Shown here one piece after another: positions 1 to 58,951 of a stretch of 58,951 nt of DNA. A model generated the notes under the pieces. It made no database searches, was not told the origin of the DNA, and saw nothing but the letters and a program-made list of their open reading frames with translations. How positions within the stretch are numbered: position 1 is the stretch's first letter; every line of letters starts with the position of its first letter. Origin of the DNA: a virus (taxonomy: Duplodnaviria > Caudoviricetes); the IMG/VR virus record IMGVR_UViG_3300010413_000033, positions 1-58,951 of that record; one strand, written 5' to 3'. Made by a program: the position numbers and the translations under genes.

Positions 1-956
1 TGACTGAACCACTACGTAGTTCCGATGACATCGATGGAACATGCTTTGAAGTGCCATGCTTTCTGGTAGGCGCTACGGCACAGGATGACAGTGGGGAGTT
101 TCTACCTCCTTTGGCCCCAGGTTTCCGTCGTGTCGTAGCGCCTCAATTTTTCTACAAGGTTCTAGGCGAATATCCAAGCCAGGATATAAACGTATTGATA
201 AGTGAAGACTGGATAAACGCAGCGCGTAGTAGATGGGACATGCTGTCAGCGCAGAACGGATTCAACGTCCCTCCAGAAGGAATCAGGCCACTACTAGGAA
301 TGGACGTAGCAGATGATGGAGGTGACTACAATACAGTAGTGATGCGCTACGGCGGCTACGTACAGGTGCCGTTGAAATGGCGCGGCCTTGACATAGAGCT
401 TTCAGCGATAAAGGCGGCACAGATAGTGGCACAGTGCGACGGCTTAGTCCTCAACGTGGAATCAGACGGCTTAGGCGCAAGCGTAGCTCCTACGGCTTCA
501 AGGCAGTGGTACTGGAAATGTAGTGACTGTGGAAAGACTTTCATAGAGCACGAAACAGAGGTATGTAGTGAGTGTGTAGAAGAAGGAAAACAGGGGAAAT
601 CGCTGCAAAGAAAACATGTGAATGCGAAAAAGATCAGGGTAGGCTCAAAGCCCGATTCAAAGAAAGTGATAGTGGACAACGACAGCGGAATAGAGAAGGC
701 TGAATTCGGAACACTACGCGACCTCCTCTGGTGGTCACTACGTGAATGGCTCAGGACCGATTTCTCATCCGCACTCCCTCCAAGCGAATCACTACTAGAC
801 GATCTCAGAGTCATGACATTCGAAGTCATCCAGGGCAAATTGAAAGTCCTCTCAAAGGACTGGGTGAAAAAAGAGCTGGGAAGATCGACAGACGAAGCAG
901 ACGCACTACTACAAACCTTCTACAGGATATCGGCCCCAAGAGTGAGACTGATATGA
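1..956 (+). CDS. terL: Terminase large subunit, C-terminal RNase H-like nuclease domain (5'-truncated)
   Basis: Frame is open from the window start (TEPLRSSDDIDGTCFEV...). Motifs YKVLGEYP, LLGMDVADDGGD, NVESDGLGASV and KKELGRSTDEADALLQTF are typical of TerL nuclease domains. Lies upstream of the portal. Confidence 0.9.
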   Translation, partial: TEPLRSSDDIDGTCFEVPCFLVGATAQDDSGEFLPPLAPGFRRVVAPQFFYKVLGEYPSQDINVLISEDWINAARSRWDMLSAQNGFNVPPEGIRPLLGMDVADDGGDYNTVVMRYGGYVQVPLKWRGLDIELSAIKAAQIVAQCDGLVLNVESDGLGASVAPTASRQWYWKCSDCGKTFIEHETEVCSECVEEGKQGKSLQRKHVNAKKIRVGSKPDSKKVIVDNDSGIEKAEFGTLRDLLWWSLREWLRTDFSSALPPSESLLDDLRVMTFEVIQGKLKVLSKDWVKKELGRSTDEADALLQTFYRISAPRVRLI

Positions 957-1153
957 CATTCACTACTACTACTACCAGCAACAACTTAACTACACAGGCA
1001 GGATGCTTCAAATGCGGCTACCTCATTTGCAGATGCGGAGAGAAGATGCTCTGTCATGGATGCAATCACTACAAAGAGATAGCAGTCACTACACTTGATG
1101 GAAGGTTCTGCCATGAATGCAGCACTATATTCAAGGACAGGATAGAAACATAA
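953..1153 (+). CDS. Small Cys-rich (Zn-finger-like) hypothetical protein
   Basis: ATG at 953 overlaps the terL stop (ATGA). Contains CxxC, CxC, CxxC and CxxC motifs. Confidence 0.5.
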   Translation: MTFTTTTTSNNLTTQAGCFKCGYLICRCGEKMLCHGCNHYKEIAVTTLDGRFCHECSTIFKDRIET

Positions 1154-1178
1154 ATCACTACACAAGGAGGAAATAGTA

Positions 1179-1418
1179 GTGAGAGTGGAGATCAGGTGCA
1201 AATGCGGCGGAAGCATAGTAGTGGAAGGTGATTCCACAAGCGATGATTCCACAACCGTCATGAAGGAAAGCATGGAGAGATGGGCAAAGCTGCACAAGGC
1301 ATGTACTACTATGAACAGTAGTAGTAATAATAGTAGTAGTGAAGATGAAACACAGCAGCATAAAGGGAAGCCTCACTTCAGAGACCCATACGGTGATGGA
1401 TACATTCCCTACACGTAA
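1179..1418 (+). CDS. Small hypothetical protein
   Basis: AAGGAGG Shine-Dalgarno before the GTG start. CxCGG motif; poly-Ser tract encoded by (AGT)n. Confidence 0.5.
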   Translation: MRVEIRCKCGGSIVVEGDSTSDDSTTVMKESMERWAKLHKACTTMNSSSNNSSSEDETQQHKGKPHFRDPYGDGYIPYT

Positions 1419-1482
1419 GCCACTACGTAGTAGTAGTAGTAGTAGCAGTAATAATAGTAGTAGTGACAGTGAGGAGACAGCG

Positions 1483-1644
1483 GTGAGGAATCCTGAATGC
1501 AAGTGTAATTGCCATGACCCGTATTTCCTGGAAGCAACGGAGACGGAGGAACATGAGGACTGTGGGGAATGCAGGGAAGTGGTCAGGGATGAAAGAGGCT
1601 GGTTTGCAGAATCGGAAGCATGGCTGGACGGTTTTCTGTGGTGA
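1483..1644 (+). CDS. Small Cys-rich hypothetical protein
   Basis: GAGGAG before GTG at 1483. CxCxCH...CxxC motif. Confidence 0.35.
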   Translation: MRNPECKCNCHDPYFLEATETEEHEDCGECREVVRDERGWFAESEAWLDGFLW

Positions 1645-1672
1645 TGTTGCAGAGCGGAAGTCAAAGGAAGGA

Positions 1673-2640
1673 TGAGGTACTACATAGTATGGTAGAGAGA
1701 ATGCGTTTAATGCATTCAAATAGAGGCAGTGGTGAGAAGGGGTGAGGTACTACATAGCCTAATGAAAGAAATGCGTTTAAAAGCTTTCAGTGGAGCAAAA
1801 CGTCTGAGAGGGGGGTGAGGTAGCGGTGAATGGTGTGAATAACAGCAATACAGTGCGATACAGCGAGAAGGGGGGTGCCGCGCACCTCTCGCCCCAGGCC
1901 CTCCAGATCCAGAACAACTACGTAGTGATTCCATTCACTACACTATGTAGTGCCTTTTTCACTACACTACACATAGTAGTGACTACGGATTAGTAGTGAT
2001 ATGGATGCCGAGCACAGGAAAAGGATTCGCTTTGTGTGGTCATGTAGTGATTATTCCCATCACAGCCACAGGTACAAATTCAATGCATGGCTGTGTGGGA
2101 GGATACAGTATGCGATAGTAGTGATTAGGAACTGGCTATGCTCTGTCAAGTCGATAGTGTAGTGATTCATTCCATAAGTGGAGGTGGATTGAAAAAGAAC
2201 GGCACAGATTCCTCCAGAGAGACCTTCCCAGGATTCCTGAGACGGTCCAGGCTGCATTTTCTCTCTGAAAAGGTACAAACGTACTGGAATGGGTTAATCA
2301 CTACGAATAGTAGTGACTACGGATTAGTAGTGATTCATTCATCCAGAGGCCCTGGAGAGGAGAGGGGAACTAATCACTATGTAAATGCATTCACTACTAT
2401 TAGTAGTCGATTGAAATTAGTAGTCGATGCATGGAGAGAATCTGAGGAGGCAGTGAAAAAGAAACCACTACTAAGTGTAGTCACTACTATTCGTAGTGAT
2501 TTATTTTTCCGCCCCATTTTCAATCGACTACTAAGTGTAGTCACTACTAATTCGTAGTAGTAGTGAAGTGCGTAGTGAAAACTTTTTTGAAAAATTTTGT
2601 GCGTAGTGGTACGGGGGGATCGATTTTTTCACTACGTTGG
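1673..2640. repeat. Repeat-rich non-coding control region
   Basis: ~70-bp spaced repeats (TGAGGTACTACATAG at 1673 and 1743; AATGCGTTTAA at 1700 and 1770). Exact 28-bp repeat at 1973 and 2307. Exact 23-bp repeat at 2467 and 2527. A/T tracts near 2577-2600. Confidence 0.75.
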
Positions 2641-2895
2641 GGGGTGGGGGGCTGGGGAACACCCCCTCTCACAAAAGTATGAAAAACAGTTCAGAACAAC
2701 TTAGTAGTGACAAAAGCATGAAAGGCAGTTCCGCATCACTGTGTAGTGAAATCCCCCCAGCCGCATTGCTGTGGGAGGGAGGCTTGAGGGAAGAAATTTT
2801 TTATATGCACAGCAACGGGCCTGTAGGACTTAGTAGTGAAAGAAAGTAAACCGATAACTGAAAACACAAAAGAAACTACTACCTAAAGGAGGTTA

Positions 2896-3240
2896 GTGGC
2901 GATGGCTGAGGTCAGGGTTCCAAGCGAGTACATGGACAACTTTTATTATTCCACTACTACCAACTCTTCAGCTTCAACCCTTTCGTGGGAAGGGACAGCC
3001 AGCATGACATGGGACTCAACCAGTGGCTTCACGCCTTGGCTGGATGAGAACAAAACCGGATGGACTACTACTATCTACACCTCAAATCCCGAACAGGTTC
3101 TGGAAAGGCTGGAAAAGCTGAAAGGCATCTACAACGGAGTAGTAGCGGCTAAGAAGCCTGTGTTCGAAAAGCCCAAAATGGCTGAGACGCGCAGGAAGCA
3201 GCTGAAAGAGGTTTTGAACGACAGGGAGATCGACTTTTGA
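2896..3240 (+). CDS. Hypothetical protein
   Basis: Strong AAGGAGG SD; first gene upstream of the portal. Confidence 0.55.
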   Translation: MAMAEVRVPSEYMDNFYYSTTTNSSASTLSWEGTASMTWDSTSGFTPWLDENKTGWTTTIYTSNPEQVLERLEKLKGIYNGVVAAKKPVFEKPKMAETRRKQLKEVLNDREIDF

Positions 3241-3301
3241 GAACTGGCATGAATCGTGCAAGGCAGGATTGCAGGAAAGACTATCCTCTGAGGTGTGGCC
3301 T

Positions 3302-4765
3302 ATGAAGATATTTGGGTACGAGCTGACCATAAGGAAAGAGAAAGACGACTACGCCAAGGCGCGTAGCCGCTACACTTCAAAGATCCTGTCCGACTTTGAC
3401 TACGATAGGCCGTTGTGGACGGAAGGGAACTACTACTCGCTGCTGCAAGCCTACAGGAGCTGGGTGTTTGTGTGCGCGAACAAAAACGCTACGTCGTTTG
3501 CCTCTGTCCCTCTCAGGCTGTACAGCGGCAAGGAAGTAGTGGGGGATGACGGTAGGCCGAAACCTGTCAAGATAAAATGGCCTACGAGACCTGTGAGCGA
3601 CAGGCAGCGGCTGAACCTGATGGAGAATAGTAGTCTGATGCAGCACAGGATGTTCAGGAAATCCGTGGACGTAGTGGAGATAACAGACCATCCGTTTCTG
3701 GAGATGATGAACAACGTCAATGGGTTCATGAACAGTTTTTCGTTGTGGGAGCTGACAGAGCTGTTTCAGGAGTTATGTGGGAATGCCTACTGGTATGTAG
3801 TGAGGGATGGAGTAGGGACTCCGGTGGAGCTTTGGCCTATCATGCCGCACATGATAAAGGTCATCCCTGACAGGGAGAAATTCATAAAGGGATATCTCTA
3901 CGAGAGCAATATGAACAGGGTGAACATGGAGGAGAAGGAAGTAGTGCACTTCAAGTTCCCTTCACCTACGTCGTTGTACTACGGGAGGGGGCCTTTGGCC
4001 GCGATTACCGATATCTACGCCATAGAGCAGAACATGAACAGGTTTGAGAATGCCATGTTTGCGAACATGGGGAGGCTGGATGGCGCTTTTGAAACGGCGG
4101 AGGAATTGAACGACGTTGAATTCGAACGGCTTAAAAAGGAGATACGCGAGAGCTTCTACGGAGTGCACAACGTTGGGAAATCCCCGTTGTTGGAGAAAGG
4201 GGTTAGCTACAAGAACTACGGTTTTGCGCCTAAAGAGCTGAACCATATACAGGGAAGGGCGAAGATAAAAGAGGCCATAGTGAATGCCTTTGGGCAGTCG
4301 ATGGGGATGTACGACAAGGACGCTACACGCGCAAACGCTGAAGTCGCTACGTTCATGTTCATGCGCGACACTATTAAGCCGAGATGCCTACGCGCCGAGC
4401 AGAAGCTGAATGAGAAATTAATACCGCAGTTCGATCCTGGCCTTTGGGTGGCATTCGATGATTGTGTGCCTGAAAACAGGGAGGTGAGGCTGAAGGAAAT
4501 TGAGGCTCACTTGAAATCTGGATATTCGACTCCTAACGAAGAGAGGCGCAAGGACAACATAGAGGATGCGGAATGGGGCGATAAGCCTATCCTTCCAGGC
4601 GGCTACGCTCCTCTTGGAAGCATTCCTCCGAACCAGACAGGGCAGGGAGCTGGGCAACAGGGCGACGCTACGGAGGAGGAGCTTGCGAAGTTTGTCGATG
4701 AGGTAGTAGGGACTATCTTGGAGAAGCTGGGCAGCCAGGATGTAGTGAAGAGGCTTGCGGCATGA
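3302..4765 (+). CDS. Phage portal protein (HK97 family)
   Basis: Motifs ELCGNAYWYV, PVELWPI, VVHFKFPSP..YYGRGPL, LEKGVSYK and YSTPNEERR. Start placed at ATG 3302 after GAGG. Confidence 0.95.
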   Translation: MKIFGYELTIRKEKDDYAKARSRYTSKILSDFDYDRPLWTEGNYYSLLQAYRSWVFVCANKNATSFASVPLRLYSGKEVVGDDGRPKPVKIKWPTRPVSDRQRLNLMENSSLMQHRMFRKSVDVVEITDHPFLEMMNNVNGFMNSFSLWELTELFQELCGNAYWYVVRDGVGTPVELWPIMPHMIKVIPDREKFIKGYLYESNMNRVNMEEKEVVHFKFPSPTSLYYGRGPLAAITDIYAIEQNMNRFENAMFANMGRLDGAFETAEELNDVEFERLKKEIRESFYGVHNVGKSPLLEKGVSYKNYGFAPKELNHIQGRAKIKEAIVNAFGQSMGMYDKDATRANAEVATFMFMRDTIKPRCLRAEQKLNEKLIPQFDPGLWVAFDDCVPENREVRLKEIEAHLKSGYSTPNEERRKDNIEDAEWGDKPILPGGYAPLGSIPPNQTGQGAGQQGDATEEELAKFVDEVVGTILEKLGSQDVVKRLAA

Positions 4766-4766
4766 G

Positions 4767-6293
4767 ATGGAGCAGCATAGTCACTACATAGAAGACAGCC
4801 AGCTGAAAGGGCTGATAACGAAGGCACTACTGAGAAGCCCTGACTTCAAGGAAGCTTGCGCTAATATAGTAGTAGAGAATATAAGGAAAGGGCTGAACGA
4901 CAGGCGGCTACTCTACGAGATAGAGCTTTGGACGAAGTTCGTGGAGCGTAGCACTACGTGGGAGAGGAAATACAGGGACAGGATGATAGAGGTGCTGGGG
5001 CAGCTGGGCAGTGAAGTCTATGCCAACATGAAACGCTACGGGAAATTCCATGTGGCTAAGAAAGAGGACTTGTCCGACTGGATACCTCTTAAAGGGAGGT
5101 GGGAATCAGTACTACACAGGGAGAGCATGATCCTGAATCAGGCCATAGTTGAGGACTACGGCAAACAGGCTATGGCTGAGCTTAACGACTACTACGAAGT
5201 GAGCAAGGAGAAGAGAGTAAAGACCGCGATGGCGGAGCTTCCATTTTACAATCCGGTCACTGGGGAGGAGAGATGGTTCGATGCCAACAATCCGAACGTA
5301 GTGGCAAGGCTTCAACAACGCAGCATCAAATTCGCCAAAGAGGTAGTAGGCACTACGGAGCAGCAGATAAGGGGGATCCTCGCGGAAGGGATAGGACAGG
5401 GCGAAGGGATGCGAGAACTACGCAACAGGATTCGCAGCTACTTTGAAGGAGATTCGATAAGGAACAGGGCGGAGATGATAGCGCGTAGTGAGACGATATG
5501 GGCCTCCAATGCAGGGGCTGTATCCGCCTACAAGCAGAGTGGCGTAGTGGAAGGAAAAGAATGGATAGTGGCGGATGACGAGCGCACTTGCGACTACTGC
5601 CGTAGTATGGGAGTTCAATATGGGAAGGGCAGAGCCGTAGCGTTGGACAGGCCATTCTTGAACAAGGGAGACTACGTATTCGCTGGAGCCAGAGCGCCGC
5701 AAAGCATTCCTGGGGTGGCAGGGTTCCTGCCAAACTGCAAGGGCTACGGAGATGGAATCACAAAGGGAACACGTAGTTGCCTCACTCCGTTTGATGTGGC
5801 AAGGTCTAAAAGGGCTAAAGAAGCTTATACCGCTTGCACAAAAGAAATGACAGATAAAGGTGTCCAGTTTGAGAGGAAACTTGCAAAGAAGCTGGGCCTT
5901 ACATGGTTGAAGAACAACGAACATTGGGACTGCCTGAAAGGTGGGACGATAGCAGACTACTACGCAAGAAGTAAGAAAGTGACAGACGTAGTGGAATGTA
6001 AAAGGCTGATGGTCAGACAGGCAGATCGTATCACTTGCAAGAACATACCTAAGAGAAATGCAGAGGCGGCGGAGTTTGGGAAGCACATAAAAAAGCACTA
6101 CGTTATTTTCGATGACCGCCCTGGCATGGGTGGACAGTTGTACTACGCGGATAAATTGGGCGACTTTCGTTTTGGTACAAAGGGCAAACCTCCAAGGAAT
6201 TTAAAGAAAGTCACAATGGAAGACATAGATGGGTTTATCAATCCTGAGAAGAAACGACGACGGAGGTATTTTCATCTGGAGGTAGTGAAGTGA
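4767..6293 (+). CDS. MuF/gpF (SPP1 gp7-like) minor head protein, N-terminal half, fused to a PD-(D/E)xK-like nuclease domain
   Basis: RAEMIARSET and KEWIVADDERTCDYC are MuF motifs, but the PPxHPxCRC end is missing. The C-terminal domain has G.QFE.KLAKKLG...WD...VVECKR, a restriction-endonuclease-fold pattern. Confidence 0.8.
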   Translation: MEQHSHYIEDSQLKGLITKALLRSPDFKEACANIVVENIRKGLNDRRLLYEIELWTKFVERSTTWERKYRDRMIEVLGQLGSEVYANMKRYGKFHVAKKEDLSDWIPLKGRWESVLHRESMILNQAIVEDYGKQAMAELNDYYEVSKEKRVKTAMAELPFYNPVTGEERWFDANNPNVVARLQQRSIKFAKEVVGTTEQQIRGILAEGIGQGEGMRELRNRIRSYFEGDSIRNRAEMIARSETIWASNAGAVSAYKQSGVVEGKEWIVADDERTCDYCRSMGVQYGKGRAVALDRPFLNKGDYVFAGARAPQSIPGVAGFLPNCKGYGDGITKGTRSCLTPFDVARSKRAKEAYTACTKEMTDKGVQFERKLAKKLGLTWLKNNEHWDCLKGGTIADYYARSKKVTDVVECKRLMVRQADRITCKNIPKRNAEAAEFGKHIKKHYVIFDDRPGMGGQLYYADKLGDFRFGTKGKPPRNLKKVTMEDIDGFINPEKKRRRRYFHLEVVK

Positions 6294-6864
6294 GTAGTGT
6301 CGTTTTCAAGTTGTCTCCTGCCATAGGCAGTGAGAAATGTGCTGGATGTGGGAAGCAGTCTGATAATGGCAGCTTTCCTCTGCGTTTCAACGGAAAGCCT
6401 ATTTGTTTAGAGTGCATTGAAAAGCGATTCAGCGACAACATCACGGTAGCTACTACTGAACAAGTGATAGTGATGGAGTAGTGTAGTGAGTTATCATCTC
6501 TGCGATGCAAACGGTTTTCTTGATTTAGCTTGCACTACGGAAGGGTTGGGGCAGCTACATGAAGAAGTATTTGCATCAGAGGGATTTCCACTACTGAAAG
6601 ACTTTCTGGAAATGGGCGCTTGTCTAATTACAGATCAGCTATTGGAAGAAATAGACTCTTTTAAGGCACAGGACAAGTATGTCCAGAATACAGTGAAGGG
6701 ACTACGTAGGAATATTAGAAAGGCGGATCTCATAATCATTATCACAAATGGGGAAGAGACAAAGCCGAAACCACTGGTTGAATATTTGAAGGAAATAGAC
6801 TTCTCGAAGTTTGAGGAAGAGGAGCACAGTAGTTACTATGATAGTGTAGTGGAAAAGGCTGGAG
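5682..6864 (+). mobile_element. Putative 1176-bp inserted cassette (nuclease domain, Zn-finger gene, immunity-like domain) bounded by GCTGGAG direct repeats
   Basis: GCTGGAG at 5682-5688 and 6858-6864, both encoding Ala-Gly in the same frame. Removing the insert restores NKGDYVFAGGALEITYEKIDWPPLHPK. Confidence 0.55.
6290..6481 (+). CDS. Small Zn-finger protein
   Basis: GGAGG SD; GTGA overlap with the upstream stop; CAGC...CLEC. Confidence 0.6.
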   Translation: MSSVVFKLSPAIGSEKCAGCGKQSDNGSFPLRFNGKPICLECIEKRFSDNITVATTEQVIVME

Positions 6865-9800
6865 GTGCACTGGAGATCACTTATGAAAAAATAGACTGGC
6901 CTCCATTGCATCCGAAATGCTTCCTTGATGGGCAAGTGCCTGTCTATACCAGCAAAGGATGGAAAGCCATAGGCACTATTGTTCCTGGCACTTTGGTTCT
7001 GACGCACGAAGGAAGATTCAGAAAAGTAAAGGAGTTGTTAGTGACTCCATTACAGACACCGGATGCTACTAAGCTATCACTACATGGCAGGAAAGACAAA
7101 ACGTTGTCCCTGACAGACGAGCATCCTGTCATGATCAATGGTAAGTGGAAAGAGATAAAGGATGTGCGTAGTGGTGACACGATCTCCTTCTTGGCTGGTA
7201 GTTGTGAAAGATGTGGAGCAGATATTCCCTACTTTAAAGACTACTGTAGTTTGTCTTGTCGTAGTAAGGACATAACAGATGGGCAATGGTCAAGACCAGA
7301 GCATAGAAAGAACATGTCTGAAAAGACTACACAGCAACTACATAGGGAGTACGCAAATGGGACGAGAGATCCTTATGTAATAACAAGGAAGGCAAATGCT
7401 AAAACAAGACTGCTAGTGAAGCAGGGACTACTGTCACTACAAAGGCCGGAAGTAATAGCTAAGATGATAGAGGCTACTAACACACCGGAACAGAGAAAAG
7501 CTAATAGTGATAGGATGAAAAGAAATAACCCTATGAAGGATAGGTCTACGGTTGAAAGGAGAACCAAGACCTATTTAAAGACACTACGTAGTAATCCAGA
7601 TATTCATCCAAATAGGATAATGGCTCAAAGGGGGTTTATGAGCAGCCTTGAAAAAAAAGTCAAGGATGTACTAGACACTATGGGCCTCAACTACGAATGC
7701 CAATATCCTATATCAAAATACTTTGTAGACTTTGCCTTGGTGAGTGACAAGATAGCGATAGAGGCGGATGGTGATTATTGGCACCAAGACAAAAAGAGAG
7801 ATAGAAAAAGACAGAAAGACATTGAGAAAAATGGTTGGGTAGTGATTCGATTTTCTGAGAGTGATATAAAGAAAGAAGCTATCCCTATGGGTATGATGTC
7901 AGAAATAAATAGAGTAGTGAACAACCATTCTGGCAACTACAAATTCATGGACGTAAAGGTCGATGTAGTTGAAAGGTGGAAAGTGAGAAAGGCTAGAACA
8001 CTATACAATCTAAATGTTGATGAGGATGAAAGCTACATAGCGGCTGGCTTTGTAGTGCATAATTGCCGTTGTACTGTTTCCCCTGTGCTCATACCGATGG
8101 AGAGATTGCTTGACACTATGCCTGTAGGTAGTATTCCACAGGTTGGGGATGTTCAAGCGCCGCCTACTCCTGCCCCTGTTCCATCACTACGCCCTGCTAC
8201 TCCAAGACCTGCTACGCCTACGCCTGTTCCTGCTACGCCTGTAGCTCCATCAGCATTAACAGAGTCAGAGATCCTAGAAGACCTTCTTGAAGGTTGGCAG
8301 AATGAGGTCAACATAGCGGCGCAGGCAGGGTTAGCAGATGTCCCTATTACTAAAATGTTTGCGGTTCAGCAATTTGAGAATGTAGTGAAGCAGGGACTAC
8401 GCAACGCTGGGATGGATGAATCATTGTATGCGGAAGTAATACGCGATCTGAAAGTAAAGTATCCGTATCTGGAATCAGCATTGGAGAATGCCCCTGATTT
8501 TCAAGGAGCATTAGGTGGAGATATGGCAGAAGCCATAGACACTACAAAAGCCTTTTTATATGGACAGAAGCTAGTAAATTCAACACGATTTTTGCCTAGT
8601 GAAATGCGTAACGTATTCAATTCAGCTGATATTGATTTAGAGCAAGGGATTATTTTATCCAAGGTGCCAGCTAGTGAAGGTGTTGCTTACAGAATCACTC
8701 ATCTTACAAGAGGGCTATCTCTTGTAGAGTATATTGATAGTGAAGAACTTGAGAGACTATGGCGTATATATGAAGATAGAGCTATGACATTTGCTACTGA
8801 AAGATATATGAATAGTGCTATTGACTACATGGGTTTGCCAGGGATGGTAATAGAAAAAGCAGCAGATGATTTATATGAATTGCTTTCAGAAGGATATAAA
8901 GACACATGGAAGGAGAGGTTCTACTACCAAAATGGGTTTTTATCTGATCCTGCTCGTTTGCATTCTGCTAGAAGGTATTTGACAGAAGAGATGGCTTCAG
9001 GGCCTAGATATGCCTTCAAAGAAATAGCTATTTTAAAGTCAGACCCCATAGGGTTAGGGTCTAGGATGATGTCGGATGTGGGAATGGTAGATCTGGTCAT
9101 TGACTTTGATGATCTGCTACGTTCGGCAAATAGTTCCATGAAAGACTACGTGGCTATAGCACTACAAAGATATCTTCCGGCAGCTGCGGTCGCTACCAGT
9201 ACGCAGGGAATGATAACATATGAGCTAACTGACTACGTAGATCAGTATGCTACTACTACGGACAATGTAAGGGCATGGAAAGCCAAAAGATCGGATCTTG
9301 ATCGCATAGTGAGCAATGGTGTTTTGGTAAATGAGGGACCGATAGGTGATCCTGGGATTAATGTCACTTTGAAATTGGATATGGATGTTGCTGGGGTAAA
9401 AGAAAGCTTAGTGTTTAAGCCTGTATCTGGAGAGACATATTTACATCATGGTGAAAAGGTTAGGAAGACGGTAGATGAGACAGTAGCTACACTAGCAAAG
9501 AGAGAAGCAATAAGTAGTGAGATAGGGAATATGATGGAGTTTGATCACATAGACGTAGTGACGGCTGCCTACGGAGTGAAACGTGGTGAGGCAGGAGTAT
9601 ATGTAAAGTTCATGAAAGGCTATGAGGAAGAAATAAAATATGTAGGGAGAAGACTGACAGATGAAGAAGTATTTGATATGAGCGTGTATGACTACTTGAT
9701 AGGAAATCTAGACAGGCATAAAAGAAATTGGATGCGTAGGCTTTCTGATGGACGACCACTGATGATAGATCATGGCTATGTGCTGCCGGACTACGGTCCA

Positions 9801-10106
9801 GTAAATGGGATGATTAGAGAGTTTAGGGCTGGTTACTACGGAAGGATTAATGACGGTCTTGATTGGAGTGTAGACTACACTTATAAGCACAAAGTGATAG
9901 AGAATCTGAAAAAATTGGATATTCCAGATTTAGCAAAACGCTATGGCCTGTCAGAAAGTAGTGGAATGATAAAAGAGCTGAAACGCAGAAGGGATAGATT
10001 AGTAACGTATTTGGAAACAGAAACATTTAACGAAGTCTTTATTGGTAGTGGCTACGATGGGTGGGGCCTGTATGAGGGACACATGGACTACCTATTTCAA
10101 CCATAG
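6486..10106 (+). CDS. Composite protein: immunity-like N-terminus, MuF C-terminal motif, intein, Pro-rich linker, C-terminal PI3K/PI4K/HipA-like kinase (putative toxin)
   Basis: PPLHPK-[intein]-CRC completes the MuF motif. Kinase motifs: LVFKP, REA, DYLIGNLDRHKRNW and IDHG. Confidence 0.85.
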   Translation: MSYHLCDANGFLDLACTTEGLGQLHEEVFASEGFPLLKDFLEMGACLITDQLLEEIDSFKAQDKYVQNTVKGLRRNIRKADLIIIITNGEETKPKPLVEYLKEIDFSKFEEEEHSSYYDSVVEKAGGALEITYEKIDWPPLHPKCFLDGQVPVYTSKGWKAIGTIVPGTLVLTHEGRFRKVKELLVTPLQTPDATKLSLHGRKDKTLSLTDEHPVMINGKWKEIKDVRSGDTISFLAGSCERCGADIPYFKDYCSLSCRSKDITDGQWSRPEHRKNMSEKTTQQLHREYANGTRDPYVITRKANAKTRLLVKQGLLSLQRPEVIAKMIEATNTPEQRKANSDRMKRNNPMKDRSTVERRTKTYLKTLRSNPDIHPNRIMAQRGFMSSLEKKVKDVLDTMGLNYECQYPISKYFVDFALVSDKIAIEADGDYWHQDKKRDRKRQKDIEKNGWVVIRFSESDIKKEAIPMGMMSEINRVVNNHSGNYKFMDVKVDVVERWKVRKARTLYNLNVDEDESYIAAGFVVHNCRCTVSPVLIPMERLLDTMPVGSIPQVGDVQAPPTPAPVPSLRPATPRPATPTPVPATPVAPSALTESEILEDLLEGWQNEVNIAAQAGLADVPITKMFAVQQFENVVKQGLRNAGMDESLYAEVIRDLKVKYPYLESALENAPDFQGALGGDMAEAIDTTKAFLYGQKLVNSTRFLPSEMRNVFNSADIDLEQGIILSKVPASEGVAYRITHLTRGLSLVEYIDSEELERLWRIYEDRAMTFATERYMNSAIDYMGLPGMVIEKAADDLYELLSEGYKDTWKERFYYQNGFLSDPARLHSARRYLTEEMASGPRYAFKEIAILKSDPIGLGSRMMSDVGMVDLVIDFDDLLRSANSSMKDYVAIALQRYLPAAAVATSTQGMITYELTDYVDQYATTTDNVRAWKAKRSDLDRIVSNGVLVNEGPIGDPGINVTLKLDMDVAGVKESLVFKPVSGETYLHHGEKVRKTVDETVATLAKREAISSEIGNMMEFDHIDVVTAAYGVKRGEAGVYVKFMKGYEEEIKYVGRRLTDEEVFDMSVYDYLIGNLDRHKRNWMRRLSDGRPLMIDHGYVLPDYGPVNGMIREFRAGYYGRINDGLDWSVDYTYKHKVIENLKKLDIPDLAKRYGLSESSGMIKELKRRRDRLVTYLETETFNEVFIGSGYDGWGLYEGHMDYLFQP
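6918..8063 (+). mobile_element. Intein (382 aa) with DUF559/Vsr-like endonuclease and NUMOD3-like basic repeats
   Basis: Starts CFLDGQVPVYTSKGWK; block B LTDEHPV; ends LYNLNVDEDESYIAAGFVVHN followed by Cys+1. Internal YFVDFA..KIAIEADGDYWH...GWVVIRFSE. Confidence 0.92.
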
Positions 10107-10114
10107 GATATAAA

Positions 10115-10399
10115 ATGGCTACAAGAAAGAAAGATTACTATCTTAATATTTGGACATTCTCTGAGAATGAAAAGGGTGATTACACGCCTACTATTTTCGG
10201 AACTATCTACTACAGAAATGGTAAAATAGAGTATGATGGTTTATCAAAGGCCATGATAGAAGAATTTGAAGAACTTGGAATTCCATTAGGTGGAAAATTG
10301 TACTATCCAAAAGATGGCTACAGGTTTTTGGAGGCGGCATCTTTGAACATAAAAGGGACGACTATGTCGGCGGATAAGATAAGACAACGAACCTTGTAG
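10115..10399 (+). CDS. Small protein, candidate immunity protein for the kinase domain
   Basis: 94 aa, directly downstream of the MuF-kinase gene, the usual position for an immunity gene. Function inferred from context only. Confidence 0.55.
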   Translation: MATRKKDYYLNIWTFSENEKGDYTPTIFGTIYYRNGKIEYDGLSKAMIEEFEELGIPLGGKLYYPKDGYRFLEAASLNIKGTTMSADKIRQRTL

Positions 10400-10410
10400 G
10401 AGGAACTACT

Positions 10411-13400
10411 ATGAAAGCTAATATTAAACGGCTACGCGATGTAGCAGAAGCCTTTGGTAATGGTCTGATCACAACTACTATAAAGATAGTTTCTCCTGAA
10501 GAGCAGTTTGGAAAGCTATCAAAGCACTTCACCATATCTTTGAAAGAGGCATTTAAGAGATATGGCTATGAAGCATGGGATGATGGAATAGCATTGGTGA
10601 GAAAAGGTATCTCTCCGCGTGATATGGAATTTGAGGAAGGTGAGAGGGCCAGTGTTGACTACATCACTACAAGGGACATAGACCGCGACGGTGAGATAGT
10701 AGTTCCTAAAGGGATAATCCTTGACCACTACAGACAACAGCCAGTAGTGTTGTGGTGCCACGACTATCATCAGCTGCCAGTGGGGAAATCACTATGGGTC
10801 AAGAATGATGAGCTTGGGCTGATATCGAAGACCAAATATGCATCTCATCCAAAGGCCCAAGAGATATTCGACTACAGGCGCGAAGGCTTCCCTATGGCGA
10901 AGTCCATAGGTTTTATCCCATTCGAATACGCTACGCCTGATGAGTACGACAGTCTCAATTTCCAGAAGCTGGGCATTGAGGAGGGTAGTGTAGCAGGGTC
11001 CAAAGTGATCTTCACAAAAGCACTACTCCTTGAATATAGTGATGTTCCAGTTCCATCTAACCCAAAGGCTTTGCAGATTGCCATCTCAAAAGGTCTCGTA
11101 TCTAGAGACAAGATCCTAGACTACTACGGCAAGGACACATTGGATGAGGTGGACAGGCTTGACAATGCGCTACAGACTGAAATCAAGGAATCCTTTAACA
11201 TCACAACGGAGGTGAGCGACAATGGGGAACAAGAAAAAGCAAACCAAGAAGCCGAAGAAGTCAAAGCAACAGCAGCAACCAGTAGTGACAACGGGCAAGA
11301 AGGGCAAGGAGAAGAAAAAGAAATAAAGTTTGATATTGAAGAGGTAGTAGTTGAAAATAACATAGTACAAGAAGCTCCAAAAGAGGGGGATGAATGGGCT
11401 AACTTCTACAAGGTGGATGAGAAAGATCTTGAAGAAGGAGTCCCTACGGAGAAACCTTATCCCAATGAACATGCTTGTAGACTACGTGACCCAAGCAAAT
11501 TTCAGGATGGTAGTTTCCGTAGGACTACGAGAGACCACGAAGGCAAGAAATACTCTATCATTATGGGCAAGCTCAAAGGTGAAAGCACTATGACCGAGCA
11601 AGCCTACAGATACAACAAGGCATCGTGGAGTGCCAGTGAAGCACGTAGTCATTGTAGTGGTCACAAGGGGTCGTTTGAGGCGGCTGCGAATACTGAATCC
11701 ATGTTGGATGAGGCGCTTAATAGTATTAAGGCAGTCGATGGGACATTAGTAGTGACTACTCCTAAACGTCTAACAACGCAGGAGCATGAGGTGCTGCTTA
11801 CCAGCATAGAGAAGACATTTCCGAATACTAACGTGTTGGTAGTGCAGGATGGGATAACAATTAGGAAGATAGGGGCTATTAAACAGGAATGGCAGAGCAT
11901 TAACGTAGTCAAAGACAAAGACAGTCTCACAGCCTACGTAGATGGAAAGGAACGATGGAACAGGCAGCTGTCCAAAACGTTTGATGTGGAACGTATGCGC
12001 CTTGAGCCATACAATTTTATCTATGCTCTTGCTTCAAAGTTCCTTGAGTGCAAGGTGAAAAACATTTCCATAGTTTCTCATAGCATACCATCGGCTATGA
12101 TCGGCAACTACTTACTAGGCATGGAAACTTTCCTTGGTAGTGACAACTACAAAACGCTGGATATAAGGAACATAGATAGCAGAGGTAGTGAGCTTCCTCC
12201 TATCTACGAAGACATTAGATTGAACAGCAAAACGTTTCAGCGTTTCCTTGTAGATGGAATGCGTTTTATAAAGTATGAGAACCAGAAAGAAGAGGGCAAT
12301 TTTGTAGTGAGTGTCTATCCGATATGGGGAGGGCTTGGCCTGTCTTTCTACACCGAGAAAGGGCCTATGTCCGACCATTGTGAATCACTACTTAAAGAGT
12401 TGCACGAATGGGTAGATGAAAACAACACACTACGTGGTGAGAAATTCTCACTGGGTGGCGAATTCCTGCCTATCGATAAATCAATCACATGGGAAGACAT
12501 AGTCCTTGAAGACAGGGCTATAAAAGCACTACATAAAGTAGCAGAGGCAAATCCAGCTACTTCCAGAGGCACACTTCTTGCAGGGCCTCCAGGCACAGGA
12601 AAGACTATGGGTGGTCGTGTAGTGATGAACAATACGGATGCTACCTTTATCTGGCTATCTGCAAGAGACTTTGAATATGTAGGAGCATTTGGTGGACTAC
12701 GTATGTCATTCACTATGGCTAGAAAGCTTGCTCCTACGATTCTGTTTATTGAGGATATTGACAACTGGCTTTCTGACAGGACTTTGGATCTTCTTAAAAC
12801 GGAAATGGACGGCTTGAAGCAGTCAATTGGGATCTATACGGTATTGACCAGCAACTATCCTGAGAGATTGCCCGACGCTATCATAGACAGACCTGGGCGT
12901 TTCCACGATATACTACTCATAGACCTTCCTACTAGTGGACAGCGTGGCAGGATGTTTTCCAAATGGATGGACGATGTTTTTGGTAGTGAAGTAGTGGAGA
13001 AGGAATTTGCAGATCCAGAAGACAGAAAGAAACTACTAGATGTGACTGAAGGATATAGTGGTGCTCACATAAGAGAGTTGATAGTGTTCGCAAAATCACT
13101 ACTGGATGATGGTAGTGCAACTACTGTATCGGATGCTATGAGCATGGCTACGCAGAAGATAGCAGAGCAAAAGGAGTTGATTAACAGGCTGCGCGGAGAT
13201 AGTGAGAAGAAGAAGGGAATTGATACTAGAACATTCCGTGATGAGATAGATATTACAACGTTTGCTGATATGCGAAATGAAAAAGTAGTTGATGAGGTGG
13301 AGGAGAAAGAGGGCCGCGTACTTTCCACTAAGAATCGTAGCGTAGTGAAGAAAGCCATAGATGCTATGGGGGATGCCGTAGTCGCTTTGGATGAGCTTTA

Positions 13401-13656
13401 CAACGCTACGGAACCAGCTCCAAAAGACACTGAAAAGCTTTTGGTAGTGGAGGGAAAAGAATCAACTGATGAGCTTGTTACCATTGTGGCTACACTTCCA
13501 AAACTGAAAGAGAAAAAGAACGTAGTGAGCGATGAGGAACAGGCTAAAGAGATCATTGTTAAGCAATTGAAGGAGCTTCTATCATCGCCTACGCCTTTGG
13601 ATATAACGGCGATGGTTTCAGATAGCTTGCGTAAAAAGCAAGGGAGGCTTTCGTAG
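10411..13656 (+). CDS. HK97-type prohead maturation protease fused to an AAA+ ATPase
   Basis: Protease motifs DRDGEIV, PVVLWCHDYHQLPVGK, SIGFIP and LLEYSDVPVPSNPKAL. AAA+ motifs GPPGTGKT, LFIEDID, TSNYPERLPDAIIDRPGRF and TEGYSGAHIREL. C-terminal EGRVLSTKNR scaffold-like tail. Confidence 0.9.
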   Translation: MKANIKRLRDVAEAFGNGLITTTIKIVSPEEQFGKLSKHFTISLKEAFKRYGYEAWDDGIALVRKGISPRDMEFEEGERASVDYITTRDIDRDGEIVVPKGIILDHYRQQPVVLWCHDYHQLPVGKSLWVKNDELGLISKTKYASHPKAQEIFDYRREGFPMAKSIGFIPFEYATPDEYDSLNFQKLGIEEGSVAGSKVIFTKALLLEYSDVPVPSNPKALQIAISKGLVSRDKILDYYGKDTLDEVDRLDNALQTEIKESFNITTEVSDNGEQEKANQEAEEVKATAATSSDNGQEGQGEEKEIKFDIEEVVVENNIVQEAPKEGDEWANFYKVDEKDLEEGVPTEKPYPNEHACRLRDPSKFQDGSFRRTTRDHEGKKYSIIMGKLKGESTMTEQAYRYNKASWSASEARSHCSGHKGSFEAAANTESMLDEALNSIKAVDGTLVVTTPKRLTTQEHEVLLTSIEKTFPNTNVLVVQDGITIRKIGAIKQEWQSINVVKDKDSLTAYVDGKERWNRQLSKTFDVERMRLEPYNFIYALASKFLECKVKNISIVSHSIPSAMIGNYLLGMETFLGSDNYKTLDIRNIDSRGSELPPIYEDIRLNSKTFQRFLVDGMRFIKYENQKEEGNFVVSVYPIWGGLGLSFYTEKGPMSDHCESLLKELHEWVDENNTLRGEKFSLGGEFLPIDKSITWEDIVLEDRAIKALHKVAEANPATSRGTLLAGPPGTGKTMGGRVVMNNTDATFIWLSARDFEYVGAFGGLRMSFTMARKLAPTILFIEDIDNWLSDRTLDLLKTEMDGLKQSIGIYTVLTSNYPERLPDAIIDRPGRFHDILLIDLPTSGQRGRMFSKWMDDVFGSEVVEKEFADPEDRKKLLDVTEGYSGAHIRELIVFAKSLLDDGSATTVSDAMSMATQKIAEQKELINRLRGDSEKKKGIDTRTFRDEIDITTFADMRNEKVVDEVEEKEGRVLSTKNRSVVKKAIDAMGDAVVALDELYNATEPAPKDTEKLLVVEGKESTDELVTIVATLPKLKEKKNVVSDEEQAKEIIVKQLKELLSSPTPLDITAMVSDSLRKKQGRLS

Positions 13657-13859
13657 TGGGGCACTATGTTTGATGGAGCTGTCAGATATGACTACGCTAT
13701 TACTACGCTATTGGTTGAAGTAGTTGCTGGAGACTGTAGTCAGGCATCGAAAAGGCCATAGTGATGGGTAGTTGTTTTCATGTCGGAGATAGTAGTCAAT
13801 TTTTATTAGTGCATTATCTGGTAAATGGCATATAGTAGATACTCTAGGAGGATTTAGTT

Positions 13860-15134
13860 ATGGAATTAACGGTTGAAAAATTGCAGGAGATAGTGACCTC
13901 TGCTGTTAAGCCTATGCTTGAAGAGCAGAACAAAACCATTTCCGATGTTCAGACTATGGTAGATGACAAGGTGAAGGAGATGGCATCGCAGTTCGGAAGA
14001 AAGCCTGTCATCACTGGCGGAGAGGACATGCTTGTGCAAGATCCTAAAGGTGGCTTCAAATCACTATCTCATTTCGCAAGGGATGTCTACCTTGCTGAAA
14101 AGACAGCTGGTAGGAGAATCTCCAAGGAACTACTGAGCTGGGAGGAAGTAGTCAGAAAGACTACGCCTGTGACAAAGGCAGCTGGAACTGGGATGAGTGA
14201 AGGAGATAGCGAATACGGCGGATTCCTGATTCCAGAGGAATTCAGAAACGACATTCTCATGGCAGTGGAGCAATCCAATGAACTACTGCCAAGATGTATG
14301 AGTGTGCCGATGGGCGCGTCCACTATCAAGATCCCCTACGTCAACGGCTTTGATGAAAGTGGTGGTCTTGTGTGGGGTGGAATTCAGTGGTATTGGACCG
14401 ATGAGGAGGCAGCGTATAGTGAAACAAGGCCGAAGCTTGGGCGTGTAACACTATCACTGAAAAAGCTCACTGGCCTTGCCTACATGTCGGAGGAAATTCT
14501 GGAAGATAGTCCGGTGTCTATGGAGCAACTACTCCGTAGGGGTTTCTCGGATGGTCTCAGTTTCCAGATCAATAAGGTGCTCATCAGAGGGACTGGAGCA
14601 GGGCAGCCTCTCGGATTCCTGAATGCGCCTTGCCTCATAAGCACTACGGCTGAAACGGGACAGACAGCTGCTACTATCGTTTATGAGAACATCCTGAAGA
14701 TGTACGCGCATAGTAGCAATCCTGGCAATTCGATTTGGATTGCAAATCAGGGAGTCCTTCCTCAGCTTGCCACTATGTCTCTCGCAGTCGGGACAGGCGG
14801 CGCTCCTGTGTTTCTCCCTGCCAATGGAGCATCTGGAACACCCTACAACACTCTGATGGGTAGGCCGATTGTGTGGAACAACCATTGTAGTGCTCTTGGA
14901 ACCGTAGGGGATATTCTCTTTGTCGATCTTTCGCAGTATCTCGTAGGCATGAAGGCAGGACAAGGGATGGGCGGAAGGTTTGATATGTCTATCCATCTCA
15001 AATTCGACTACGGGCAAGTTGCTTACCGTTTCATGTTCAGGATTGATGGTCAACCGTGGTGGCCTACGTATCTCACTCCTGCACAGGGAACCAACTATCT
15101 TAGTCCACTTGTGGCTCTTGCTACAAGGTCATAA
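13860..15134 (+). CDS. Major capsid protein (HK97 fold)
   Basis: Coiled-coil delta domain, GGFLIPEEF, VTLSLKKL, GTGAGQPLG, TLMGRPI, FRIDGQPW. AGGAGG SD. Confidence 0.95.
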   Translation: MELTVEKLQEIVTSAVKPMLEEQNKTISDVQTMVDDKVKEMASQFGRKPVITGGEDMLVQDPKGGFKSLSHFARDVYLAEKTAGRRISKELLSWEEVVRKTTPVTKAAGTGMSEGDSEYGGFLIPEEFRNDILMAVEQSNELLPRCMSVPMGASTIKIPYVNGFDESGGLVWGGIQWYWTDEEAAYSETRPKLGRVTLSLKKLTGLAYMSEEILEDSPVSMEQLLRRGFSDGLSFQINKVLIRGTGAGQPLGFLNAPCLISTTAETGQTAATIVYENILKMYAHSSNPGNSIWIANQGVLPQLATMSLAVGTGGAPVFLPANGASGTPYNTLMGRPIVWNNHCSALGTVGDILFVDLSQYLVGMKAGQGMGGRFDMSIHLKFDYGQVAYRFMFRIDGQPWWPTYLTPAQGTNYLSPLVALATRS

Positions 15135-15203
15135 TAAACCTTAGTGTAGTGGTCATGATGTAGTAACTGCACTACTAAATATTTTATCAGGAGGATTTGA
15201 ATT

Positions 15204-15665
15204 ATGGAACAGATGCTTACCCACACCACTAAGATAGTAACTATAGCAGTGCCCAACAACTACACGGGAGCTGCTGGGACTACTGAGTGGATTTCTTTGA
15301 AGGGCTATGACAGGGCGCGGTTTATCATTCAGACTGGCGCGTGGGCTGGTGGTACAGCTGCCGTCACACTGAATCAAGCGACTGACGTAGCTGGGACTGG
15401 GAGTGCGTCGCTGGGCTTTGCTGAGTACTACACTGGCACTGGCGACACTTTGACTCGCACTACGGCCACAAGCGACACTTTCAACCTTGCAGCTGCTAAC
15501 ACCAAATATGTCATTGAGGTGAAAGGTGCTGATCTTACCTCTCCAGATGACTGTGTAAACCTTGCTATCGCCTCCCCAGGCTCGAACGATGACTACTACT
15601 GTGCGATTGCGGAGTTGTATGGTGCAAGGTATGAGGGCAGCTTGCCTACATCAATCACTGACTAG
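15204..15665 (+). CDS. Putative capsid decoration/head protein
   Basis: Beta-rich, Thr/Ala-rich, immediately after the major capsid gene; strong SD. Confidence 0.65.
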   Translation: MEQMLTHTTKIVTIAVPNNYTGAAGTTEWISLKGYDRARFIIQTGAWAGGTAAVTLNQATDVAGTGSASLGFAEYYTGTGDTLTRTTATSDTFNLAAANTKYVIEVKGADLTSPDDCVNLAIASPGSNDDYYCAIAELYGARYEGSLPTSITD

Positions 15666-15771
15666 TGATTGATAGTGTAGTTGTGGAGTCTCTCTCCTCA
15701 CAATAGAATAGCGGATCTGGCCCCTTCCTGCCTGAGCAAAATGGGGCCTTTCCCAAAGGAGATAGTAAGTC

Positions 15772-16032
15772 ATGATAGTAGATGCCGTTCCTGAAAGGAC
15801 GATTAATAAACTTAGCTACTACAGAGTTAAACTACAATCTGAATGGATGGGAAATCCTGAAGGGAGTGAATTGACACTTATGGAACCAATAGCACAAACA
15901 CTACTTAATAGAGGAACCGCTAGACTTGTCAAAGTAGCTGAGAAGGAACCGAAAGGCAAATCGTTGGAGAGTCCACCAAAAGACAAAATGATGAAGAAGA
16001 CTAAAGTGAGAACTAAGTCTGTAACTAATTAA
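15772..16032 (+). CDS. Small basic head-associated hypothetical protein
   Basis: SD AAGGAG; Lys-rich C-terminus (PPKDKMMKK); position typical of post-capsid small genes. Confidence 0.6.
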   Translation: MIVDAVPERTINKLSYYRVKLQSEWMGNPEGSELTLMEPIAQTLLNRGTARLVKVAEKEPKGKSLESPPKDKMMKKTKVRTKSVTN

Positions 16033-16089
16033 CCCTTTCACTACACTATGTAGTGTAGTGCTTCTCTGGAAGTGGAAGGAGATTTTAAG

Positions 16090-16836
16090 ATGGGAAAACT
16101 GAAAGCAAGTTACAATTGGCATGGTAGTGGCAAGTTCGCTATGTGGGACGGGTCTACGTTTGAGACAGTGTTCCATCAAAATCCGATTTTTTTCTACGAC
16201 GATTTCAATGGTCCCGATGTAGTTATCCCTGCCGCTGCATCGCCAGAGTCCGGTTGCAAATGGGCCAAGAAGATTGTGGGTAGTGGCCCTCCTACCGTAG
16301 CACAGGCCGCCGACACAGTCAACGGTTACATGCTTTGCTCCTTGGAAGCTACCAGTGAGAAGCAGGAAGCATTGCTCTACATGAATGATTCTCTGAATTT
16401 CTCCGTCGTTCAAGGGCTTATCTTTGAGGCAAGGGTAGCGATGACTACGCTCGGCACAGGCAACGGCCTCATGCAATTTGGTGTTGGTAGTGTATGGGTG
16501 GATGGTGCTGCTGCATATCGTGCGATCTTTAAGACAACGGCTGGCGGCGGAGTCATGAACTGCAACATCGACGACAACGCTACGGACACAGCCGCAGCCG
16601 CTGGCGTGACCATCCTGAACACAGACTACAAGGTCTACAGAATTGACTGTAGCAACTACTCCAGCATCAAATTCTTCATAGACGGCGTGAGGGTCGCTGC
16701 AAGCACTACGTTTGCATGGGCTGCATCGGCTGCGAATTCCAAGGTCCAGCCATACCTTGGGGTTTACAAATCCACAGGCACAGGCACAGGTGTTATGGCT
16801 GTTGACTACGTTAAGGTGTGGCAAGCCAGAGCATAG
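16090..16836 (+). CDS. Virion protein, concanavalin/beta-sandwich-like
   Basis: FYDDFNG, LIFEARV, YRIDC..IKFFIDGVRV and VDYVKVWQAR are lectin-like jelly-roll patterns. Confidence 0.7.
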   Translation: MGKLKASYNWHGSGKFAMWDGSTFETVFHQNPIFFYDDFNGPDVVIPAAASPESGCKWAKKIVGSGPPTVAQAADTVNGYMLCSLEATSEKQEALLYMNDSLNFSVVQGLIFEARVAMTTLGTGNGLMQFGVGSVWVDGAAAYRAIFKTTAGGGVMNCNIDDNATDTAAAAGVTILNTDYKVYRIDCSNYSSIKFFIDGVRVAASTTFAWAASAANSKVQPYLGVYKSTGTGTGVMAVDYVKVWQARA

Positions 16837-17029
16837 TAACTACTTTGGACAGTGAGGGATATATTCTCACATCCTGGGAGGTGGTAGTTGATAGTGCTAT
16901 GGTGAAACGTAGAAGATCACACATGAACGGTAATCCAGTTAAAACAAAATATAACGCAGTCATGTCTTCTGTCTATGTCCGTTGCATGTTTCAACTACTA
17001 CCTTCTATTTAATTTGGAGGACTACTACT

Positions 17030-17395
17030 ATGGCAAATATGGTGTGTACAATTACAGAGATCACTAACACAAGTCCCAAAATGGTCTTGTTCACTTGGAC
17101 CTCTGATGATACAGCTGGCACTGTTAGTGGCACTACTACTAACTACTACACTGGGAAAATACTCGGCCTTGCCACTGATCCAGGTTCTCCTGCCCCGAAT
17201 GACAACTACAATATCCGCATTACTGACTCAAATAGTTTGGATGTTCTGATAAATTCTGGTCTTTTGAGAGACACTACTACTACAGAGTACGTGGCGGAAG
17301 CAAGTTTAGGTTGTGTAGTGGGGAGCAAGCTTACCATCGCTATTGACAGCGCTGGGAATTCAAAGCAAGGGAAGACCTATTTATATATAAGGTAG
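17030..17395 (+). CDS. Virion structural protein (hypothetical)
   Basis: GGAGG SD; Thr-rich beta protein in the head module. Confidence 0.65.
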   Translation: MANMVCTITEITNTSPKMVLFTWTSDDTAGTVSGTTTNYYTGKILGLATDPGSPAPNDNYNIRITDSNSLDVLINSGLLRDTTTTEYVAEASLGCVVGSKLTIAIDSAGNSKQGKTYLYIR

Positions 17396-17418
17396 TTCTC
17401 ATTGGTGGAGGAACTACG

Positions 17419-18231
17419 ATGGCTATAGTTACAGCAAATGAATTTCTGGCTTACATGGAGCTGCCTACTGACGGCACTGCCACTATGCTTCTGGAGATGG
17501 TGGAGAAGTTTGTCCAAGAGAACTACTGTAGGCGTTATTTTGAGGAGACTGCCTATTCCAAAGAGCGATATGATGGAACTGGGCATCGCTATCTATACTT
17601 GAAAAACTATCCACTGGTATACGTAGACAGGGTGTCAATAGGCACAAGGAATGTGATCAGAGTGAAGAACACTACTGCTACGTCTACTGCTTCTGTGTCC
17701 GTAGTCTCCACTGGAGTCAGATTGGTGGCGGATGGGGTGGCGAATTCTACCGTCTTATTTGCTACCTACACTACACTATCAGCTGTAGCTACTGCTATCA
17801 ACGCCTTGGCAGGATGGACCGCTGAGATGACATCATCCAGCTATAGTAGTTTTAAGTCCACTGAACTACTGAAAGTCATGGGCTTGAATGTTGTAGATAG
17901 CAATTGGGTAGATCTTGAAATACCAGAGGATGCAGAGGACGATTTTAGGGTATATGAGAAAGAGGGAATCATTTACTCTCCATTCAAATGGCCTATATGT
18001 AGTCAATGCATCATAGTTGACTACACTGCTGGATACACTACGGCAACTATGCCGAAAGATCTTAAAGCAGCGATCATGCTGTTTGCTAAATTCCTATATG
18101 ACAGATTGTCAGAAAACTTGGTCAATGTATCTCACTACACTGTAGAGAACATGGTGCAGATATTTGAGAAGGAAGATTTCCCCAAAGAGATTCGTCTTAT
18201 TTTAAACAAGTATAAGAGGACATTATTTTGA
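17419..18231 (+). CDS. Head-tail connector/adaptor (gp6-like)
   Basis: VQENYCRRYF, ERYDGTG..LYLKNYP and IIVDYTAGY...PKDLKAAI. Confidence 0.85.
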   Translation: MAIVTANEFLAYMELPTDGTATMLLEMVEKFVQENYCRRYFEETAYSKERYDGTGHRYLYLKNYPLVYVDRVSIGTRNVIRVKNTTATSTASVSVVSTGVRLVADGVANSTVLFATYTTLSAVATAINALAGWTAEMTSSSYSSFKSTELLKVMGLNVVDSNWVDLEIPEDAEDDFRVYEKEGIIYSPFKWPICSQCIIVDYTAGYTTATMPKDLKAAIMLFAKFLYDRLSENLVNVSHYTVENMVQIFEKEDFPKEIRLILNKYKRTLF

Positions 18232-18551
18232 TAGTAGGTAAAAGGACTACACTTACACTACAGAGATATTCAGAGGCTTCAGGAACCTACTCGGCTTCTG
18301 TGAAGACATGGGCGGATACTAACTACACATATACCGGAACACTTGGAGCAATTTCTGGAAATGAGAGAATGTCCTCCGATAGGACTATGCTTTATGCTGA
18401 CTACAGATTCTATACTGTGTATGATAGCGTAGCTCTGGTCACTGAGAAAGACAGGTTTAAATACGGCACAAGGATTTTTGAGATAGTGTTTGTGGACAAC
18501 GTACTACAGAAATACAAAGATCTGGTCATCTCCTTGAAGGAGATAAAGTAG
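18228..18551 (+). CDS. Head closure protein (SPP1 gp16-like)
   Basis: Position in neck module; KTWAD, ISGNER and KDRFKYGTRIFEIVFV. Confidence 0.8.
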   Translation: MIVGKRTTLTLQRYSEASGTYSASVKTWADTNYTYTGTLGAISGNERMSSDRTMLYADYRFYTVYDSVALVTEKDRFKYGTRIFEIVFVDNVLQKYKDLVISLKEIK

Positions 18552-19156
18552 TGAAGCTGACATGGTATGGCAGGACGATTGCAGAATCCACATGGAAGGA
18601 CATGGTACTACGTATGCGCTACGTAGGGGCCATGCTTGAAGCTGATATGAAGCAATCCATGAAGAAGGGAACTGGGAGGGCCTATGCCAAGGGTTCTGCT
18701 TTCACTACACGATGGAGCAAATCCGTAGGTCGTAGTGGTGCCAGGATAGGAAGGAAAGTTAAGAAATCACCAAGTAGGCGTATCTGGCACATAGCGTCTT
18801 CCCCTGGTCAACCTCCAGCCGTAGATACTGGAAGACTACGCGCCTCAATTACTTGGGCGCTCAGTGATGGTAGTGGTTCTAAAGGAGGTTCAAAAGCACA
18901 GGAAGGCGATGTGTTGTCCACACCTCCTGCCAGTGGGAAAGATCTGGTATTGGTAGTAGGCACTAATGTATACTACGGAAAATATCTTGAGCTAGGAACT
19001 AGAAAGATGGCAGCTAGGCCGTTCATCAGACCGTCGTTTAATAGGAACAGGCAGAGTATAAAGTCGATGCTGGGGGGAGATGTAGGAGTAAGTGCTGGAG
19101 CTGGGGGTTTCAGTCTGGCTAGTAGTCGTAGTGGTGCTTGGTCTTCTGGAGAGTAG
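18551..19156 (+). CDS. HK97 gp10-like neck/tail component
   Basis: ASSPGQPPAVDTGRLRASI and VGTNVYYGKYLELGTRKMAARPFIRP. Confidence 0.88.
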   Translation: MKLTWYGRTIAESTWKDMVLRMRYVGAMLEADMKQSMKKGTGRAYAKGSAFTTRWSKSVGRSGARIGRKVKKSPSRRIWHIASSPGQPPAVDTGRLRASITWALSDGSGSKGGSKAQEGDVLSTPPASGKDLVLVVGTNVYYGKYLELGTRKMAARPFIRPSFNRNRQSIKSMLGGDVGVSAGAGGFSLASSRSGAWSSGE

Positions 19157-19158
19157 TC

Positions 19159-19560
19159 ATGCAAGTATTGTTAAATGCTATTTATGCAAAGGCCACTACT
19201 GCTGGCAATTTCAATACAAGCGTAGGTGGCAGGATTTATTTGAAAGGCACTGTGCCGCAGGAACCTACTTTCCCTTACTGTTCCTACTGGCTCGTAGATG
19301 ATACAGAAGAGCTACAATTCTCAGAGGGATATGATAGTGTATTGGTTCAATTTGATCTGTTTGATACAGCTGATGATGCTTCAGCATTAGGGCTTGTCCA
19401 GAAGTATTTGTTGCAGCTGTTTACAAGAGGCACTACACTATCTGTTACTGGCTACACGTTTTTGTACATGGTCAGGACTTTTAGCACTGGTCCCGAATGG
19501 ATTGACGAAGATGGAAGCTGGCAGTACACTACTCAATATGAGATCTATCTGCAACAATGA
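19159..19560 (+). CDS. Tail terminator/completion protein
   Basis: VGGRIY...P....FPY and VQFDLFD; position after the gp10-like gene. Confidence 0.75.
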   Translation: MQVLLNAIYAKATTAGNFNTSVGGRIYLKGTVPQEPTFPYCSYWLVDDTEELQFSEGYDSVLVQFDLFDTADDASALGLVQKYLLQLFTRGTTLSVTGYTFLYMVRTFSTGPEWIDEDGSWQYTTQYEIYLQQ

Positions 19561-19793
19561 GATCAAGAGCACTACGTAGGCATTATTACTATTGGCTGAA
19601 GGAGAGAGTTAGGCATTACTGGGTGTGTAGTGCGTTGGACTGGCATAATGGAGATCATACTCCTGTAGAGGATAGTGTGTTGGCGTTTAGAGCAAATACA
19701 CCTAAAGCATGTAGTTGTTGGATGTGTGGGAATCCAAGGAAATATTTCAAAGAGAAAACCAAGCAGGAGAGGTCATGCCTACAATATCAGTAG
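19557..19793 (+). CDS. Small basic protein with CSCWMCGNPRK motif
   Basis: ATGA overlap with the upstream gene; Cys cluster. Confidence 0.6.
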   Translation: MRSRALRRHYYYWLKERVRHYWVCSALDWHNGDHTPVEDSVLAFRANTPKACSCWMCGNPRKYFKEKTKQERSCLQYQ

Positions 19794-20383
19794 TGCTGCC
19801 GTATGTGAGAGAGGCAGGGGCTAAGCGTTGTGCTGATGCCTTGAGAGCTGACACTACCTACACTGACTACGAACTACTTATGGAGTATGATGCGGATAGA
19901 ATCGGCTGTCCTAAGATGGTAAAGAGATTAGTGGAGAAGAGTAGTGGTGATCATATTTGCTTCTTGGCAGATGACACACTTCCTAAAAAGGGACTACTAC
20001 TAGAGGCAATGATAGTGATGTCTACATTCCCTGGTTGTTGGGGTCTTGTCGGTTTGAATAGTCATGATCTTAATTCAGGGGAATCCAGGGCATCACACTG
20101 GCTGGGCAGTAAAAAGCTTTTGCCGTTTATCGGAGGTGAGTTTTTTCACATTGGATATAATCATAGTTTTTGCGATAACGAACTGGTAGAGCGTTGTGTA
20201 GTTCTTCAAAGATACAAGTATTCGTTGAGGGCTGGGCTGTACCATCATCATCCTATCATAAGCATGGGATTGCCTATGGACGACGATAGGAAGAGAGTGT
20301 TGTCACACAGAATAATTATGGAAGACACACTACTGTTTACCAAGAGAAGAAATGAAAGCCAAGGTTGGACTAAGTTGATATAA
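19775..20383 (+). CDS. Glycosyltransferase, GT2-like
   Basis: ISVVLP start, GDHICFLADDT (DxD-like) and YNHSFCDNEL. Confidence 0.8.
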   Translation: MPTISVVLPYVREAGAKRCADALRADTTYTDYELLMEYDADRIGCPKMVKRLVEKSSGDHICFLADDTLPKKGLLLEAMIVMSTFPGCWGLVGLNSHDLNSGESRASHWLGSKKLLPFIGGEFFHIGYNHSFCDNELVERCVVLQRYKYSLRAGLYHHHPIISMGLPMDDDRKRVLSHRIIMEDTLLFTKRRNESQGWTKLI

Positions 20384-20384
20384 T

Positions 20385-20876
20385 ATGCATGGCGAAGTAA
20401 TAATGTTTGTAGCAGAAATCCGAATGAAATTCCCTGAGAAGTTTTCCAAGTGTCGTGTTCTGGAATTAGGGAGTCAGAATATAAATGGTAGTGTCAGGAT
20501 AGTCTTTTCAGAATGTGACTACGTAGGGGTTGACTCCTGTGCTGGTAATATGGTTGATGTAGTGTGTGAAGTCAAAGACTATGACAGTGCGGATAGGTTT
20601 GATACCGTAGTTACTACTGAACTGTTGGAGCATGATCCTGATTGGAAGGCATCTATTAGCAATGGATGGCGCTTGTTAAATTCAGGTGGCCTACTCGTAG
20701 GGACTTGTGCTGGTCCTGATAGGCCAGTGCACAATCAGGAGCTTGGGAAAGATAACTACTACAAAAATATAAGTGAGGAGGAGTTGAAGGAGTTTGGTGA
20801 ATGTAGTGGCATACCGTTTGAAACCAGATATGCCAGAGGGAGAAAAGATTTGCAATTTTGGGCGCTCAAACCATAA
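20385..20876 (+). CDS. SAM-dependent methyltransferase
   Basis: VLELGS, YVGVD, FDTVVTTELLEHD and LLNSGGLL. Confidence 0.88.
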   Translation: MHGEVIMFVAEIRMKFPEKFSKCRVLELGSQNINGSVRIVFSECDYVGVDSCAGNMVDVVCEVKDYDSADRFDTVVTTELLEHDPDWKASISNGWRLLNSGGLLVGTCAGPDRPVHNQELGKDNYYKNISEEELKEFGECSGIPFETRYARGRKDLQFWALKP

Positions 20877-20887
20877 GGAGGAGTTGG

Positions 20888-21616
20888 GTGGTGGATAAAA
20901 ATAGACTAGCAATAGCATGGCCTTTAACCGATGAGGATGTGTGGACGAACTTTTTGATATCCTACACTATGCTGGAAAAACCAGAGATGTACACACTACT
21001 AACGCCTACTTTTTACGGGCATATAGATGAGATAAGAAATGGGCTTGTATCTCAAGCCATAGGTGAAAAAGTTGACTACTTATTGATGATGGATACAGAC
21101 CAGACCTTTCCAGTGGACACTATTGTCAAACTACTATCTTGGATGGACAAGGGATATGCTTTTGTAGGTGCCGTAGTGCACAGGAGGTATCCACCTTTTG
21201 ATGCCATACTGTATAGGGGCAATGTAGGGGGGTTCGTCCATGTTCCTGATGAGGAGACATATAGTGGGGATCTTGTAGAGATAGATGCTACAGGTGGTGG
21301 GTGTTTCATAGTTAATATTGATAAGGTTCTCAGGGCTATCAATGACAGTAAATGGTTTCGCTTGGTAATCGGCCCTACTGGTAAGCCTGTGGGAGAGGAC
21401 ATTTACTTTTGTTCACTACTGCGTAGTGCAGGGGTTAAGTTGTATGTGGATACTAGCATACGATGTGGTCACAGGGCTACTATGGAGGTGAATGAAAAAA
21501 CTTATATGCTGTATAAAAAACTCAAAGGCTACAAGTGGAAAGCACCGGATGATGACCCTCACTACGTTGAGGATCTCGAAAAGGTAGAGGGTCCGATCCA
21601 ATTGAGAATGTTTTGA
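20888..21616 (+). CDS. Glycosyltransferase, GT2-like
   Basis: IRNGLV, YLLMMDTDQTFP, DATGGGC, GEDIYFC and YVDTSIRCGH. Confidence 0.85.
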   Translation: MVDKNRLAIAWPLTDEDVWTNFLISYTMLEKPEMYTLLTPTFYGHIDEIRNGLVSQAIGEKVDYLLMMDTDQTFPVDTIVKLLSWMDKGYAFVGAVVHRRYPPFDAILYRGNVGGFVHVPDEETYSGDLVEIDATGGGCFIVNIDKVLRAINDSKWFRLVIGPTGKPVGEDIYFCSLLRSAGVKLYVDTSIRCGHRATMEVNEKTYMLYKKLKGYKWKAPDDDPHYVEDLEKVEGPIQLRMF

Positions 21617-21658
21617 TCGGAAAACAATTAATCTTTAACCGCTACGGAGGAAAAACAA

Positions 21659-22111
21659 ATGGCTAAAAAAGTTGGGTATCTTTGCAGTGTGAAACTAGGG
21701 ACAGACAAGGTAGTAGGAATGGGTACATGGGCCTTGAATGGGATCACAGCTGATCAGCTGGAAACTACGGAATTCACTGACAACTGGAAAACATTCGATT
21801 TCGGGACTAAGGATGGTGGTACTATTACTTTTGCTGGTCTCCATGATCCTGCCGACACTACGGGGCAGCAAGCGCTCATGTATATGAATCTGGCGAATAC
21901 GGATGTCACTGACATTCGGCTATACGTGGATTCAACGTCGTACTACACTCCATGCTCGTCCACTGGATACTGGTCTCCTACTACCACATCCAATGCTGAT
22001 ACTATTCTCAGCTGGGCGAACATCACTACATGGAATGTACGTGCGGATAAGGCAGGAATGGTAGAGATCGACTTTTCAGCGAAGATTAGTGGTTGTATGG
22101 TCCTTATCTAG
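21659..22111 (+). CDS. Tail tube (major tail) protein
   Basis: W.L.GITADQLETTEF.DNWKTF..G.KDGG pattern; precedes the chaperone and tape measure. Confidence 0.8.
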   Translation: MAKKVGYLCSVKLGTDKVVGMGTWALNGITADQLETTEFTDNWKTFDFGTKDGGTITFAGLHDPADTTGQQALMYMNLANTDVTDIRLYVDSTSYYTPCSSTGYWSPTTTSNADTILSWANITTWNVRADKAGMVEIDFSAKISGCMVLI

Positions 22112-22183
22112 TAGTTACTACAACCACTACATGTCACACAAAGGGGGTTTTCACTTTCATTTTCTATAAGGAGGAGCGTAGTT

Positions 22184-22642
22184 ATGCCATTTGATCTTGA
22201 CAATTTGAATCCATCTACAAGGTTCTATTGGACCGCTGGAGATCCAGAAGAACTAGTGAATAAACCTGATGCAGAATACGTTGAGATGCGACTATGTCCA
22301 GATGATATGACCGATGAGATACGGAAACAGGTAGGCATCACAAGAAAGGTTGAATATCATAGGGACAGAGGAAGGATTAACAGGATAGAGTATTTGGATA
22401 GTAGTGATGGGAAAGTGAGGAAATTCGCTGAGGCAGTGAACGACTTTTGCATCACTGGGTGGAGATTGCTCACACGTACTGGCGATGAGATCCCATGCAC
22501 TACGGAGAACAAAATCAAAATGCTTCTTGGTAGTCCTGCATTTTCAGAATGGTATGCAGATAAAATGGAGGAACTACGTAAGATAGCGCAAAACAAAGAT
22601 AGAGAGATAAAAGAAAATTTATCGAATACGCAGGGCGATTAA
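22184..22642 (+). CDS. Tail assembly chaperone (gpG-like)
   Basis: ITGW....GDEIPCTTENKIKM; lies between tube and tape measure; slippery site near its 3' end. Confidence 0.85.
   Translation: MPFDLDNLNPSTRFYWTAGDPEELVNKPDAEYVEMRLCPDDMTDEIRKQVGITRKVEYHRDRGRINRIEYLDSSDGKVRKFAEAVNDFCITGWRLLTRTGDEIPCTTENKIKMLLGSPAFSEWYADKMEELRKIAQNKDREIKENLSNTQGD
22615..22621 (+). other. Programmed -1 ribosomal frameshift site A-AAT-TTA
   Basis: Canonical X XXY YYZ heptamer in the correct phase. The -1 frame is open to 22977. Confidence 0.85.
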
Positions 22643-22977
22643 GGGAAAAGCCCAGATGTGATTGGTGTCAAGCGCTCTGCGAATTCAATAAAAAACCGAC
22701 ACCATGCGAAAAGTGCTTACCAGAACTACTACCAGACAACGTTCCTATTATGGAGTTGTGGAACATGGTACAGACCCAGGTAATAGTGGCAGGAATGCAA
22801 GGAGTAATTCTTGACCTGAATCATCTGGCCGTTTGGGGAGCAATAGATAGATTTGGAAAAAGACTTGGAATAGTAGATCCTGAAATGGCTTTCCAGTTGA
22901 TACTACATATCTCAAGATTTTTCAGGAACAAGGAAGAGGAAGAAAGAAGAATGAATAGCATGGGTGGGAAGGAATAA
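22615..22977 (+). CDS. gpT-like frameshift extension of the tail chaperone
   Basis: -1 frame reads IEYAGRLREKPRCDWC...CEKCLPELLPDNVPIMELWNMVQTQ, continuous with ORF 22750-22977. Confidence 0.8.
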   Translation, partial: KFIEYAGRLREKPRCDWCQALCEFNKKPTPCEKCLPELLPDNVPIMELWNMVQTQVIVAGMQGVILDLNHLAVWGAIDRFGKRLGIVDPEMAFQLILHISRFFRNKEEEERRMNSMGGKE

Positions 22978-22983
22978 AGCACT

Positions 22984-25900
22984 ATGGGAAGACTTGGAGA
23001 GGCATACGTAGAGGTCACGCTCAAAGGTGAAAAGTATTTTGCTGAGCTGAATTCACTTGAGAGCAAGACCTTGAAAGCAGCTACGGGCATTGAGACAGGC
23101 TTTGTGAAAAAGCTTGGTAGTGGCATACAAGGTCTTGAAAGGCAGTTGTTCAGTTTGAAGTCTGCCTTTGCCGCTACGGGTGCCGGATTCCTTGCCAAAG
23201 ATATCCTACAGCTGGGAGCTAACTTTGAGCGCACTATGAGTATGGTTCAAGTTGTTTCCAGAGCTACAGCTGAGGAATTTATTCAACTACGTGAAGCTGC
23301 ATTAGAGATGGGTGCTAGGACTGAATACTCGTCCACACAGGCAGGGAAAGCACTACACTATCTATCTATGGCTGGACTGTCTGTGCAGCAGCAATTAGTA
23401 GCACTACCACAAATGCTAGACCTTGCTACAGCTGGGCAGATAGACCTTGCCAGAGCTGCCGATATTTCTACGAATGTCATGTATCAAATGGGCCTAGCAG
23501 TCAATGAGCTGATCAGGGTAAATGATACATTCGTAGCTGTTCAATCTACATCGAATACGAACATTGAAGAATTGGCAGAGGCTTTTATATACGCAGGATC
23601 TAAAGCGAAAGAATTTGAAACAGATGTAGAGGAACTATCCTCTTTGATTGGTATGCTTGCGAATAGAGGTATCAAGGCATCTATGGCTGGTACTACACTA
23701 CGGCAAGCCATGATCGATCTTATCTCTCCATCTAAAAAGGCTCAGGAGATATTGGACAAATATGCAATTAGGATAGTAGAAGCAGATGGCAGCATGAGGA
23801 AGTTTGTAGATGTGTTGGGAGATATGGCAGATGCACAGATGAGCGTTGTAGAGACTACGGAGATATTTGGGGCGAGAGGTGGGAACATTTCACTACTGCT
23901 ATCTCAAGGGAGAATGGCAATAGAGGAATATATTTCCAGAATTCGTCACATGGAGGGAGTGAGCAAGACAGCCGCTGAGAGAATACGTAATGATATAAAA
24001 GGTATGTTTGAAGAGGTGGAGAGTGTCATTGAATCTGTAAAGCTTGAAGTTTTTGACGACTACAGAGATAGGCTGTATCAATTCCTGCTCGATTTTACGA
24101 AAGGTGTCAGGGACAACATGGGCAGGATCTCATCGTTTGTAGGAACGATAGGGAGCTTTTTACTGGATCTCAGTGAGGTAGGGCTGAAAATAGCTGGGTT
24201 GTTTGAAACTACGGTTAAGGGGTGGAATGCACTTCCAAGTGTAGTGCAAGATGTAGGCGTAGTAGGGGCCTTAGTAGGCGGAAAGAAGTTCAGGGCAGCA
24301 TTGGCACTACTGTCTACTACTGTGGGCGTAGTCACTGAGGCAATTGAAGCTGTTCAGCAATCGGAGGTATTAGCCAGCCCTAAAACGTTGGAGGAATACA
24401 ATGCAGCTGTAGAATTTCAGCTGACTACGTTGAATACTCTTTCTGCAAGGCTAGCAGAGGTGCAAAATTCTACTAGAGTACAGATGGCGATAGAGGCTGA
24501 AAGAGCTGGAGAACTACGTGGTGGTGAGTACTACAGAAAGAGTCTGATAGCAGCATTAGAGAAAGAGAAGGACAAACAGCTGGAGATAGTGAAAGGACTT
24601 GAAGCACAACGGCAACAAGTGGAGCTGTTGGATAAGAAGGAGAAGGAGCGCCTTAAATCAAAAGATGTTATGCTACGCCTAGAAATGGAGGCGGATCAGA
24701 TATATGCTATATACAAAAAGGTTTGGCAGGAACAGGAAAAAGCTATGACAGCCTTGGTCAGACCTACAGCGATGGAAATAGTAGCTGATATCCGGCCTAC
24801 TTATAGCAAAGAGGATATTAAAAAGCTAGAGAAAGAAGTGGAAGAAGCTTTCAAGTCTACATATGCAGGAGCGAAAAAACAATTAGAGGAGAAGAGAGCA
24901 GAGCTACTACTATTTACAGCTGGAGATGCAAAAGCGGCAATAGCAATAAATAAAAAATTTAATGATGATGTAGAAAAACTACAGAAGGAGCATTTTGCAA
25001 AAAGAGAGAAGAGTTTGAAGGACTGGTCTACTGACCACTACGAAACCGTTGTAGCTGCATACAACAAAGAAAAAGATTTTATGAAGTCCTTGGAGGATGC
25101 TAGAATATCTGCGATGGAGGATGGGCAGCAAAAGGAACTGGCTATTTTAGACAGGCACATCAGAGAGATGAAAGAAAAGGCTCTGGAGATAGCAGATCCA
25201 GAAGACTACAGACTGGCTATGGCGCAAATAGAAAAGATAGCGGAGGAAGCTGCCTCTACTATCTCAAAAAAATACAGAGAAAAAGCAGAGAAGGAGCGAG
25301 AGAAGGAACTAGAGAAAGCCCAAAAGCAATGGGAGCAGTTTACAGAAAGGATGTACAACACTTTAGCAGATAGTATCTATCAGTTTTTTGATAAGGGAAT
25401 AGAAAGCTTTTCAGACTTTTGGGACACTGTAGTAGACTACGGAAAGAAAGCCTTTGCTAACCTGATAGCATGGATAGGAACACAAAAGATAGTGCTACCA
25501 ATTGCCGCGCAGATACTTCCAGCAATTGGAGGTACTGGGCTAGTACCTGATGATGTGCTTAAAGCTATGGGATTGCCTACTGGCGCTGGCGGCACTACAG
25601 CTGCTGGCGGCACTACAGCTGCTGCAAATCCGTTGAAATCTGCCGGAACGTCGTGGCTTGGTAGTAAGATGGCTGGGGCTGGCGGTTTCCTGTCTACTCC
25701 GTTGTGGACTACGCCTGGGGCCTTGCCAACTACTTACGATGCCGCTACGGGTTTACCGATGTGGCTACAGACCGAGACAGCTGGTCCTACGCTTGCAGGG
25801 GCAGGAATAGCAGGAATGGCAGGGATGCTTGGCTATCAATATATCGGAGGTGCGATAGGACTACCACAAGGACAATATAGTGGGCTGGGAGCTGGCTTAG

Positions 25901-28215
25901 GTGGAGCTGGAGGATTCATTGGAGGGTCTGCGTTGGGTGCTACACTAGGTAGTGCTGCTCCAGTAGTGGGAACGATTGTAGGTGCTATCCTTGGTGGTGT
26001 TCTTGGTAGTATGCTTGGAGAAGGAGAAAAGAAGCCTAAGCTTCAGCTAGGGGCTGGTACACAGGTTCAGGAAGGTAGGCCCTACGTCACTACGCCTTTC
26101 GGAAGACTTGGAATAGATATGGCTAGCCAGATCGACACAGACCAGTTTAAACCTGTGCTGGAGAGCATCAAAGTAGTGACAGAGCTTATGGCAGATTCGA
26201 TGTCAGAAGGAATGATTAGTAGTGTCAAGGATGCCTTGTCGGATTGGAGTAGTAGTAAGATCAAAGGAGAGATGTCAGCGAAGGATATTGAAGGACTATT
26301 CAAGGAGTATTTTCAAGCTATAGGAGCCGCGTGGAATACAGAGTTTGGCGATTGGGTAGCTACGTTCAATGGTAGTATTGAAGAACTACTGAACAAGGTA
26401 CAAGCTCACATAGAAGTAGTGAAAGAGATAAATGCTATCCTAGATCCTGACACACGTAGTGATAGAGAAAAAGCGATAGATGCAGTAAATGAAAAGTATG
26501 ATGCTATGAAGACTACGTTGGAGGAGACAGGTGGCAGCATAGAAGAGCTGACAAGGTTGGAACAGGCAAGGAACATAGTTCTGGCGAATACAGGAAAGTA
26601 CTACGATGATTTGATAGTGGCACAGGAAAGCTACTTGAAATCTATAAAGATGCAACTACAGGGAGTTGAAAGTGGTGAGGCGACACTACGTCTTTTCTCT
26701 GAGAGCATAGGTTCTAGCTATGAGGATATCCTGGGCAATTGGGAGAACATAAAAAGCGCACTACTAGAAGGTAGTTTAGACGATTGGAAAGCTTGGGCAA
26801 AGGAATTGGGTATCTCCTTGGAGGATCTGACAGGCATAGTGATGAGCTTTGACGATGCCGCAAAGAGTGCTGCCGCCAGCTTGTCAAACGCTACTACTAT
26901 ACTACAGGGCATATGGAATGAGAAAACACGACAAACTAAATGGGGAGAGGAAGTCACTCCGCGATGGGGCGCTATTTATCAGACCTACGGAGAGGGAAAG
27001 ACATTCACACAATTCACTACTCAAGTTTTGGATATGGCGCGTAGTGGTAAGATAACCGCAGATATGCTGGATGTCGTAGCTAAAGAGCTTAACATAGTAG
27101 GTGTGACAGCCGAGACACTAGCTAACGATATAGCTATGGCTGCCGAATATCAGGATCAGGCAAATGATGCGCTGAAAGATTCTATCTCTTCATCTCAAGA
27201 TTTTTCATCAGCTCTAGATGATGCTACGAAAAGGCTTGAGGAACTACAGAACGTGATGAAGGGAATAGACGATCTCATAAGAGAGCTGACTATCGGCAAA
27301 TATGCGCCAGTGCAATCTTTGGAAGGATTTCAGAATGAGTATGCGAGACTACTTGATGAGGTGAAGACTAAAGGCACTACTGAAGCACTATCCGCTTTTG
27401 AGAGTTTTCTACCTGACTACCTCAATTTCCTGAACGCATATGGCATGGACTACAAAGACGTAGTTGGTGGTGTAGTGACAGATCTGAAGGGGGTCAAAGA
27501 GGCGCTCGTAAAAGATGAACAGGTTGAACTACTGAAACAGATCGAATTGAACACAAGGAACACTTCCGTAGGTGTCAGTGCTGTAGGAAGCATACTAACC
27601 AGCTCAAGTAGTGCCTCATTGAACTACACAGACATAGCAAATCTTCTTTCTGGATTTACTGAAAACAAGCTACCAGAACAGACTACTGTAGAAAATCCAA
27701 AATGGGCAGAGGACTACAAATATTTTCAAGAACAATATGGGATGTCCTTCACTCCAGAGATGGCCTCAGAGTGGGTCAAACTATACAATCAATACAAGAA
27801 CGATACAGCCACTATTGAGTACATAGCGGATCTTTGGGACATGGATGTAAATACACTACATACTGAGTTTGCCAGATTGACGGCGGCTTTAATGGACTAC
27901 AAAGATTGGATGTATCAAAGCACTACGCCTATACCGCAGTATCAATATGGTGGTGTGCAGGAGACTCCTACACTTGCCAGTATTGCAGAAGGTGGACCTG
28001 AAGCAATAGTCCCACTACGTAGAGGGATGATCCCTGTTAAGATTCTAGGAGATTCCAAACCACAGGGGGCCACTACTACTATTGTAGAGGCTAAGTCACA
28101 TGATATTCATATCCATCTTGAGGTGGATGGGAAGCAGATCGGTTATGTAGTGGCTAGGCAAGCTGCTACGAATACAGAGCTAATATCAGCGCTCAATTCT
28201 ATAAAGAAGAAGTAG
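22984..28215 (+). CDS. Tape measure protein (TP901-type core)
   Basis: 1743 aa, helical. FERTMSMV, MLDLATAG and LANRGIKASMAGTTLR; Gly-rich hydrophobic segment; C-terminal IAEGGPEAIVPL. Confidence 0.95.
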   Translation: MGRLGEAYVEVTLKGEKYFAELNSLESKTLKAATGIETGFVKKLGSGIQGLERQLFSLKSAFAATGAGFLAKDILQLGANFERTMSMVQVVSRATAEEFIQLREAALEMGARTEYSSTQAGKALHYLSMAGLSVQQQLVALPQMLDLATAGQIDLARAADISTNVMYQMGLAVNELIRVNDTFVAVQSTSNTNIEELAEAFIYAGSKAKEFETDVEELSSLIGMLANRGIKASMAGTTLRQAMIDLISPSKKAQEILDKYAIRIVEADGSMRKFVDVLGDMADAQMSVVETTEIFGARGGNISLLLSQGRMAIEEYISRIRHMEGVSKTAAERIRNDIKGMFEEVESVIESVKLEVFDDYRDRLYQFLLDFTKGVRDNMGRISSFVGTIGSFLLDLSEVGLKIAGLFETTVKGWNALPSVVQDVGVVGALVGGKKFRAALALLSTTVGVVTEAIEAVQQSEVLASPKTLEEYNAAVEFQLTTLNTLSARLAEVQNSTRVQMAIEAERAGELRGGEYYRKSLIAALEKEKDKQLEIVKGLEAQRQQVELLDKKEKERLKSKDVMLRLEMEADQIYAIYKKVWQEQEKAMTALVRPTAMEIVADIRPTYSKEDIKKLEKEVEEAFKSTYAGAKKQLEEKRAELLLFTAGDAKAAIAINKKFNDDVEKLQKEHFAKREKSLKDWSTDHYETVVAAYNKEKDFMKSLEDARISAMEDGQQKELAILDRHIREMKEKALEIADPEDYRLAMAQIEKIAEEAASTISKKYREKAEKEREKELEKAQKQWEQFTERMYNTLADSIYQFFDKGIESFSDFWDTVVDYGKKAFANLIAWIGTQKIVLPIAAQILPAIGGTGLVPDDVLKAMGLPTGAGGTTAAGGTTAAANPLKSAGTSWLGSKMAGAGGFLSTPLWTTPGALPTTYDAATGLPMWLQTETAGPTLAGAGIAGMAGMLGYQYIGGAIGLPQGQYSGLGAGLGGAGGFIGGSALGATLGSAAPVVGTIVGAILGGVLGSMLGEGEKKPKLQLGAGTQVQEGRPYVTTPFGRLGIDMASQIDTDQFKPVLESIKVVTELMADSMSEGMISSVKDALSDWSSSKIKGEMSAKDIEGLFKEYFQAIGAAWNTEFGDWVATFNGSIEELLNKVQAHIEVVKEINAILDPDTRSDREKAIDAVNEKYDAMKTTLEETGGSIEELTRLEQARNIVLANTGKYYDDLIVAQESYLKSIKMQLQGVESGEATLRLFSESIGSSYEDILGNWENIKSALLEGSLDDWKAWAKELGISLEDLTGIVMSFDDAAKSAAASLSNATTILQGIWNEKTRQTKWGEEVTPRWGAIYQTYGEGKTFTQFTTQVLDMARSGKITADMLDVVAKELNIVGVTAETLANDIAMAAEYQDQANDALKDSISSSQDFSSALDDATKRLEELQNVMKGIDDLIRELTIGKYAPVQSLEGFQNEYARLLDEVKTKGTTEALSAFESFLPDYLNFLNAYGMDYKDVVGGVVTDLKGVKEALVKDEQVELLKQIELNTRNTSVGVSAVGSILTSSSSASLNYTDIANLLSGFTENKLPEQTTVENPKWAEDYKYFQEQYGMSFTPEMASEWVKLYNQYKNDTATIEYIADLWDMDVNTLHTEFARLTAALMDYKDWMYQSTTPIPQYQYGGVQETPTLASIAEGGPEAIVPLRRGMIPVKILGDSKPQGATTTIVEAKSHDIHIHLEVDGKQIGYVVARQAATNTELISALNSIKKK

Positions 28216-28231
28216 TGTAGTGAGATAGGCT

Positions 28232-28651
28232 ATGTCAGATGTAAAAATGTATGACTACTTTTCAGGGACAGTAACACCGGACTACACTGGAGCCATATTG
28301 ACCTTGAATCCTACGAATACATTGGTTGAAGAAGGAGATTTCAATCAGATCACACATGTTTATGTGGATGGTAGCAGGGAGACAAAGAACCTATCATCAA
28401 CACCTGTTTTCTATGTAACACTACAATGGAAAAATCGTAGCACTTCAGATGCAGGAACTATATTTGATTTCTACTTTAGCACATCAAAGGCTTATGGCAT
28501 GGCACGTAGTTTTAAGTGGACGCATTTTGATGGATATACATACACCGTGAAGTTTGCCAGTAAGTTAGGGAGAAAATATGATGACAACATTATTTCTCTC
28601 ATGTCGCTGGAAGGAATAAAACTACTAGTGCTTGGTGTTGCACCTCCTTAA
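28232..28651 (+). CDS. Distal tail (Dit-like) protein, copy 1
   Basis: Follows the tape measure. IFDFYF..KAYGMARSFKW.HFDG.TYTVKF. Confidence 0.7.
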   Translation: MSDVKMYDYFSGTVTPDYTGAILTLNPTNTLVEEGDFNQITHVYVDGSRETKNLSSTPVFYVTLQWKNRSTSDAGTIFDFYFSTSKAYGMARSFKWTHFDGYTYTVKFASKLGRKYDDNIISLMSLEGIKLLVLGVAPP

Positions 28652-28672
28652 TAGAGCTGGGTATTTCGTGCT

Positions 28673-29089
28673 ATGGCAGATAAAGAGATCTATGATTATT
28701 TTACAGGCACAGTGGCAGCAGACTACTCGACCACTACGTTGAGTGTGCTGCCTACAAATGTGCTGGTTGAAGAGGGCGATTTCAATCAGGTTGCTCATGT
28801 CTATGATGATGGAAGCAGGGAGGTAGTGACGGAATCCGCTACTCCAGTTTTCTATGTAACACTACAATGGAAAAATCGTAGTCTGATAGATGCAGGAACC
28901 ATATTTGATTTCTATTTTGATACGGCAAAGGCTTATGGAATGGCCCGTAGTTTTAAGTGGTCTCATTTCGATGGACACACATACACGGTGAAGTTTGCCA
29001 GTAAACTACAGAGGGTCTACGATAACAATCTGACTACTCTCATGACTATTGAAGGTATCAAGTTTATTGTGTTGGGGGTCTCTCCATAA
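28673..29089 (+). CDS. Distal tail (Dit-like) protein, copy 2
   Basis: Close paralog of 28232-28651 over its whole length. Confidence 0.7.
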   Translation: MADKEIYDYFTGTVAADYSTTTLSVLPTNVLVEEGDFNQVAHVYDDGSREVVTESATPVFYVTLQWKNRSLIDAGTIFDFYFDTAKAYGMARSFKWSHFDGHTYTVKFASKLQRVYDNNLTTLMTIEGIKFIVLGVSP

Positions 29090-32000
29090 TGAGGACACTG
29101 AATGGGACACAACAAACTCTTGTAGATGCTGCCTACAAGGAGAAGTCTTGGCTGTTTACCGTAGTCACTGTAGGTGTTTCCACTTATAGGTGGTCGTTAA
29201 AAGCCAAGAGCTACGGAGGGCAGAGCTACACTGCGAAGATACAAGAGTTTAAAGGGATAACACTATCTGCCAACAAAAGTGAGTTTGGAATACAGGCACC
29301 TAATGACCTGAGCTTTGTAGTAGGCAATGCCGATGATGCCCTTACAGCATCCGACTTTGAAGGTGCCTCAGTCACTATCACTCCAGTTCTTGAAAGTGGA
29401 GGGACAGAGTCATCACTACCAGGGTGGAAGTTTGTAGTGAGGAAGTGCTGGGGGTACTACGGAAAGCTGTTCTTCATTTGTGAGGACTTCATTCAGCAAT
29501 ATCTGAAAGGAGAATATCCAAATACCAAACTGGTCAAAGAGCTTGCGCCATCTACACATAGTATAGAGGACAATCTTTGCGTTCCTGTAGTGTTTGCTAA
29601 TTCTACCTATAAAGCCTACATACCAATACGCCCTGTATACGTGACAGGTGATGCAAAAGCCTACTACGTTCTAGGACCATCCGGCCCTACCTACAACGTC
29701 TACGAATGCAAGTCTCCTAGAGCATGGCCTACACAATCTACTTGGATATCCACTACGGGTGGTGGTAGTTACACATTTACCCAGTCAACGAAAACGTTGG
29801 ATGGCGATTCAATGCGAGTCATTGAGCCTATCATAGCAGATGCAAATAAGGATGGGACGGTTGACTCAGCTGGCTTTTTCGAGAATGGGGATTTTCTACA
29901 CGACGTTCCGTTTAAATACTACACAAGCACCTCCGACTACACCTCCCCAGCTAATGTCATTTCACAGGTACTACAGGGATATGGTGTTGATAGTGGAGAT
30001 ATAGATACAGCTGGAAGTTTTGCAAGCGCAGCTACTACATATGCCTCATGGGGCTTAGTGTGGTATGGAGGATTTTTCTTTAAAGAGGACAGGAAGGTAC
30101 TACTGGCAAAGCTTCTTGCGATGTGCCATAGTGTGCTACGCATTACAGATAAGGTGGAGCTGCATCCACTATCTAAAACGTCACAGAAGACTTTCACCAA
30201 GGCACTACGTTTGAAAGCTACAGATGGCAGTCATGATGCAAGTGGTAGTAGTGATGGAACGTTCAGCTATGAGCCTCTGGATGATCCACTATATGATAGT
30301 GGATACATAGCACTACAAGAAGCAGGACAGCCACAAGATCAACTACTAAAAGCCCTTGTCTCTGCAAGGTCTACAGGTGAGACAGACTACATATCAAGTG
30401 AGGTAGTGGAATTCCCACTAGTAGCCGATACGCAGGACGCGCAAGCTCTTGGCACGTTGTACTTTCAGCGCAAATATAGACGTAGTGGCAGGATCTCTTT
30501 TTCAGAAGGTAGTAGTGCTATAGTGCTTGAACCGGATGACGTAGCCACTATTAACAATTCGCTTTACGGTGGAAGCACAGCGTTTTTTATTGAGGACATA
30601 AGGATAAATGAAGATTTCACCGTAGATATCACTGGCATAGTCCCAAAGGAAAGTCTGGTTGATTTTGGTGATCTCGCGCCATCAGCTATCACGTTCGGGA
30701 CAGACACTAGCAGCTCATTTTGGAAGTATGTAGTATGCGGTCCTGACACTACAGTAAGTAGTGGATCAAAGACAAACATGCTTCCAGACAGACTACGAAT
30801 AGGTAGTGGAGCAAACTACATACTTCTTGACAACACAGATCCATCCATAAAGCTCTATGAAGGGGCGCAGAAAAGAGTTGAGATAGGTGATATTGGGGCT
30901 TCTACCTATGGCATAGCTTTCTACACTCCTGGCGGAGCTACCTCCCTGATCATAGATGCTTCACATAACACTATTACAGAGATGGAATATGAGATCTACA
31001 CCTCTGGAATCATTCGCACTAATGCTAATGTAGCTGCCAGTGGTGGATGGTCCGTTGACAAGGACCACATGATAGCCTATACAAACGCTCCATTGAAAGT
31101 GTTTGAAGTAGTGTTCAGTGGTAGTGACTGGGGCGATTTCTACGTAGGTGATTATGCCAATGGAAATTCTGGATTGTTCTACGACCGTAGTGTGCCTGAG
31201 TTGTACTTTGCTGGGAATCTGACAGTAGATAGTTTTGCGCGTTTTCCAGAAGATAAGTTGATGGTGTTTTTCCTTGGAATGAATGAGGGCTATGGGATTT
31301 ATGTTCTGGACTCATCTTGTAGCAAATATAATTGTACATTTTACACAAGCTACTATCCAGCTTGGGCCGCTGCCTTTGGCATAGTGGGTGTGACAAGCCT
31401 GTGGTTCGATGGTGGAACTGCTAGTGACCTGATTTCTACAGACGACACTACTACTGCCAATCTTGAGCTTAACAATTCCTATTGGACCTTTTCCTTTTGG
31501 ATTAATCCGTATGCTAAGAGTGCTGGCACTACAACACAGGGCTGGTTTTTCCGTCGTGGAACAGGCTGGAACACAAATGGGAATATGATCCTGTATGATT
31601 ATACAAACGAAAGGCTTGTGTTTTACTCCCATAGTGCAAGTGTGAACAATGCTCATAGTATGGATGCCAATACATTCGACACTCTGGAGCTTTGGTATCA
31701 TGTAGCTATCACTTGCGACAAAAGCGATGTTATCTTTTATGTCAATGGTGAACAGGTCGGAGATCCAGTTCCTTTTGTAGCAGGAACTACTTGTAGTAGT
31801 GCTACGTTCATTGGTGGCAACAGTGGTGTTGCTGACACTGGTTTCCGTGGCTATCTGGATCAATTCAGAGTGTACCGTAGTGCTTCTAATAGTGCTGCTT
31901 GTCTTGGTGCTAATCAGGTAAAGGCCCTGTATCTCTACCCTGGCGGAAACGTAGGGGGCCGTATCACAGCCCATTCTGTAGTTGTTGGAGACAGCACAGA

Positions 32001-34104
32001 CTACTGGCGCACGAATAAATACGGCATGTTTGGAGTTGGTAGTAGTGAATCCTTGTTTGCATTCTCCATAGCTGATAGTGTTTCGTGGGACGGTGGAACG
32101 ATGGACAAGGGAGACATAGTGATAGGCCGCTACCTCTCAGACGGAGAGGGCCTGTTTTATGACCGTAGTGTCCCAAAGATGTACTATCGTGGCGATCTTG
32201 CTCTTGAGTCTGTTCCTGGCTTTCTACATAATCGCTATTGTTTTTTAGATGTAGACTTTGCTGAGCAAATTGGGAGTTTACTACACGATGGGAGCAAAAT
32301 ACGTGGAAATGGAACAATCACAGGCCCAGACTGGGTAGCATCTCCTGGCGGAATCATAGGTGGGACTCTTCAATTTATCTCAACAAATTCAGACTACGTT
32401 ACTTTTGGAACAGGAGATCATGGCTATTGGGATGTACTGGGTAGTGGCAACAGAGGAATGGGATGGTTGTTAAATATCTACATTTCTAGTGCACCATCTA
32501 CAGCACAAGTCCTTATGGCGAAAGGTGGCTACAACGTTTCGGGTTGGTACATAGTTGTTCAAGGGACAGACACAACACCTGGGGTGATCAGGCTGCAAGT
32601 AAACAAAAGTGGAAGTAGCACTAGTTGCCCTGCTACTACTGCTATAACCTACGGTGCTTGGAACCAAGTTATTTTCATTTATAACTTTGATGCGTCAGAC
32701 AATGGGACTGTGGACATTTATCTTAATGGTGAATACAACACAACTATTACAAGCGTTGTCACTATGGCGGATGCGTCTTCATACGCATTGGTATTGGGGA
32801 AACATAGTGCAGCCACTGCTTACTGCGATGCGTATTTTTGCGGTCCTCTCAAAATTTTTAATGGTCTTTCCACAGGGCAGTTCACTAAGGATCACGCAAA
32901 AGCATATTGGAAATATCCACAAGGGTCGAGAGGTGGGCAATTAACAGCAAGATCAGTAGTCGTAGGAAATCCTGTAAAGGACAGCACTCCAGGCATCAGG
33001 ATTGACGACACAGGGATCTGGACATACGGGGCAAGTGGAAATGAGCTTTTCGGCTTTTGCACTATTGCAAGTGGAACAGTTACATGGGAGGGCCTTTCTC
33101 TTTCGGCTGGGCATTTCACACTTGGCGACTACTCTGCAAGCAAAGGGCTATATTTCGATGGGTCAAGCTTCAACTTCAAGGGCAACATAGTAGCAGGGAC
33201 GATTTCATCTGGTCAGACATTGACCGTGAGCGGTGGTAGTGTCGTAGTCAATACGTCTGGATCGTTTGAGGTCACATCTGGAACAGCTGCCTTTGGTGGA
33301 ACTACGTTTGAAGTATCGGCAACTTCAGCCACAATCAATACAACTGCTGGCTTGATACTCAATACAGCTAACGGATTGATAATGAAGAATGGGGCGACCA
33401 CTCTTGCTACGTTGTACTACAGTGGGACATATGTATATCTACAGCCATCCAGTGCAACACAGCTATGGCTTGGATCTGGATCTAATAAGTACAGTTCTGT
33501 ATACATCTATACATCAGGCTTGACAGTGACAGCTGATAGTGCGGTTGATTTCACTGCTGGGACTGGCGCTATGGCTATCAGACAGACATACGTTGATATT
33601 AGCCTTAGTGGTACGTTGATCTACAATTTCTATGGAGCACAGTTTTATGCAATAGGAGCCGGAGCTGTAAATTTCGGGCAAAGCTCATCAAACTACTGGG
33701 CGTATTGCTACGGTGTCCGATGGTATGGCAAGGGTGGAGAGACAGGAGGGACATACCATGTATATCAGGCTGGCTACGATCACTACGATGATATTGGAAT
33801 TGTAGATAGCATGAGTACAGGGAGAGAGCCAATTTCACCATTCCATTTTCCAAAAGAAGTGACAAATCTGCCTGTACTACAACACGAATATGACCTGTCC
33901 GATGATGAGCTTGAGAGTGTGATATACGATGGAAATGTAGTTAAGAAAAACGGGCATCTGATAGACAAGCAATTCATTGCAGACAGGACGTTTTGGGATG
34001 GTATAAACCTTGCCCTGTTTGATCTTTGTGTATCAAAGGCAATATATCAAGAGGTGAAAGAGCTAAGGTCAAGGGTGTCAGAATTGGAAAGGAGGTTACA
34101 GTAG
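29089..34104 (+). CDS. Tail tip/central fibre protein with two LamG-like domains
   Basis: Hub-like N-terminus. LamG motifs WTFSFWI, WYHVAIT..FYVNGE, FRGYLDQFRVY and WNQVIF..IYLNGE. Confidence 0.8.
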   Translation: MRTLNGTQQTLVDAAYKEKSWLFTVVTVGVSTYRWSLKAKSYGGQSYTAKIQEFKGITLSANKSEFGIQAPNDLSFVVGNADDALTASDFEGASVTITPVLESGGTESSLPGWKFVVRKCWGYYGKLFFICEDFIQQYLKGEYPNTKLVKELAPSTHSIEDNLCVPVVFANSTYKAYIPIRPVYVTGDAKAYYVLGPSGPTYNVYECKSPRAWPTQSTWISTTGGGSYTFTQSTKTLDGDSMRVIEPIIADANKDGTVDSAGFFENGDFLHDVPFKYYTSTSDYTSPANVISQVLQGYGVDSGDIDTAGSFASAATTYASWGLVWYGGFFFKEDRKVLLAKLLAMCHSVLRITDKVELHPLSKTSQKTFTKALRLKATDGSHDASGSSDGTFSYEPLDDPLYDSGYIALQEAGQPQDQLLKALVSARSTGETDYISSEVVEFPLVADTQDAQALGTLYFQRKYRRSGRISFSEGSSAIVLEPDDVATINNSLYGGSTAFFIEDIRINEDFTVDITGIVPKESLVDFGDLAPSAITFGTDTSSSFWKYVVCGPDTTVSSGSKTNMLPDRLRIGSGANYILLDNTDPSIKLYEGAQKRVEIGDIGASTYGIAFYTPGGATSLIIDASHNTITEMEYEIYTSGIIRTNANVAASGGWSVDKDHMIAYTNAPLKVFEVVFSGSDWGDFYVGDYANGNSGLFYDRSVPELYFAGNLTVDSFARFPEDKLMVFFLGMNEGYGIYVLDSSCSKYNCTFYTSYYPAWAAAFGIVGVTSLWFDGGTASDLISTDDTTTANLELNNSYWTFSFWINPYAKSAGTTTQGWFFRRGTGWNTNGNMILYDYTNERLVFYSHSASVNNAHSMDANTFDTLELWYHVAITCDKSDVIFYVNGEQVGDPVPFVAGTTCSSATFIGGNSGVADTGFRGYLDQFRVYRSASNSAACLGANQVKALYLYPGGNVGGRITAHSVVVGDSTDYWRTNKYGMFGVGSSESLFAFSIADSVSWDGGTMDKGDIVIGRYLSDGEGLFYDRSVPKMYYRGDLALESVPGFLHNRYCFLDVDFAEQIGSLLHDGSKIRGNGTITGPDWVASPGGIIGGTLQFISTNSDYVTFGTGDHGYWDVLGSGNRGMGWLLNIYISSAPSTAQVLMAKGGYNVSGWYIVVQGTDTTPGVIRLQVNKSGSSTSCPATTAITYGAWNQVIFIYNFDASDNGTVDIYLNGEYNTTITSVVTMADASSYALVLGKHSAATAYCDAYFCGPLKIFNGLSTGQFTKDHAKAYWKYPQGSRGGQLTARSVVVGNPVKDSTPGIRIDDTGIWTYGASGNELFGFCTIASGTVTWEGLSLSAGHFTLGDYSASKGLYFDGSSFNFKGNIVAGTISSGQTLTVSGGSVVVNTSGSFEVTSGTAAFGGTTFEVSATSATINTTAGLILNTANGLIMKNGATTLATLYYSGTYVYLQPSSATQLWLGSGSNKYSSVYIYTSGLTVTADSAVDFTAGTGAMAIRQTYVDISLSGTLIYNFYGAQFYAIGAGAVNFGQSSSNYWAYCYGVRWYGKGGETGGTYHVYQAGYDHYDDIGIVDSMSTGREPISPFHFPKEVTNLPVLQHEYDLSDDELESVIYDGNVVKKNGHLIDKQFIADRTFWDGINLALFDLCVSKAIYQEVKELRSRVSELERRLQ

Positions 34105-34421
34105 TGGACAACATATTGACACAACGGTATCTGGATATAAAGGACTTGCCAACTACTATCATTGAGATACTGGACGCGAGCCACACAGACAGCAACTACG
34201 CAAAGGCAAAAGTATACTACTCCAAATGGGACGAAGCACTTGGGACTGAGACAACGGAAACCATTGAGCTTACAAAGCAAGCGGTACTACACTACAGGCA
34301 GCAACTACTGGATGAGAAAGATCGGCTGACGTTGTTGTTTAACAATCTGACGGCTTTTGCCGCTGACGCGCAAGTAGCAATTGACCAGTGGCTTATTGAC
34401 AATCCGCCAGAGGAGCCGTAG
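34104..34421 (+). CDS. Hypothetical protein (possible fibre chaperone)
   Basis: GGAGG SD; GTG start overlapping the upstream TAG. Confidence 0.55.
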   Translation: MDNILTQRYLDIKDLPTTIIEILDASHTDSNYAKAKVYYSKWDEALGTETTETIELTKQAVLHYRQQLLDEKDRLTLLFNNLTAFAADAQVAIDQWLIDNPPEEP

Positions 34422-34423
34422 TC

Positions 34424-34792
34424 ATGGACAGAGCAAAGATCCTGCAAGTCATCCTTGGCCTTTGCGCCTTTGCTGGCGTAGCCTTTGGTGCTACAAAATA
34501 TCTGGCTACGGCTGAGCAGCTGGCAAGCACAAGGGAGACTTTGATAAAGGAGATACAGGCCAACAAGGAATATCTGCAACTCGTAGATGTGCGTCTGGGG
34601 TTGAAAATAAACTCCGACAAGATCTACGACATACAAAAACGCATAGACAGGCTGGAGGACAAGAACGGAGGGCCTGACTGTAGTAGATGGACGGACATGG
34701 GAGACAGGGAGAGGTATCGTAGTTTGAAGGCCACATTGAAGGAACTGGAAGAGGAACGGCAACTACTTTTCAAGAAGCACAAAGGACGTTAA
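34424..34792 (+). CDS. Membrane-anchored coiled-coil protein
   Basis: N-terminal hydrophobic helix followed by a coiled coil. Confidence 0.65.
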   Translation: MDRAKILQVILGLCAFAGVAFGATKYLATAEQLASTRETLIKEIQANKEYLQLVDVRLGLKINSDKIYDIQKRIDRLEDKNGGPDCSRWTDMGDRERYRSLKATLKELEEERQLLFKKHKGR

Positions 34793-34812
34793 TCAAAGGA
34801 GGGAGTGTAGTT

Positions 34813-35298
34813 ATGTCAAAGAGTAGTGATCAGGAGGAGAGGAAGGAGCAATTGCAGAAGGAGCAGGAGCAAATCATAAAGATAACTTGGAGAAAGCTGG
34901 TAGAGATTTTCAGCACTGGAAAGCTTGATGCATTGGAGAAAAAACCACTACCACGGACGATCTCAATTTGGCTGGGCCGCGTAGTTGATAAGTTTGAAGA
35001 TGAAGTTAGGACATACAGAAAGGAGCACAAGAAGCTCATAGAGGAGTTTTCAGAGAGAGACAAAGATGGGAATATGGTAGTGAAGATTGACTATGGTGAT
35101 GGCAAGAAAGAATACAAAACGCAAAAGGGCAGAGAAGAGGAGAGAGATCAAGCATTGGATAGCTTGCTAGACACTGAGATCGATATTCATATTTACAGGA
35201 AAAAAATTAAGTTGTCAGAATTGCCGGAGACCATGTCAGCGTCTGAAGCTAGAACACTACTAACCATAGCTGATCTGGTGGACGACTCCACTGAATAA
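34813..35298 (+). CDS. Hypothetical tail-associated helical protein
   Basis: Strong SD; KKLIEEFSERDKDGN...LLDTEIDI pattern resembles small post-tail phage proteins. Confidence 0.65.
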   Translation: MSKSSDQEERKEQLQKEQEQIIKITWRKLVEIFSTGKLDALEKKPLPRTISIWLGRVVDKFEDEVRTYRKEHKKLIEEFSERDKDGNMVVKIDYGDGKKEYKTQKGREEERDQALDSLLDTEIDIHIYRKKIKLSELPETMSASEARTLLTIADLVDDSTE

Positions 35299-35302
35299 GG
35301 AG

Positions 35303-35515
35303 GTGGTGCCGTATGGGGATTTGAAAAGTAAAATAGAGTTGGCTGAGAAGATGAAATTCTACTACTTAAAACAATATCAGAAATGGTCTAAGCTACTACG
35401 CAAATATAAACTGCAAGAACTGGAGGAGGTAGGCAATGGAACAGTTTCCAGTAACTCTGGACATGTACACGACAGTAGTCGGGTTTTTCCTTCCGATGAT
35501 CATTGCAATAATTAA
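35303..35515 (+). CDS. Small hypothetical protein
   Basis: AAGGAGG SD, but overlaps the holin gene by ~80 nt. Confidence 0.35.
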   Translation: MVPYGDLKSKIELAEKMKFYYLKQYQKWSKLLRKYKLQELEEVGNGTVSSNSGHVHDSSRVFPSDDHCNN

Positions 35516-35729
35516 CAAGGCCACCTGGGGACAAAGGCTGAAATATGGCATTAGCTTTGCCGTTGTTTGCCTGGCTGCGGCTTTTCATCTTGTATTCATG
35601 GGCCAGTTCGATCTGCTTGACATTCCAGTCACAATACTGAAAATCTTGACGCTGACAATTGGGTCTTATTTGGTATTCTGGAGGCCCAGTGGAATTTCGG
35701 ACAAGATTGAGAACAACATAAACAAGTAG
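35436..35729 (+). CDS. Putative holin
   Basis: 97 aa with three hydrophobic segments and a charged C-terminus; near the endolysin; GGAGG SD. Confidence 0.7.
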   Translation: MEQFPVTLDMYTTVVGFFLPMIIAIINKATWGQRLKYGISFAVVCLAAAFHLVFMGQFDLLDIPVTILKILTLTIGSYLVFWRPSGISDKIENNINK

Positions 35730-35765
35730 TGCTGATATTGTAGTAGTAGTGGAGGTGGCTGATAC

Positions 35766-36494
35766 GTGGAAAAAACAACTACTCCTGGCGTCTGTGACTA
35801 CCATCTTGCAAATGAGCAATGCATTAAGGGGCTAAGCAATAAGATAAATGATCATAAAAGTGAAATAAGATCCCTTGCTGCTACTGTAGCTAATGTGGAG
35901 AAGGAACTCCACAAAAGGATGGATGATATGGAGCGTAGTTATTCTACATCTTTAGCCTCTACTACTAAGGATGTAACTAATGACATTAGAATGGCTGCTG
36001 TGGAATTGTCTGATGTAGTGTCAAAGTTCAAAGACGAGTTTGGTGGTAAAATAAACGGCACGAGCAAGCACTACGAAGAGGAACTGCGTAGGCACAGAAA
36101 AGAATTGACAACCGATTTAAAAGAATATAAGACAGAGACCGATAAAGAGATAAAGAGAAAAGTTCCAATTTGGATGTTCATTCCATTGCTGCTATTCATA
36201 CTTGGTGGCATAAGTGGCTTGTACTACTGGCAGTATGACAATGTGAAAGATAGAAATGCGTGGCAAGAATGTCTTGCAAAGGAACTACGGGCAAACATGG
36301 CTCAGCTGAATGACTCCGTATCTGCTATCTCTGGAGTGATGGCAGGGATTGCCAAAGATAGTGAACATAATAGAGAAGAGATAAGAAAGAATGATCAAAG
36401 CATACGTGAGCTTAAAAAGGAAATGAGGGACGATTTACATCGCTTGCAGTCCTCTTATGAACGAGAACACTACAAAGGATTTGGGGATAAATGA
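35766..36494 (+). CDS. Coiled-coil single-pass membrane protein
   Basis: One hydrophobic helix (IWMFIPLLLFILGGISGLYYW) flanked by coiled coils. Confidence 0.65.
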   Translation: MEKTTTPGVCDYHLANEQCIKGLSNKINDHKSEIRSLAATVANVEKELHKRMDDMERSYSTSLASTTKDVTNDIRMAAVELSDVVSKFKDEFGGKINGTSKHYEEELRRHRKELTTDLKEYKTETDKEIKRKVPIWMFIPLLLFILGGISGLYYWQYDNVKDRNAWQECLAKELRANMAQLNDSVSAISGVMAGIAKDSEHNREEIRKNDQSIRELKKEMRDDLHRLQSSYEREHYKGFGDK

Positions 36495-37156
36495 CTATGG
36501 AGTGTCTGGATTTGGAGCAGAGAAAAAAAGAGCTTGACTATTTGATAAATCATCCTATAAGGAATAACCTTGTAATAGTTCGCAGGATGATTGAAGGGAT
36601 AGAGCAATGCTGTTCGATCATGAAAGCAGGAATTTCTAACTACGAAGATCTAGGTGGTAGTGATGTTCCGCGCTGTCCCTACGTTCTAGAATGTAGTTCT
36701 ATGCCTTTGCCTAAAAGAGATGTGGCAGCACTATCTATAGTAATGGATCTGGCATGGACGATGCTGCACAGGCCCTACATTTGGGGTGGAGATGACCCTA
36801 TCAAAGGATTTGATTGTAGTGGTATGCAGATTGAACTACTTAAATCAGTCGGAATCCTGCCAAGGGAAGGAGATTGGACAGCTCAGGGCCTTTGGAACTA
36901 CTTCCAGAATAAGGTAGTGAAATTTCCTGATCGTGGTTGTTTGGTATTTTGGGGAAATAGTAGTGATAGTGTAGTGCACATAGAACTATGTTGGAATTCT
37001 AAGTTATGCATAGGTGCAAGCGGTGGAGGAAGCAAAACAAAAACTGTAGAAGATGCGATTGCTCAAAATGCTTATGTGAAGCTACGACCTATATCAAGTC
37101 GTAGTGGTGTAGTTGGGTACGTAGATCCTTTTATGCTCACAGAAGGAGGTGAGTAG
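36491..37156 (+). CDS. NlpC/P60 peptidase, putative endolysin
   Basis: RPYIWGGD...GFDCSG catalytic Cys, G.LVFW and VVHIE catalytic His. Confidence 0.88.
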   Translation: MTMECLDLEQRKKELDYLINHPIRNNLVIVRRMIEGIEQCCSIMKAGISNYEDLGGSDVPRCPYVLECSSMPLPKRDVAALSIVMDLAWTMLHRPYIWGGDDPIKGFDCSGMQIELLKSVGILPREGDWTAQGLWNYFQNKVVKFPDRGCLVFWGNSSDSVVHIELCWNSKLCIGASGGGSKTKTVEDAIAQNAYVKLRPISSRSGVVGYVDPFMLTEGGE

Positions 37157-37583
37157 CACGATGCAATTCGATGAAATGGATAAATTGAAGATTCACTATG
37201 TTAGGATATGGTGGGGCTGCCTGTTCTTTGTTGTTGCCGTAGTGGTTGTAGCACTACTAACACAGTGTGGTACGGTAAACGTAGGGGTGCAGTCGCCCAT
37301 GTCAATGTCTCCACAGGAGAGGTTGGCAACTGCAAAACGATTGTGGACATCGCAGGAACTGGACACCAAGGCGGCTGCGGAACGGGCGAAGGCTGGCACT
37401 ATCACTGAGGCAGAGGCTTCCTACTACATAGCCAAGGGCAAGCGTCTCAAAGAGATAGCCACTATGATCGACATATACGATGGCTACGTGAAGGGGCTTC
37501 CGCCTACGCCTGGGACTGACTACATATCGGCGGAGCGTATTATAATCCGATTCATTCAGGAGGCACAGAGCTATGCCAAATAA
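37149..37583 (+). CDS. Putative lipoprotein (lysis cassette, possibly spanin-related)
   Basis: Hydrophobic stretch ending in lipobox-like LLTQC; follows the endolysin. Confidence 0.55.
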   Translation: MSSTMQFDEMDKLKIHYVRIWWGCLFFVVAVVVVALLTQCGTVNVGVQSPMSMSPQERLATAKRLWTSQELDTKAAAERAKAGTITEAEASYYIAKGKRLKEIATMIDIYDGYVKGLPPTPGTDYISAERIIIRFIQEAQSYAK

Positions 37584-37794
37584 TCCCAAATTCGATCAGG
37601 CCCTTTTCGTAGGGCAGCTTGCTCAGTTCCTTCTGTCGCTGGCTATCATGGCAGTAGAGAAGCAGGGACTTGATACACAGGAAAAAAGACTTGCATGGTT
37701 CAAGGAGCAGGACGACAACTACGTAAAGGCCAGAATTGATCTGGAGGACTCGCTGGATGTTTTGCAGCATTTTCTTGACCAGATGAAAACATAG
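37573..37794 (+). CDS. Small hypothetical protein
   Basis: GGAGG SD; overlaps the upstream gene. Confidence 0.55.
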   Translation: MPNNPKFDQALFVGQLAQFLLSLAIMAVEKQGLDTQEKRLAWFKEQDDNYVKARIDLEDSLDVLQHFLDQMKT

Positions 37795-37844
37795 ACAAGG
37801 AGGAAATTCGACACGTTTAATCCTTTAATGTAGTGGAGGGTACT

Positions 37845-38036
37845 ATGTCAAAAAAAATGATAGTGATTTTTGATGATGAGATGCCACAGGAGGATCTCGA
37901 CGCTTTGGTAAGCGCAGCCTTGAAGGTGCCGCATGTAAAGGAAGTGTCCTTGTTGAAGACCGATGAGGATGAAAAGCGCTACGCTATGAGGACATTGATT
38001 GAAGGGCTTTTCGGATCAAGGCTTACTCTGAGGTGA
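37845..38036 (+). CDS. Small hypothetical protein
   Basis: GGAGG SD before ATG 37845. Confidence 0.55.
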   Translation: MSKKMIVIFDDEMPQEDLDALVSAALKVPHVKEVSLLKTDEDEKRYAMRTLIEGLFGSRLTLR

Positions 38037-38614
38037 TAGTAACTATGAAAAAGCGCCTACACAGGGGAAATTACGTGAGCAGGGTTTTCCTCCTCCTTTC
38101 CCTTGCTTGCCTCCTTCCGTTTTCCCTGTGTAGGTTTTCTATGGCCTCTGACATTAACGATTTGCTGAATGTTCTTAATCGTATTTCAGCCATTCAAACT
38201 ACTAAGGGTAAAATAGTTGTAGTGAATTATGAAATCTCTAGACTACGTTATCCTATATCCTTCACTGTTAAGGGGCAACTACCGAAAGGTAGTGTCGATT
38301 TGTTTGCTTTCTTCACGGCAAAAGATGGTAGTGCTTGGATGTCTCAGCCATGCACTGATAATCCATTTAAGAGGAGAGATCTGTGGACTGTTGGATTTTT
38401 CAAGTTTATGGAGAAGGATAGACTTGTAGCCTATGATAGTATGAACAACACAGCTGCCACACTTATTTTTAATGCTTACGAAAGGTGCAAGATAACGATA
38501 GAAGAGTTGACTACACATCAGATCACCACGCTGCTTTTCGGATGCGCTCCAAGTGGTGAGGTGCAAAAGTTGGATCTATCCAATGCACATATTGTGAATG
38601 TAGTTTTAAAGTGA
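38033..38614 (+). CDS. Hypothetical protein (start uncertain)
   Basis: 193-aa ORF whose 5' part overlaps a long RNA hairpin. Confidence 0.5.
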   Translation: MIVTMKKRLHRGNYVSRVFLLLSLACLLPFSLCRFSMASDINDLLNVLNRISAIQTTKGKIVVVNYEISRLRYPISFTVKGQLPKGSVDLFAFFTAKDGSAWMSQPCTDNPFKRRDLWTVGFFKFMEKDRLVAYDSMNNTAATLIFNAYERCKITIEELTTHQITTLLFGCAPSGEVQKLDLSNAHIVNVVLK

Positions 38615-38617
38615 GTA

Positions 38618-39148
38618 GTGATTGTGGCAAGACAGAGAACAAGGGAATATGAGCTTTTCGAAATATTGAAAGAGCGTTTTGCCTCTGAGCAGAGATTCAA
38701 TATGGATGACGTAGTCGCAAGTTCTGATGCGACTACTAGTAGAGCAACACTACGTGTTCTAGTAAAGCGGCTAACAGATAGTAAAGCGCTTGTCAGGATG
38801 CATAAAAATTGCTACATCATAGGCAAAACTCCAAAGCGCAAATATGTAAAAGTAGGAGGGCCATCTAGAAGACAAAAGGGGAATGGCACAGACCAGAAAA
38901 AGATAGTGACTACTGAGGAGATAATAAAAAGCGATGGCTTCCGGCACTTGTTTGAAGGTCACTACGATGTCTACGACCGTCTGGTAGAAGAGGCAAAGCT
39001 GGAGTTTCGTACTCCACTTGAGCAACTACGCTACTTTGTCTGGAAAGGATGCTGGGAGAGGAAACAGGTAAGGGATTTCAAGTTGAAGCAATACGTAGAG
39101 GACAAAAACGCCCATGAAGAGAGTAAAGCAAAGGCCACTACGCAGTAG
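38618..39148 (+). CDS. Putative DNA-binding protein (winged-helix-like N-terminus)
   Basis: SRATLRVLVKRLTDSKALVRMHKNCY fits a wHTH pattern; C-terminal AKLEFRTPLEQLRY. Confidence 0.5.
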   Translation: MIVARQRTREYELFEILKERFASEQRFNMDDVVASSDATTSRATLRVLVKRLTDSKALVRMHKNCYIIGKTPKRKYVKVGGPSRRQKGNGTDQKKIVTTEEIIKSDGFRHLFEGHYDVYDRLVEEAKLEFRTPLEQLRYFVWKGCWERKQVRDFKLKQYVEDKNAHEESKAKATTQ

Positions 39149-39188
39149 TGTTTTTATTAACCTTTAACGTGTGTGCGGAGGTATTGCT

Positions 39189-39698
39189 ATGGAAGAGAGA
39201 ATAAGCGGCATTCGTGGATTTTTCAGAATCAACATCACAGAGGACGACAACGGAAAGGAGAAGATTGTTGGAGACAGCGGCTGGATAGAGAACATCATCA
39301 CAAACGTAGGCGTAGAGAACTTCCTTGCTCGTAGTTTTGCATCGCAGACAGGATCACTCTATGTCAGGTATGTTTCTCTTGGCAGTGGGGCCGCGCCAGC
39401 TAGCGACGCCACTACGCTGCCAAGTGAGGTGGTTATCTCAAGCCGTCGTGTTGAGGTAACTGGCAACTATGCATTTACTCAGCGGTCGGCAAGCAATGGG
39501 ACAGCTACAGTTCAATGGACAGGTACGTTTTCAAGTGGCAATAGTTTCGTTACCACTACGTACAACATTTCGAACATCGGGCTGTTTGACAGTAGCACAG
39601 GTGGGTCTCTGATGGCAGGAAATACATACAATAGTAGTTCCTGCGCCTCAAACCAAAACGTCAATGTGACGTACCAGATCAGGATGTCTTTCGCGTAA
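39189..39698 (+). CDS. Fibre-anchor-like structural protein
   Basis: ENIITNVG, YVSLGSG..PASDATTLPSEV and ISNIGLFDSSTGGSLMA resemble tail-fibre N-terminal/collar domains. Confidence 0.7.
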   Translation: MEERISGIRGFFRINITEDDNGKEKIVGDSGWIENIITNVGVENFLARSFASQTGSLYVRYVSLGSGAAPASDATTLPSEVVISSRRVEVTGNYAFTQRSASNGTATVQWTGTFSSGNSFVTTTYNISNIGLFDSSTGGSLMAGNTYNSSSCASNQNVNVTYQIRMSFA

Positions 39699-39728
39699 TC
39701 TTTTGCTTCAAAGGAGGAGCACTACTTT

Positions 39729-40268
39729 ATGGACTTGGATAAATTGATAAAAGAGAATTCAGGAATTCGATTGGACCTGGGGTGTGGAGAGAATAAGCAG
39801 GAAAATTTTATCGGCATGGACATACGACAACTACCAGGGGTGGACATAGTGCATGATATTGAAAAGTTCCCCTGGCCCTTGCCTGATAGTTGCTGCCATC
39901 TAATAATGTGTAGTCATCTGATAGAGCACATTAAGCCTTGGCTCACCATCTATTTCATGAATGAGTGTTGGCGTATCATGAAAGAGAATGGTGAACTGCT
40001 TATCTCCACACCATATCCAGGTAGTCGCGGCTACTGGCAAGACCCAACACACTGCAACGGATGCAATGAAGCTACGTTCCAGTATTTCGATCATCGTTTC
40101 CCATTGTATCAAATCTATAAGCCGAAACCTTGGGAAGTGCGACAAGGCTTTCCAACATGGCAGAGCAATGGCAATCTTGAGGTGATTTTGAAAAAGATAG
40201 TAGTGCCTGAAGATTTGTCGGTCAATGTAGCGGAAAAAATGGGAGTCAAGGGGGTGATGGGAAAATGA
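39729..40268 (+). CDS. SAM-dependent methyltransferase (type 11-like)
   Basis: RLDLGCG, IGMDI, SHLIEHI, ECWRIMKENG and DPTH. Confidence 0.9.
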   Translation: MDLDKLIKENSGIRLDLGCGENKQENFIGMDIRQLPGVDIVHDIEKFPWPLPDSCCHLIMCSHLIEHIKPWLTIYFMNECWRIMKENGELLISTPYPGSRGYWQDPTHCNGCNEATFQYFDHRFPLYQIYKPKPWEVRQGFPTWQSNGNLEVILKKIVVPEDLSVNVAEKMGVKGVMGK

Positions 40269-41095
40269 ACGAGATACTACAAACAGTCGATATGGGTAAG
40301 AACGTCATAACAAATACGGACCAGCCTACGAAGAGAATCCTTGTGGGCATTCCTATGACCGGACTACTACGTGCGGAGTGGGTACTTGCGCGATACGGGC
40401 AGATCATTCCTTGCAATTGGGCACAAGTGGACTGCCTACAATGGCTTGACAGCTCAAGTCCCATTGGTTTCATGGTGGCGGATGCGCGTAACATCATAGT
40501 GGACATAGCGGTCAAAGACAACTTTGAATGGCTGTACTTCATTGACCACGACACTATCCTTCCTCAAGGCACTACGATACGTCTTAACGAGCGGATGATG
40601 AAGAAAGAAATTCCAATGTGGTCAGGGTTATATTTTACAAAGTCGCGGCCAGCGGAGCCGCTTGTTTATCGTGGACGCGGCAATGGCTACTACGCAGACT
40701 GGCACTTGGGGGATGAGGTTTGGGTGGACGGCATCCCTATGGGCTGCACTATGATTCACTCCAGCATACTACGCTACATGTGGGAGCATAGTGAAGAGTA
40801 TGAAGCAAAGCCTGGGCTGGTAGTTCGCAGGGTCTTTGAGTCTCCGAGAAAGATATGGTACGACCCTGAGAGAAATTCATGGAATGCGTCTTCTGGAACG
40901 GAGGATCTGGAGTTCTGTAGTCGTATCATGAGGGAGGACATTTTCGGCAAGACCGGATGGAAGAAATATAGCGGTGTGCAATACCCATTCATGATAGACA
41001 CATCAATTTTCTGCAAACACATTGATTTTGATGGAACGCAGTACCCTACTATGGGAGAGGAACTACAGTTTGTTAAGCAGGACAACAAACAGTAG
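40265..41095 (+). CDS. Glycosyltransferase, GT2-like
   Basis: VADARNIIV, WLYFIDHD, GCTMIH, TEDLEFC and IDTSIFCKH; paralog of 20888-21616. Confidence 0.85.
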   Translation: MNEILQTVDMGKNVITNTDQPTKRILVGIPMTGLLRAEWVLARYGQIIPCNWAQVDCLQWLDSSSPIGFMVADARNIIVDIAVKDNFEWLYFIDHDTILPQGTTIRLNERMMKKEIPMWSGLYFTKSRPAEPLVYRGRGNGYYADWHLGDEVWVDGIPMGCTMIHSSILRYMWEHSEEYEAKPGLVVRRVFESPRKIWYDPERNSWNASSGTEDLEFCSRIMREDIFGKTGWKKYSGVQYPFMIDTSIFCKHIDFDGTQYPTMGEELQFVKQDNKQ

Positions 41096-41129
41096 TGAAT
41101 GCTAATATCGTTGTACTATGGAGGAAGAG

Positions 41130-41579
41130 ATGAAAAGATTTTTGGTAGTCATCGGGGCTTTGCTGCTCATTGCGTCTTTCGGCACAGCCAGTGCGGAGAC
41201 ATGGCACAGGACAAATCAGGCAACCTTTGCTTGGGATGCGGTCACTACGCTTCAGGATGGCACTACAATACCAGCGAACGACGTAGTGCGCTACAATGTA
41301 TTCATGAAGAACAAACAGACAGGCGTTGAGACACAGGTTTCTGAAAACATACTTGAGACACAGGCAACGATTACCTTTTCTCAAGAAGGTTTCTGGTATT
41401 TGGGCGCACAGGCACTACGCTATGTGTCCGTTGATGGCATGGTTCCTGATACTGAGACTCCTTACACTTCAGAGATTTCATGGTCCAGTGATCCTCTTGT
41501 GTGTTTTGAAGGCGTAGCATTTGGTATTCGTTTTCACGTACCTCCTGGGCAGATCAAGAATTTGCGCGTCACTCAATAG
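41130..41579 (+). CDS. Secreted FN3/Ig-like protein
   Basis: Sec signal MKRFLVVIGALLLIASFGTASA; TFAWDAV..YNVF..PPGQIKNLRV. Confidence 0.7.
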   Translation: MKRFLVVIGALLLIASFGTASAETWHRTNQATFAWDAVTTLQDGTTIPANDVVRYNVFMKNKQTGVETQVSENILETQATITFSQEGFWYLGAQALRYVSVDGMVPDTETPYTSEISWSSDPLVCFEGVAFGIRFHVPPGQIKNLRVTQ

Positions 41580-41588
41580 AGAAGCAAT

Positions 41589-42242
41589 ATGGCGCACTAC
41601 GTTTTTGTTACGGGCCATCACAGGGCAGGGACGCATGAATTTGCCGAGTACCTTGGCAAACAAACCGGACTGCCCTACGTGATGGAAGACCTCTACATGT
41701 TCAATAGTATGGAGATCCTTGACCTACTACTACAAGGAAAAATACGGGGTCGCACCAAAGAGGGGAAACTAGCTAATCGCTACATTCCTGCCTTGGTGGA
41801 AAAGGGCTTCATACTACAGTGTCCAGGGCTGGCCTGTTTCATTCCAAGACTTGCTGAGTTGGGCGACGTTTATTGGTGCTACAGGAATCCAGAGCACATC
41901 GCTACGAGCATGGCAAACGGCGGCTTCAATGACATGCTATGGGGCATTATGAAGTCTTTCCGTAGTGCCTATCCTGATGACCCAATATGGACTACACTTA
42001 AATACAAAGACCGAGAAGATCCGCATGCCGGATTCATCGGCTACGCTTTTCTATTGACAAAGGTGAAGGAGTATTTCTACCATCGCTATTTTGAAGGACT
42101 GGTCAAGAAGAGAGTAGTGCTTGAGGATCAGCCCTACTACATATTTGAGAACACGATCACGGCAAAGCGCCCTGCAAAGCAGAACATGATCAAACGTCTT
42201 GAGAAGGTGAAGAAAGACAATGAAGCTCTGTGCGTTGATTAA
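41589..42242 (+). CDS. Sulfotransferase-like P-loop protein
   Basis: FVTGHHRAGT (5'-PSB-like) and YRNPEHIATSM (3'-PB-like). Confidence 0.6.
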   Translation: MAHYVFVTGHHRAGTHEFAEYLGKQTGLPYVMEDLYMFNSMEILDLLLQGKIRGRTKEGKLANRYIPALVEKGFILQCPGLACFIPRLAELGDVYWCYRNPEHIATSMANGGFNDMLWGIMKSFRSAYPDDPIWTTLKYKDREDPHAGFIGYAFLLTKVKEYFYHRYFEGLVKKRVVLEDQPYYIFENTITAKRPAKQNMIKRLEKVKKDNEALCVD

Positions 42243-42693
42243 AGTCAAATATCATCCAAATCCCGATGGTGGTGGAGCGCAATTTGGCGACGTAGTGTCT
42301 TTTTCAAGGCCAGATCATGTCTTTTCAGAAAAGGAGTTGAAGTATTTTATCCCTATTCCTGTTGACATCAACGTGCCATGTGGCGACAACTACATGAAAG
42401 TAGTTGATGGCGGATATCCAGATTGGAACTGTAGTACCTGTCCTGACAACGACCCTGATGTGTGCGACGTTCAGAAATTTGCCCGTGGTGAATGGAGTGA
42501 AGGGGATGTTGAAAACCCACCAATGCTTTTGAAAAAGCGGCGATACCGGATTCCAATAGACGTAGTTTTAAATTCAACGATGCTTGCCCTTGCGACAAAG
42601 GACGACAAGGACATTGCAGATAGGACGGTGATCATTAATTTTATCGGGACAAACAATCTGCCTAAAACCGTAGTGGTTGATAAGGTGACGTAG
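42220..42693 (+). CDS. Hypothetical protein
   Basis: Overlaps the upstream gene; Cys cluster; KKRRYRI motif. Confidence 0.6.
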   Translation: MKLCALIKVKYHPNPDGGGAQFGDVVSFSRPDHVFSEKELKYFIPIPVDINVPCGDNYMKVVDGGYPDWNCSTCPDNDPDVCDVQKFARGEWSEGDVENPPMLLKKRRYRIPIDVVLNSTMLALATKDDKDIADRTVIINFIGTNNLPKTVVVDKVT

Positions 42694-42695
42694 CG

Positions 42696-44018
42696 ATGGC
42701 GTGGTATGCTGACGTTCTTATAGCCCCAAGTGGTGGCGACTATACCGCATTAAATACGTTTGAAGCGGCCTATGATGGGCTGGATATGTCAGGTACGGAT
42801 GGGGTTCGTGCAAGACTACAAGGCACAGATGGCACCTCTTCAAATTTTATATACTGGGGAGATTGGGTTACTCCACTATCCGAAACTTGCAAGGTCGTAG
42901 TGCAAGCCGACGATGGTTATGAGACTGACGGCTTTGATGGCGACGGCACTACTAATGCAAGAAATGCCAAGACATGGTCTGTATATGGCACTGTTTCGGA
43001 GCCAAACTATTTTGACATTAAGAACATTGAGTTTTACAACTCATCTGTAAGCGGCGTAACATCTCCAGGGATGTGTGGAGTAGTAAGAATTTCAAAATGT
43101 GTTTTTAGAGATAGTGCAATTGCGTTAGGTAGTGTAATTCTCCAAGGGGTGTATTCCGGTGGCACAGCAACAATGTATGTTGGGGGTTGTCTAATAAAGG
43201 ATCAGACAGGCACCTACGGAATGGGCATACGCATTGCTGCTGATAATGTCAACGCTACAATAGTGGCAATCAATAACACTGTCTATGAGTGTCATTACTA
43301 TGGGATCGTAACCACTTATAGTAACCCAACGTTAAATGCCATCAACAACGCCGTTTACAGTTCAACTCATACCGACGTAGCTGGTCTTGATGTAGACACT
43401 ACAAACCTCACTGGCGACGACGCTGACATAGTGAACACGGATGGGGTTGACTGGACTGAACCGAGTACGGACGATTTTACTATTCCAGATACAGATTCTG
43501 CACTATATGAGGCAGGAACAACAGTAGTTGACTCTTGGTTCACGGAACTATGTCCGACCGACTTTGCAGGCACTACATGGAGGACACCTCCGAGTGTTGG
43601 GTGCTTTGAATATGTGTCAGGGGTTTTTGAAATACTATCTACAGAGACCGTAGCAGTCGCGGATTCACTAACGAAAATATTCATGCTTGGTTCTGTTTGC
43701 TGGGGCAATACGGACGAAGGCAATGAGGACATGTATAAGACGTTCACTACATACTGGACTGGAACAGGTTCTGTATCTGGTAGTGGTGATAGTGAAAAAA
43801 TATCCCTGGATGCAGGGGAATACATGGAGTCCGAAACGTGGAACACAGGGGCCGTAGATGTTGAGCTGACTTTGAACAAATATGAAACGGGCCTTGGCTC
43901 TTGTGTAGTGAAGTATAAGACAGGCACAACACAAGCCGATTGCGAAGGTCAGGCATGGGCTACGTATTCAAGCCCGTTTACTAGTGGCGGATGGGTGAAG
44001 GTAAGGATTGAAAATTGA
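42696..44018 (+). CDS. Parallel beta-helix protein with shared 109-aa C-terminal module
   Basis: GGDYTAL start, NNTVY/INNAVY beta-helix repeats and PSVGCFEY cap; module spans 43689-44018. Confidence 0.75.
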   Translation: MAWYADVLIAPSGGDYTALNTFEAAYDGLDMSGTDGVRARLQGTDGTSSNFIYWGDWVTPLSETCKVVVQADDGYETDGFDGDGTTNARNAKTWSVYGTVSEPNYFDIKNIEFYNSSVSGVTSPGMCGVVRISKCVFRDSAIALGSVILQGVYSGGTATMYVGGCLIKDQTGTYGMGIRIAADNVNATIVAINNTVYECHYYGIVTTYSNPTLNAINNAVYSSTHTDVAGLDVDTTNLTGDDADIVNTDGVDWTEPSTDDFTIPDTDSALYEAGTTVVDSWFTELCPTDFAGTTWRTPPSVGCFEYVSGVFEILSTETVAVADSLTKIFMLGSVCWGNTDEGNEDMYKTFTTYWTGTGSVSGSGDSEKISLDAGEYMESETWNTGAVDVELTLNKYETGLGSCVVKYKTGTTQADCEGQAWATYSSPFTSGGWVKVRIEN

Positions 44019-44036
44019 TAGTGAGAGGTATTCACT

Positions 44037-44402
44037 ATGACGATCATGTTTTATGATTCGGCGGAAAGTGATCAATATGTGACCTCAGAGACATGGACTG
44101 AGGTAGTGTCTAAGACAGGAGCACTACGCGGTGGCACTCAGAACTACATATTCCTTTATGCGGAGTATGGTGGTAGTGCTACGAACAGGGAGGTAGGACT
44201 ACGGGCACTCGTAGATGGCACTGAAAGAGGTTTCGATCATCACTTACCGTCGTTGACAAATCAGCCAAAGGCTTTCAGTGTATTTGGTATGCTACAGCCC
44301 AGCGTGGATGGGGATCACACTATCTCGCTTGAAGCTCGCGCATTAGGGTCTCCTCAGACCGTATTGATAAGGCGTATTCGCTTGATGGTCATGCAGACAT
44401 AG
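44037..44402 (+). CDS. Small beta-sandwich structural protein
   Basis: GAGG SD; GDHTISLE-type motif seen in fibre-tip-like domains. Confidence 0.6.
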   Translation: MTIMFYDSAESDQYVTSETWTEVVSKTGALRGGTQNYIFLYAEYGGSATNREVGLRALVDGTERGFDHHLPSLTNQPKAFSVFGMLQPSVDGDHTISLEARALGSPQTVLIRRIRLMVMQT

Positions 44403-44410
44403 GGTAGTAG

Positions 44411-47400
44411 ATGGCCTTATTCACTGAAGCCATAACCGATGTAACTCCTGCCTCTGGTAGTGGATGGACTACAGGGACTTTGTCCTCTGCCTGTGCCAGC
44501 AGGGTCTGTGCCATACTATGTCTGAATACTAACGATGGGGCGGATCTTGGAGTAGGAGTTAGAGCCGTAGGGTCATCTGCTAATAGGGTTGTTACTCTCC
44601 ATGAGGCTGAAGGTGGTGGGTCAACAGCAGTAGTGCTACACGTTGTTGCAAATTCCTCTTACCAGATACAGTTTTATCTTGACCCAACAGGCAACTGGAA
44701 CTATTTTCTGCTTGGCTACTACGACACTACTGTTACCTATACAGAATTACCTACAACAACTCTCAGTCAATCAGTATCTGATGAATGGGGTCAGATAAAC
44801 GATACCATTGAGATAAGTAGGGTTTATGAGGTAGTATGCGTAAATCCTAATACATCGGCTTCAACTTATATTGGGGCAAGAGCGGTAGGGTCATCGCTTG
44901 ATCGTAGGTTTGATCTTCATGAGTCTGAGGGAAGTGGGGGCTTAACTGCTCTAACATCCTATGTCAAGTCTAATGCAAGTGGAAAGATAGAAACATATAA
45001 TGGGAATCATGTTCGGACTTATGGCTATTTTGGTTCCGATATAGATTTTGATGAGCACTTTGATTCTCTGACGTTGACTAGCGATGGTAGTTGGGAACAG
45101 CAAAATCCTGAGTCAGGTTCATCGGGCAAGGTGGCCCTTGTTTGTTGTCTTCACTACAGTCGCAATGCAGAGGATACAATAGGGGCATGTACTACTGGCT
45201 TAGGGAGTAGGTACTACATAGAGCATGAAGCTGAGTCTAATGGATATGTTGGCGCTACGTTTCCGACACAGGTTGGTGGAACGGTAGGCAGTGAATATTT
45301 CTACACATATATTAACGATGCCAGCGACGGTCTTTTTTACAATCTAGGATTTCTGTCCTACTCTGGATCTGCTACTCGTGAAGTCAACATAAATACGGAG
45401 CAGATTACAAACGTAGTTGACTACGCGCCGACGGTCAAGACCAGTGATCCTCAGATCTCCGCACTATTCAACATCTTTGAAGTAACAGACGAGCCTACAG
45501 TACAGGTTCAGGCAGCTTCACCAAGGAACATAAGCGACATTGTAGAAACTACAGGGCTGGAGGACATAGTATTTGCAGAGCTTCCAGATGCGTTGTCCAT
45601 CCCTGCCGTAGTGGACACGATGGAATGGGTTGATGACCCTACGGTTGAATTTGAGGCGCTTGCTCCGTTCGAGATAGACGTTTACGATGAGACCAATATA
45701 CAAGACGTAGTGGCCGACAAAGCCGTTTCCGTTTCGGAGGCGAATGTATATGACGATGTAGCGGTGGATGAATTCTCAGCCACTACGGTTAGCACTTCTG
45801 AGGCAAACGTAAATGAAGAAGTCGCGCTGACAGAATATGTCACCTCCGCTCTGTCCGATCTGAAACTATCCTCCTACGATGAGACCTCCCTTTACGATTC
45901 AGACGCAGCCACTATGGATGCGCTGGACGCTCAGCCCCTACCAGATAGTTTCACAATCGAAGACGTAGTTGATGGCATCTCCATTGAAGAGGCAGCTCCG
46001 CGTGTAGTCGATGTATATGATGAGTTGGCCGTTGAGGATGTAGTAGATAGTGTCTTTGTTTCAGAAGCAACGCCGCGTGTAGTTGATGTCTACGACGAAT
46101 TTCTCACTGAAGACATAGTTGACGACATTTCCGTTTCAGAGATTGGCGTATGCGAAATTGATGTATTTGACGAGATCGGTATTTCTGAAAGCACTACACT
46201 ATCTGTTCAAGACAGCTCTGTAGATGTAGACGACGAGACTGCTTTTGAGGACCAGACAACTACGGAGACAGCCAGCCTTGAGGCCACTACGTATGACGAT
46301 ATGGCCTTTGAGGACTCCACTGATGCGGAGATAGGCACCCTTGAGCTGATCGTCTACGACGATGTAGCGTTTGAAGATGATAGTAGTTGTTCGGCTGGAA
46401 TAGAGTTTGATGCAGCTGGAGATGGAGATGGTTGCAATGGATGTAGTACCCTTTCATGGTCCCACACATGTTCTGGTACTGATAGAATACTAATCGTTGC
46501 CACATGCGACAATAGCACTCTAATTGGGAATTCTAGTGTAAAGTACAATGGCGTAGATCTGAAATTGTTTGGCCGTAGTCAAGGCATAGTCAGTTCAGAA
46601 GTATGGTATCTTGTAAATCCTGACACAGGCACTCATACTGTAGATGTGATACACTCCGCTATCACGGCTGATTTTGTTGGTAATTCTGTAAGCTACACTG
46701 GAGTAAACACCGATTTTCCTTTTGGACATTGGGAGAAAGATAATTCAACAAGCGGCGACCCATCCGTTACTTTGAGTAGTGGTGTTGGTGAAGTAGTTGT
46801 AGATGCTGTCTCTGCTATTAAGGTATCAGGCCAGATAACTCCCGATATAGGACAGACGCTACGCGCTTATGCAGAAGGCTCAGATCCCAACTATGATATA
46901 GGATTTTCTGACAAGCCAGGTGACACCTCAGTTACTATGAGCTGGGATGCTGACGGTTTGTGGTCACAGATGGCTGTATCACTACGTCCTGCTGGTAGTG
47001 GCCCCAGCGATGTTTATATTCATACTCTCGTAGACAATTCAGGATATGATGAACCTTTGGAGCGTGTAGCCATCCTGAGTGCCACTACACTATCCATCGA
47101 TGACCTTGAACTATCAACCTACGACGAATTTCTCACTGAAGACATAGTTGACAATGTTTCTGTTTCAGAGATCGGTATATGTGAAGTCGATGTATTTGAT
47201 GAGGTTGGTCTTTCCGAAAGCACTACACTACTTATCTCCGACCTTGACTCATCCGTAGACGACACTACTGAACTTTCTGACACTGTATCGCTTGAGACTG
47301 AGGCACTACTATTAAGCGTGTCGGATGCTGTTACGTTTGAGGACTCCGCACAGGCTGAAGTGGAAGCCGTAGTTGACAGGGATGTGCAGATATTTGAAGA

Positions 47401-47785
47401 GGTAGTGGTCTCGGACGTAGTAGATGGCATTTCCGTCACTGGAGGGATCATATCAGGCTCAGTTTGCTGGGGCCATTCCACAGGGGTCACACAGGGCAAC
47501 ACAAGGACGTTCACTACATACTGGACTGGAACAGGAACGATCTCAGGTAGTGATGATAGTGAATCAGTGGAGCTTGAATCTGGCGAATACATGGAATCTG
47601 AGATGGTCAACATTGGAGCGATCACTGTAAGACTTCTGCCAAACAGCTACATATCTGGCAAGGGACTACCAGTCATACAGTACAAGACAGGCTCAACGCC
47701 AGAGCTTTGCGACGCGGATTCATGGACTACGTATTCAGTCCCTTTTTCTAGCGACGGCTACATAAGAATAAGGATTGAGAATTAG
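44411..47785 (+). CDS. Large acidic repeat fibre-like protein with ~205-aa globular insert and shared C-terminal module
   Basis: Internally repeated N-terminal domain, Asp/Glu/Ser/Thr/Val repeats, insert ~46397-47017, module 47456-47785. Confidence 0.75.
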   Translation: MALFTEAITDVTPASGSGWTTGTLSSACASRVCAILCLNTNDGADLGVGVRAVGSSANRVVTLHEAEGGGSTAVVLHVVANSSYQIQFYLDPTGNWNYFLLGYYDTTVTYTELPTTTLSQSVSDEWGQINDTIEISRVYEVVCVNPNTSASTYIGARAVGSSLDRRFDLHESEGSGGLTALTSYVKSNASGKIETYNGNHVRTYGYFGSDIDFDEHFDSLTLTSDGSWEQQNPESGSSGKVALVCCLHYSRNAEDTIGACTTGLGSRYYIEHEAESNGYVGATFPTQVGGTVGSEYFYTYINDASDGLFYNLGFLSYSGSATREVNINTEQITNVVDYAPTVKTSDPQISALFNIFEVTDEPTVQVQAASPRNISDIVETTGLEDIVFAELPDALSIPAVVDTMEWVDDPTVEFEALAPFEIDVYDETNIQDVVADKAVSVSEANVYDDVAVDEFSATTVSTSEANVNEEVALTEYVTSALSDLKLSSYDETSLYDSDAATMDALDAQPLPDSFTIEDVVDGISIEEAAPRVVDVYDELAVEDVVDSVFVSEATPRVVDVYDEFLTEDIVDDISVSEIGVCEIDVFDEIGISESTTLSVQDSSVDVDDETAFEDQTTTETASLEATTYDDMAFEDSTDAEIGTLELIVYDDVAFEDDSSCSAGIEFDAAGDGDGCNGCSTLSWSHTCSGTDRILIVATCDNSTLIGNSSVKYNGVDLKLFGRSQGIVSSEVWYLVNPDTGTHTVDVIHSAITADFVGNSVSYTGVNTDFPFGHWEKDNSTSGDPSVTLSSGVGEVVVDAVSAIKVSGQITPDIGQTLRAYAEGSDPNYDIGFSDKPGDTSVTMSWDADGLWSQMAVSLRPAGSGPSDVYIHTLVDNSGYDEPLERVAILSATTLSIDDLELSTYDEFLTEDIVDNVSVSEIGICEVDVFDEVGLSESTTLLISDLDSSVDDTTELSDTVSLETEALLLSVSDAVTFEDSAQAEVEAVVDRDVQIFEEVVVSDVVDGISVTGGIISGSVCWGHSTGVTQGNTRTFTTYWTGTGTISGSDDSESVELESGEYMESEMVNIGAITVRLLPNSYISGKGLPVIQYKTGSTPELCDADSWTTYSVPFSSDGYIRIRIEN

Positions 47786-47794
47786 GAGGGAATC

Positions 47795-48022
47795 GTGGAT
47801 CTTAACTTGACCGACCAGACTACGCTACGGAACACCATTGCACCCAAGGTGCAAGATCTACATGACGCGATGGAACTACGCAAGCAGATATGGGACAGGA
47901 TTTCTTTTGAGAAAAAGAAACAATGGATTGTGTCGGACAAAGACCCAATCATGACATTGGCTTGGCAGACCTATCGGTATTTGAGGGACAACTTTTTTCT
48001 TGATGAGGAACGATATGGCTAA
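47795..48022 (+). CDS. Small hypothetical protein
   Basis: AGGAGG SD. Confidence 0.6.
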   Translation: MDLNLTDQTTLRNTIAPKVQDLHDAMELRKQIWDRISFEKKKQWIVSDKDPIMTLAWQTYRYLRDNFFLDEERYG

Positions 48023-48368
48023 CTACGCATTCACTACTGGAAAGCCCTTGCCTACGGTTGAAAACGGGCACACGTTTGTAGCGGATAATTTCACACAGGC
48101 ATTGCCCCATACTACGATCTTTGAAGGCGTAACGGGCTTGACTTTCAGGAATTGCAATCTGAATAATTGCGACATCCCCGTTGATGCCGTTGAGGAGGGT
48201 TGTGGTCACATTCATCTTACCTTTTGCACAAACATCCATCCTGAATTTATTGGCAAGGGGGTCACTACATGCGATCAGGTTTGTGAACATGTAGTTGATA
48301 CGGACGTAGTGACGATTGATGGAATTCCAGTTGATACCATTTACCACTACAAAAACAAGGCGGTTTAA
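48015..48368 (+). CDS. Hypothetical protein (Cys-containing)
   Basis: NFTQ..P.T.IF.GVTGLTF.NCNL.NC motif; overlaps the upstream stop. Confidence 0.6.
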   Translation: MANYAFTTGKPLPTVENGHTFVADNFTQALPHTTIFEGVTGLTFRNCNLNNCDIPVDAVEEGCGHIHLTFCTNIHPEFIGKGVTTCDQVCEHVVDTDVVTIDGIPVDTIYHYKNKAV

Positions 48369-48370
48369 TA

Positions 48371-49615
48371 ATGGCTGGACCCTACTACGTTGACATAGGT
48401 AGTCCTGGCGCTTGGAATGGGCGAACGGGCCTTGACACCTCAAGCAATTGTTGGCTTGGGATTTCGGGCCTTCAGAAAGCCTTTGACTACGTTACTGCCG
48501 GAAACGGCCCTGTCTACATAAAAGGCACAGGGGATTTGAGCAAATTCTACTCCGTTGGGTACGATGCAAGTTCCGGCACTACGATGACCGATGGTGAAGC
48601 CGTTTCATGGCACGATGGGGCAGGGGTCATCCATTGTGGGGATACAAGCGGGGGTAGTGGTACGGTTGAAGTTGAAATTACAAGTGGCAATGCGCCGTCT
48701 GATAACGATGTGATCACAGGCACTACGAGTGGTCAGACTATTACATGTACGGCTTCAATTGCCCTTAGTTCGGTCATGATTAATACAAATGATGGTGACT
48801 ATGCTAATGGTTGGATAAAGTTCATTGGTGTAAATAGTAGTTGGGTATTTGATGAAACACGGGCAATTATTGATGCGAACAATGCAAATGTCCATGCTTT
48901 TAATTTAAGCAAAACCATGACTTGGTTTCATAACATTGAGGTCAAGAGAACGGGAACTGAAAATGGTTTTCATAGGGACAGTGGTGGAAGTGGAATTGTT
49001 TTTATAAATTGCTGTGCTAACAATTGCGACTATGGATGGTATCTTTCTGCAATTAATACTTTGTTCATTTGTTGTGTTGGCTATGCAAATACTATTGCTT
49101 GTTATAGTTCTTACAATATTAATCGAAAATTTTGGTGTTGTTTCAGGGATAACACATCGGTGGGGGCAAACTACACATCAAAATATATTGGTTGTATGGC
49201 TTATGATAATGGTTCAAGAGATTTTGGATCTATGACAAATTGCCTTATGCTGAATTGCGTTGCAAATGGGGGAGATGGGGATGGAATGAATATTGATACA
49301 CATACATCCAACACAAATCTTCCATTGCTCATTGGGTGCCGTTTGACAAATCACAGCCAATCAGGTAAGTCGGGCATTGATGGGAATAGTAGGCCATTTG
49401 TTGTTGGCCATAGTTATTTTGAAGACAATGATACAAACATGAGAAATGATAGTTTGTTTAATTTTATCCCTGATGATAGCAATGCTACAACTAACATGGA
49501 AGATCAAGCGGATACAAACGAAGGATATACTGACTTGACGGATGGATCAGAAAACATGAACCTGAATTCCGATGCGACTATGCGCCGCATTGCTGTATCA
49601 ATACCTACGAGTTAA
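48371..49615 (+). CDS. Parallel beta-helix (pectin lyase-like) receptor-binding/depolymerase candidate
   Basis: YYVD start, LQKAFD, Asn/Cys ladders; C-terminus shared with the next gene. Confidence 0.75.
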   Translation: MAGPYYVDIGSPGAWNGRTGLDTSSNCWLGISGLQKAFDYVTAGNGPVYIKGTGDLSKFYSVGYDASSGTTMTDGEAVSWHDGAGVIHCGDTSGGSGTVEVEITSGNAPSDNDVITGTTSGQTITCTASIALSSVMINTNDGDYANGWIKFIGVNSSWVFDETRAIIDANNANVHAFNLSKTMTWFHNIEVKRTGTENGFHRDSGGSGIVFINCCANNCDYGWYLSAINTLFICCVGYANTIACYSSYNINRKFWCCFRDNTSVGANYTSKYIGCMAYDNGSRDFGSMTNCLMLNCVANGGDGDGMNIDTHTSNTNLPLLIGCRLTNHSQSGKSGIDGNSRPFVVGHSYFEDNDTNMRNDSLFNFIPDDSNATTNMEDQADTNEGYTDLTDGSENMNLNSDATMRRIAVSIPTS

Positions 49616-49618
49616 GAA

Positions 49619-50632
49619 ATGACTACTTACTACTTGGACCCTGCTGTTGGAAACGATAGTAACGACGGCTCCGATTGGGGCGCAAGCTACGCATGGGCAA
49701 CCTTGCAGAAAGCCGCTGACACGGCACAGGCTGGCGATATAGTGTATTGCCGTGGGACGGAAACCATTTCCGCACAGGTTGACTTTGACACATATGGCGG
49801 AACATACACGGCAGGGTTTATCAAATTTATAGGGTGCAACGGTTCGGGCGTAGTTGATGGCACACGCTACATAGTTGATGCGAACAATGCCAATATTCAT
49901 GGAATTTCGTTGGCGGTAAGCACCATTTGGTTTCAGAATTTTGAAGTCAAAAGAACAGGGACACAGAATGGATTTCGTAGGACAGGCGGATGGACACACT
50001 ATTTTATAAATTGCTGTGCGAATAATTGTAGCACAGGTTTTTCACTACCATCAACATCCAATTCTCTATTTTACAAGTGTGTCGCTTATGCAAATTCTAC
50101 TGGTTTTTACGTTGATGGGACATCCAACCAAACCATCTTTTGCTGTAGTCGAGATAATACGGATTATAACCATAACTACGGTATCGGTTTATATTATTGT
50201 ATATCATACGATGGTGGGGTAGCGACCATAAACAACGCGGCAACTGGGTTATTGTTTTGTTCATCCATAGATGGGATTGGAAGTAGTGGTGATGGAATTA
50301 CTCTTACATCCACTAGCAGTTCATCGCAACATTTCACAATGCTTGGCTGTCGTGTAACAAATTTTTCAACTTCTGGAAAGATAGGGTTAAATTGTGTCAA
50401 TCGTCCGGCAATTGTAGGATATTGTTATTTTGAAAATAATGATGGTGATAATATTCAAAATACTAATGTGCTTGAAATATTGGTGGACTTGGATGGCAAT
50501 ACCACCAATATTGAAGATCAAAGCGACACAGATCAAGGCTACGTTGATCCAAATAGTGAGGGATCTGAAGACTATAACCTACGTTCTGATGCGACACTAC
50601 GCAGGGTAGCAATAGCGATACCGACGAGCTAG
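49619..50632 (+). CDS. Parallel beta-helix protein, paralog of 48371-49615
   Basis: YYLDPAVGNDSNDG..WATLQKAADTAQAGDIVY; shared DANNAN.H and FINCCANNC; ends SDATLRRVAIAIPTS. Confidence 0.8.
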   Translation: MTTYYLDPAVGNDSNDGSDWGASYAWATLQKAADTAQAGDIVYCRGTETISAQVDFDTYGGTYTAGFIKFIGCNGSGVVDGTRYIVDANNANIHGISLAVSTIWFQNFEVKRTGTQNGFRRTGGWTHYFINCCANNCSTGFSLPSTSNSLFYKCVAYANSTGFYVDGTSNQTIFCCSRDNTDYNHNYGIGLYYCISYDGGVATINNAATGLLFCSSIDGIGSSGDGITLTSTSSSSQHFTMLGCRVTNFSTSGKIGLNCVNRPAIVGYCYFENNDGDNIQNTNVLEILVDLDGNTTNIEDQSDTDQGYVDPNSEGSEDYNLRSDATLRRVAIAIPTS

Positions 50633-52237
50633 ATGGCAAACGAATTCTACATATCAGCTGGACTACCTCCCATTGACAACTCTGAGGGAGCTGCCAGCAA
50701 TACGGCCTACGTCGCCGCTGGCCTGATACCAGACGACGTAGAAACTACGTTGTCTGTTTCCGTATTTGAAACCGTAGCAGTAGAGGATTCCCCTACTACG
50801 TCAAGCCCTTATCCGGTTGATATTGAAGACGTTGTCATCAGCATTGTATCTGCCAGAACCATATCCGACATAGTTGAGACCGTAGCCGTTGTTGATAGTG
50901 CTGACGTAGTCATTTCAACCTCAGAGATTCCAGCAGTAGTTGACTCCTTGGAATTCTCTGATAGTGTCACGGTTTACGCAGTCCCTATTTCTGATCTTGA
51001 CATATCAAATGTAGTTGATTCATTTGAGACAACGGATAGTGTAGTTATTGAAGAGATAGGGATAGACTCTGGCGACATAGTTGATAGTGTAGAATTCTCC
51101 GACAACGTCACAGTGTCAGTCCCTGTAGTGGTTGAGGACATCATAGCAGAGGAGGACACTGGCGAAAATCTCAACGCGCAGCCTTTAGCTGATCCAATAG
51201 CCGTTGAGGACTCTGCAAGTGTAGTGCTTCCAGATGCCCTTGAGCTGAGCGTCTACGAAGAGATTGCCGTAAGCGACTACACATCAGCCGCACTGCCAGA
51301 CCTTGAGGTTTCAGACTACGACGTAGTGGAGTTCGAAGACTCTGGTCAAGCATCCGTCCTATCGGCGGAGGATGTCAACGTTGAACCTTTGCCAGAGTCG
51401 TTCACCTTGACCGACACGGTCAGTCTGTCCATTGACGATCTTGAAGCCAGCACCTACGACGAAACTACTATTTCAGAAAACGTAGTCGCGTCTGAGGATG
51501 CACTGGATATCAGCGTTGACGATCTGACAAACCTAGAGGACTCTGGGCAAGCATCGGTAACATCCGTCTCTGACAGGAATGCGCAGCCAGAGGCCGACAC
51601 ATTTGAGATAACGGAAAGCACTACGTTATCTATTTCTGATCTGGAAGCAGATGTATTCGACCTCACTACTATATCTGATGTCACTACTGATGCACTTTCG
51701 GATCTTGAAGCAAGCGTATTTGACACTACTGAGTTTTCAGACAGCGCGGCGGTTCTCTCTGAATCACTACAAGTAGACGTAGTTGATAGTGTTGCGTTTG
51801 AAGATTCGGGACAGGTAGAAGTAGGCGAGATTCCAGACAGGAATATTCAGCCGTTTGAAACCGTAGAGATTACCGATGCAGTCAATGTAACTACGGAGGC
51901 CATCTCAGGGACCATTTGCTGGGGTCATGATAGTGATGTGGTTGAAAACGTAGTGAAGGATTTTACGGGCAACTGGACTGGAACAGGGGATATAGTAGGT
52001 AGTGGTGACGCGGAAGCCATTGAAATAGATAGTGGAGAAACAATGGAGTCGGAGACATGGGAGACAGGAGCGGTCCCTGTCAAGATCACACCAAACAAAT
52101 ACGGGACAGGAATAGGCGTAGTTCATATTGAATACAAGACAGGAGATTCGGTAGGGAATTGTGAGGCAGATAGCTGGCATGAATACGTTGGCAGTTTTAT
52201 AAGTAGCGGCTATGTGAAGGTGAAGGTGAGTACGTAG
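50633..52237 (+). CDS. Acidic repeat stalk protein with shared C-terminal module
   Basis: Repeats of ~21-25 aa; module spans 51908-52237. Confidence 0.75.
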   Translation: MANEFYISAGLPPIDNSEGAASNTAYVAAGLIPDDVETTLSVSVFETVAVEDSPTTSSPYPVDIEDVVISIVSARTISDIVETVAVVDSADVVISTSEIPAVVDSLEFSDSVTVYAVPISDLDISNVVDSFETTDSVVIEEIGIDSGDIVDSVEFSDNVTVSVPVVVEDIIAEEDTGENLNAQPLADPIAVEDSASVVLPDALELSVYEEIAVSDYTSAALPDLEVSDYDVVEFEDSGQASVLSAEDVNVEPLPESFTLTDTVSLSIDDLEASTYDETTISENVVASEDALDISVDDLTNLEDSGQASVTSVSDRNAQPEADTFEITESTTLSISDLEADVFDLTTISDVTTDALSDLEASVFDTTEFSDSAAVLSESLQVDVVDSVAFEDSGQVEVGEIPDRNIQPFETVEITDAVNVTTEAISGTICWGHDSDVVENVVKDFTGNWTGTGDIVGSGDAEAIEIDSGETMESETWETGAVPVKITPNKYGTGIGVVHIEYKTGDSVGNCEADSWHEYVGSFISSGYVKVKVST

Positions 52238-55200
52238 TGGCTCAAGTATCACTATATGTAAATGAGATTGTAAGTGCTGGCGCTTGGACACAGGTTGGGT
52301 CTACGCCCTACCTGAATGTGCAGGATCAGCCTACGTCTTACATTCACTCCACTTCTCGTAATGCGAATTCAGATGTCTACGGATTTGCTGATAGCGCTGA
52401 CCTTGGCACTATCAACTGGGTGCGACTCTACGTCTACTGTCAACATGGTGGCGCTACGAGTGACTTTGCCACTATCCTGAATGCTACGGACACTGGCCTG
52501 ACTCCTCCTGCATCGTGGACTTGGGTTTATATAGATGTCACTGCTATCATAGGCACATGGTCGGCCATCAACGCGGCCACTATGTATTTCGATAAGCCCA
52601 ACACTACTAATGACCCAGCCGTTGACTGTGCCTACCTTCTTGTTGACTACACTGAGTCATCTGATCGTAGTGTAAACAAATTTGAAACCGTAGCAATTAC
52701 GGAAAGCAGGACTGTAAGGATACAAGATGCGTTAAAGATAAACAAATCTGAAACCGTAGCAGTTACAGATACAAGAACAGTTTCAATGCCGCGAGCCGTC
52801 AATAAGTTTGAAACCGTAGCGGTCACGGACACAAAAACAGTTTCAGTTACTCGCAACATTCCTACCAAGTTTGAAACCGTAGCATTCGCGGAAAGCAGAA
52901 CCGTCACACTGCCAGATGCTTTAAAGATCAGCACCTACGACAACATAGGGTTTGAAGACATAGTGGACGATATCTCTATCCCTTCAGCTGGGATAGAGTT
53001 TGATGCGGCTGGCCCAGGTGATAGCGGAACTATTGAATCCACTATCTCTTGGTCACATACATGCACTGGCTCTGATGGAATTCTAATCGTAGCGACGTTT
53101 GACACTGGTGGCACTGACAGAGTTACGAGTGTCAAATACAACTCCGTTGATCTGAAGCTATTTGGTCGCTCCGATTATTCAGGCTCTTTTGTAAGCGAAC
53201 TATGGTATCTGGTAAATCCTGATACAGGAACAAATACCATAGAGGTTGTTCACTCCACAACGCCTGGTGTTTTGGTAGGCACTTCTGTAAGCTACGTCGG
53301 AGTCAATACAGACTTTCCTTTTGGATACTGGGCAAAGAAAGGAGGAACTGGAGAACCATCACTGACTTTAAGTAGTAGTTCAGATGAGGTAGTGATTGAT
53401 GCTCTCGGCTCTTGGCATCCTCTAGATCCAGTCCCAGATGGAGGACAGACACTACGTGCCCAAAAAGAGTGCGATACGGATGCATACTATCATGTGTCTT
53501 TCTCCGAAAAGCCAGGTGACACCTCAGTTACTATGGGGTGGAATTCACTAACTGTTTGGGCGCACACTGCCGTAGCACTACGCCCTACTGGTAGTGGTCC
53601 TAGTGAAGTCTATCTCTACGATGTTTATGACTCAACCGTAGTCAGCGATGTTCCTTCCGCAAGTCTGTCCGATCTTGAGATTTCTGTCAACGATACTATG
53701 CAGCTGGAAGACAGCGGTAGTTGTTCACTTGGAATAGTATTTGATGCGGTAGGCCCTGGCGATTTTAATGATGATTCAACTACACTATCTTGGTCGCACA
53801 CTTGCTCTGGCTCTGACAGGATTCTGCTTGTAGCGACGTTTGACGAGCTTGGTAGCGGAGGTCGGATATCAAGCGTTAAGTACAACTCCGTAGATTTAAA
53901 GCGGTTTTGTCGTATTTTTAATGCTATAGCTTCTGGCATCTGGACAGAACTATGGTATTTGGAGAATCCAGATACAGGGTCCAATACTATAGATGTTGTT
54001 TTTTCTGCAAGCGTTGGAGTTAAACTTGGCATCTCTGTAAGCTACACTGGAGTAAACACCGACTATCCTTTTGGATACTGGGCAAAAGGGTCAGGTCAGT
54101 CTTCCGAACCGTCGTTAAATTTAAGCAGTAGTTCCGACGAACTAGTAGTTGATGCTCTTGGTGCAGGTAATACATTAGATCCTGTTCCAGATGGAGGACA
54201 GACACTACGGGCGCATAGGGAAGGGGAGACAGCTACTGCATATCACATATCTCTATCAGAAAAGCCAGGTGACACCTCAGTTACTATGGGGTGGAATACC
54301 CTGGCGTTTTGGATTCATATTGCTGTAGCGCTACGTCCTGCTGGTAGTGGTCCTAGTGAAGTCTATCTCTACGATGTTTATGACAGGGTTGGAGTAAGTA
54401 GTGTTCTTAGCGGCAAAAGCCTGTCAAATTCTGAAATCTCTGTCAACGACACTACTCAATTAGAAGATAGCGGCAATGCTAGTATCGCTGATCTTGGAGA
54501 CTACGAAGTAAATGTCTATGATGAGACAGGAATCAGTGATGTTCCTGATGTTGTTATATCTGATCTTGAGATCTCTGTAAACGACACTACGCAACTGGAG
54601 GATGATGGTAGTGCTAGTGTTGCTGATCTTGGAGACTATGAGGTAGATGTTTACGATGAAATTGCAGTTAGCGATATTCCTTCTGCAAGTCTGCCTGACC
54701 TTGAAGTTTCAGTCAATGATACTACGCAACTGGAGGATAGCGACGACACAAGCCTGTCAGATCTTGAGGCATCAGTAAACGACACTACGCAACTGGAAGA
54801 CAGTGGCAGTGGGAGCTTGCCTGACCTTGAGATCTCTGTCAATGACAGTACACAATTGGAAGACAGCGGCGATGCTGGCATTGAAGGGCTTGAGGACTAT
54901 GAAGTCGATGTTTACGATGAGACGGCTGTCGATGACACTACAGCACTTGCACTTTCCGACATAGAGCCTAGCACTACTGATTCTTTTGATCTTTCGGATT
55001 ACTCCGCCGCGTCCCTCAAAGTCACTATCGATGACATTGTCATTGAGACCGGACTGCCTGAGATAGTAGCCCATGAAGACGTAGCAATAGACGACTCTGT
55101 AAGCGTGGAAGCAGAGGCCCAGCCCTACTACGACTTAGGGGTCTTGGACTCTTTCAATATTTCTGACACGCCCAGCCTTGAGATAGATCTTGAGATCACT

Positions 55201-56646
55201 ACATATGAAGAGTTTGAATGTAGTGACGCGGCTTCTGCCACACTGCCCGATGCGCTGGAGATCACTACATATGAGGAGTTTGAATGTAGTGACACTGATT
55301 CAGCCCTGCTACCGGACTCTTTGGAGATCACTACATACGATGAGGTGATATGTAGTGAGTATGTAAATGCCTATGTGCCTGAAATAGGGGTCATCCAGCT
55401 CTCTGTAGACGATGAATTAGGCGCTCAGGACTCCGCATTTGCCTCTCTGGACGATCTTGCCCTAAATGCATATGAAGAGGCAGGGTTAGAAGATCAAACG
55501 GCTGTGGAGCTTCCTGATGCATTGGAGATCACTACATATGAAGTAGTGGAATTCAGCGACACAGCACAGGCTTCACTACCAGATTCGCTTGAGATCTCTT
55601 CATACGACGAGATAGTAGTTGAAGATTCTGGATCTGCCCAAGTTGAATCAGCTCCTAGTAGATCCGTAGATGTCTACGATGAGCTTGAAATAGTAGATAG
55701 TGCTGCTGCAATCCTGCCAGACGATTTGGAGATCACTATATATGACGTAGTGACAGTGGCGGAAGCTGATCCAGAGTTGCTGGTTGAAGAAGAGGGCATT
55801 AGATATGTAAACAAATCGGAGACCGTAGAGTTTAGCGAATACGCCGCCCTGGATGTCAGTGACCCACAGGTCAGCGACATAGTTGATAGTGTAGCGTTTG
55901 AAGATAGTCCAACGGTGAGCGTGGAGTCTGTTCCTACGAGATCGGTCAGCGTATACGATGAGGTAGGGGCTTTAGATAGTGTCAATGCTGTTCTGCCAGA
56001 TGCTCTGAACATCACTACATATGAGGAGTTCGAATGTAGCGAAACGGCTTCGGCCAGTGTGTCAGTCATTCCTGTCAGGACTGTTTCGGTTGTTGATTCC
56101 TTTGAGCTTACCGATAGTGTAGTTGCTGAGCTGGAAGACCTTGAGGTCTCAGTAGTTGAAGAAGTAGCACTATCCGATCAATGCTCTTCAGCCACAGGAG
56201 ATCTGGATGCCTCAGTAGTTGACAGTGTTGGGGCAGAGGATAGCGCGACTGTAGATATAGTGCTCACTGTCAGCACCTACGATGGCCTGGAGTACAGTGA
56301 CACTGACTCCGCCACATTGCCTGATGCTTTGGTCGTCACTGTCCATGATGACGTAGCACTGGAAGATACTGGATCTGTTTTTGTAGAGGCGGAAGGGACT
56401 CTGTTTACTGGCGTAGTTGACTCCGTAGCCATAGAGGATGCTTCAACTGTCTACATAGTGAGTTTGGGCAAGATAGTAGATCCTACTATTGTTAGTAGTT
56501 CTACTGGCAGGACACTTGAGGATAGTAGTCCATCTAGGACTTTAAGTAGTGGTACTCCCACTAGGACACTTGAGGATAGTAGTCCATCTAGGACTTTAGG
56601 TAGTGGTACTCCTATCAGGACTATTACCTCTGCAAAATACGATTAA
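52237..56646 (+). CDS. Giant acidic repeat fibre-like protein with two ~205-aa globular inserts
   Basis: NKFETVAVT, DLEISVNDTTQLEDSG and LPDALEITTYEE repeats; inserts ~52990-53613 and ~53731-54366; Ser/Thr/Arg-periodic C-terminal tail. Confidence 0.8.
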   Translation: MAQVSLYVNEIVSAGAWTQVGSTPYLNVQDQPTSYIHSTSRNANSDVYGFADSADLGTINWVRLYVYCQHGGATSDFATILNATDTGLTPPASWTWVYIDVTAIIGTWSAINAATMYFDKPNTTNDPAVDCAYLLVDYTESSDRSVNKFETVAITESRTVRIQDALKINKSETVAVTDTRTVSMPRAVNKFETVAVTDTKTVSVTRNIPTKFETVAFAESRTVTLPDALKISTYDNIGFEDIVDDISIPSAGIEFDAAGPGDSGTIESTISWSHTCTGSDGILIVATFDTGGTDRVTSVKYNSVDLKLFGRSDYSGSFVSELWYLVNPDTGTNTIEVVHSTTPGVLVGTSVSYVGVNTDFPFGYWAKKGGTGEPSLTLSSSSDEVVIDALGSWHPLDPVPDGGQTLRAQKECDTDAYYHVSFSEKPGDTSVTMGWNSLTVWAHTAVALRPTGSGPSEVYLYDVYDSTVVSDVPSASLSDLEISVNDTMQLEDSGSCSLGIVFDAVGPGDFNDDSTTLSWSHTCSGSDRILLVATFDELGSGGRISSVKYNSVDLKRFCRIFNAIASGIWTELWYLENPDTGSNTIDVVFSASVGVKLGISVSYTGVNTDYPFGYWAKGSGQSSEPSLNLSSSSDELVVDALGAGNTLDPVPDGGQTLRAHREGETATAYHISLSEKPGDTSVTMGWNTLAFWIHIAVALRPAGSGPSEVYLYDVYDRVGVSSVLSGKSLSNSEISVNDTTQLEDSGNASIADLGDYEVNVYDETGISDVPDVVISDLEISVNDTTQLEDDGSASVADLGDYEVDVYDEIAVSDIPSASLPDLEVSVNDTTQLEDSDDTSLSDLEASVNDTTQLEDSGSGSLPDLEISVNDSTQLEDSGDAGIEGLEDYEVDVYDETAVDDTTALALSDIEPSTTDSFDLSDYSAASLKVTIDDIVIETGLPEIVAHEDVAIDDSVSVEAEAQPYYDLGVLDSFNISDTPSLEIDLEITTYEEFECSDAASATLPDALEITTYEEFECSDTDSALLPDSLEITTYDEVICSEYVNAYVPEIGVIQLSVDDELGAQDSAFASLDDLALNAYEEAGLEDQTAVELPDALEITTYEVVEFSDTAQASLPDSLEISSYDEIVVEDSGSAQVESAPSRSVDVYDELEIVDSAAAILPDDLEITIYDVVTVAEADPELLVEEEGIRYVNKSETVEFSEYAALDVSDPQVSDIVDSVAFEDSPTVSVESVPTRSVSVYDEVGALDSVNAVLPDALNITTYEEFECSETASASVSVIPVRTVSVVDSFELTDSVVAELEDLEVSVVEEVALSDQCSSATGDLDASVVDSVGAEDSATVDIVLTVSTYDGLEYSDTDSATLPDALVVTVHDDVALEDTGSVFVEAEGTLFTGVVDSVAIEDASTVYIVSLGKIVDPTIVSSSTGRTLEDSSPSRTLSSGTPTRTLEDSSPSRTLGSGTPIRTITSAKYD
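56509..56612 (+). repeat. 54-bp tandem repeat encoding RTLEDSSPSRTL(S/G)SGTP
   Basis: Two near-identical copies starting at 56509 and 56563. Confidence 0.9.
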
Positions 56647-56661
56647 ATGGAGGGAAGGGAA

Positions 56662-56982
56662 ATGGCAGTGACAGAAGTGTTTTATCTTGGAGAGGACAAT
56701 GCTTTCAAGCTGACCTTGAAAGAGGATGGTAGTGCAAAGGATTTAACGAGTGTAACTGAGGTAGTGCTCACATTCAGCGATGGCACTACCATATCATCTG
56801 ATGATTATCCACTTGCTTTTGATTTCACTACAGAAGCTGTAGATGGTAAGATCACAGTGTCGTTGAATGAGGCCGCTGCTGCTGGATTAACAAGGCAGAC
56901 CTATGTAGTGGAGATATCCGTAATCGATCCAACAAATACTGATGGAGTAGATTGGGGTGCATTTAAATTGATGGTGATATAG
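56662..56982 (+). CDS. Small Ig/BppU-like adaptor protein
   Basis: GEDNAFKLTLK.DG...DLTSVT...GKITVSL...YVVEI resembles baseplate-upper N-terminal domains; last + strand gene. Confidence 0.6.
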   Translation: MAVTEVFYLGEDNAFKLTLKEDGSAKDLTSVTEVVLTFSDGTTISSDDYPLAFDFTTEAVDGKITVSLNEAAAAGLTRQTYVVEISVIDPTNTDGVDWGAFKLMVI

Positions 56983-57105
56983 TGAACTACGACGCACTAG
57001 AAGACTTGACTATGAATGCTATCCCTTCATATAGTAGTGCTGCTGGGTTTCTCTTTGTTTTCTTTTTCTCTCATAGTAGTCCACCAAGATAAAATGTAGT
57101 GTAGT

Positions 57106-57143
57106 AATAAAAAGGGGGCTAGGTTATCCTACCTAACCCCCTT
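57106..57143 (-). terminator. Intrinsic terminator of the minus-strand unit
   Basis: Minus strand reads GGGGGTTAGGT-AGGATA-ACCTAGCCCCC-TTTTTATT. One pair is G-U only on this strand. Confidence 0.85.
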
Positions 57144-57179
57144 GGCAATGCATCCACATTGTGCTGATGTGTGCATTAG

Positions 57180-57497
57180 ACACGGGGTGGCTTGCTTGTT
57201 CTCAACAACTACCTAGTAGTTCTGATGCTGATTAGGACCGCTCGGCCTCTGAGCTACCGCACCATATAGTAGTGAATGTTTTTATTGGAGGTGCGGAGTG
57301 GATTTGAACCACTGACCTGTCCGTTATTTGAACTACTACCAGTTATAGAGAACTACAATAATGCCTGACACTGTGGGGCATAACACTAAAGCTTACGAAC
57401 TACTGCACTACTTCAACTGTATTTTTGAGATACATCCATAGCGGCTTACGTAGTTAATGTAGTGAATCTTAATATGACCTTTAACTTACCCCATCGT
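57180..57497 (-). ncRNA. Structured RNA with a circularly permuted tRNA-like domain (YrlA/Y-RNA-like topology)
   Basis: Minus strand: GGAC-AGGTC-[AGTGG TTCAAAT CCACT]-CCGCACC-T-CCA-(22 nt)-GGTGCGG-TA-[GCTC AGAGGCC GAGC]-G-GTCC. Enclosed by a long stem (57198-57353) and an outer helix (57180-57188 with 57488-57497). Confidence 0.85.
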
Positions 57498-57502
57498 TAG
57501 GA

Positions 57503-58264
57503 CTACACCTTTCCGTAGTTTATGTAGTCCATTATTTTCTTGCCTAGTTCTACCTTTATAGTTGATTCTTCATTGGCCCTCATTCTGGCCTTCTTGAATT
57601 CCTGAGTGAGCTTATCGATTCTTTTAAGCAGCTCCGACTTAGCAGCTGGGGAAATCATTCCAGACCATCTGGTAGTGATGTAGTTGCCTACCGGAACATC
57701 CTGACTGACCTTCTCTATCTGTGCAGGGTGTTTGTCCGTAGCGTCGTAGAGTACAACTGCTTTGATAGTCTTTTCAGTCTTCCACTTTGTTTCAGGCTCC
57801 TTTGCCTTGTATACTCCTTTGCCTTGTGATTCATCTATCTCCCATTCTATTCCTGGCTGTAGTGTAGGGATAGCCTCATACATCTTTCTCCACTGAGCAA
57901 GCCTTGTCTCCATTGCGAGTAGTAGTGTCGCTGGCAGGGTGCAAGTGAATTCCTTGCCGTCAATGTGTACCGTTGAGGATGCTACAGTATTTGTCATTTC
58001 TTTTTCCGTTGTGCAGTCGATGTGCTTTACAAGATGCTCTGCTACGTAGTCAAGCTTTGCCTCTACTGTAGTAGTAAGGGCTTTCACCTCCTCCTGCCCT
58101 GCTTCCTCCTGCTTTCTGGCATCATCAAACATGTGTAGTTGTTTGATAGAAGCCATAAAGTGATCTGCTCTTTTTGAGAAAGTAGTGATTGCCTCATCCA
58201 CTATTTTCTTTGCTGTGTTCTCCAGATCCCTGTCTACTGCTAATACTTCATGTAAGGCCGACAT
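57503..58264 (-). CDS. Conserved helical hypothetical protein, directly upstream of the tRNA-like RNA
   Basis: GGAGG SD; LHEVLAV, LPATLLLAME, AIPTL.P, DKHPAQI, DVPVG and WSGMISPAAKSELLKRIDKL...KKAR.RAN. I recall this as a widespread phage/bacterial family of unknown function (unverified). Confidence 0.85.
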   Translation of the reverse strand: MSALHEVLAVDRDLENTAKKIVDEAITTFSKRADHFMASIKQLHMFDDARKQEEAGQEEVKALTTTVEAKLDYVAEHLVKHIDCTTEKEMTNTVASSTVHIDGKEFTCTLPATLLLAMETRLAQWRKMYEAIPTLQPGIEWEIDESQGKGVYKAKEPETKWKTEKTIKAVVLYDATDKHPAQIEKVSQDVPVGNYITTRWSGMISPAAKSELLKRIDKLTQEFKKARMRANEESTIKVELGKKIMDYINYGKV

Positions 58265-58266
58265 TG

Positions 58267-58797
58267 TTAATACCCTCCTTTTCCAAAGTTCAATCTTAGA
58301 CTTAAATCATTATCAACTACATATTCATCTCTGGCTTTTGCCGCTAGTAGCGGTGTCTTGAAATAACCAATGTGCTTTCTCCTTCTATTGATATAAACAT
58401 ATGCTGACCACGGGTTTGTAAGATTTTTCAATGTAGTAGCGTATGTTACTCCTACGTAGCCACTACTATTGTTCCGCTGCCTATTTCTATTATTAGAGTT
58501 TTGTTTTGGTGTGACAAATCTACAATTCTCAGGTGCATAATTTTTATTGTTGTCCTTTCTGTCAATTTGTAGTCCTTCCTCCCATCCGTTATTCAGCGCC
58601 CAGTTATAGAAGTGTAGAAAATTGTCTCTCCATTGCTTGCATACGGTGATGCCTCTCTCTCCATATGTGTAGTATCTATTGTCTCCTTTATAGTAGCAAC
58701 GTCTTTTCATCCTTTGCCACGTAGTGTAGAGAGGATGTTTCATGGTAAGTCCATGTTTGAATTGACCATTATTAGGACCGTATGCCTTTCCACTCAT
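58267..58797 (-). CDS. HNH endonuclease with C-terminal AP2 DNA-binding domain
   Basis: YGERGITVCKQW, QIDRKDNNKNYAPENCRFVT, NNSSGYVGV and KHIGYFKTPLLAAKARD. Confidence 0.9.
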   Translation of the reverse strand: MSGKAYGPNNGQFKHGLTMKHPLYTTWQRMKRRCYYKGDNRYYTYGERGITVCKQWRDNFLHFYNWALNNGWEEGLQIDRKDNNKNYAPENCRFVTPKQNSNNRNRQRNNSSGYVGVTYATTLKNLTNPWSAYVYINRRRKHIGYFKTPLLAAKARDEYVVDNDLSLRLNFGKGGY

Positions 58798-58951
58798 AAA
58801 TCTGAATCCTCCTTTGTGTAGTTAATATTAATCTGTAAGAGGCGAGACACTACTATCTTTCCCTCTGCTCACCGTGACCAGTGACCTCCGTTTGATAAAA
58901 GGTTAATAATAGTAGTGACAAACCAGAGCAGTGTCTCACCTCCTTTGGCAA

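Follow-up and report, generated by a model that had tools for sequence, protein, structure and literature searches.

Counted together, the pentamer ACTAC and its complement GTAGT have 790 copies in the 58,951 bases recorded for this phage, or one per 75 bp over both strands. It is well supported that the word is a dispersed signal under selection at the level of the DNA, because it is independent of reading frame, symmetric between strands, denser in non-coding DNA than in genes and close to saturation at synonymous sites, and because it has been acquired at the cost of amino-acid changes. We tentatively favor the explanation that (T)CACTAC is a recognition word on dsDNA that is read by a private, probably phage-encoded, sequence-specific DNA-binding protein.

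The window, by which we mean the whole stretch of DNA that was analyzed (58,951 bases), comes from an uncultured marine-sediment phage. About 24 per cent of the genome is missing from the record; the early region is absent, and the window comprises the structural module only.

Results

Abundance and form of the word

1..58951, both strands: the word ACTAC/GTAGT, best form (T)CACTAC / GTAGTG(A); 790 copies, first-ranked pentamer

The plus strand carries 431 copies of ACTAC and 359 of GTAGT, where base composition leads one to expect 47 and 76, and none of 100 dinucleotide-preserving shuffles (126 ± 9, maximum 148) reached the observed total. A first-pass annotation had reported a genome-wide excess on both strands from a count of 18 copies in bases 1–1020; that count is exact (13 ACTAC, 5 GTAGT), and the excess is much stronger than was estimated there. 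It is present everywhere, with per-kb bins ranging from 4 to 30 around a mean of 13.4 and no trend along the window, and when pentamers are ranked against codon shuffles ACTAC stands first among 1,024.

The site profile consists of a CTAC core preceded by A at −1 in 59 per cent of sites and by C at −2 in 36–45 per cent, such that 5–7 bases are informative (CTAC plus two or three flanking positions) and farther flanks lie at background level. The base preferred before ACTAC is C (45 per cent) and, in non-coding DNA, the next outward is T; the recurrence as CACTAC or GTAGTG remarked on in the first-pass annotation accounts for 353 of the 790 copies (162 and 191, respectively). Enrichment is graded among variants, from 6.4x for ACTAC through 2.1x for both ACTAT and GCTAC and 1.6x for CCTAC to at most 1.25x for changes within the inner CTA, and in this the neighbours resemble a binding matrix. 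In the neighbour table the word itself is 6–12x enriched, and inner-position neighbours are all 5–15 times rarer than ACTAC. The word is asymmetric and not self-complementary, and its description as often palindromic (ACTACGTAGT) was overstated, as this 10-mer occurs four times in the whole window.

Gaps between copies have a CV of 0.98, against 0.99 under random placement, so even spacing is rejected, and a periodicity scan of word positions returned the 3-base coding period only. The spacing check that had been suggested thus yields random positions with no phasing, and such spacing does not point to loading that is cooperative, phased or lattice-like.

Codons, frames and strands

Across 54 CDS, 200 synonymous-codon shuffles gave 132 ± 8 copies of ACTAC against 385 observed and 96 ± 7.6 copies of GTAGT against 270; whole-codon shuffles were also run, and the excess persists under both (z = 23–32). 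A loss of enrichment under codon control, or its confinement to one reading frame, had been named at the outset as what would speak against a signal, and neither was seen. ACTAC falls in reading frames 0, 1 and 2 with 154, 125 and 129 copies, and GTAGT occupies both TAG-free frames (143 and 138 copies), its third frame being empty (0 copies) because the word there would read as a TAG stop. Per allowed frame the two orientations show no bias (125–154 for ACTAC, 138–143 for GTAGT), a symmetry that fits a reader of the duplex and would be unexpected for an effect on mRNA or codons.

The word is present in coding and non-coding DNA alike, as the first reading of the sequence had it. About 695 of the 790 copies lie within genes, in both orientations, and non-coding DNA is denser than genes at 25.6 copies per kb, with the consensus TCACTAC(T/A). 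TAG stops lie inside GTAGTG in 11 of 28 cases. Long ORFs are intact despite the TAG within GTAGT.

Cost to proteins

The word spells 144 of 173 Thr-Thr dipeptides (83 per cent; relatives 31 per cent), 139 of 175 Val-Val dipeptides (79 per cent; relatives 21 per cent) and 121 of 167 (D/N/H/Y)-Tyr dipeptides (relatives 12 per cent). These dipeptides are themselves over-used, with observed/expected ratios of 1.57, 1.65 and 1.30 in the same order, against 1.05, 1.01 and 1.08 in relatives, and compared with 70 related loci the usage of Tyr (+25 per cent), Val (+19 per cent), Ser (+19 per cent) and Thr (+9 per cent) is raised. The word therefore does shape residue choice, as had been proposed, if modestly.

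13860..15134, + strand: major capsid gene (PHROG major head protein, E = 2e-47)

The capsid gene contains 8 copies (6.3 per kb, under the genome mean), several of them through amino-acid replacement, in which conserved Ile, Val and Ala have given way to CTA-Leu, ACT-Thr and TAC-Tyr and word copies have been created. Position L142 (CTA) is Ile in 16 of 17 homologues, L224 is Ile in 14 of 17, Y384 is Ala in 14 of 17 and T262 is Thr in 0 of 17, while T101–T102 lies within an insertion that is missing from 17 of 17. Near-saturation, taken together with changes at conserved capsid residues, indicates that each copy matters to the phage.

Paired words in a non-coding region

1645..2895, no strand: apparently non-coding, repeat-rich region of 1.25 kb with the densest word content
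1936..1952, + strand: 17-bp perfect palindrome CACTACA-N3-TGTAGTG, then a T run; terminator-like scan match
2296..2320, no strand: left arm of a perfect 25-nt inverted repeat of word copies (repeat pair I4)
2477..2501, + strand: right arm of the perfect 25-nt inverted repeat (repeat pair I4)
16039..16055, + strand: second copy of the 17-bp palindrome, with the same letters as the first (N5 pair)

The region at 1645..2895 is situated between terminase-side small ORFs and the portal gene; its ORFs are short and doubtful, and its repeats (17 direct and 32 inverted families) are built of the word. Convergent ACTAC-N5/6-GTAGT pairs total 20, with 10 each for spacers 5 and 6, whereas every other spacer from 0 to 15 gives 0–6 pairs and about 2.6 are expected. 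Ten of these 20 pairs lie at 1935–2560, inside the non-coding region, and N5/N6 pairs in coding DNA are no commoner than chance.

The palindrome at 1936..1952, with an RNA fold of −10.5 kcal/mol (z = −4.2), could be either a terminator-like hairpin or the binding site of a dimer. The arms at 2296..2320 and 2477..2501 are 100 per cent complementary and 156 nt apart, and the right arm contains a hairpin, TCACTAC-N5-GTAGTGA, followed by a T run (terminator-like match 2479–2501; RNA fold −11.4 kcal/mol, z = −4.1). The palindrome at 16039..16055 (−11.5 kcal/mol, z = −3.9) stands directly 3' of the stop codon of a small ORF (15772–16032). Some of these T-run-tailed palindromes may simply be terminators. 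The 114-aa ORF adjoining the palindrome cluster gave no usable Atlas match and a single-sequence fold with a mean pLDDT of 60, and an Rfam search of the window matched no family.

Relatives and authenticity of the sequence

Comparison with related phages, also recommended in the first-pass annotation, marks the word as private to this lineage: 0 of 84 related loci (capsid protein 34–68 per cent identical) are enriched, with 0–3.4 copies per kb against 13.4 here, and relatives of similar G+C content are without the excess; nor does any of the relatives sampled carry a comparable word. Related viral contigs were recovered through the capsid protein only; the portal, a 1,124-aa tail protein and a 1,081-aa ATPase protein returned no related viral contig as queries. 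At the DNA level no cultured phage matched, and capsid tblastn found relatives at most 38 per cent identical, on many different hosts. A first pattern scan of IMG/VR showed no other saturated contig among the 120 matches listed, and neither did a second, complete scan (64 stretches). Loci L005 and L196 were rejected as enriched loci, for other words or for ACTAC, because tandem repeats cause their signal; in L108, a 4.2-kb AT-rich contig, the word sits in local intergenic palindrome arrays and is not genome-wide.

Contigs more than 99.9 per cent identical are found in sequencing runs of three other studies, and the sequence is therefore not an assembly artefact. None of the sequencing runs listed with the phage was an RNA run. 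Of 21 usable strain differences, two fall in a word copy, a number insufficient to demonstrate purifying selection. A literature search, with supplementary files outside its scope, found no description of this word or of a phage saturated with a private pentamer.

Gene content

Fifty ORFs were scanned with Pfam and 40 of these with PHROGs as well; no DNA-binding, DNA-methylase, nuclease or partition domain was recognized, and the sole hint of a reader is a zinc ribbon that scores below threshold (21.8 bits; cut-off 22.9). No cognate repressor gene was recognized among the Pfam-scanned ORFs, which belong to a record that lacks the early region. The dyad format of a BlaI/CopY-type operator is present here as ACTAC-N5-GTAGT, but a neighbouring BlaI-family winged-helix gene was not found, and the Penicillinase_R/BlaI family had no match in the 50 ORFs. 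Two methyltransferase-like ORFs, located beside a glycosyltransferase-like gene among the tail genes, match the small-molecule or protein-type families Methyltransf_23/11/12.

As to the host, the window has no tRNA genes, and its DUF7873 protein belongs to a phage-borne family that gives no clue. Only two MAG contigs carry distant capsid relatives, and in each MAG the word falls short of its control (1,112 against 3,104; 292 against 1,150). Several short words are purged from the phage: CCSGG (0 against 69 expected), CCTCG/CGAGG (1 against 84), CCCGC/GCGGG (1 against 69), and CTTAAG and GTTAAC (0 against 34 each).

Discussion

We infer that the word is written wherever coding constraints allow and is kept by selection on the duplex DNA of the phage lineage. 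The putative reader would be a lineage-private, sequence-specific DNA-binding protein whose gene probably lies in the part of the genome that the record lacks. The CACTAC-N5/6-GTAGTG pairs of the non-coding control region may be full sites for a dimer, while single half-sites elsewhere would allow the whole chromosome to be marked or loaded by the same reader. A half-site of 5–6 bases is poorly specific, and its chance level in a host genome is about once per kb. The possible purpose might be the discrimination of phage from host DNA in packaging or replication, or else genome compaction or silencing.

Several known systems invite comparison. HIP1 of cyanobacteria and the uptake sequences of Neisseria and Haemophilus are words of 8–12 bases found about once per 0.4–1.2 kb on cellular chromosomes, and HIP1 is palindromic. 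Like ACTAC they lie in genes, in several frames and on both strands, where they shape codon and peptide usage; ACTAC differs in being shorter, about ten times denser, private to one phage lineage and non-palindromic, and so lacks the palindromic unit of a HIP1-like word. DNA uptake sequences have a core of 9–12 bases, against the 5–7 of ACTAC. Stoperators of Cluster A mycobacteriophages are 13–14 bases long, number about 20–35 per genome, are mostly intergenic and are oriented with transcription. The likeness would be that of one protein's site dispersed over the genome and also present at a control region, but ACTAC has 790 copies of 5–7 bases, mostly within genes and in both orientations.

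In a report on the Chi-rich phages LLS, P1 and MD8, a short asymmetric word likewise lies far over chance and beyond codon usage and is read as positively selected (Zheng et al. 2025; PMC12315714). That word, as described there, has 8 bases, is the host's own, is co-oriented (20 of 23 or 32 of 32 sites) and clusters near one end, at one site per about 1.9 kb (PMC12315714). ACTAC, unlike Chi, has 5–7 informative bases, is evenly spread and is free of orientation bias (431 ACTAC against 359 GTAGT on the plus strand), and the data do not indicate use by a host. The general part of the first-pass inference, a selected dispersed signal, stands on frame, strand, non-coding density, saturation and cost; its Chi-like and uptake-like options fit worst.

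It might instead be supposed that a DNA-modifying enzyme, either a methyltransferase or a hypermodifying enzyme with an asymmetric 5–6 base site, acts at the word, and that the density of the word was selected to provide a genome-wide mark. A short asymmetric site is the usual format for Type IIS, Type III or BREX-type enzymes, and ACTAC is short, asymmetric, present on both strands and private to one lineage, as enzyme specificities often are. We nevertheless consider this rather unlikely, given that no DNA methyltransferase or hypermodification gene was recognized in the recorded part of the genome, that the two methyltransferase-like ORFs fit families of another type, and that many short words are still purged, which argues that the phage DNA is not broadly shielded. 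To our knowledge, accumulation has not been described for known modification targets.

Mimicry of a host self-marking word, such as the Chi of RecBCD or AddAB, that would keep injected or replicating phage DNA from being degraded and from serving as a source of spacers or guides is improbable. Chi is as short as 5–7 bases in some Firmicutes, and a headful phage with random ends would presumably need both orientations everywhere. Host Chi builds up in phages that lack a recombination module of their own, according to the same report, but the Chi-rich phages described there have co-oriented sites about 1.9 kb apart (PMC12315714), against one unbiased copy per 75 bp here. Moreover, no other word-saturated IMG/VR contig appeared in the second, complete scan or among the first-scan matches listed, and the word is under its control in both MAGs with distant capsid relatives, although the true host may differ.

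Neighbouring sequences could also be pushed toward ACTAC by a neutral drive of mutation or repair that brings the phage no benefit, for instance a mutation cold spot or very-short-patch-like repair, and near-saturation of synonymous sites and the depletion of the transition neighbour ATTAC (0.36x) are in keeping with it. We regard such a drive as quite improbable, however: a one-step repair bias should drain only 1 of 15 neighbours, whereas all inner-position neighbours are rare here; the ATTAC deficit is the mirror of xAC being chosen before TAC; conserved residues have been replaced to create the word; and the longer conserved flanks that would indicate templated copying are lacking. It is scarcely credible that the usage of codons, dipeptides or amino acids, or an error of sequencing or assembly, accounts for the excess, since, although ACT, GTA, AGT, TAC and CTA are frequent codons here, the excess outlives shuffles that keep protein and codon usage or codon usage alone, appears in all frames and most strongly in non-coding DNA, and is absent from relatives of similar G+C, while near-identical contigs exist elsewhere and the long ORFs remain unbroken in spite of the TAG inside GTAGT.

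Returning to a recognition word read by a private protein, one might go further and suppose that the phage labels its own chromosome with a word that its own protein reads, telling phage from host DNA in packaging, replication, protection or silencing; we offer as speculation that this is a general and previously undescribed strategy, in which the word evolves together with its reader and both are replaced quickly from one lineage to the next. Phages are known to purge short words such as restriction sites, and the same genome here both purges short words and accumulates one word to near saturation. We know of no system in which an orientation-free word of 5–7 bases reaches such density. Should the word belong to the host, it would help to trace which host this uncultured sediment phage infects. 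A reader protein, if there is one, would stand for a novel way in which a phage interacts with its DNA across the whole genome, and the word would provide a simple sequence signature by which contigs of one phage lineage could be linked in metagenomes.

Excess and authenticity of the word

The pentamer ACTAC and its reverse complement GTAGT occur 431 and 359 times in the window, where base composition predicts 47 and 76, and 100 dinucleotide-preserving shuffles yield 126 ± 9 copies on both strands (maximum 148). The word averages 13.4 copies per 1-kb bin and never falls below four; the 18 copies that the first-pass annotation counted by hand in bases 1–1020 are exact (13 ACTAC and 5 GTAGT). 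Its core is CTAC (1,347 copies on both strands, 3.0x), preceded by A in 59 per cent of sites, with C one position outside that A in 36–45 per cent. Enrichment reaches 6.4x for ACTAC and 12.6x for CACTAC, is 2.1x for the one-letter neighbours ACTAT and GCTAC, and is at most 1.25x whatever the change when the inner CTA is altered. A following C is disfavoured (ACTACC 24 of 431, the remaining 407 being ACTACT, ACTACG and ACTACA), and the consensus in non-coding DNA is TCACTAC(T/A). The same annotation had described the word as often taking the form of the palindromic 10-mer ACTACGTAGT, which is in fact rare and present just four times.

An assembly or base-calling artefact is excluded by matching contigs of other studies together with intact long ORFs. 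Words of 13001–23000 were found in thirteen public sequencing runs from five studies, and five runs, one of which may be the source, contained half or more of them. In a comparison of contigs from four runs, those of three other studies match 10001–30000 with 0–5 differences per piece (e.g. 5 in 5,587 bases), and the long ORFs are intact despite the stop codon inside GTAGT. The habitats recorded are marine sediment, estuary and mangrove. Contigs from runs X2, X3 and X6 pass straight from 11477 to 11558 and lack 80 bases of the gene of an ATPase protein, with a supporting side of only 26 letters and numerous loose ends nearby; a repeat, strain variation or reads from a different organism could be the cause.

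Independence from codons and reading frame

Codon bias as the cause is refuted by both protein/codon-preserving and dinucleotide-preserving shuffles. In 54 CDS, 200 shuffles keeping protein and codon usage gave 132 ± 8 ACTAC against 385 observed (z = 31.6) and 96 ± 7.6 GTAGT against 270 (z = 23.0); whole-codon shuffles gave z = 32 and 27, respectively. Against codon shuffles ACTAC ranks first of 1,024 pentamers, and ranks 2–9 all overlap the word. Nor is the word confined to one reading frame: ACTAC falls 154, 125 and 129 times in frames 0, 1 and 2, and GTAGT 143, 138 and 0 times, missing only where its TAG would be read as a stop codon. Counts per allowed frame therefore show both orientations to be equally common on the sense strand, as is predicted by a reader of duplex DNA and not by an mRNA or tRNA effect. 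At the minus-strand genes of 57503–58797 the word orientation follows the sense strand and is reversed, with more GTAGT than ACTAC on the plus strand. Among 58 stops, TAG is used most often (28 times), in 11 cases within GTAGTG.

Non-coding DNA is the densest class. A greedy gene call leaves 79 copies in 3,039 bases, and dropping four doubtful ORFs gives 95 in 3,710 bases (25.6 per kb). The lowest densities, about 6–7 per kb, are those of the conserved portal and capsid genes.

Saturation and cost to proteins

Saturation is the share of synonymously possible places actually using the word; long ORFs from 70 related loci whose G+C content is similar served as the control.

Saturation of possible sites, window and relatives
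Thr-Thr: window 144/173 (83%), relatives 31%
Val-Val: window 139/175 (79%), relatives 21%
[D/N/H/Y]-Tyr: window 121/167 (72%), relatives 12%
x-Leu-x (ACTAC, frame 2): window 120/277 (43%)
x-Ser (GTAGT, frame 1): window 131/347 (38%)

The suggestion that the word shapes residue choice is modestly borne out by dipeptide usage, with observed/expected ratios of 1.57 for Thr-Thr (relatives 1.05), 1.65 for Val-Val (1.01) and 1.30 for x-Tyr (1.08), and by residue usage, Tyr, Val and Ser being 19–25 per cent commoner and Ile and Lys 16–20 per cent rarer than in relatives. Eight copies lie in the capsid protein, which was aligned with 17 homologues. Among them are CTA-Leu at two sites occupied by Ile in 16 and 14 of the 17, ACT-Thr at a site with Thr in none of them, TAC-Tyr at one with Ala in 14, and a Thr-Thr insertion that all 17 lack. 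The 17 word codons show an identity of 0.46 to these homologues, the other 401 codons 0.59.

Arrangement and the non-coding region

Copies are otherwise placed at random: the gaps have a CV of 0.98 (0.99 ± 0.035 under random placement; longest gap 705 bases), and apart from the 3-base coding period and overlapping ACTACTAC runs there is no periodicity. The sole non-random arrangement is convergent pairs, ACTAC-N5-GTAGT (10) and ACTAC-N6-GTAGT (10), where about 2.6 are expected and other spacers of 0–15 give 0–6 each. Half of these 20 pairs lie at 1935–2560; in coding DNA they are no more frequent than chance.

The region concerned, 1645–2895 (1.25 kb, between the terminase side and the portal), has no convincing ORF and no Rfam match. 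It is made of direct and inverted word repeats, among them many inverted ones and a perfect 25-nt inverted repeat. A 46-nt direct repeat (1665–1710 and 1735–1780) and G runs, e.g. around 2610–2660, also occur in it; its possible roles are control region, origin and non-coding RNA locus. Stable hairpins are formed on folding by three of the palindromes (−10.5 to −11.5 kcal/mol, z about −4), and because T runs follow two of them a terminator role is possible; the palindromes may be terminators, protein sites or both.

Genome content and relatives

The record (58,951 bases, the whole IMG/VR entry, rated ~76 per cent complete) holds a tailed-phage structural module, which also includes a head-morphogenesis protein, connector proteins and tail proteins. 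Nearly all genes are on the plus strand.

Features of the window
3–956: terminase-like 5' fragment
956–1644 (+): three small Cys-rich ORFs directly 3' of the terminase gene, two with Ser/Asn tracts from (AGT)n/(GTA)n word runs
3269–4765: portal
6486–10106 (+): 1,206-aa head-module protein with an intein (Intein_splicing and PT-HINT matches, ~residues 150–530), an inserted DUF559/REase-like homing endonuclease (residues 389–465) and a C-terminal PI3/PI4-kinase-like domain (residues 1038–1105)
10411–13656: next gene, 1,081-aa protein with AAA ATPase domain
13860–15134: major capsid protein
20385–21616 (+): SAM-methyltransferase-like gene overlapping a glycosyltransferase-like gene (DUF5672/GT2), amid tail genes
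22984–28215: tape measure
36491–37156: NlpC/P60 peptidase
39729–40268 (+): second small methyltransferase-like gene
57503–58797 (−): DUF7873 protein (E = 7.5e-67, phage-borne family) and HNH endonuclease, the only clear minus-strand genes

The peptidase points to a bacterial host. The intein and ATPase proteins are unusual in their location between head morphogenesis and capsid. The products of both methyltransferase-like genes and of the glycosyltransferase-like gene may decorate virion proteins. The window has no tRNA genes or Rfam matches; a DNA search found nothing shared with cultured phages, whose capsid proteins are at most 38 per cent identical.

A capsid search returned 26 viral, 58 metagenome and 2 genome-contig loci at 34–68 per cent identity, some contigs occurring in two collections. 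Across the viral and metagenome loci, 84 in total, word density is 0–3.4 per kb; none of the relatives sampled has the word habit, and none of the 84 has another word in comparable excess, the tandem repeat of L005 apart. L005, a capsid relative, covers 18.4 kb of a 56.6-kb viral contig; its tandem repeat is long, with 8–10-mers present 26–56 times (e.g. GAGTCTCC, 56 times), and is probably a repetitive protein gene. A complete hexamer-cluster scan of the viral collection (64 stretches) gave no other saturated contig, nor did an earlier scan among the matches listed. One unrelated AT-rich contig of 4.2 kb (L108) carries arrays of a 14-bp palindrome, CACTACATGTAGTG, at 3160–3190 and 3800–3960, in two intergenic regions only; its half-site is common to the window, and the array is local and operator-like. 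As far as these collections show, the word is private to the window lineage.

Probable selection on the word and its possible reader

Strand symmetry, frame independence and graded one-letter neighbours, a density that is highest where constraint is lowest, and synonymous sites near saturation alongside amino-acid replacements that create the word all argue that the DNA word itself is very probably under strong selection. As its most economical reader we tentatively propose a putative sequence-specific duplex-binding protein. Its full dimer sites would be the CACTAC-N5/6-GTAGTG pairs of the non-coding control region, with half-sites elsewhere on the chromosome. Searches of 50 ORFs against Pfam and 40 against PHROGs gave no recognisable reader in the window, early and replication genes lying outside the record; a 65-aa Cys-rich ORF (956–1153) provides the sole hint, an A2L-type zinc ribbon that scores below threshold.

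It is doubtful that the word is the target of a DNA-modifying enzyme. The site format would fit, but genes for DNA modification are absent from the window, and both methyltransferase-like genes match small-molecule/protein-type families rather than DNA methylases. A broadly shielding mark is further disfavoured because many short words are purged, a pattern suggesting that several restriction systems are avoided.

Purged words, whole window
CCSGG (CCCGG/CCGGG): 0 of 69 expected
CCTCG/CGAGG: 1 of 84 expected
CCCGC/GCGGG: 1 of 69 expected
CTTAAG: 0 of 34 expected
GTTAAC: 0 of 34 expected
TCGA, CCGG, GTAC, CTAG: 0.2–0.46x

A host Chi-like self-marker is improbable: one account gives Chi-rich phages one site per 1.9 kb with strong co-orientation (PMC12315714), and neither feature holds for the word. 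Neutral repair or mutation drive is likewise improbable, as one step cannot yield a 6–12x excess over all neighbours and the amino-acid changes would be left unexplained.

Full-text searches of the literature, supplements aside, turned up neither an account of an ACTAC word nor one of a phage with a private pentamer at saturation. In the way it works the word resembles Chi, uptake sequences, HIP1 and stoperators, all of them recognition words spread over whole genomes, but each of these has a defining feature that it lacks, be it orientation, length, palindromy, number or placement. With 790 copies in 59 kb, spaced randomly rather than evenly, the window is a very dense case of a private word.

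Follow-up and report, generated by a model that had tools for sequence, protein, structure and literature searches.

The MuF gene of the window is split in frame

The window analyzed in this study is a phage record of 58,951 bp, and its MuF gene is split, in frame, into two large pieces (Table 1). A MuF profile of 302 nodes was built from 11 intact MuFs and compared with the translated ORFs. Nodes 31–270 aligned with ORF1 (4755–6293, with the ATG at 4767) up to aa 310, and nodes 266–292 and 290–300 aligned with ORF3 at aa 119–145 and 525–535, respectively. Pfam Phage_Mu_F covers only positions 1–84 of its 112 in ORF1 (aa 203–285), and the N-half lacks the PPLHPxCRC end of MuF. ORF3 (6486–10106) is in frame with ORF1 and open over 1206 codons. 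As described in the initial annotation, TCDYC is encoded by ORF1, while PPLHPK and CRC are encoded by ORF3 in the same frame. However, PPLHPK and CRC are not contiguous, and a 382-aa intein that was overlooked at that time lies between them. Between them, the pieces retain every invariant MuF residue (C, C / P, H / C, R, C), and the P and H in the tail are invariant in 15 intact MuFs. The kinase assigned to the C-half is present as a PI3/PI4-kinase-like domain at its end (ORF3 aa 1038–1105, 9597–9800; Pfam PI3_PI4_kinase, E 1.7e-8).

Table 1. Features of the split MuF locus, in window coordinates
Feature	Position	Strand	Remarks
Portal gene	3269..4765	+	Pfam Phage_portal E 1.1e-52; MuF genes sit just after portal genes
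MuF core of the N-half, ORF1 aa 1–309	4755..5681	+	CxxC = TCDYC, ending at aa 282
Left GCTGGAG copy	5682..5688	+	
Putative nuclease cargo domain fused to the N-half, ORF1 aa 310–512	5682..6293	+	
ORF2, 63 aa	6290..6481	+	CxxC...CxxC, no His; frame other than that of ORF1 and ORF3
N-terminal part of the C-half, ORF3 aa 1–118	6486..6839	+	Partner domain and acidic linker
MuF tail before the intein, ORF3 aa 119–144, DSVVEKAGGALEITYEKIDWPPLHPK	6840..6917	+	Profile nodes 266–292
Right GCTGGAG copy	6858..6864	+	
Classical intein by motif criteria, 382 aa	6918..8063	+	C1, TDEH, VVHN, +1 Cys
C-extein	8064..10106	+	CRCTVSPVLIP (MuF end), Pro-rich linker, unknown region, PI3/PI4-kinase-like domain

The two GCTGGAG copies at the junctions are exactly 1176 bp (392 codons) apart, as had been noticed. 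When 5682–6857 is omitted, the spacer from CxxC to PP becomes 41 residues. The spacer of the intact homologues is 24–48 residues with a median of 37 (21 sequences matching the motif, of 32 examined), and therefore no extra residues are needed at the junction, in agreement with the seamless joint proposed earlier from the DNA. The MuF tail is certain from aa 126 of ORF3 and possible from aa 119, where a MuF-like stretch (DSVVEK...) that overlaps DYVFAG of the N-half may begin. Because of this overlap, the breakpoints can be placed only to within about 7 codons.

The caution that the 7-bp match might be fortuitous was justified. With junction windows defined by homology, 6.4% of 5000 random pairs had by chance an in-frame match of at least 7 nt, and 16% had one in any frame. 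GCTGGAG is found 15 times on the + strand, and the 7-mer on its own is weak evidence. Terminal inverted repeats were not found at the ends of the cassette, and a domain search detected no transposase or recombinase in it. On these grounds, and with a p value of about 0.06 for the 7-bp repeat, a transposable element with a target-site duplication was rejected. The cassette exists as a single copy within the virus record. Its GC content (0.41–0.47) is at the genome average (0.43–0.48), and the outlier is the portal/MuF-N region (0.50–0.55), so that the composition is uninformative on the origin of the cassette. In a promoter and terminator scan, promoter-like sites were fewer than in shuffled sequences, and none useful was found on the + strand within the insert.

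The segment between PPLHPK and CRC is a classical intein by motif criteria and is predicted to splice. It begins with CFLDG... and ends with VVHN|C, in frame within the conserved host motif (PPLHPK|CRC). Pfam Intein_splicing matched it with 32.7 bits, below the cut-off of 35.8, and PT-HINT and Vint matched weakly. A DUF559/Vsr-like endonuclease is located inside the intein (ORF3 aa 399–465, 7680–7880; DUF559 E 9.1e-14), and homologous inteins occupy the identical site in P0014/P0225 and P0138/P0223. Among the titles listed in the literature searches, none dealt with a MuF intein, which is not proof of absence.

The inserted DNA encodes a putative nuclease and its partner

The part of ORF1 behind the MuF core consists of a Cys-containing leader, SIPGVAGFLPNC...SCL, and a PD-(D/E)xK core with D392, E414 and K416. 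These three residues (D83, E105 and K107 in domain numbering) are invariant in 42 sequences. The AF2 model of the domain had a pLDDT of 83.6, and its top Foldseek matches, the SPARDA nuclease, Hjc, NhoI and I-Ssp6803I, were all PD-(D/E)xK proteins but weak (E 1.6e-3 to 0.08, prob up to 0.99). Pfam NOV_C matched 6 of the 42 family members weakly, the nuclease profile matched nothing among the PDB sequences, and PHROGs and PADLOC contained no family for the domain. From the invariant residues and the model, the tail of ORF1 can be assigned to the PD-(D/E)xK superfamily as a putative nuclease, as the initial annotation had suggested. No evidence of homing activity was found for this family.

A search at E ≤ 0.001 gave 1103 cluster representatives of nuclease homologues, which are mostly in-frame C-terminal cargo domains or stand alone. 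The domain is homologous to the C-terminal domains of the MuF proteins in loci L002, L006, L009, L025, L034 and L037, and it follows an intact MuF as C-terminal cargo in L002/P0004, L006 and L009. Judged by homology, it is widespread as cargo in MuF, portal and polyvalent proteins, which the initial annotation had not recognized. The nuclease of the window is the most divergent in the compared set (25–36% identity), and the SNPs among the sequencing runs in this domain, at low depth, were 5 non-synonymous versus 2 synonymous.

ORF2, between the halves, is a small Zn-finger-like gene as first annotated. It matched no Pfam or PADLOC family and gave one weak PHROG match. Its GTG start overlaps the stop codon of ORF1 (GTGA), and a 14-nt direct repeat flanks it (6282–6295 and 6478–6491). 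ORF3 starts with GTG, with GGAG 7 nt upstream. From ORF1 to ORF3, each stop codon overlaps or adjoins the next start codon, and GGAG sites are present.

The C-half was said to have acquired a new start domain. This domain is indeed present and, as had been missed, belongs to a family of free-standing genes of 88–104 aa beside the nuclease, which we call the partner. The family match spans ORF3 aa 1 to about 95 (tblastn, and HMM to the small gene beside the nuclease domain). The 38 partner homologues of similar length are all free-standing proteins of 88–104 aa, and only three longer proteins matched: the window's own, a partner–ADP-ribosyltransferase fusion in L037, and one weak portal match. 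L034 contains a partner–XkdF–protease fusion. From the fusions in L034 and L037, it appears that partner domains repeatedly form the N-terminus of other capsid or effector proteins encoded directly behind nuclease-ending genes.

When 64 MuF-seeded loci and the window were taken together, 7 carried the nuclease, the identical 7 carried the partner, and neither was found in any of the 58 others. When the loci were seeded with the partner family alone, the nuclease adjoined it in 11 of 11, nine of which are contigs new to the dataset. The partner always accompanies the nuclease in every locus examined. No family for the partner exists in PHROGs and PADLOC, none of its matches in GTDB genomes was confirmed, the ESM Atlas gave only unnamed clusters below the bar, and no Pfam toxin or immunity family matched either the nuclease or the partner family. 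The partner of the window departs from the family at the near-invariant positions Y6C, D14L, A16C and D88N, and these departures, together with the divergence of the nuclease, could mean relaxed constraint.

The interruption is present in independent samples and is probably not removed

The initial annotation considered a switch, in which loss of the 1176-bp interval from the DNA, the RNA or the protein restores an unbroken MuF–kinase. In-frame repeats and a suitable seam length fit such an event, but the other observations make it very improbable. In a scan of 4500–10500, no Rfam family matched at E ≤ 1 besides a chance snoRNA match, and group I and group II introns were rejected, with no intron RNA model matching in this region. 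Several frame-0 stops lie between 6294 and 6485. No Hint domain was detected in ORF1 or ORF3 aa 1–125 (for ORF1, no Hint or intein Pfam match at E ≤ 0.1), the junction residues differ from Cys/Ser...His-Asn + Cys/Ser/Thr, and both flanking parts have non-intein homologues. A split intein was rejected on both sides: on the N side, GDYVFAG is followed by ARAPQSIPGVAG..., which is homologous to the leaders of nuclease domains, and on the C side, ORF3 aa 1–95 is a free-standing protein family and the junction reads ...VVEKAGG/ALEIT. The insert contains no recombinase and has no inverted repeats, and a deletion joint over 5682–6857 was not found in the contigs of 4/4 runs, although contigs drop rare variants. 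No RNA dataset is listed among the runs that contain the phage.

The virus record was assembled from a metagenome and is 76% complete, and an assembly artefact or chimeric contig might be suspected. This explanation is barely conceivable. Contigs from two further studies span the left junction (X3, 5324–6399; X8, 5552–5787), and X6 (6652–6891) marginally spans the right one. Furthermore, an assembler cannot be misled by a repeat of 7 bp, and both junctions are in frame.

For the origin of the same present state, an unequal non-homologous crossover between a MuF–nuclease phage and a MuF–kinase phage was considered. The breakpoints would be just after the partner gene and inside MuF near DSVVEK, the tail of the first MuF would have been lost afterwards, and the GCTGGAG match would be chance or microhomology. 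The C-half sequence DSVVEKAGGALEITYEK aligns without gaps to DEVKGTEGGVMELTYEG of P0005, overlapping DYVFAG of the N-half, although this overlap rests on low-information profile positions. The chance probability of the 7-mer, a common word here, and the cassette ends described above fit a crossover as well, as does the synteny of L002, with MuF–nuclease, partner and a protease–AAA gene. On the other hand, two events are needed versus one for an insertion, and the GC content of the pieces is not separable from the genome average. We regard this origin as decidedly on the unlikely side.

The following searches found no close relative in which the site is empty. The N-half had no match and the C-extein no relative in IMG/VR, and the N-half matched one distant locus among the JGI metagenome contigs (26% identity). 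A tblastn search of GenBank phages returned 12 records, none of which reached 60% identity or covered 80%. As for structures, the MuF profile gave only an insignificant match in the PDB (E 0.48), and Foldseek with the model of the intact MuF P0002 (pLDDT 83.7) gave nothing meaningful. The layout is known from one genome only.

The partner is predicted to bind the nuclease and may tether the two halves

Complex prediction for the nuclease and the partner gave a score of 0.79 (0.79, 0.82 and 0.74 in the runs), while the best of three controls was 0.01. Of 157 solved complexes, 116 reached this mark, as did 2 of 215 mismatched pairs, a rough yardstick with our own unpaired alignments used. The runs agreed in at least 60% of the contacts, with a partner pLDDT of at least 65. 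The predicted interface includes ORF1 aa 314–429, covering D392, E414 and K416, and ORF3 aa 1–111, with the near-invariant M1, D7, G10, T17, G20 and G89. This model supports the idea that the nuclease domain binds the partner domain across the catalytic D/E/K residues. If the two bind, their fusion to the halves physically tethers the C-half.

We propose, with about as much confidence as doubt, that this is a gene in non-covalently joined pieces, in which the effector–partner pair tethers the halves and one MuF anchor carries both the nuclease and the kinase. The MuF-type head gene of this sediment phage, a "polyvalent" cargo gene, is interrupted in frame by about 1.18 kb within the CxxC–PPLHPxCRC hairpin loop, and the inserted DNA is the effector module of other MuF genes, with the nuclease, the Zn-finger-like ORF and the partner gene of about 98 aa. 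The N-half now ends with the nuclease. The partner has lost its stop codon and now begins the C-half, where it is followed by the MuF tail, the intein, the linker and the kinase. The three ORFs are probably translationally coupled. The partner may cover the active site and so keep the nuclease inactive while the phage is being produced in the cell, and its binding would hold the two polypeptides together, with the MuF tail perhaps re-docking on the core. The MuF anchor would then bring the nuclease and the kinase, co-packaged, into the capsid. The 1.18-kb interruption would never be removed, and only the separate intein would splice.

The two chains would be the equivalent of the single-chain MuF–nuclease–kinase proteins of related phages. 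A nuclease and a kinase are found in one polypeptide in P0057, P0063, P0065, P0066, P0067, P0094, P0129 and L025, and kinase homologues are found in 7 nuclease-bearing polyvalent proteins. These proteins and the predicted complex favor the earlier suggestion of a single capsid anchor for both effectors. The accompanying suggestion, a metal site rebuilt in trans, gained nothing from the modeling, as the model, which was made without the CRC of the spliced C-half and without zinc, did not place the MuF tail (ORF3 aa 119–144) in confident contact with the MuF core.

The missing contact is also compatible with an unlikely but serious alternative, in which the cassette displaced the MuF end without reassembly, in the style of polymorphic toxins. 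The N-half alone would be a working MuF–nuclease with a dispensable PPLHPxCRC end, the partner would be only an immunity protein, and the tail–intein–kinase piece would be an orphan, expressed from the partner start or decaying. Precedents are found in the accessible sections of two articles: a small ORF lies downstream in 89.4% of 191 MuF toxins, over half with nucleases (PMC5576092), and recombination of cassettes into the main locus is proposed for polyvalent proteins (PMC5512222). P0045 is an independent MuF–nuclease protein without the tail, and its existence indicates that the MuF tail may be dispensable. The window and P0045 are the two tail-less proteins among 37 representatives with a MuF match plus the nuclease. 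The DNA around P0045 is absent from IMG/VR and GTDB genomes, and its only contig is 4001 bp (Logan/ENA). Against displacement, ORF3 is open over its 1206 codons with the intein motifs and the invariant residues of the MuF tail intact, both junctions are in frame, and the phage was found in runs of several studies dated 2020–2025. Any partner–nuclease binding would tether the C-half, and there are further partner–effector fusions directly behind nuclease genes.

An extension of the tethering proposal, which we hold only tentatively, is that a nuclease–inhibitor (toxin–immunity-like) pair was co-opted as a heterodimerization clasp for capsid cargo, such that a partner on another effector docks on the nuclease. 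If so, multi-chain "polyvalent" cargo assemblies would be possible for phages, and a MuF gene could survive a cut inside its most conserved motif without splicing. The effectors that bear a partner are the kinase here, the ADP-ribosyltransferase in L037 and the prohead protease in L034.

Comparison with known split genes and MuF effectors

In the nrdA gene of Aeromonas phage Aeh1, which is split by an insert, insertion-derived tails assemble the NrdA fragments (Crona et al. 2010, PMC3045599). As at the present locus, the first fragment has a C-terminal and the second an N-terminal insertion-derived extension. In Aeh1, the assembly proceeds, according to the accessible text of that report, without RNA, protein or DNA splicing. 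The Aeh1 insert is a free-standing homing endonuclease gene, mobE, and the tails are short, unique and experimentally shown. Here, in contrast, an entire nuclease domain and its cognate partner, both fused in frame, make up the "tails", their binding is predicted (0.79 versus 0.01, as above), and the split protein is cargo of the virion rather than an enzyme. If the halves are held by the nuclease–partner pair, this would be a second, mechanistically distinct protein-level repair of a fragmented phage gene, after Aeh1 NrdA.

The locus also resembles the MuF polymorphic toxins (Jamet et al. 2017, PMC5576092), with a MuF gene after the portal gene, a C-terminal putative toxin domain of nuclease type and a small downstream ORF. 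The toxins in the accessible part of that survey are from temperate phages and follow a complete MuF, whereas the module here lies inside the MuF domain, which is incomplete in the N-half chain. Domain-level mosaicism can thus put a new effector inside, not after, the carrier domain. The place of a neutralizing ORF may be taken by the partner (linkage in 7/7 and 11/11 loci, and a predicted interface over the catalytic residues), but in the window this "immunity" ORF is fused to the remainder of the MuF gene, unlike in MuF toxin loci. If the tethering is true, toxin–immunity modules would be linked with the assembly of injected effector complexes. The uncharacterized but widespread pair, i.e., the nuclease domain and its obligate partner without a Pfam family, might serve as an orthogonal protein–protein docking module.

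Polyvalent proteins (Iyer et al. 2017, PMC5512222) likewise have a head-borne MuF carrier with several effectors including kinases, and neighboring small cassettes are suggested there to recombine into the main locus. As far as the available text describes them, their many domains are in one polypeptide, while the domains here are spread over two chains. The "fractured genes" of phages (Dassa et al. 2009, PMC2677866) consist, similarly to the present gene, of two pieces separated by a small gene. Unlike the cases in the accessible part of that work, the junctions here have no split-intein halves, and the true intein is contiguous, sitting 20 codons beyond the split junction.

The MuF gene is divided between two ORFs

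The window is an IMG/VR virus record consisting of a single contig (58,951 bp), which is estimated to be 76% complete. Directly after the portal gene, three tightly packed ORFs are located on the + strand, and the initial annotation had claimed that a gene for MuF, a phage head protein carrying cargo domains, is split between the first and the third of them. This observation was confirmed. The Pfam Phage_Mu_F match in ORF1 covers only the profile positions 1–84 of 112, at aa 203–285. Using a MuF profile of 302 nodes, made from 11 intact homologues retrieved with the N-half, nodes 31–270 were assigned to ORF1 (up to aa 310), nodes 266–292 to aa 119–145 of ORF3, and nodes 290–300 to aa 525–535 of ORF3. 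Among the residues invariant in 15 intact MuFs (C..C ... P.H..CRC), ORF1 has both Cys of the CxxC, and ORF3 has the rest, with the P and H ahead of aa 145 and the CRC at aa 527–529. When the break was mapped on the AF2 model of an intact homologue, P0002 (pLDDT 83.7), it fell between two short β-strands (E273–277 and E283–287) after the CxxC helix, which gives the C-half two strands as well as half of the presumed metal ligands. With 5682–6857 left out, the spacer from CxxC to PP is 41 residues. Since this is within the 24–48 residues of intact homologues (21 motif-matching of 32 examined), the objection that these need extra residues at the junction, as raised in the initial annotation, does not apply.

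Features of the window and partner genes at loci on other contigs
Feature	Sequence	Position	Strand	Length	Remarks
Portal gene	window	3269-4765			Phage_portal, E 1.1e-52
ORF1	window	4755/4767-6293	+	512 aa	
ORF2	window	6290-6481	+	63 aa	GTG start
ORF3	window	6486-10106	+	1206 aa	GTG start, GGAG 7 nt upstream
GCTGGAG copies	window	5682-5688 and 6858-6864	+		1176 bp apart
Intein	window	6918-8063		382 aa	between PPLHPK and CRC; Cys1, TDEH, VVHN, +1 Cys
Partner gene	L002	9422-9718			
Partner gene	L009	5638-5904			
Partner gene	L006	9879-10163			
Partner gene	L025	9720-10019			

The GCTGGAG reported at both junctions is indeed an exact 7-mer, and the identity stops there, with no extension on either side. 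It occurs 15 times on the + strand of the window, and an in-frame match of at least 7 nt was found by chance in 6.4% of 5000 random window pairs from this genome, sized as the homology-defined junction zones. A target duplication or microhomology could account for the repeat, which is no evidence by itself. The C-half stretch DSVVEKAGGALEITYEK gives a gap-free alignment with intact MuFs (for example P0005) and overlaps DYVFAG of the N-half, so that the true breakpoints may differ by about 7 codons from those proposed at the repeat.

Both C-terminal motifs of MuF are present in ORF3 as had been described, but they are not contiguous, because a classical intein with a DUF559/Vsr-like endonuclease lies between them, 20 codons after the other interruption. 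The Pfam matches in ORF3 are DUF559, MTES_1575, Intein_splicing, PT-HINT, Vint and PI3_PI4_kinase. Homologous inteins are present at the same site in the database proteins P0014/P0225 (46% identity) and P0138/P0223 (52–53% identity), and the latter two continue with the same nuclease domain as in the window. In L009, a related intein occupies a different site of a MuF-type protein. In the MuF-nuclease proteins P0111 and P0162, the same HP(N)|C site is occupied by long insertions, which may be further intein alleles; that of P0111 starts with Ala, not Cys. One contig from the public run X3 joins 7313 to 7896, an in-frame skip of 582 bp (depth 2, shorter side only 25 letters), weak evidence for a possible mini-intein variant without the endonuclease part.

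ORF2 starts within the stop of ORF1 (GTGA), has CxxC...CxxC without His, and matched no family in Pfam. A 14-nt direct repeat, GTAGTG(A/T)AGTGAGT (13/14 identical), is located at 6282–6295 and 6478–6491, 196 bp apart, and its copies mark the ORF1/ORF2 and ORF2/ORF3 junctions. Because of this flanking repeat, the Zn-finger-like ORF2 may itself be a small secondary insertion that separates the stop codon of the nuclease from the start codon of the partner; in L002, these codons overlap directly.

The nuclease domain and its partner

Homologues of aa 310–512 of ORF1 form the C-terminal domain of intact-MuF proteins (L002/P0004, L006/P0034 and L009/P0035) and are also present as domains in L025, L034 and L037. 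When 1.84 billion representatives were searched with a profile, 1103 proteins were found at E<=0.001, 159 of them at E<=1e-30, and the domain is C-terminal or alone in most of the matches listed. Pfam scanning of 16 representatives detected Phage_Mu_F in 8 and weak NOV_C matches in 3, and some of the remaining ones have portal, ART-PolyVal, intein or PI3_PI4_kinase domains. D83, E105 and K107, corresponding to D392, E414 and K416 of ORF1, are invariant across 42 aligned sequences. The best PDB matches of the AF2 model (pLDDT 83.6) in Foldseek were all PD-(D/E)xK nucleases (SPARDA nuclease, Hjc, NhoI/Eco15I and I-Ssp6803I), at weak E-values of 1.6e-3 to 0.08.

A small separate gene homologous to ORF3 aa 1–95, here called the partner, follows the nuclease in L002, L009, L006 and L025. 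All 38 near-length database homologues are free-standing proteins of 88–104 aa without a Pfam family. When the window and 64 MuF-seeded loci were scanned, the nuclease and the partner were both present in the same seven, and neither was found in the other 58. Seeding with the partner only returned 12 loci, including the previously known L009, and the nuclease adjoined the partner in all 11 that were scanned, usually directly upstream and, in L073/L074, directly downstream. Nine of these 11 are contigs new to the analysis, while L067 repeats L025 and L075 repeats L006. The partner is also the N-terminal part of longer ORFs, namely an XkdF-type prohead protease (L034, 7932–8897) and an ADP-ribosyltransferase (P0221; L037, 3549–4607), and both the L034 and L037 fusions are directly behind a gene ending in the nuclease domain.

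Another fission layout was observed in L073 (189–2557; L074 is near-identical), where a MuF ORF ending in the nuclease leader (..PLC..SCL..) is followed by the partner gene and then by an ORF with the nuclease domain first and an HExxH peptidase-like part behind it.

Predicted binding of the nuclease and the partner

Complex prediction was performed for ORF1 aa 150–512 and ORF3 aa 1–144 with our own alignments, A3 and A4. The score was 0.79 (runs 0.79, 0.82 and 0.74), while the best of three controls was 0.01; scores this high were obtained for 116 of 157 solved complexes and for 2 of 215 mismatched pairs, counts that are only a rough guide here. At least 60% of the contacts agreed between the runs, and the pLDDT of the partner was at least 65. 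The confidently predicted interface comprises aa 314–429 of ORF1, including the Cys leader, two helices, D392, E414 and K416, and aa 1–111 of ORF3, including most near-invariant positions of the partner family. The model supports the nuclease:partner binding, and the interface pattern fits an inhibitor placed over the active site.

In related phages, the nuclease is carried by MuF as a cargo domain, always with the partner gene alongside; this design has been reported for MuF toxins followed by immunity ORFs (PMC5576092) and for polyvalent proteins (PMC5512222). The partner would cover the nuclease active site as an inhibitor, and in the window the same contact would also tether the two polypeptides, since the remainder of the MuF-kinase chain is joined to the partner. 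A docking role would fit the partner fusions of L034 and L037, and also the presence of nuclease and kinase on one chain in eight other proteins. The closest precedent is Aeh1 nrdA, fragmented by mobE, whose fragments need insertion-derived tails for assembly (PMC3045599). The reading for the window is drawn from one genome and a model of the binding.

The initial annotation had proposed that one capsid anchor carries two effectors with the metal site rebuilt in trans. Two effectors on one MuF anchor are plausible from the predicted complex and the single-chain proteins, but a confident contact of the MuF tail with the MuF core was not obtained in the prediction. This result also agrees with the alternative of a dispensable tail and an orphan C-half, as suggested by P0045 (403 aa), an independent MuF-nuclease that lacks PPLHPxCRC and has the nuclease leader immediately after the CxxC loop. 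The window and P0045 are the only two tail-less cases among 37 representatives with MuF and nuclease; in the rest, the tail motif or some variant of it is retained, and two have an intein at this place. The nuclease and the partner of the window are the most divergent of their families, which speaks against the tether reading, as does the mostly non-synonymous among-run variation in the nuclease domain (5 of 7 at low depth, versus 0 of 4 in the portal and MuF-N). No near relatives with the pre-event state were found in IMG/VR or JGI metagenome contigs.

In run X6, five differences, four of them non-synonymous, were observed at 6008–6051 (ORF1 aa 418–433; low depth, 3.6). This stretch is just past the ExK motif, and its part up to aa 429 belongs to the interface predicted with the partner.

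The interruption in public sequencing runs

Excision or splicing had been proposed as a switch between the nuclease and kinase forms, and this idea gained no support. An E-value scan with Rfam detected no introns, and several stops are present in frame 0 between ORF1 and ORF3. Neither intein residues nor a Hint domain were found at the split junctions, and searches for inverted repeats at the insert ends and for a recombinase were negative. Part of 5200–7300 is contained in 17 public runs from 6 studies (two of the runs may be the source), and the junctions were checked in contigs from four of the runs, each of a different study. No joint skipping the interval was found in these contigs, which drop rare variants and may thus miss an excised form of low frequency. 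The left junction is bridged by contigs from X3 (5324–6399) and X8 (5552–5787), and the right junction by one from X6 (6652–6891), which extends only 27–34 nt to the right and is borderline under the 31-letter rule. An assembly artefact is thus ruled out by the bridging contigs, and the layout circulates in sediments.

The gene after the MuF region (10411–13656 in the window; 9723–12923 in L002) has a prohead-protease-like N-terminal part, matched by Peptidase_S78 in the L002 homologue, joined to an AAA ATPase, which is an unusual pairing in a head module.
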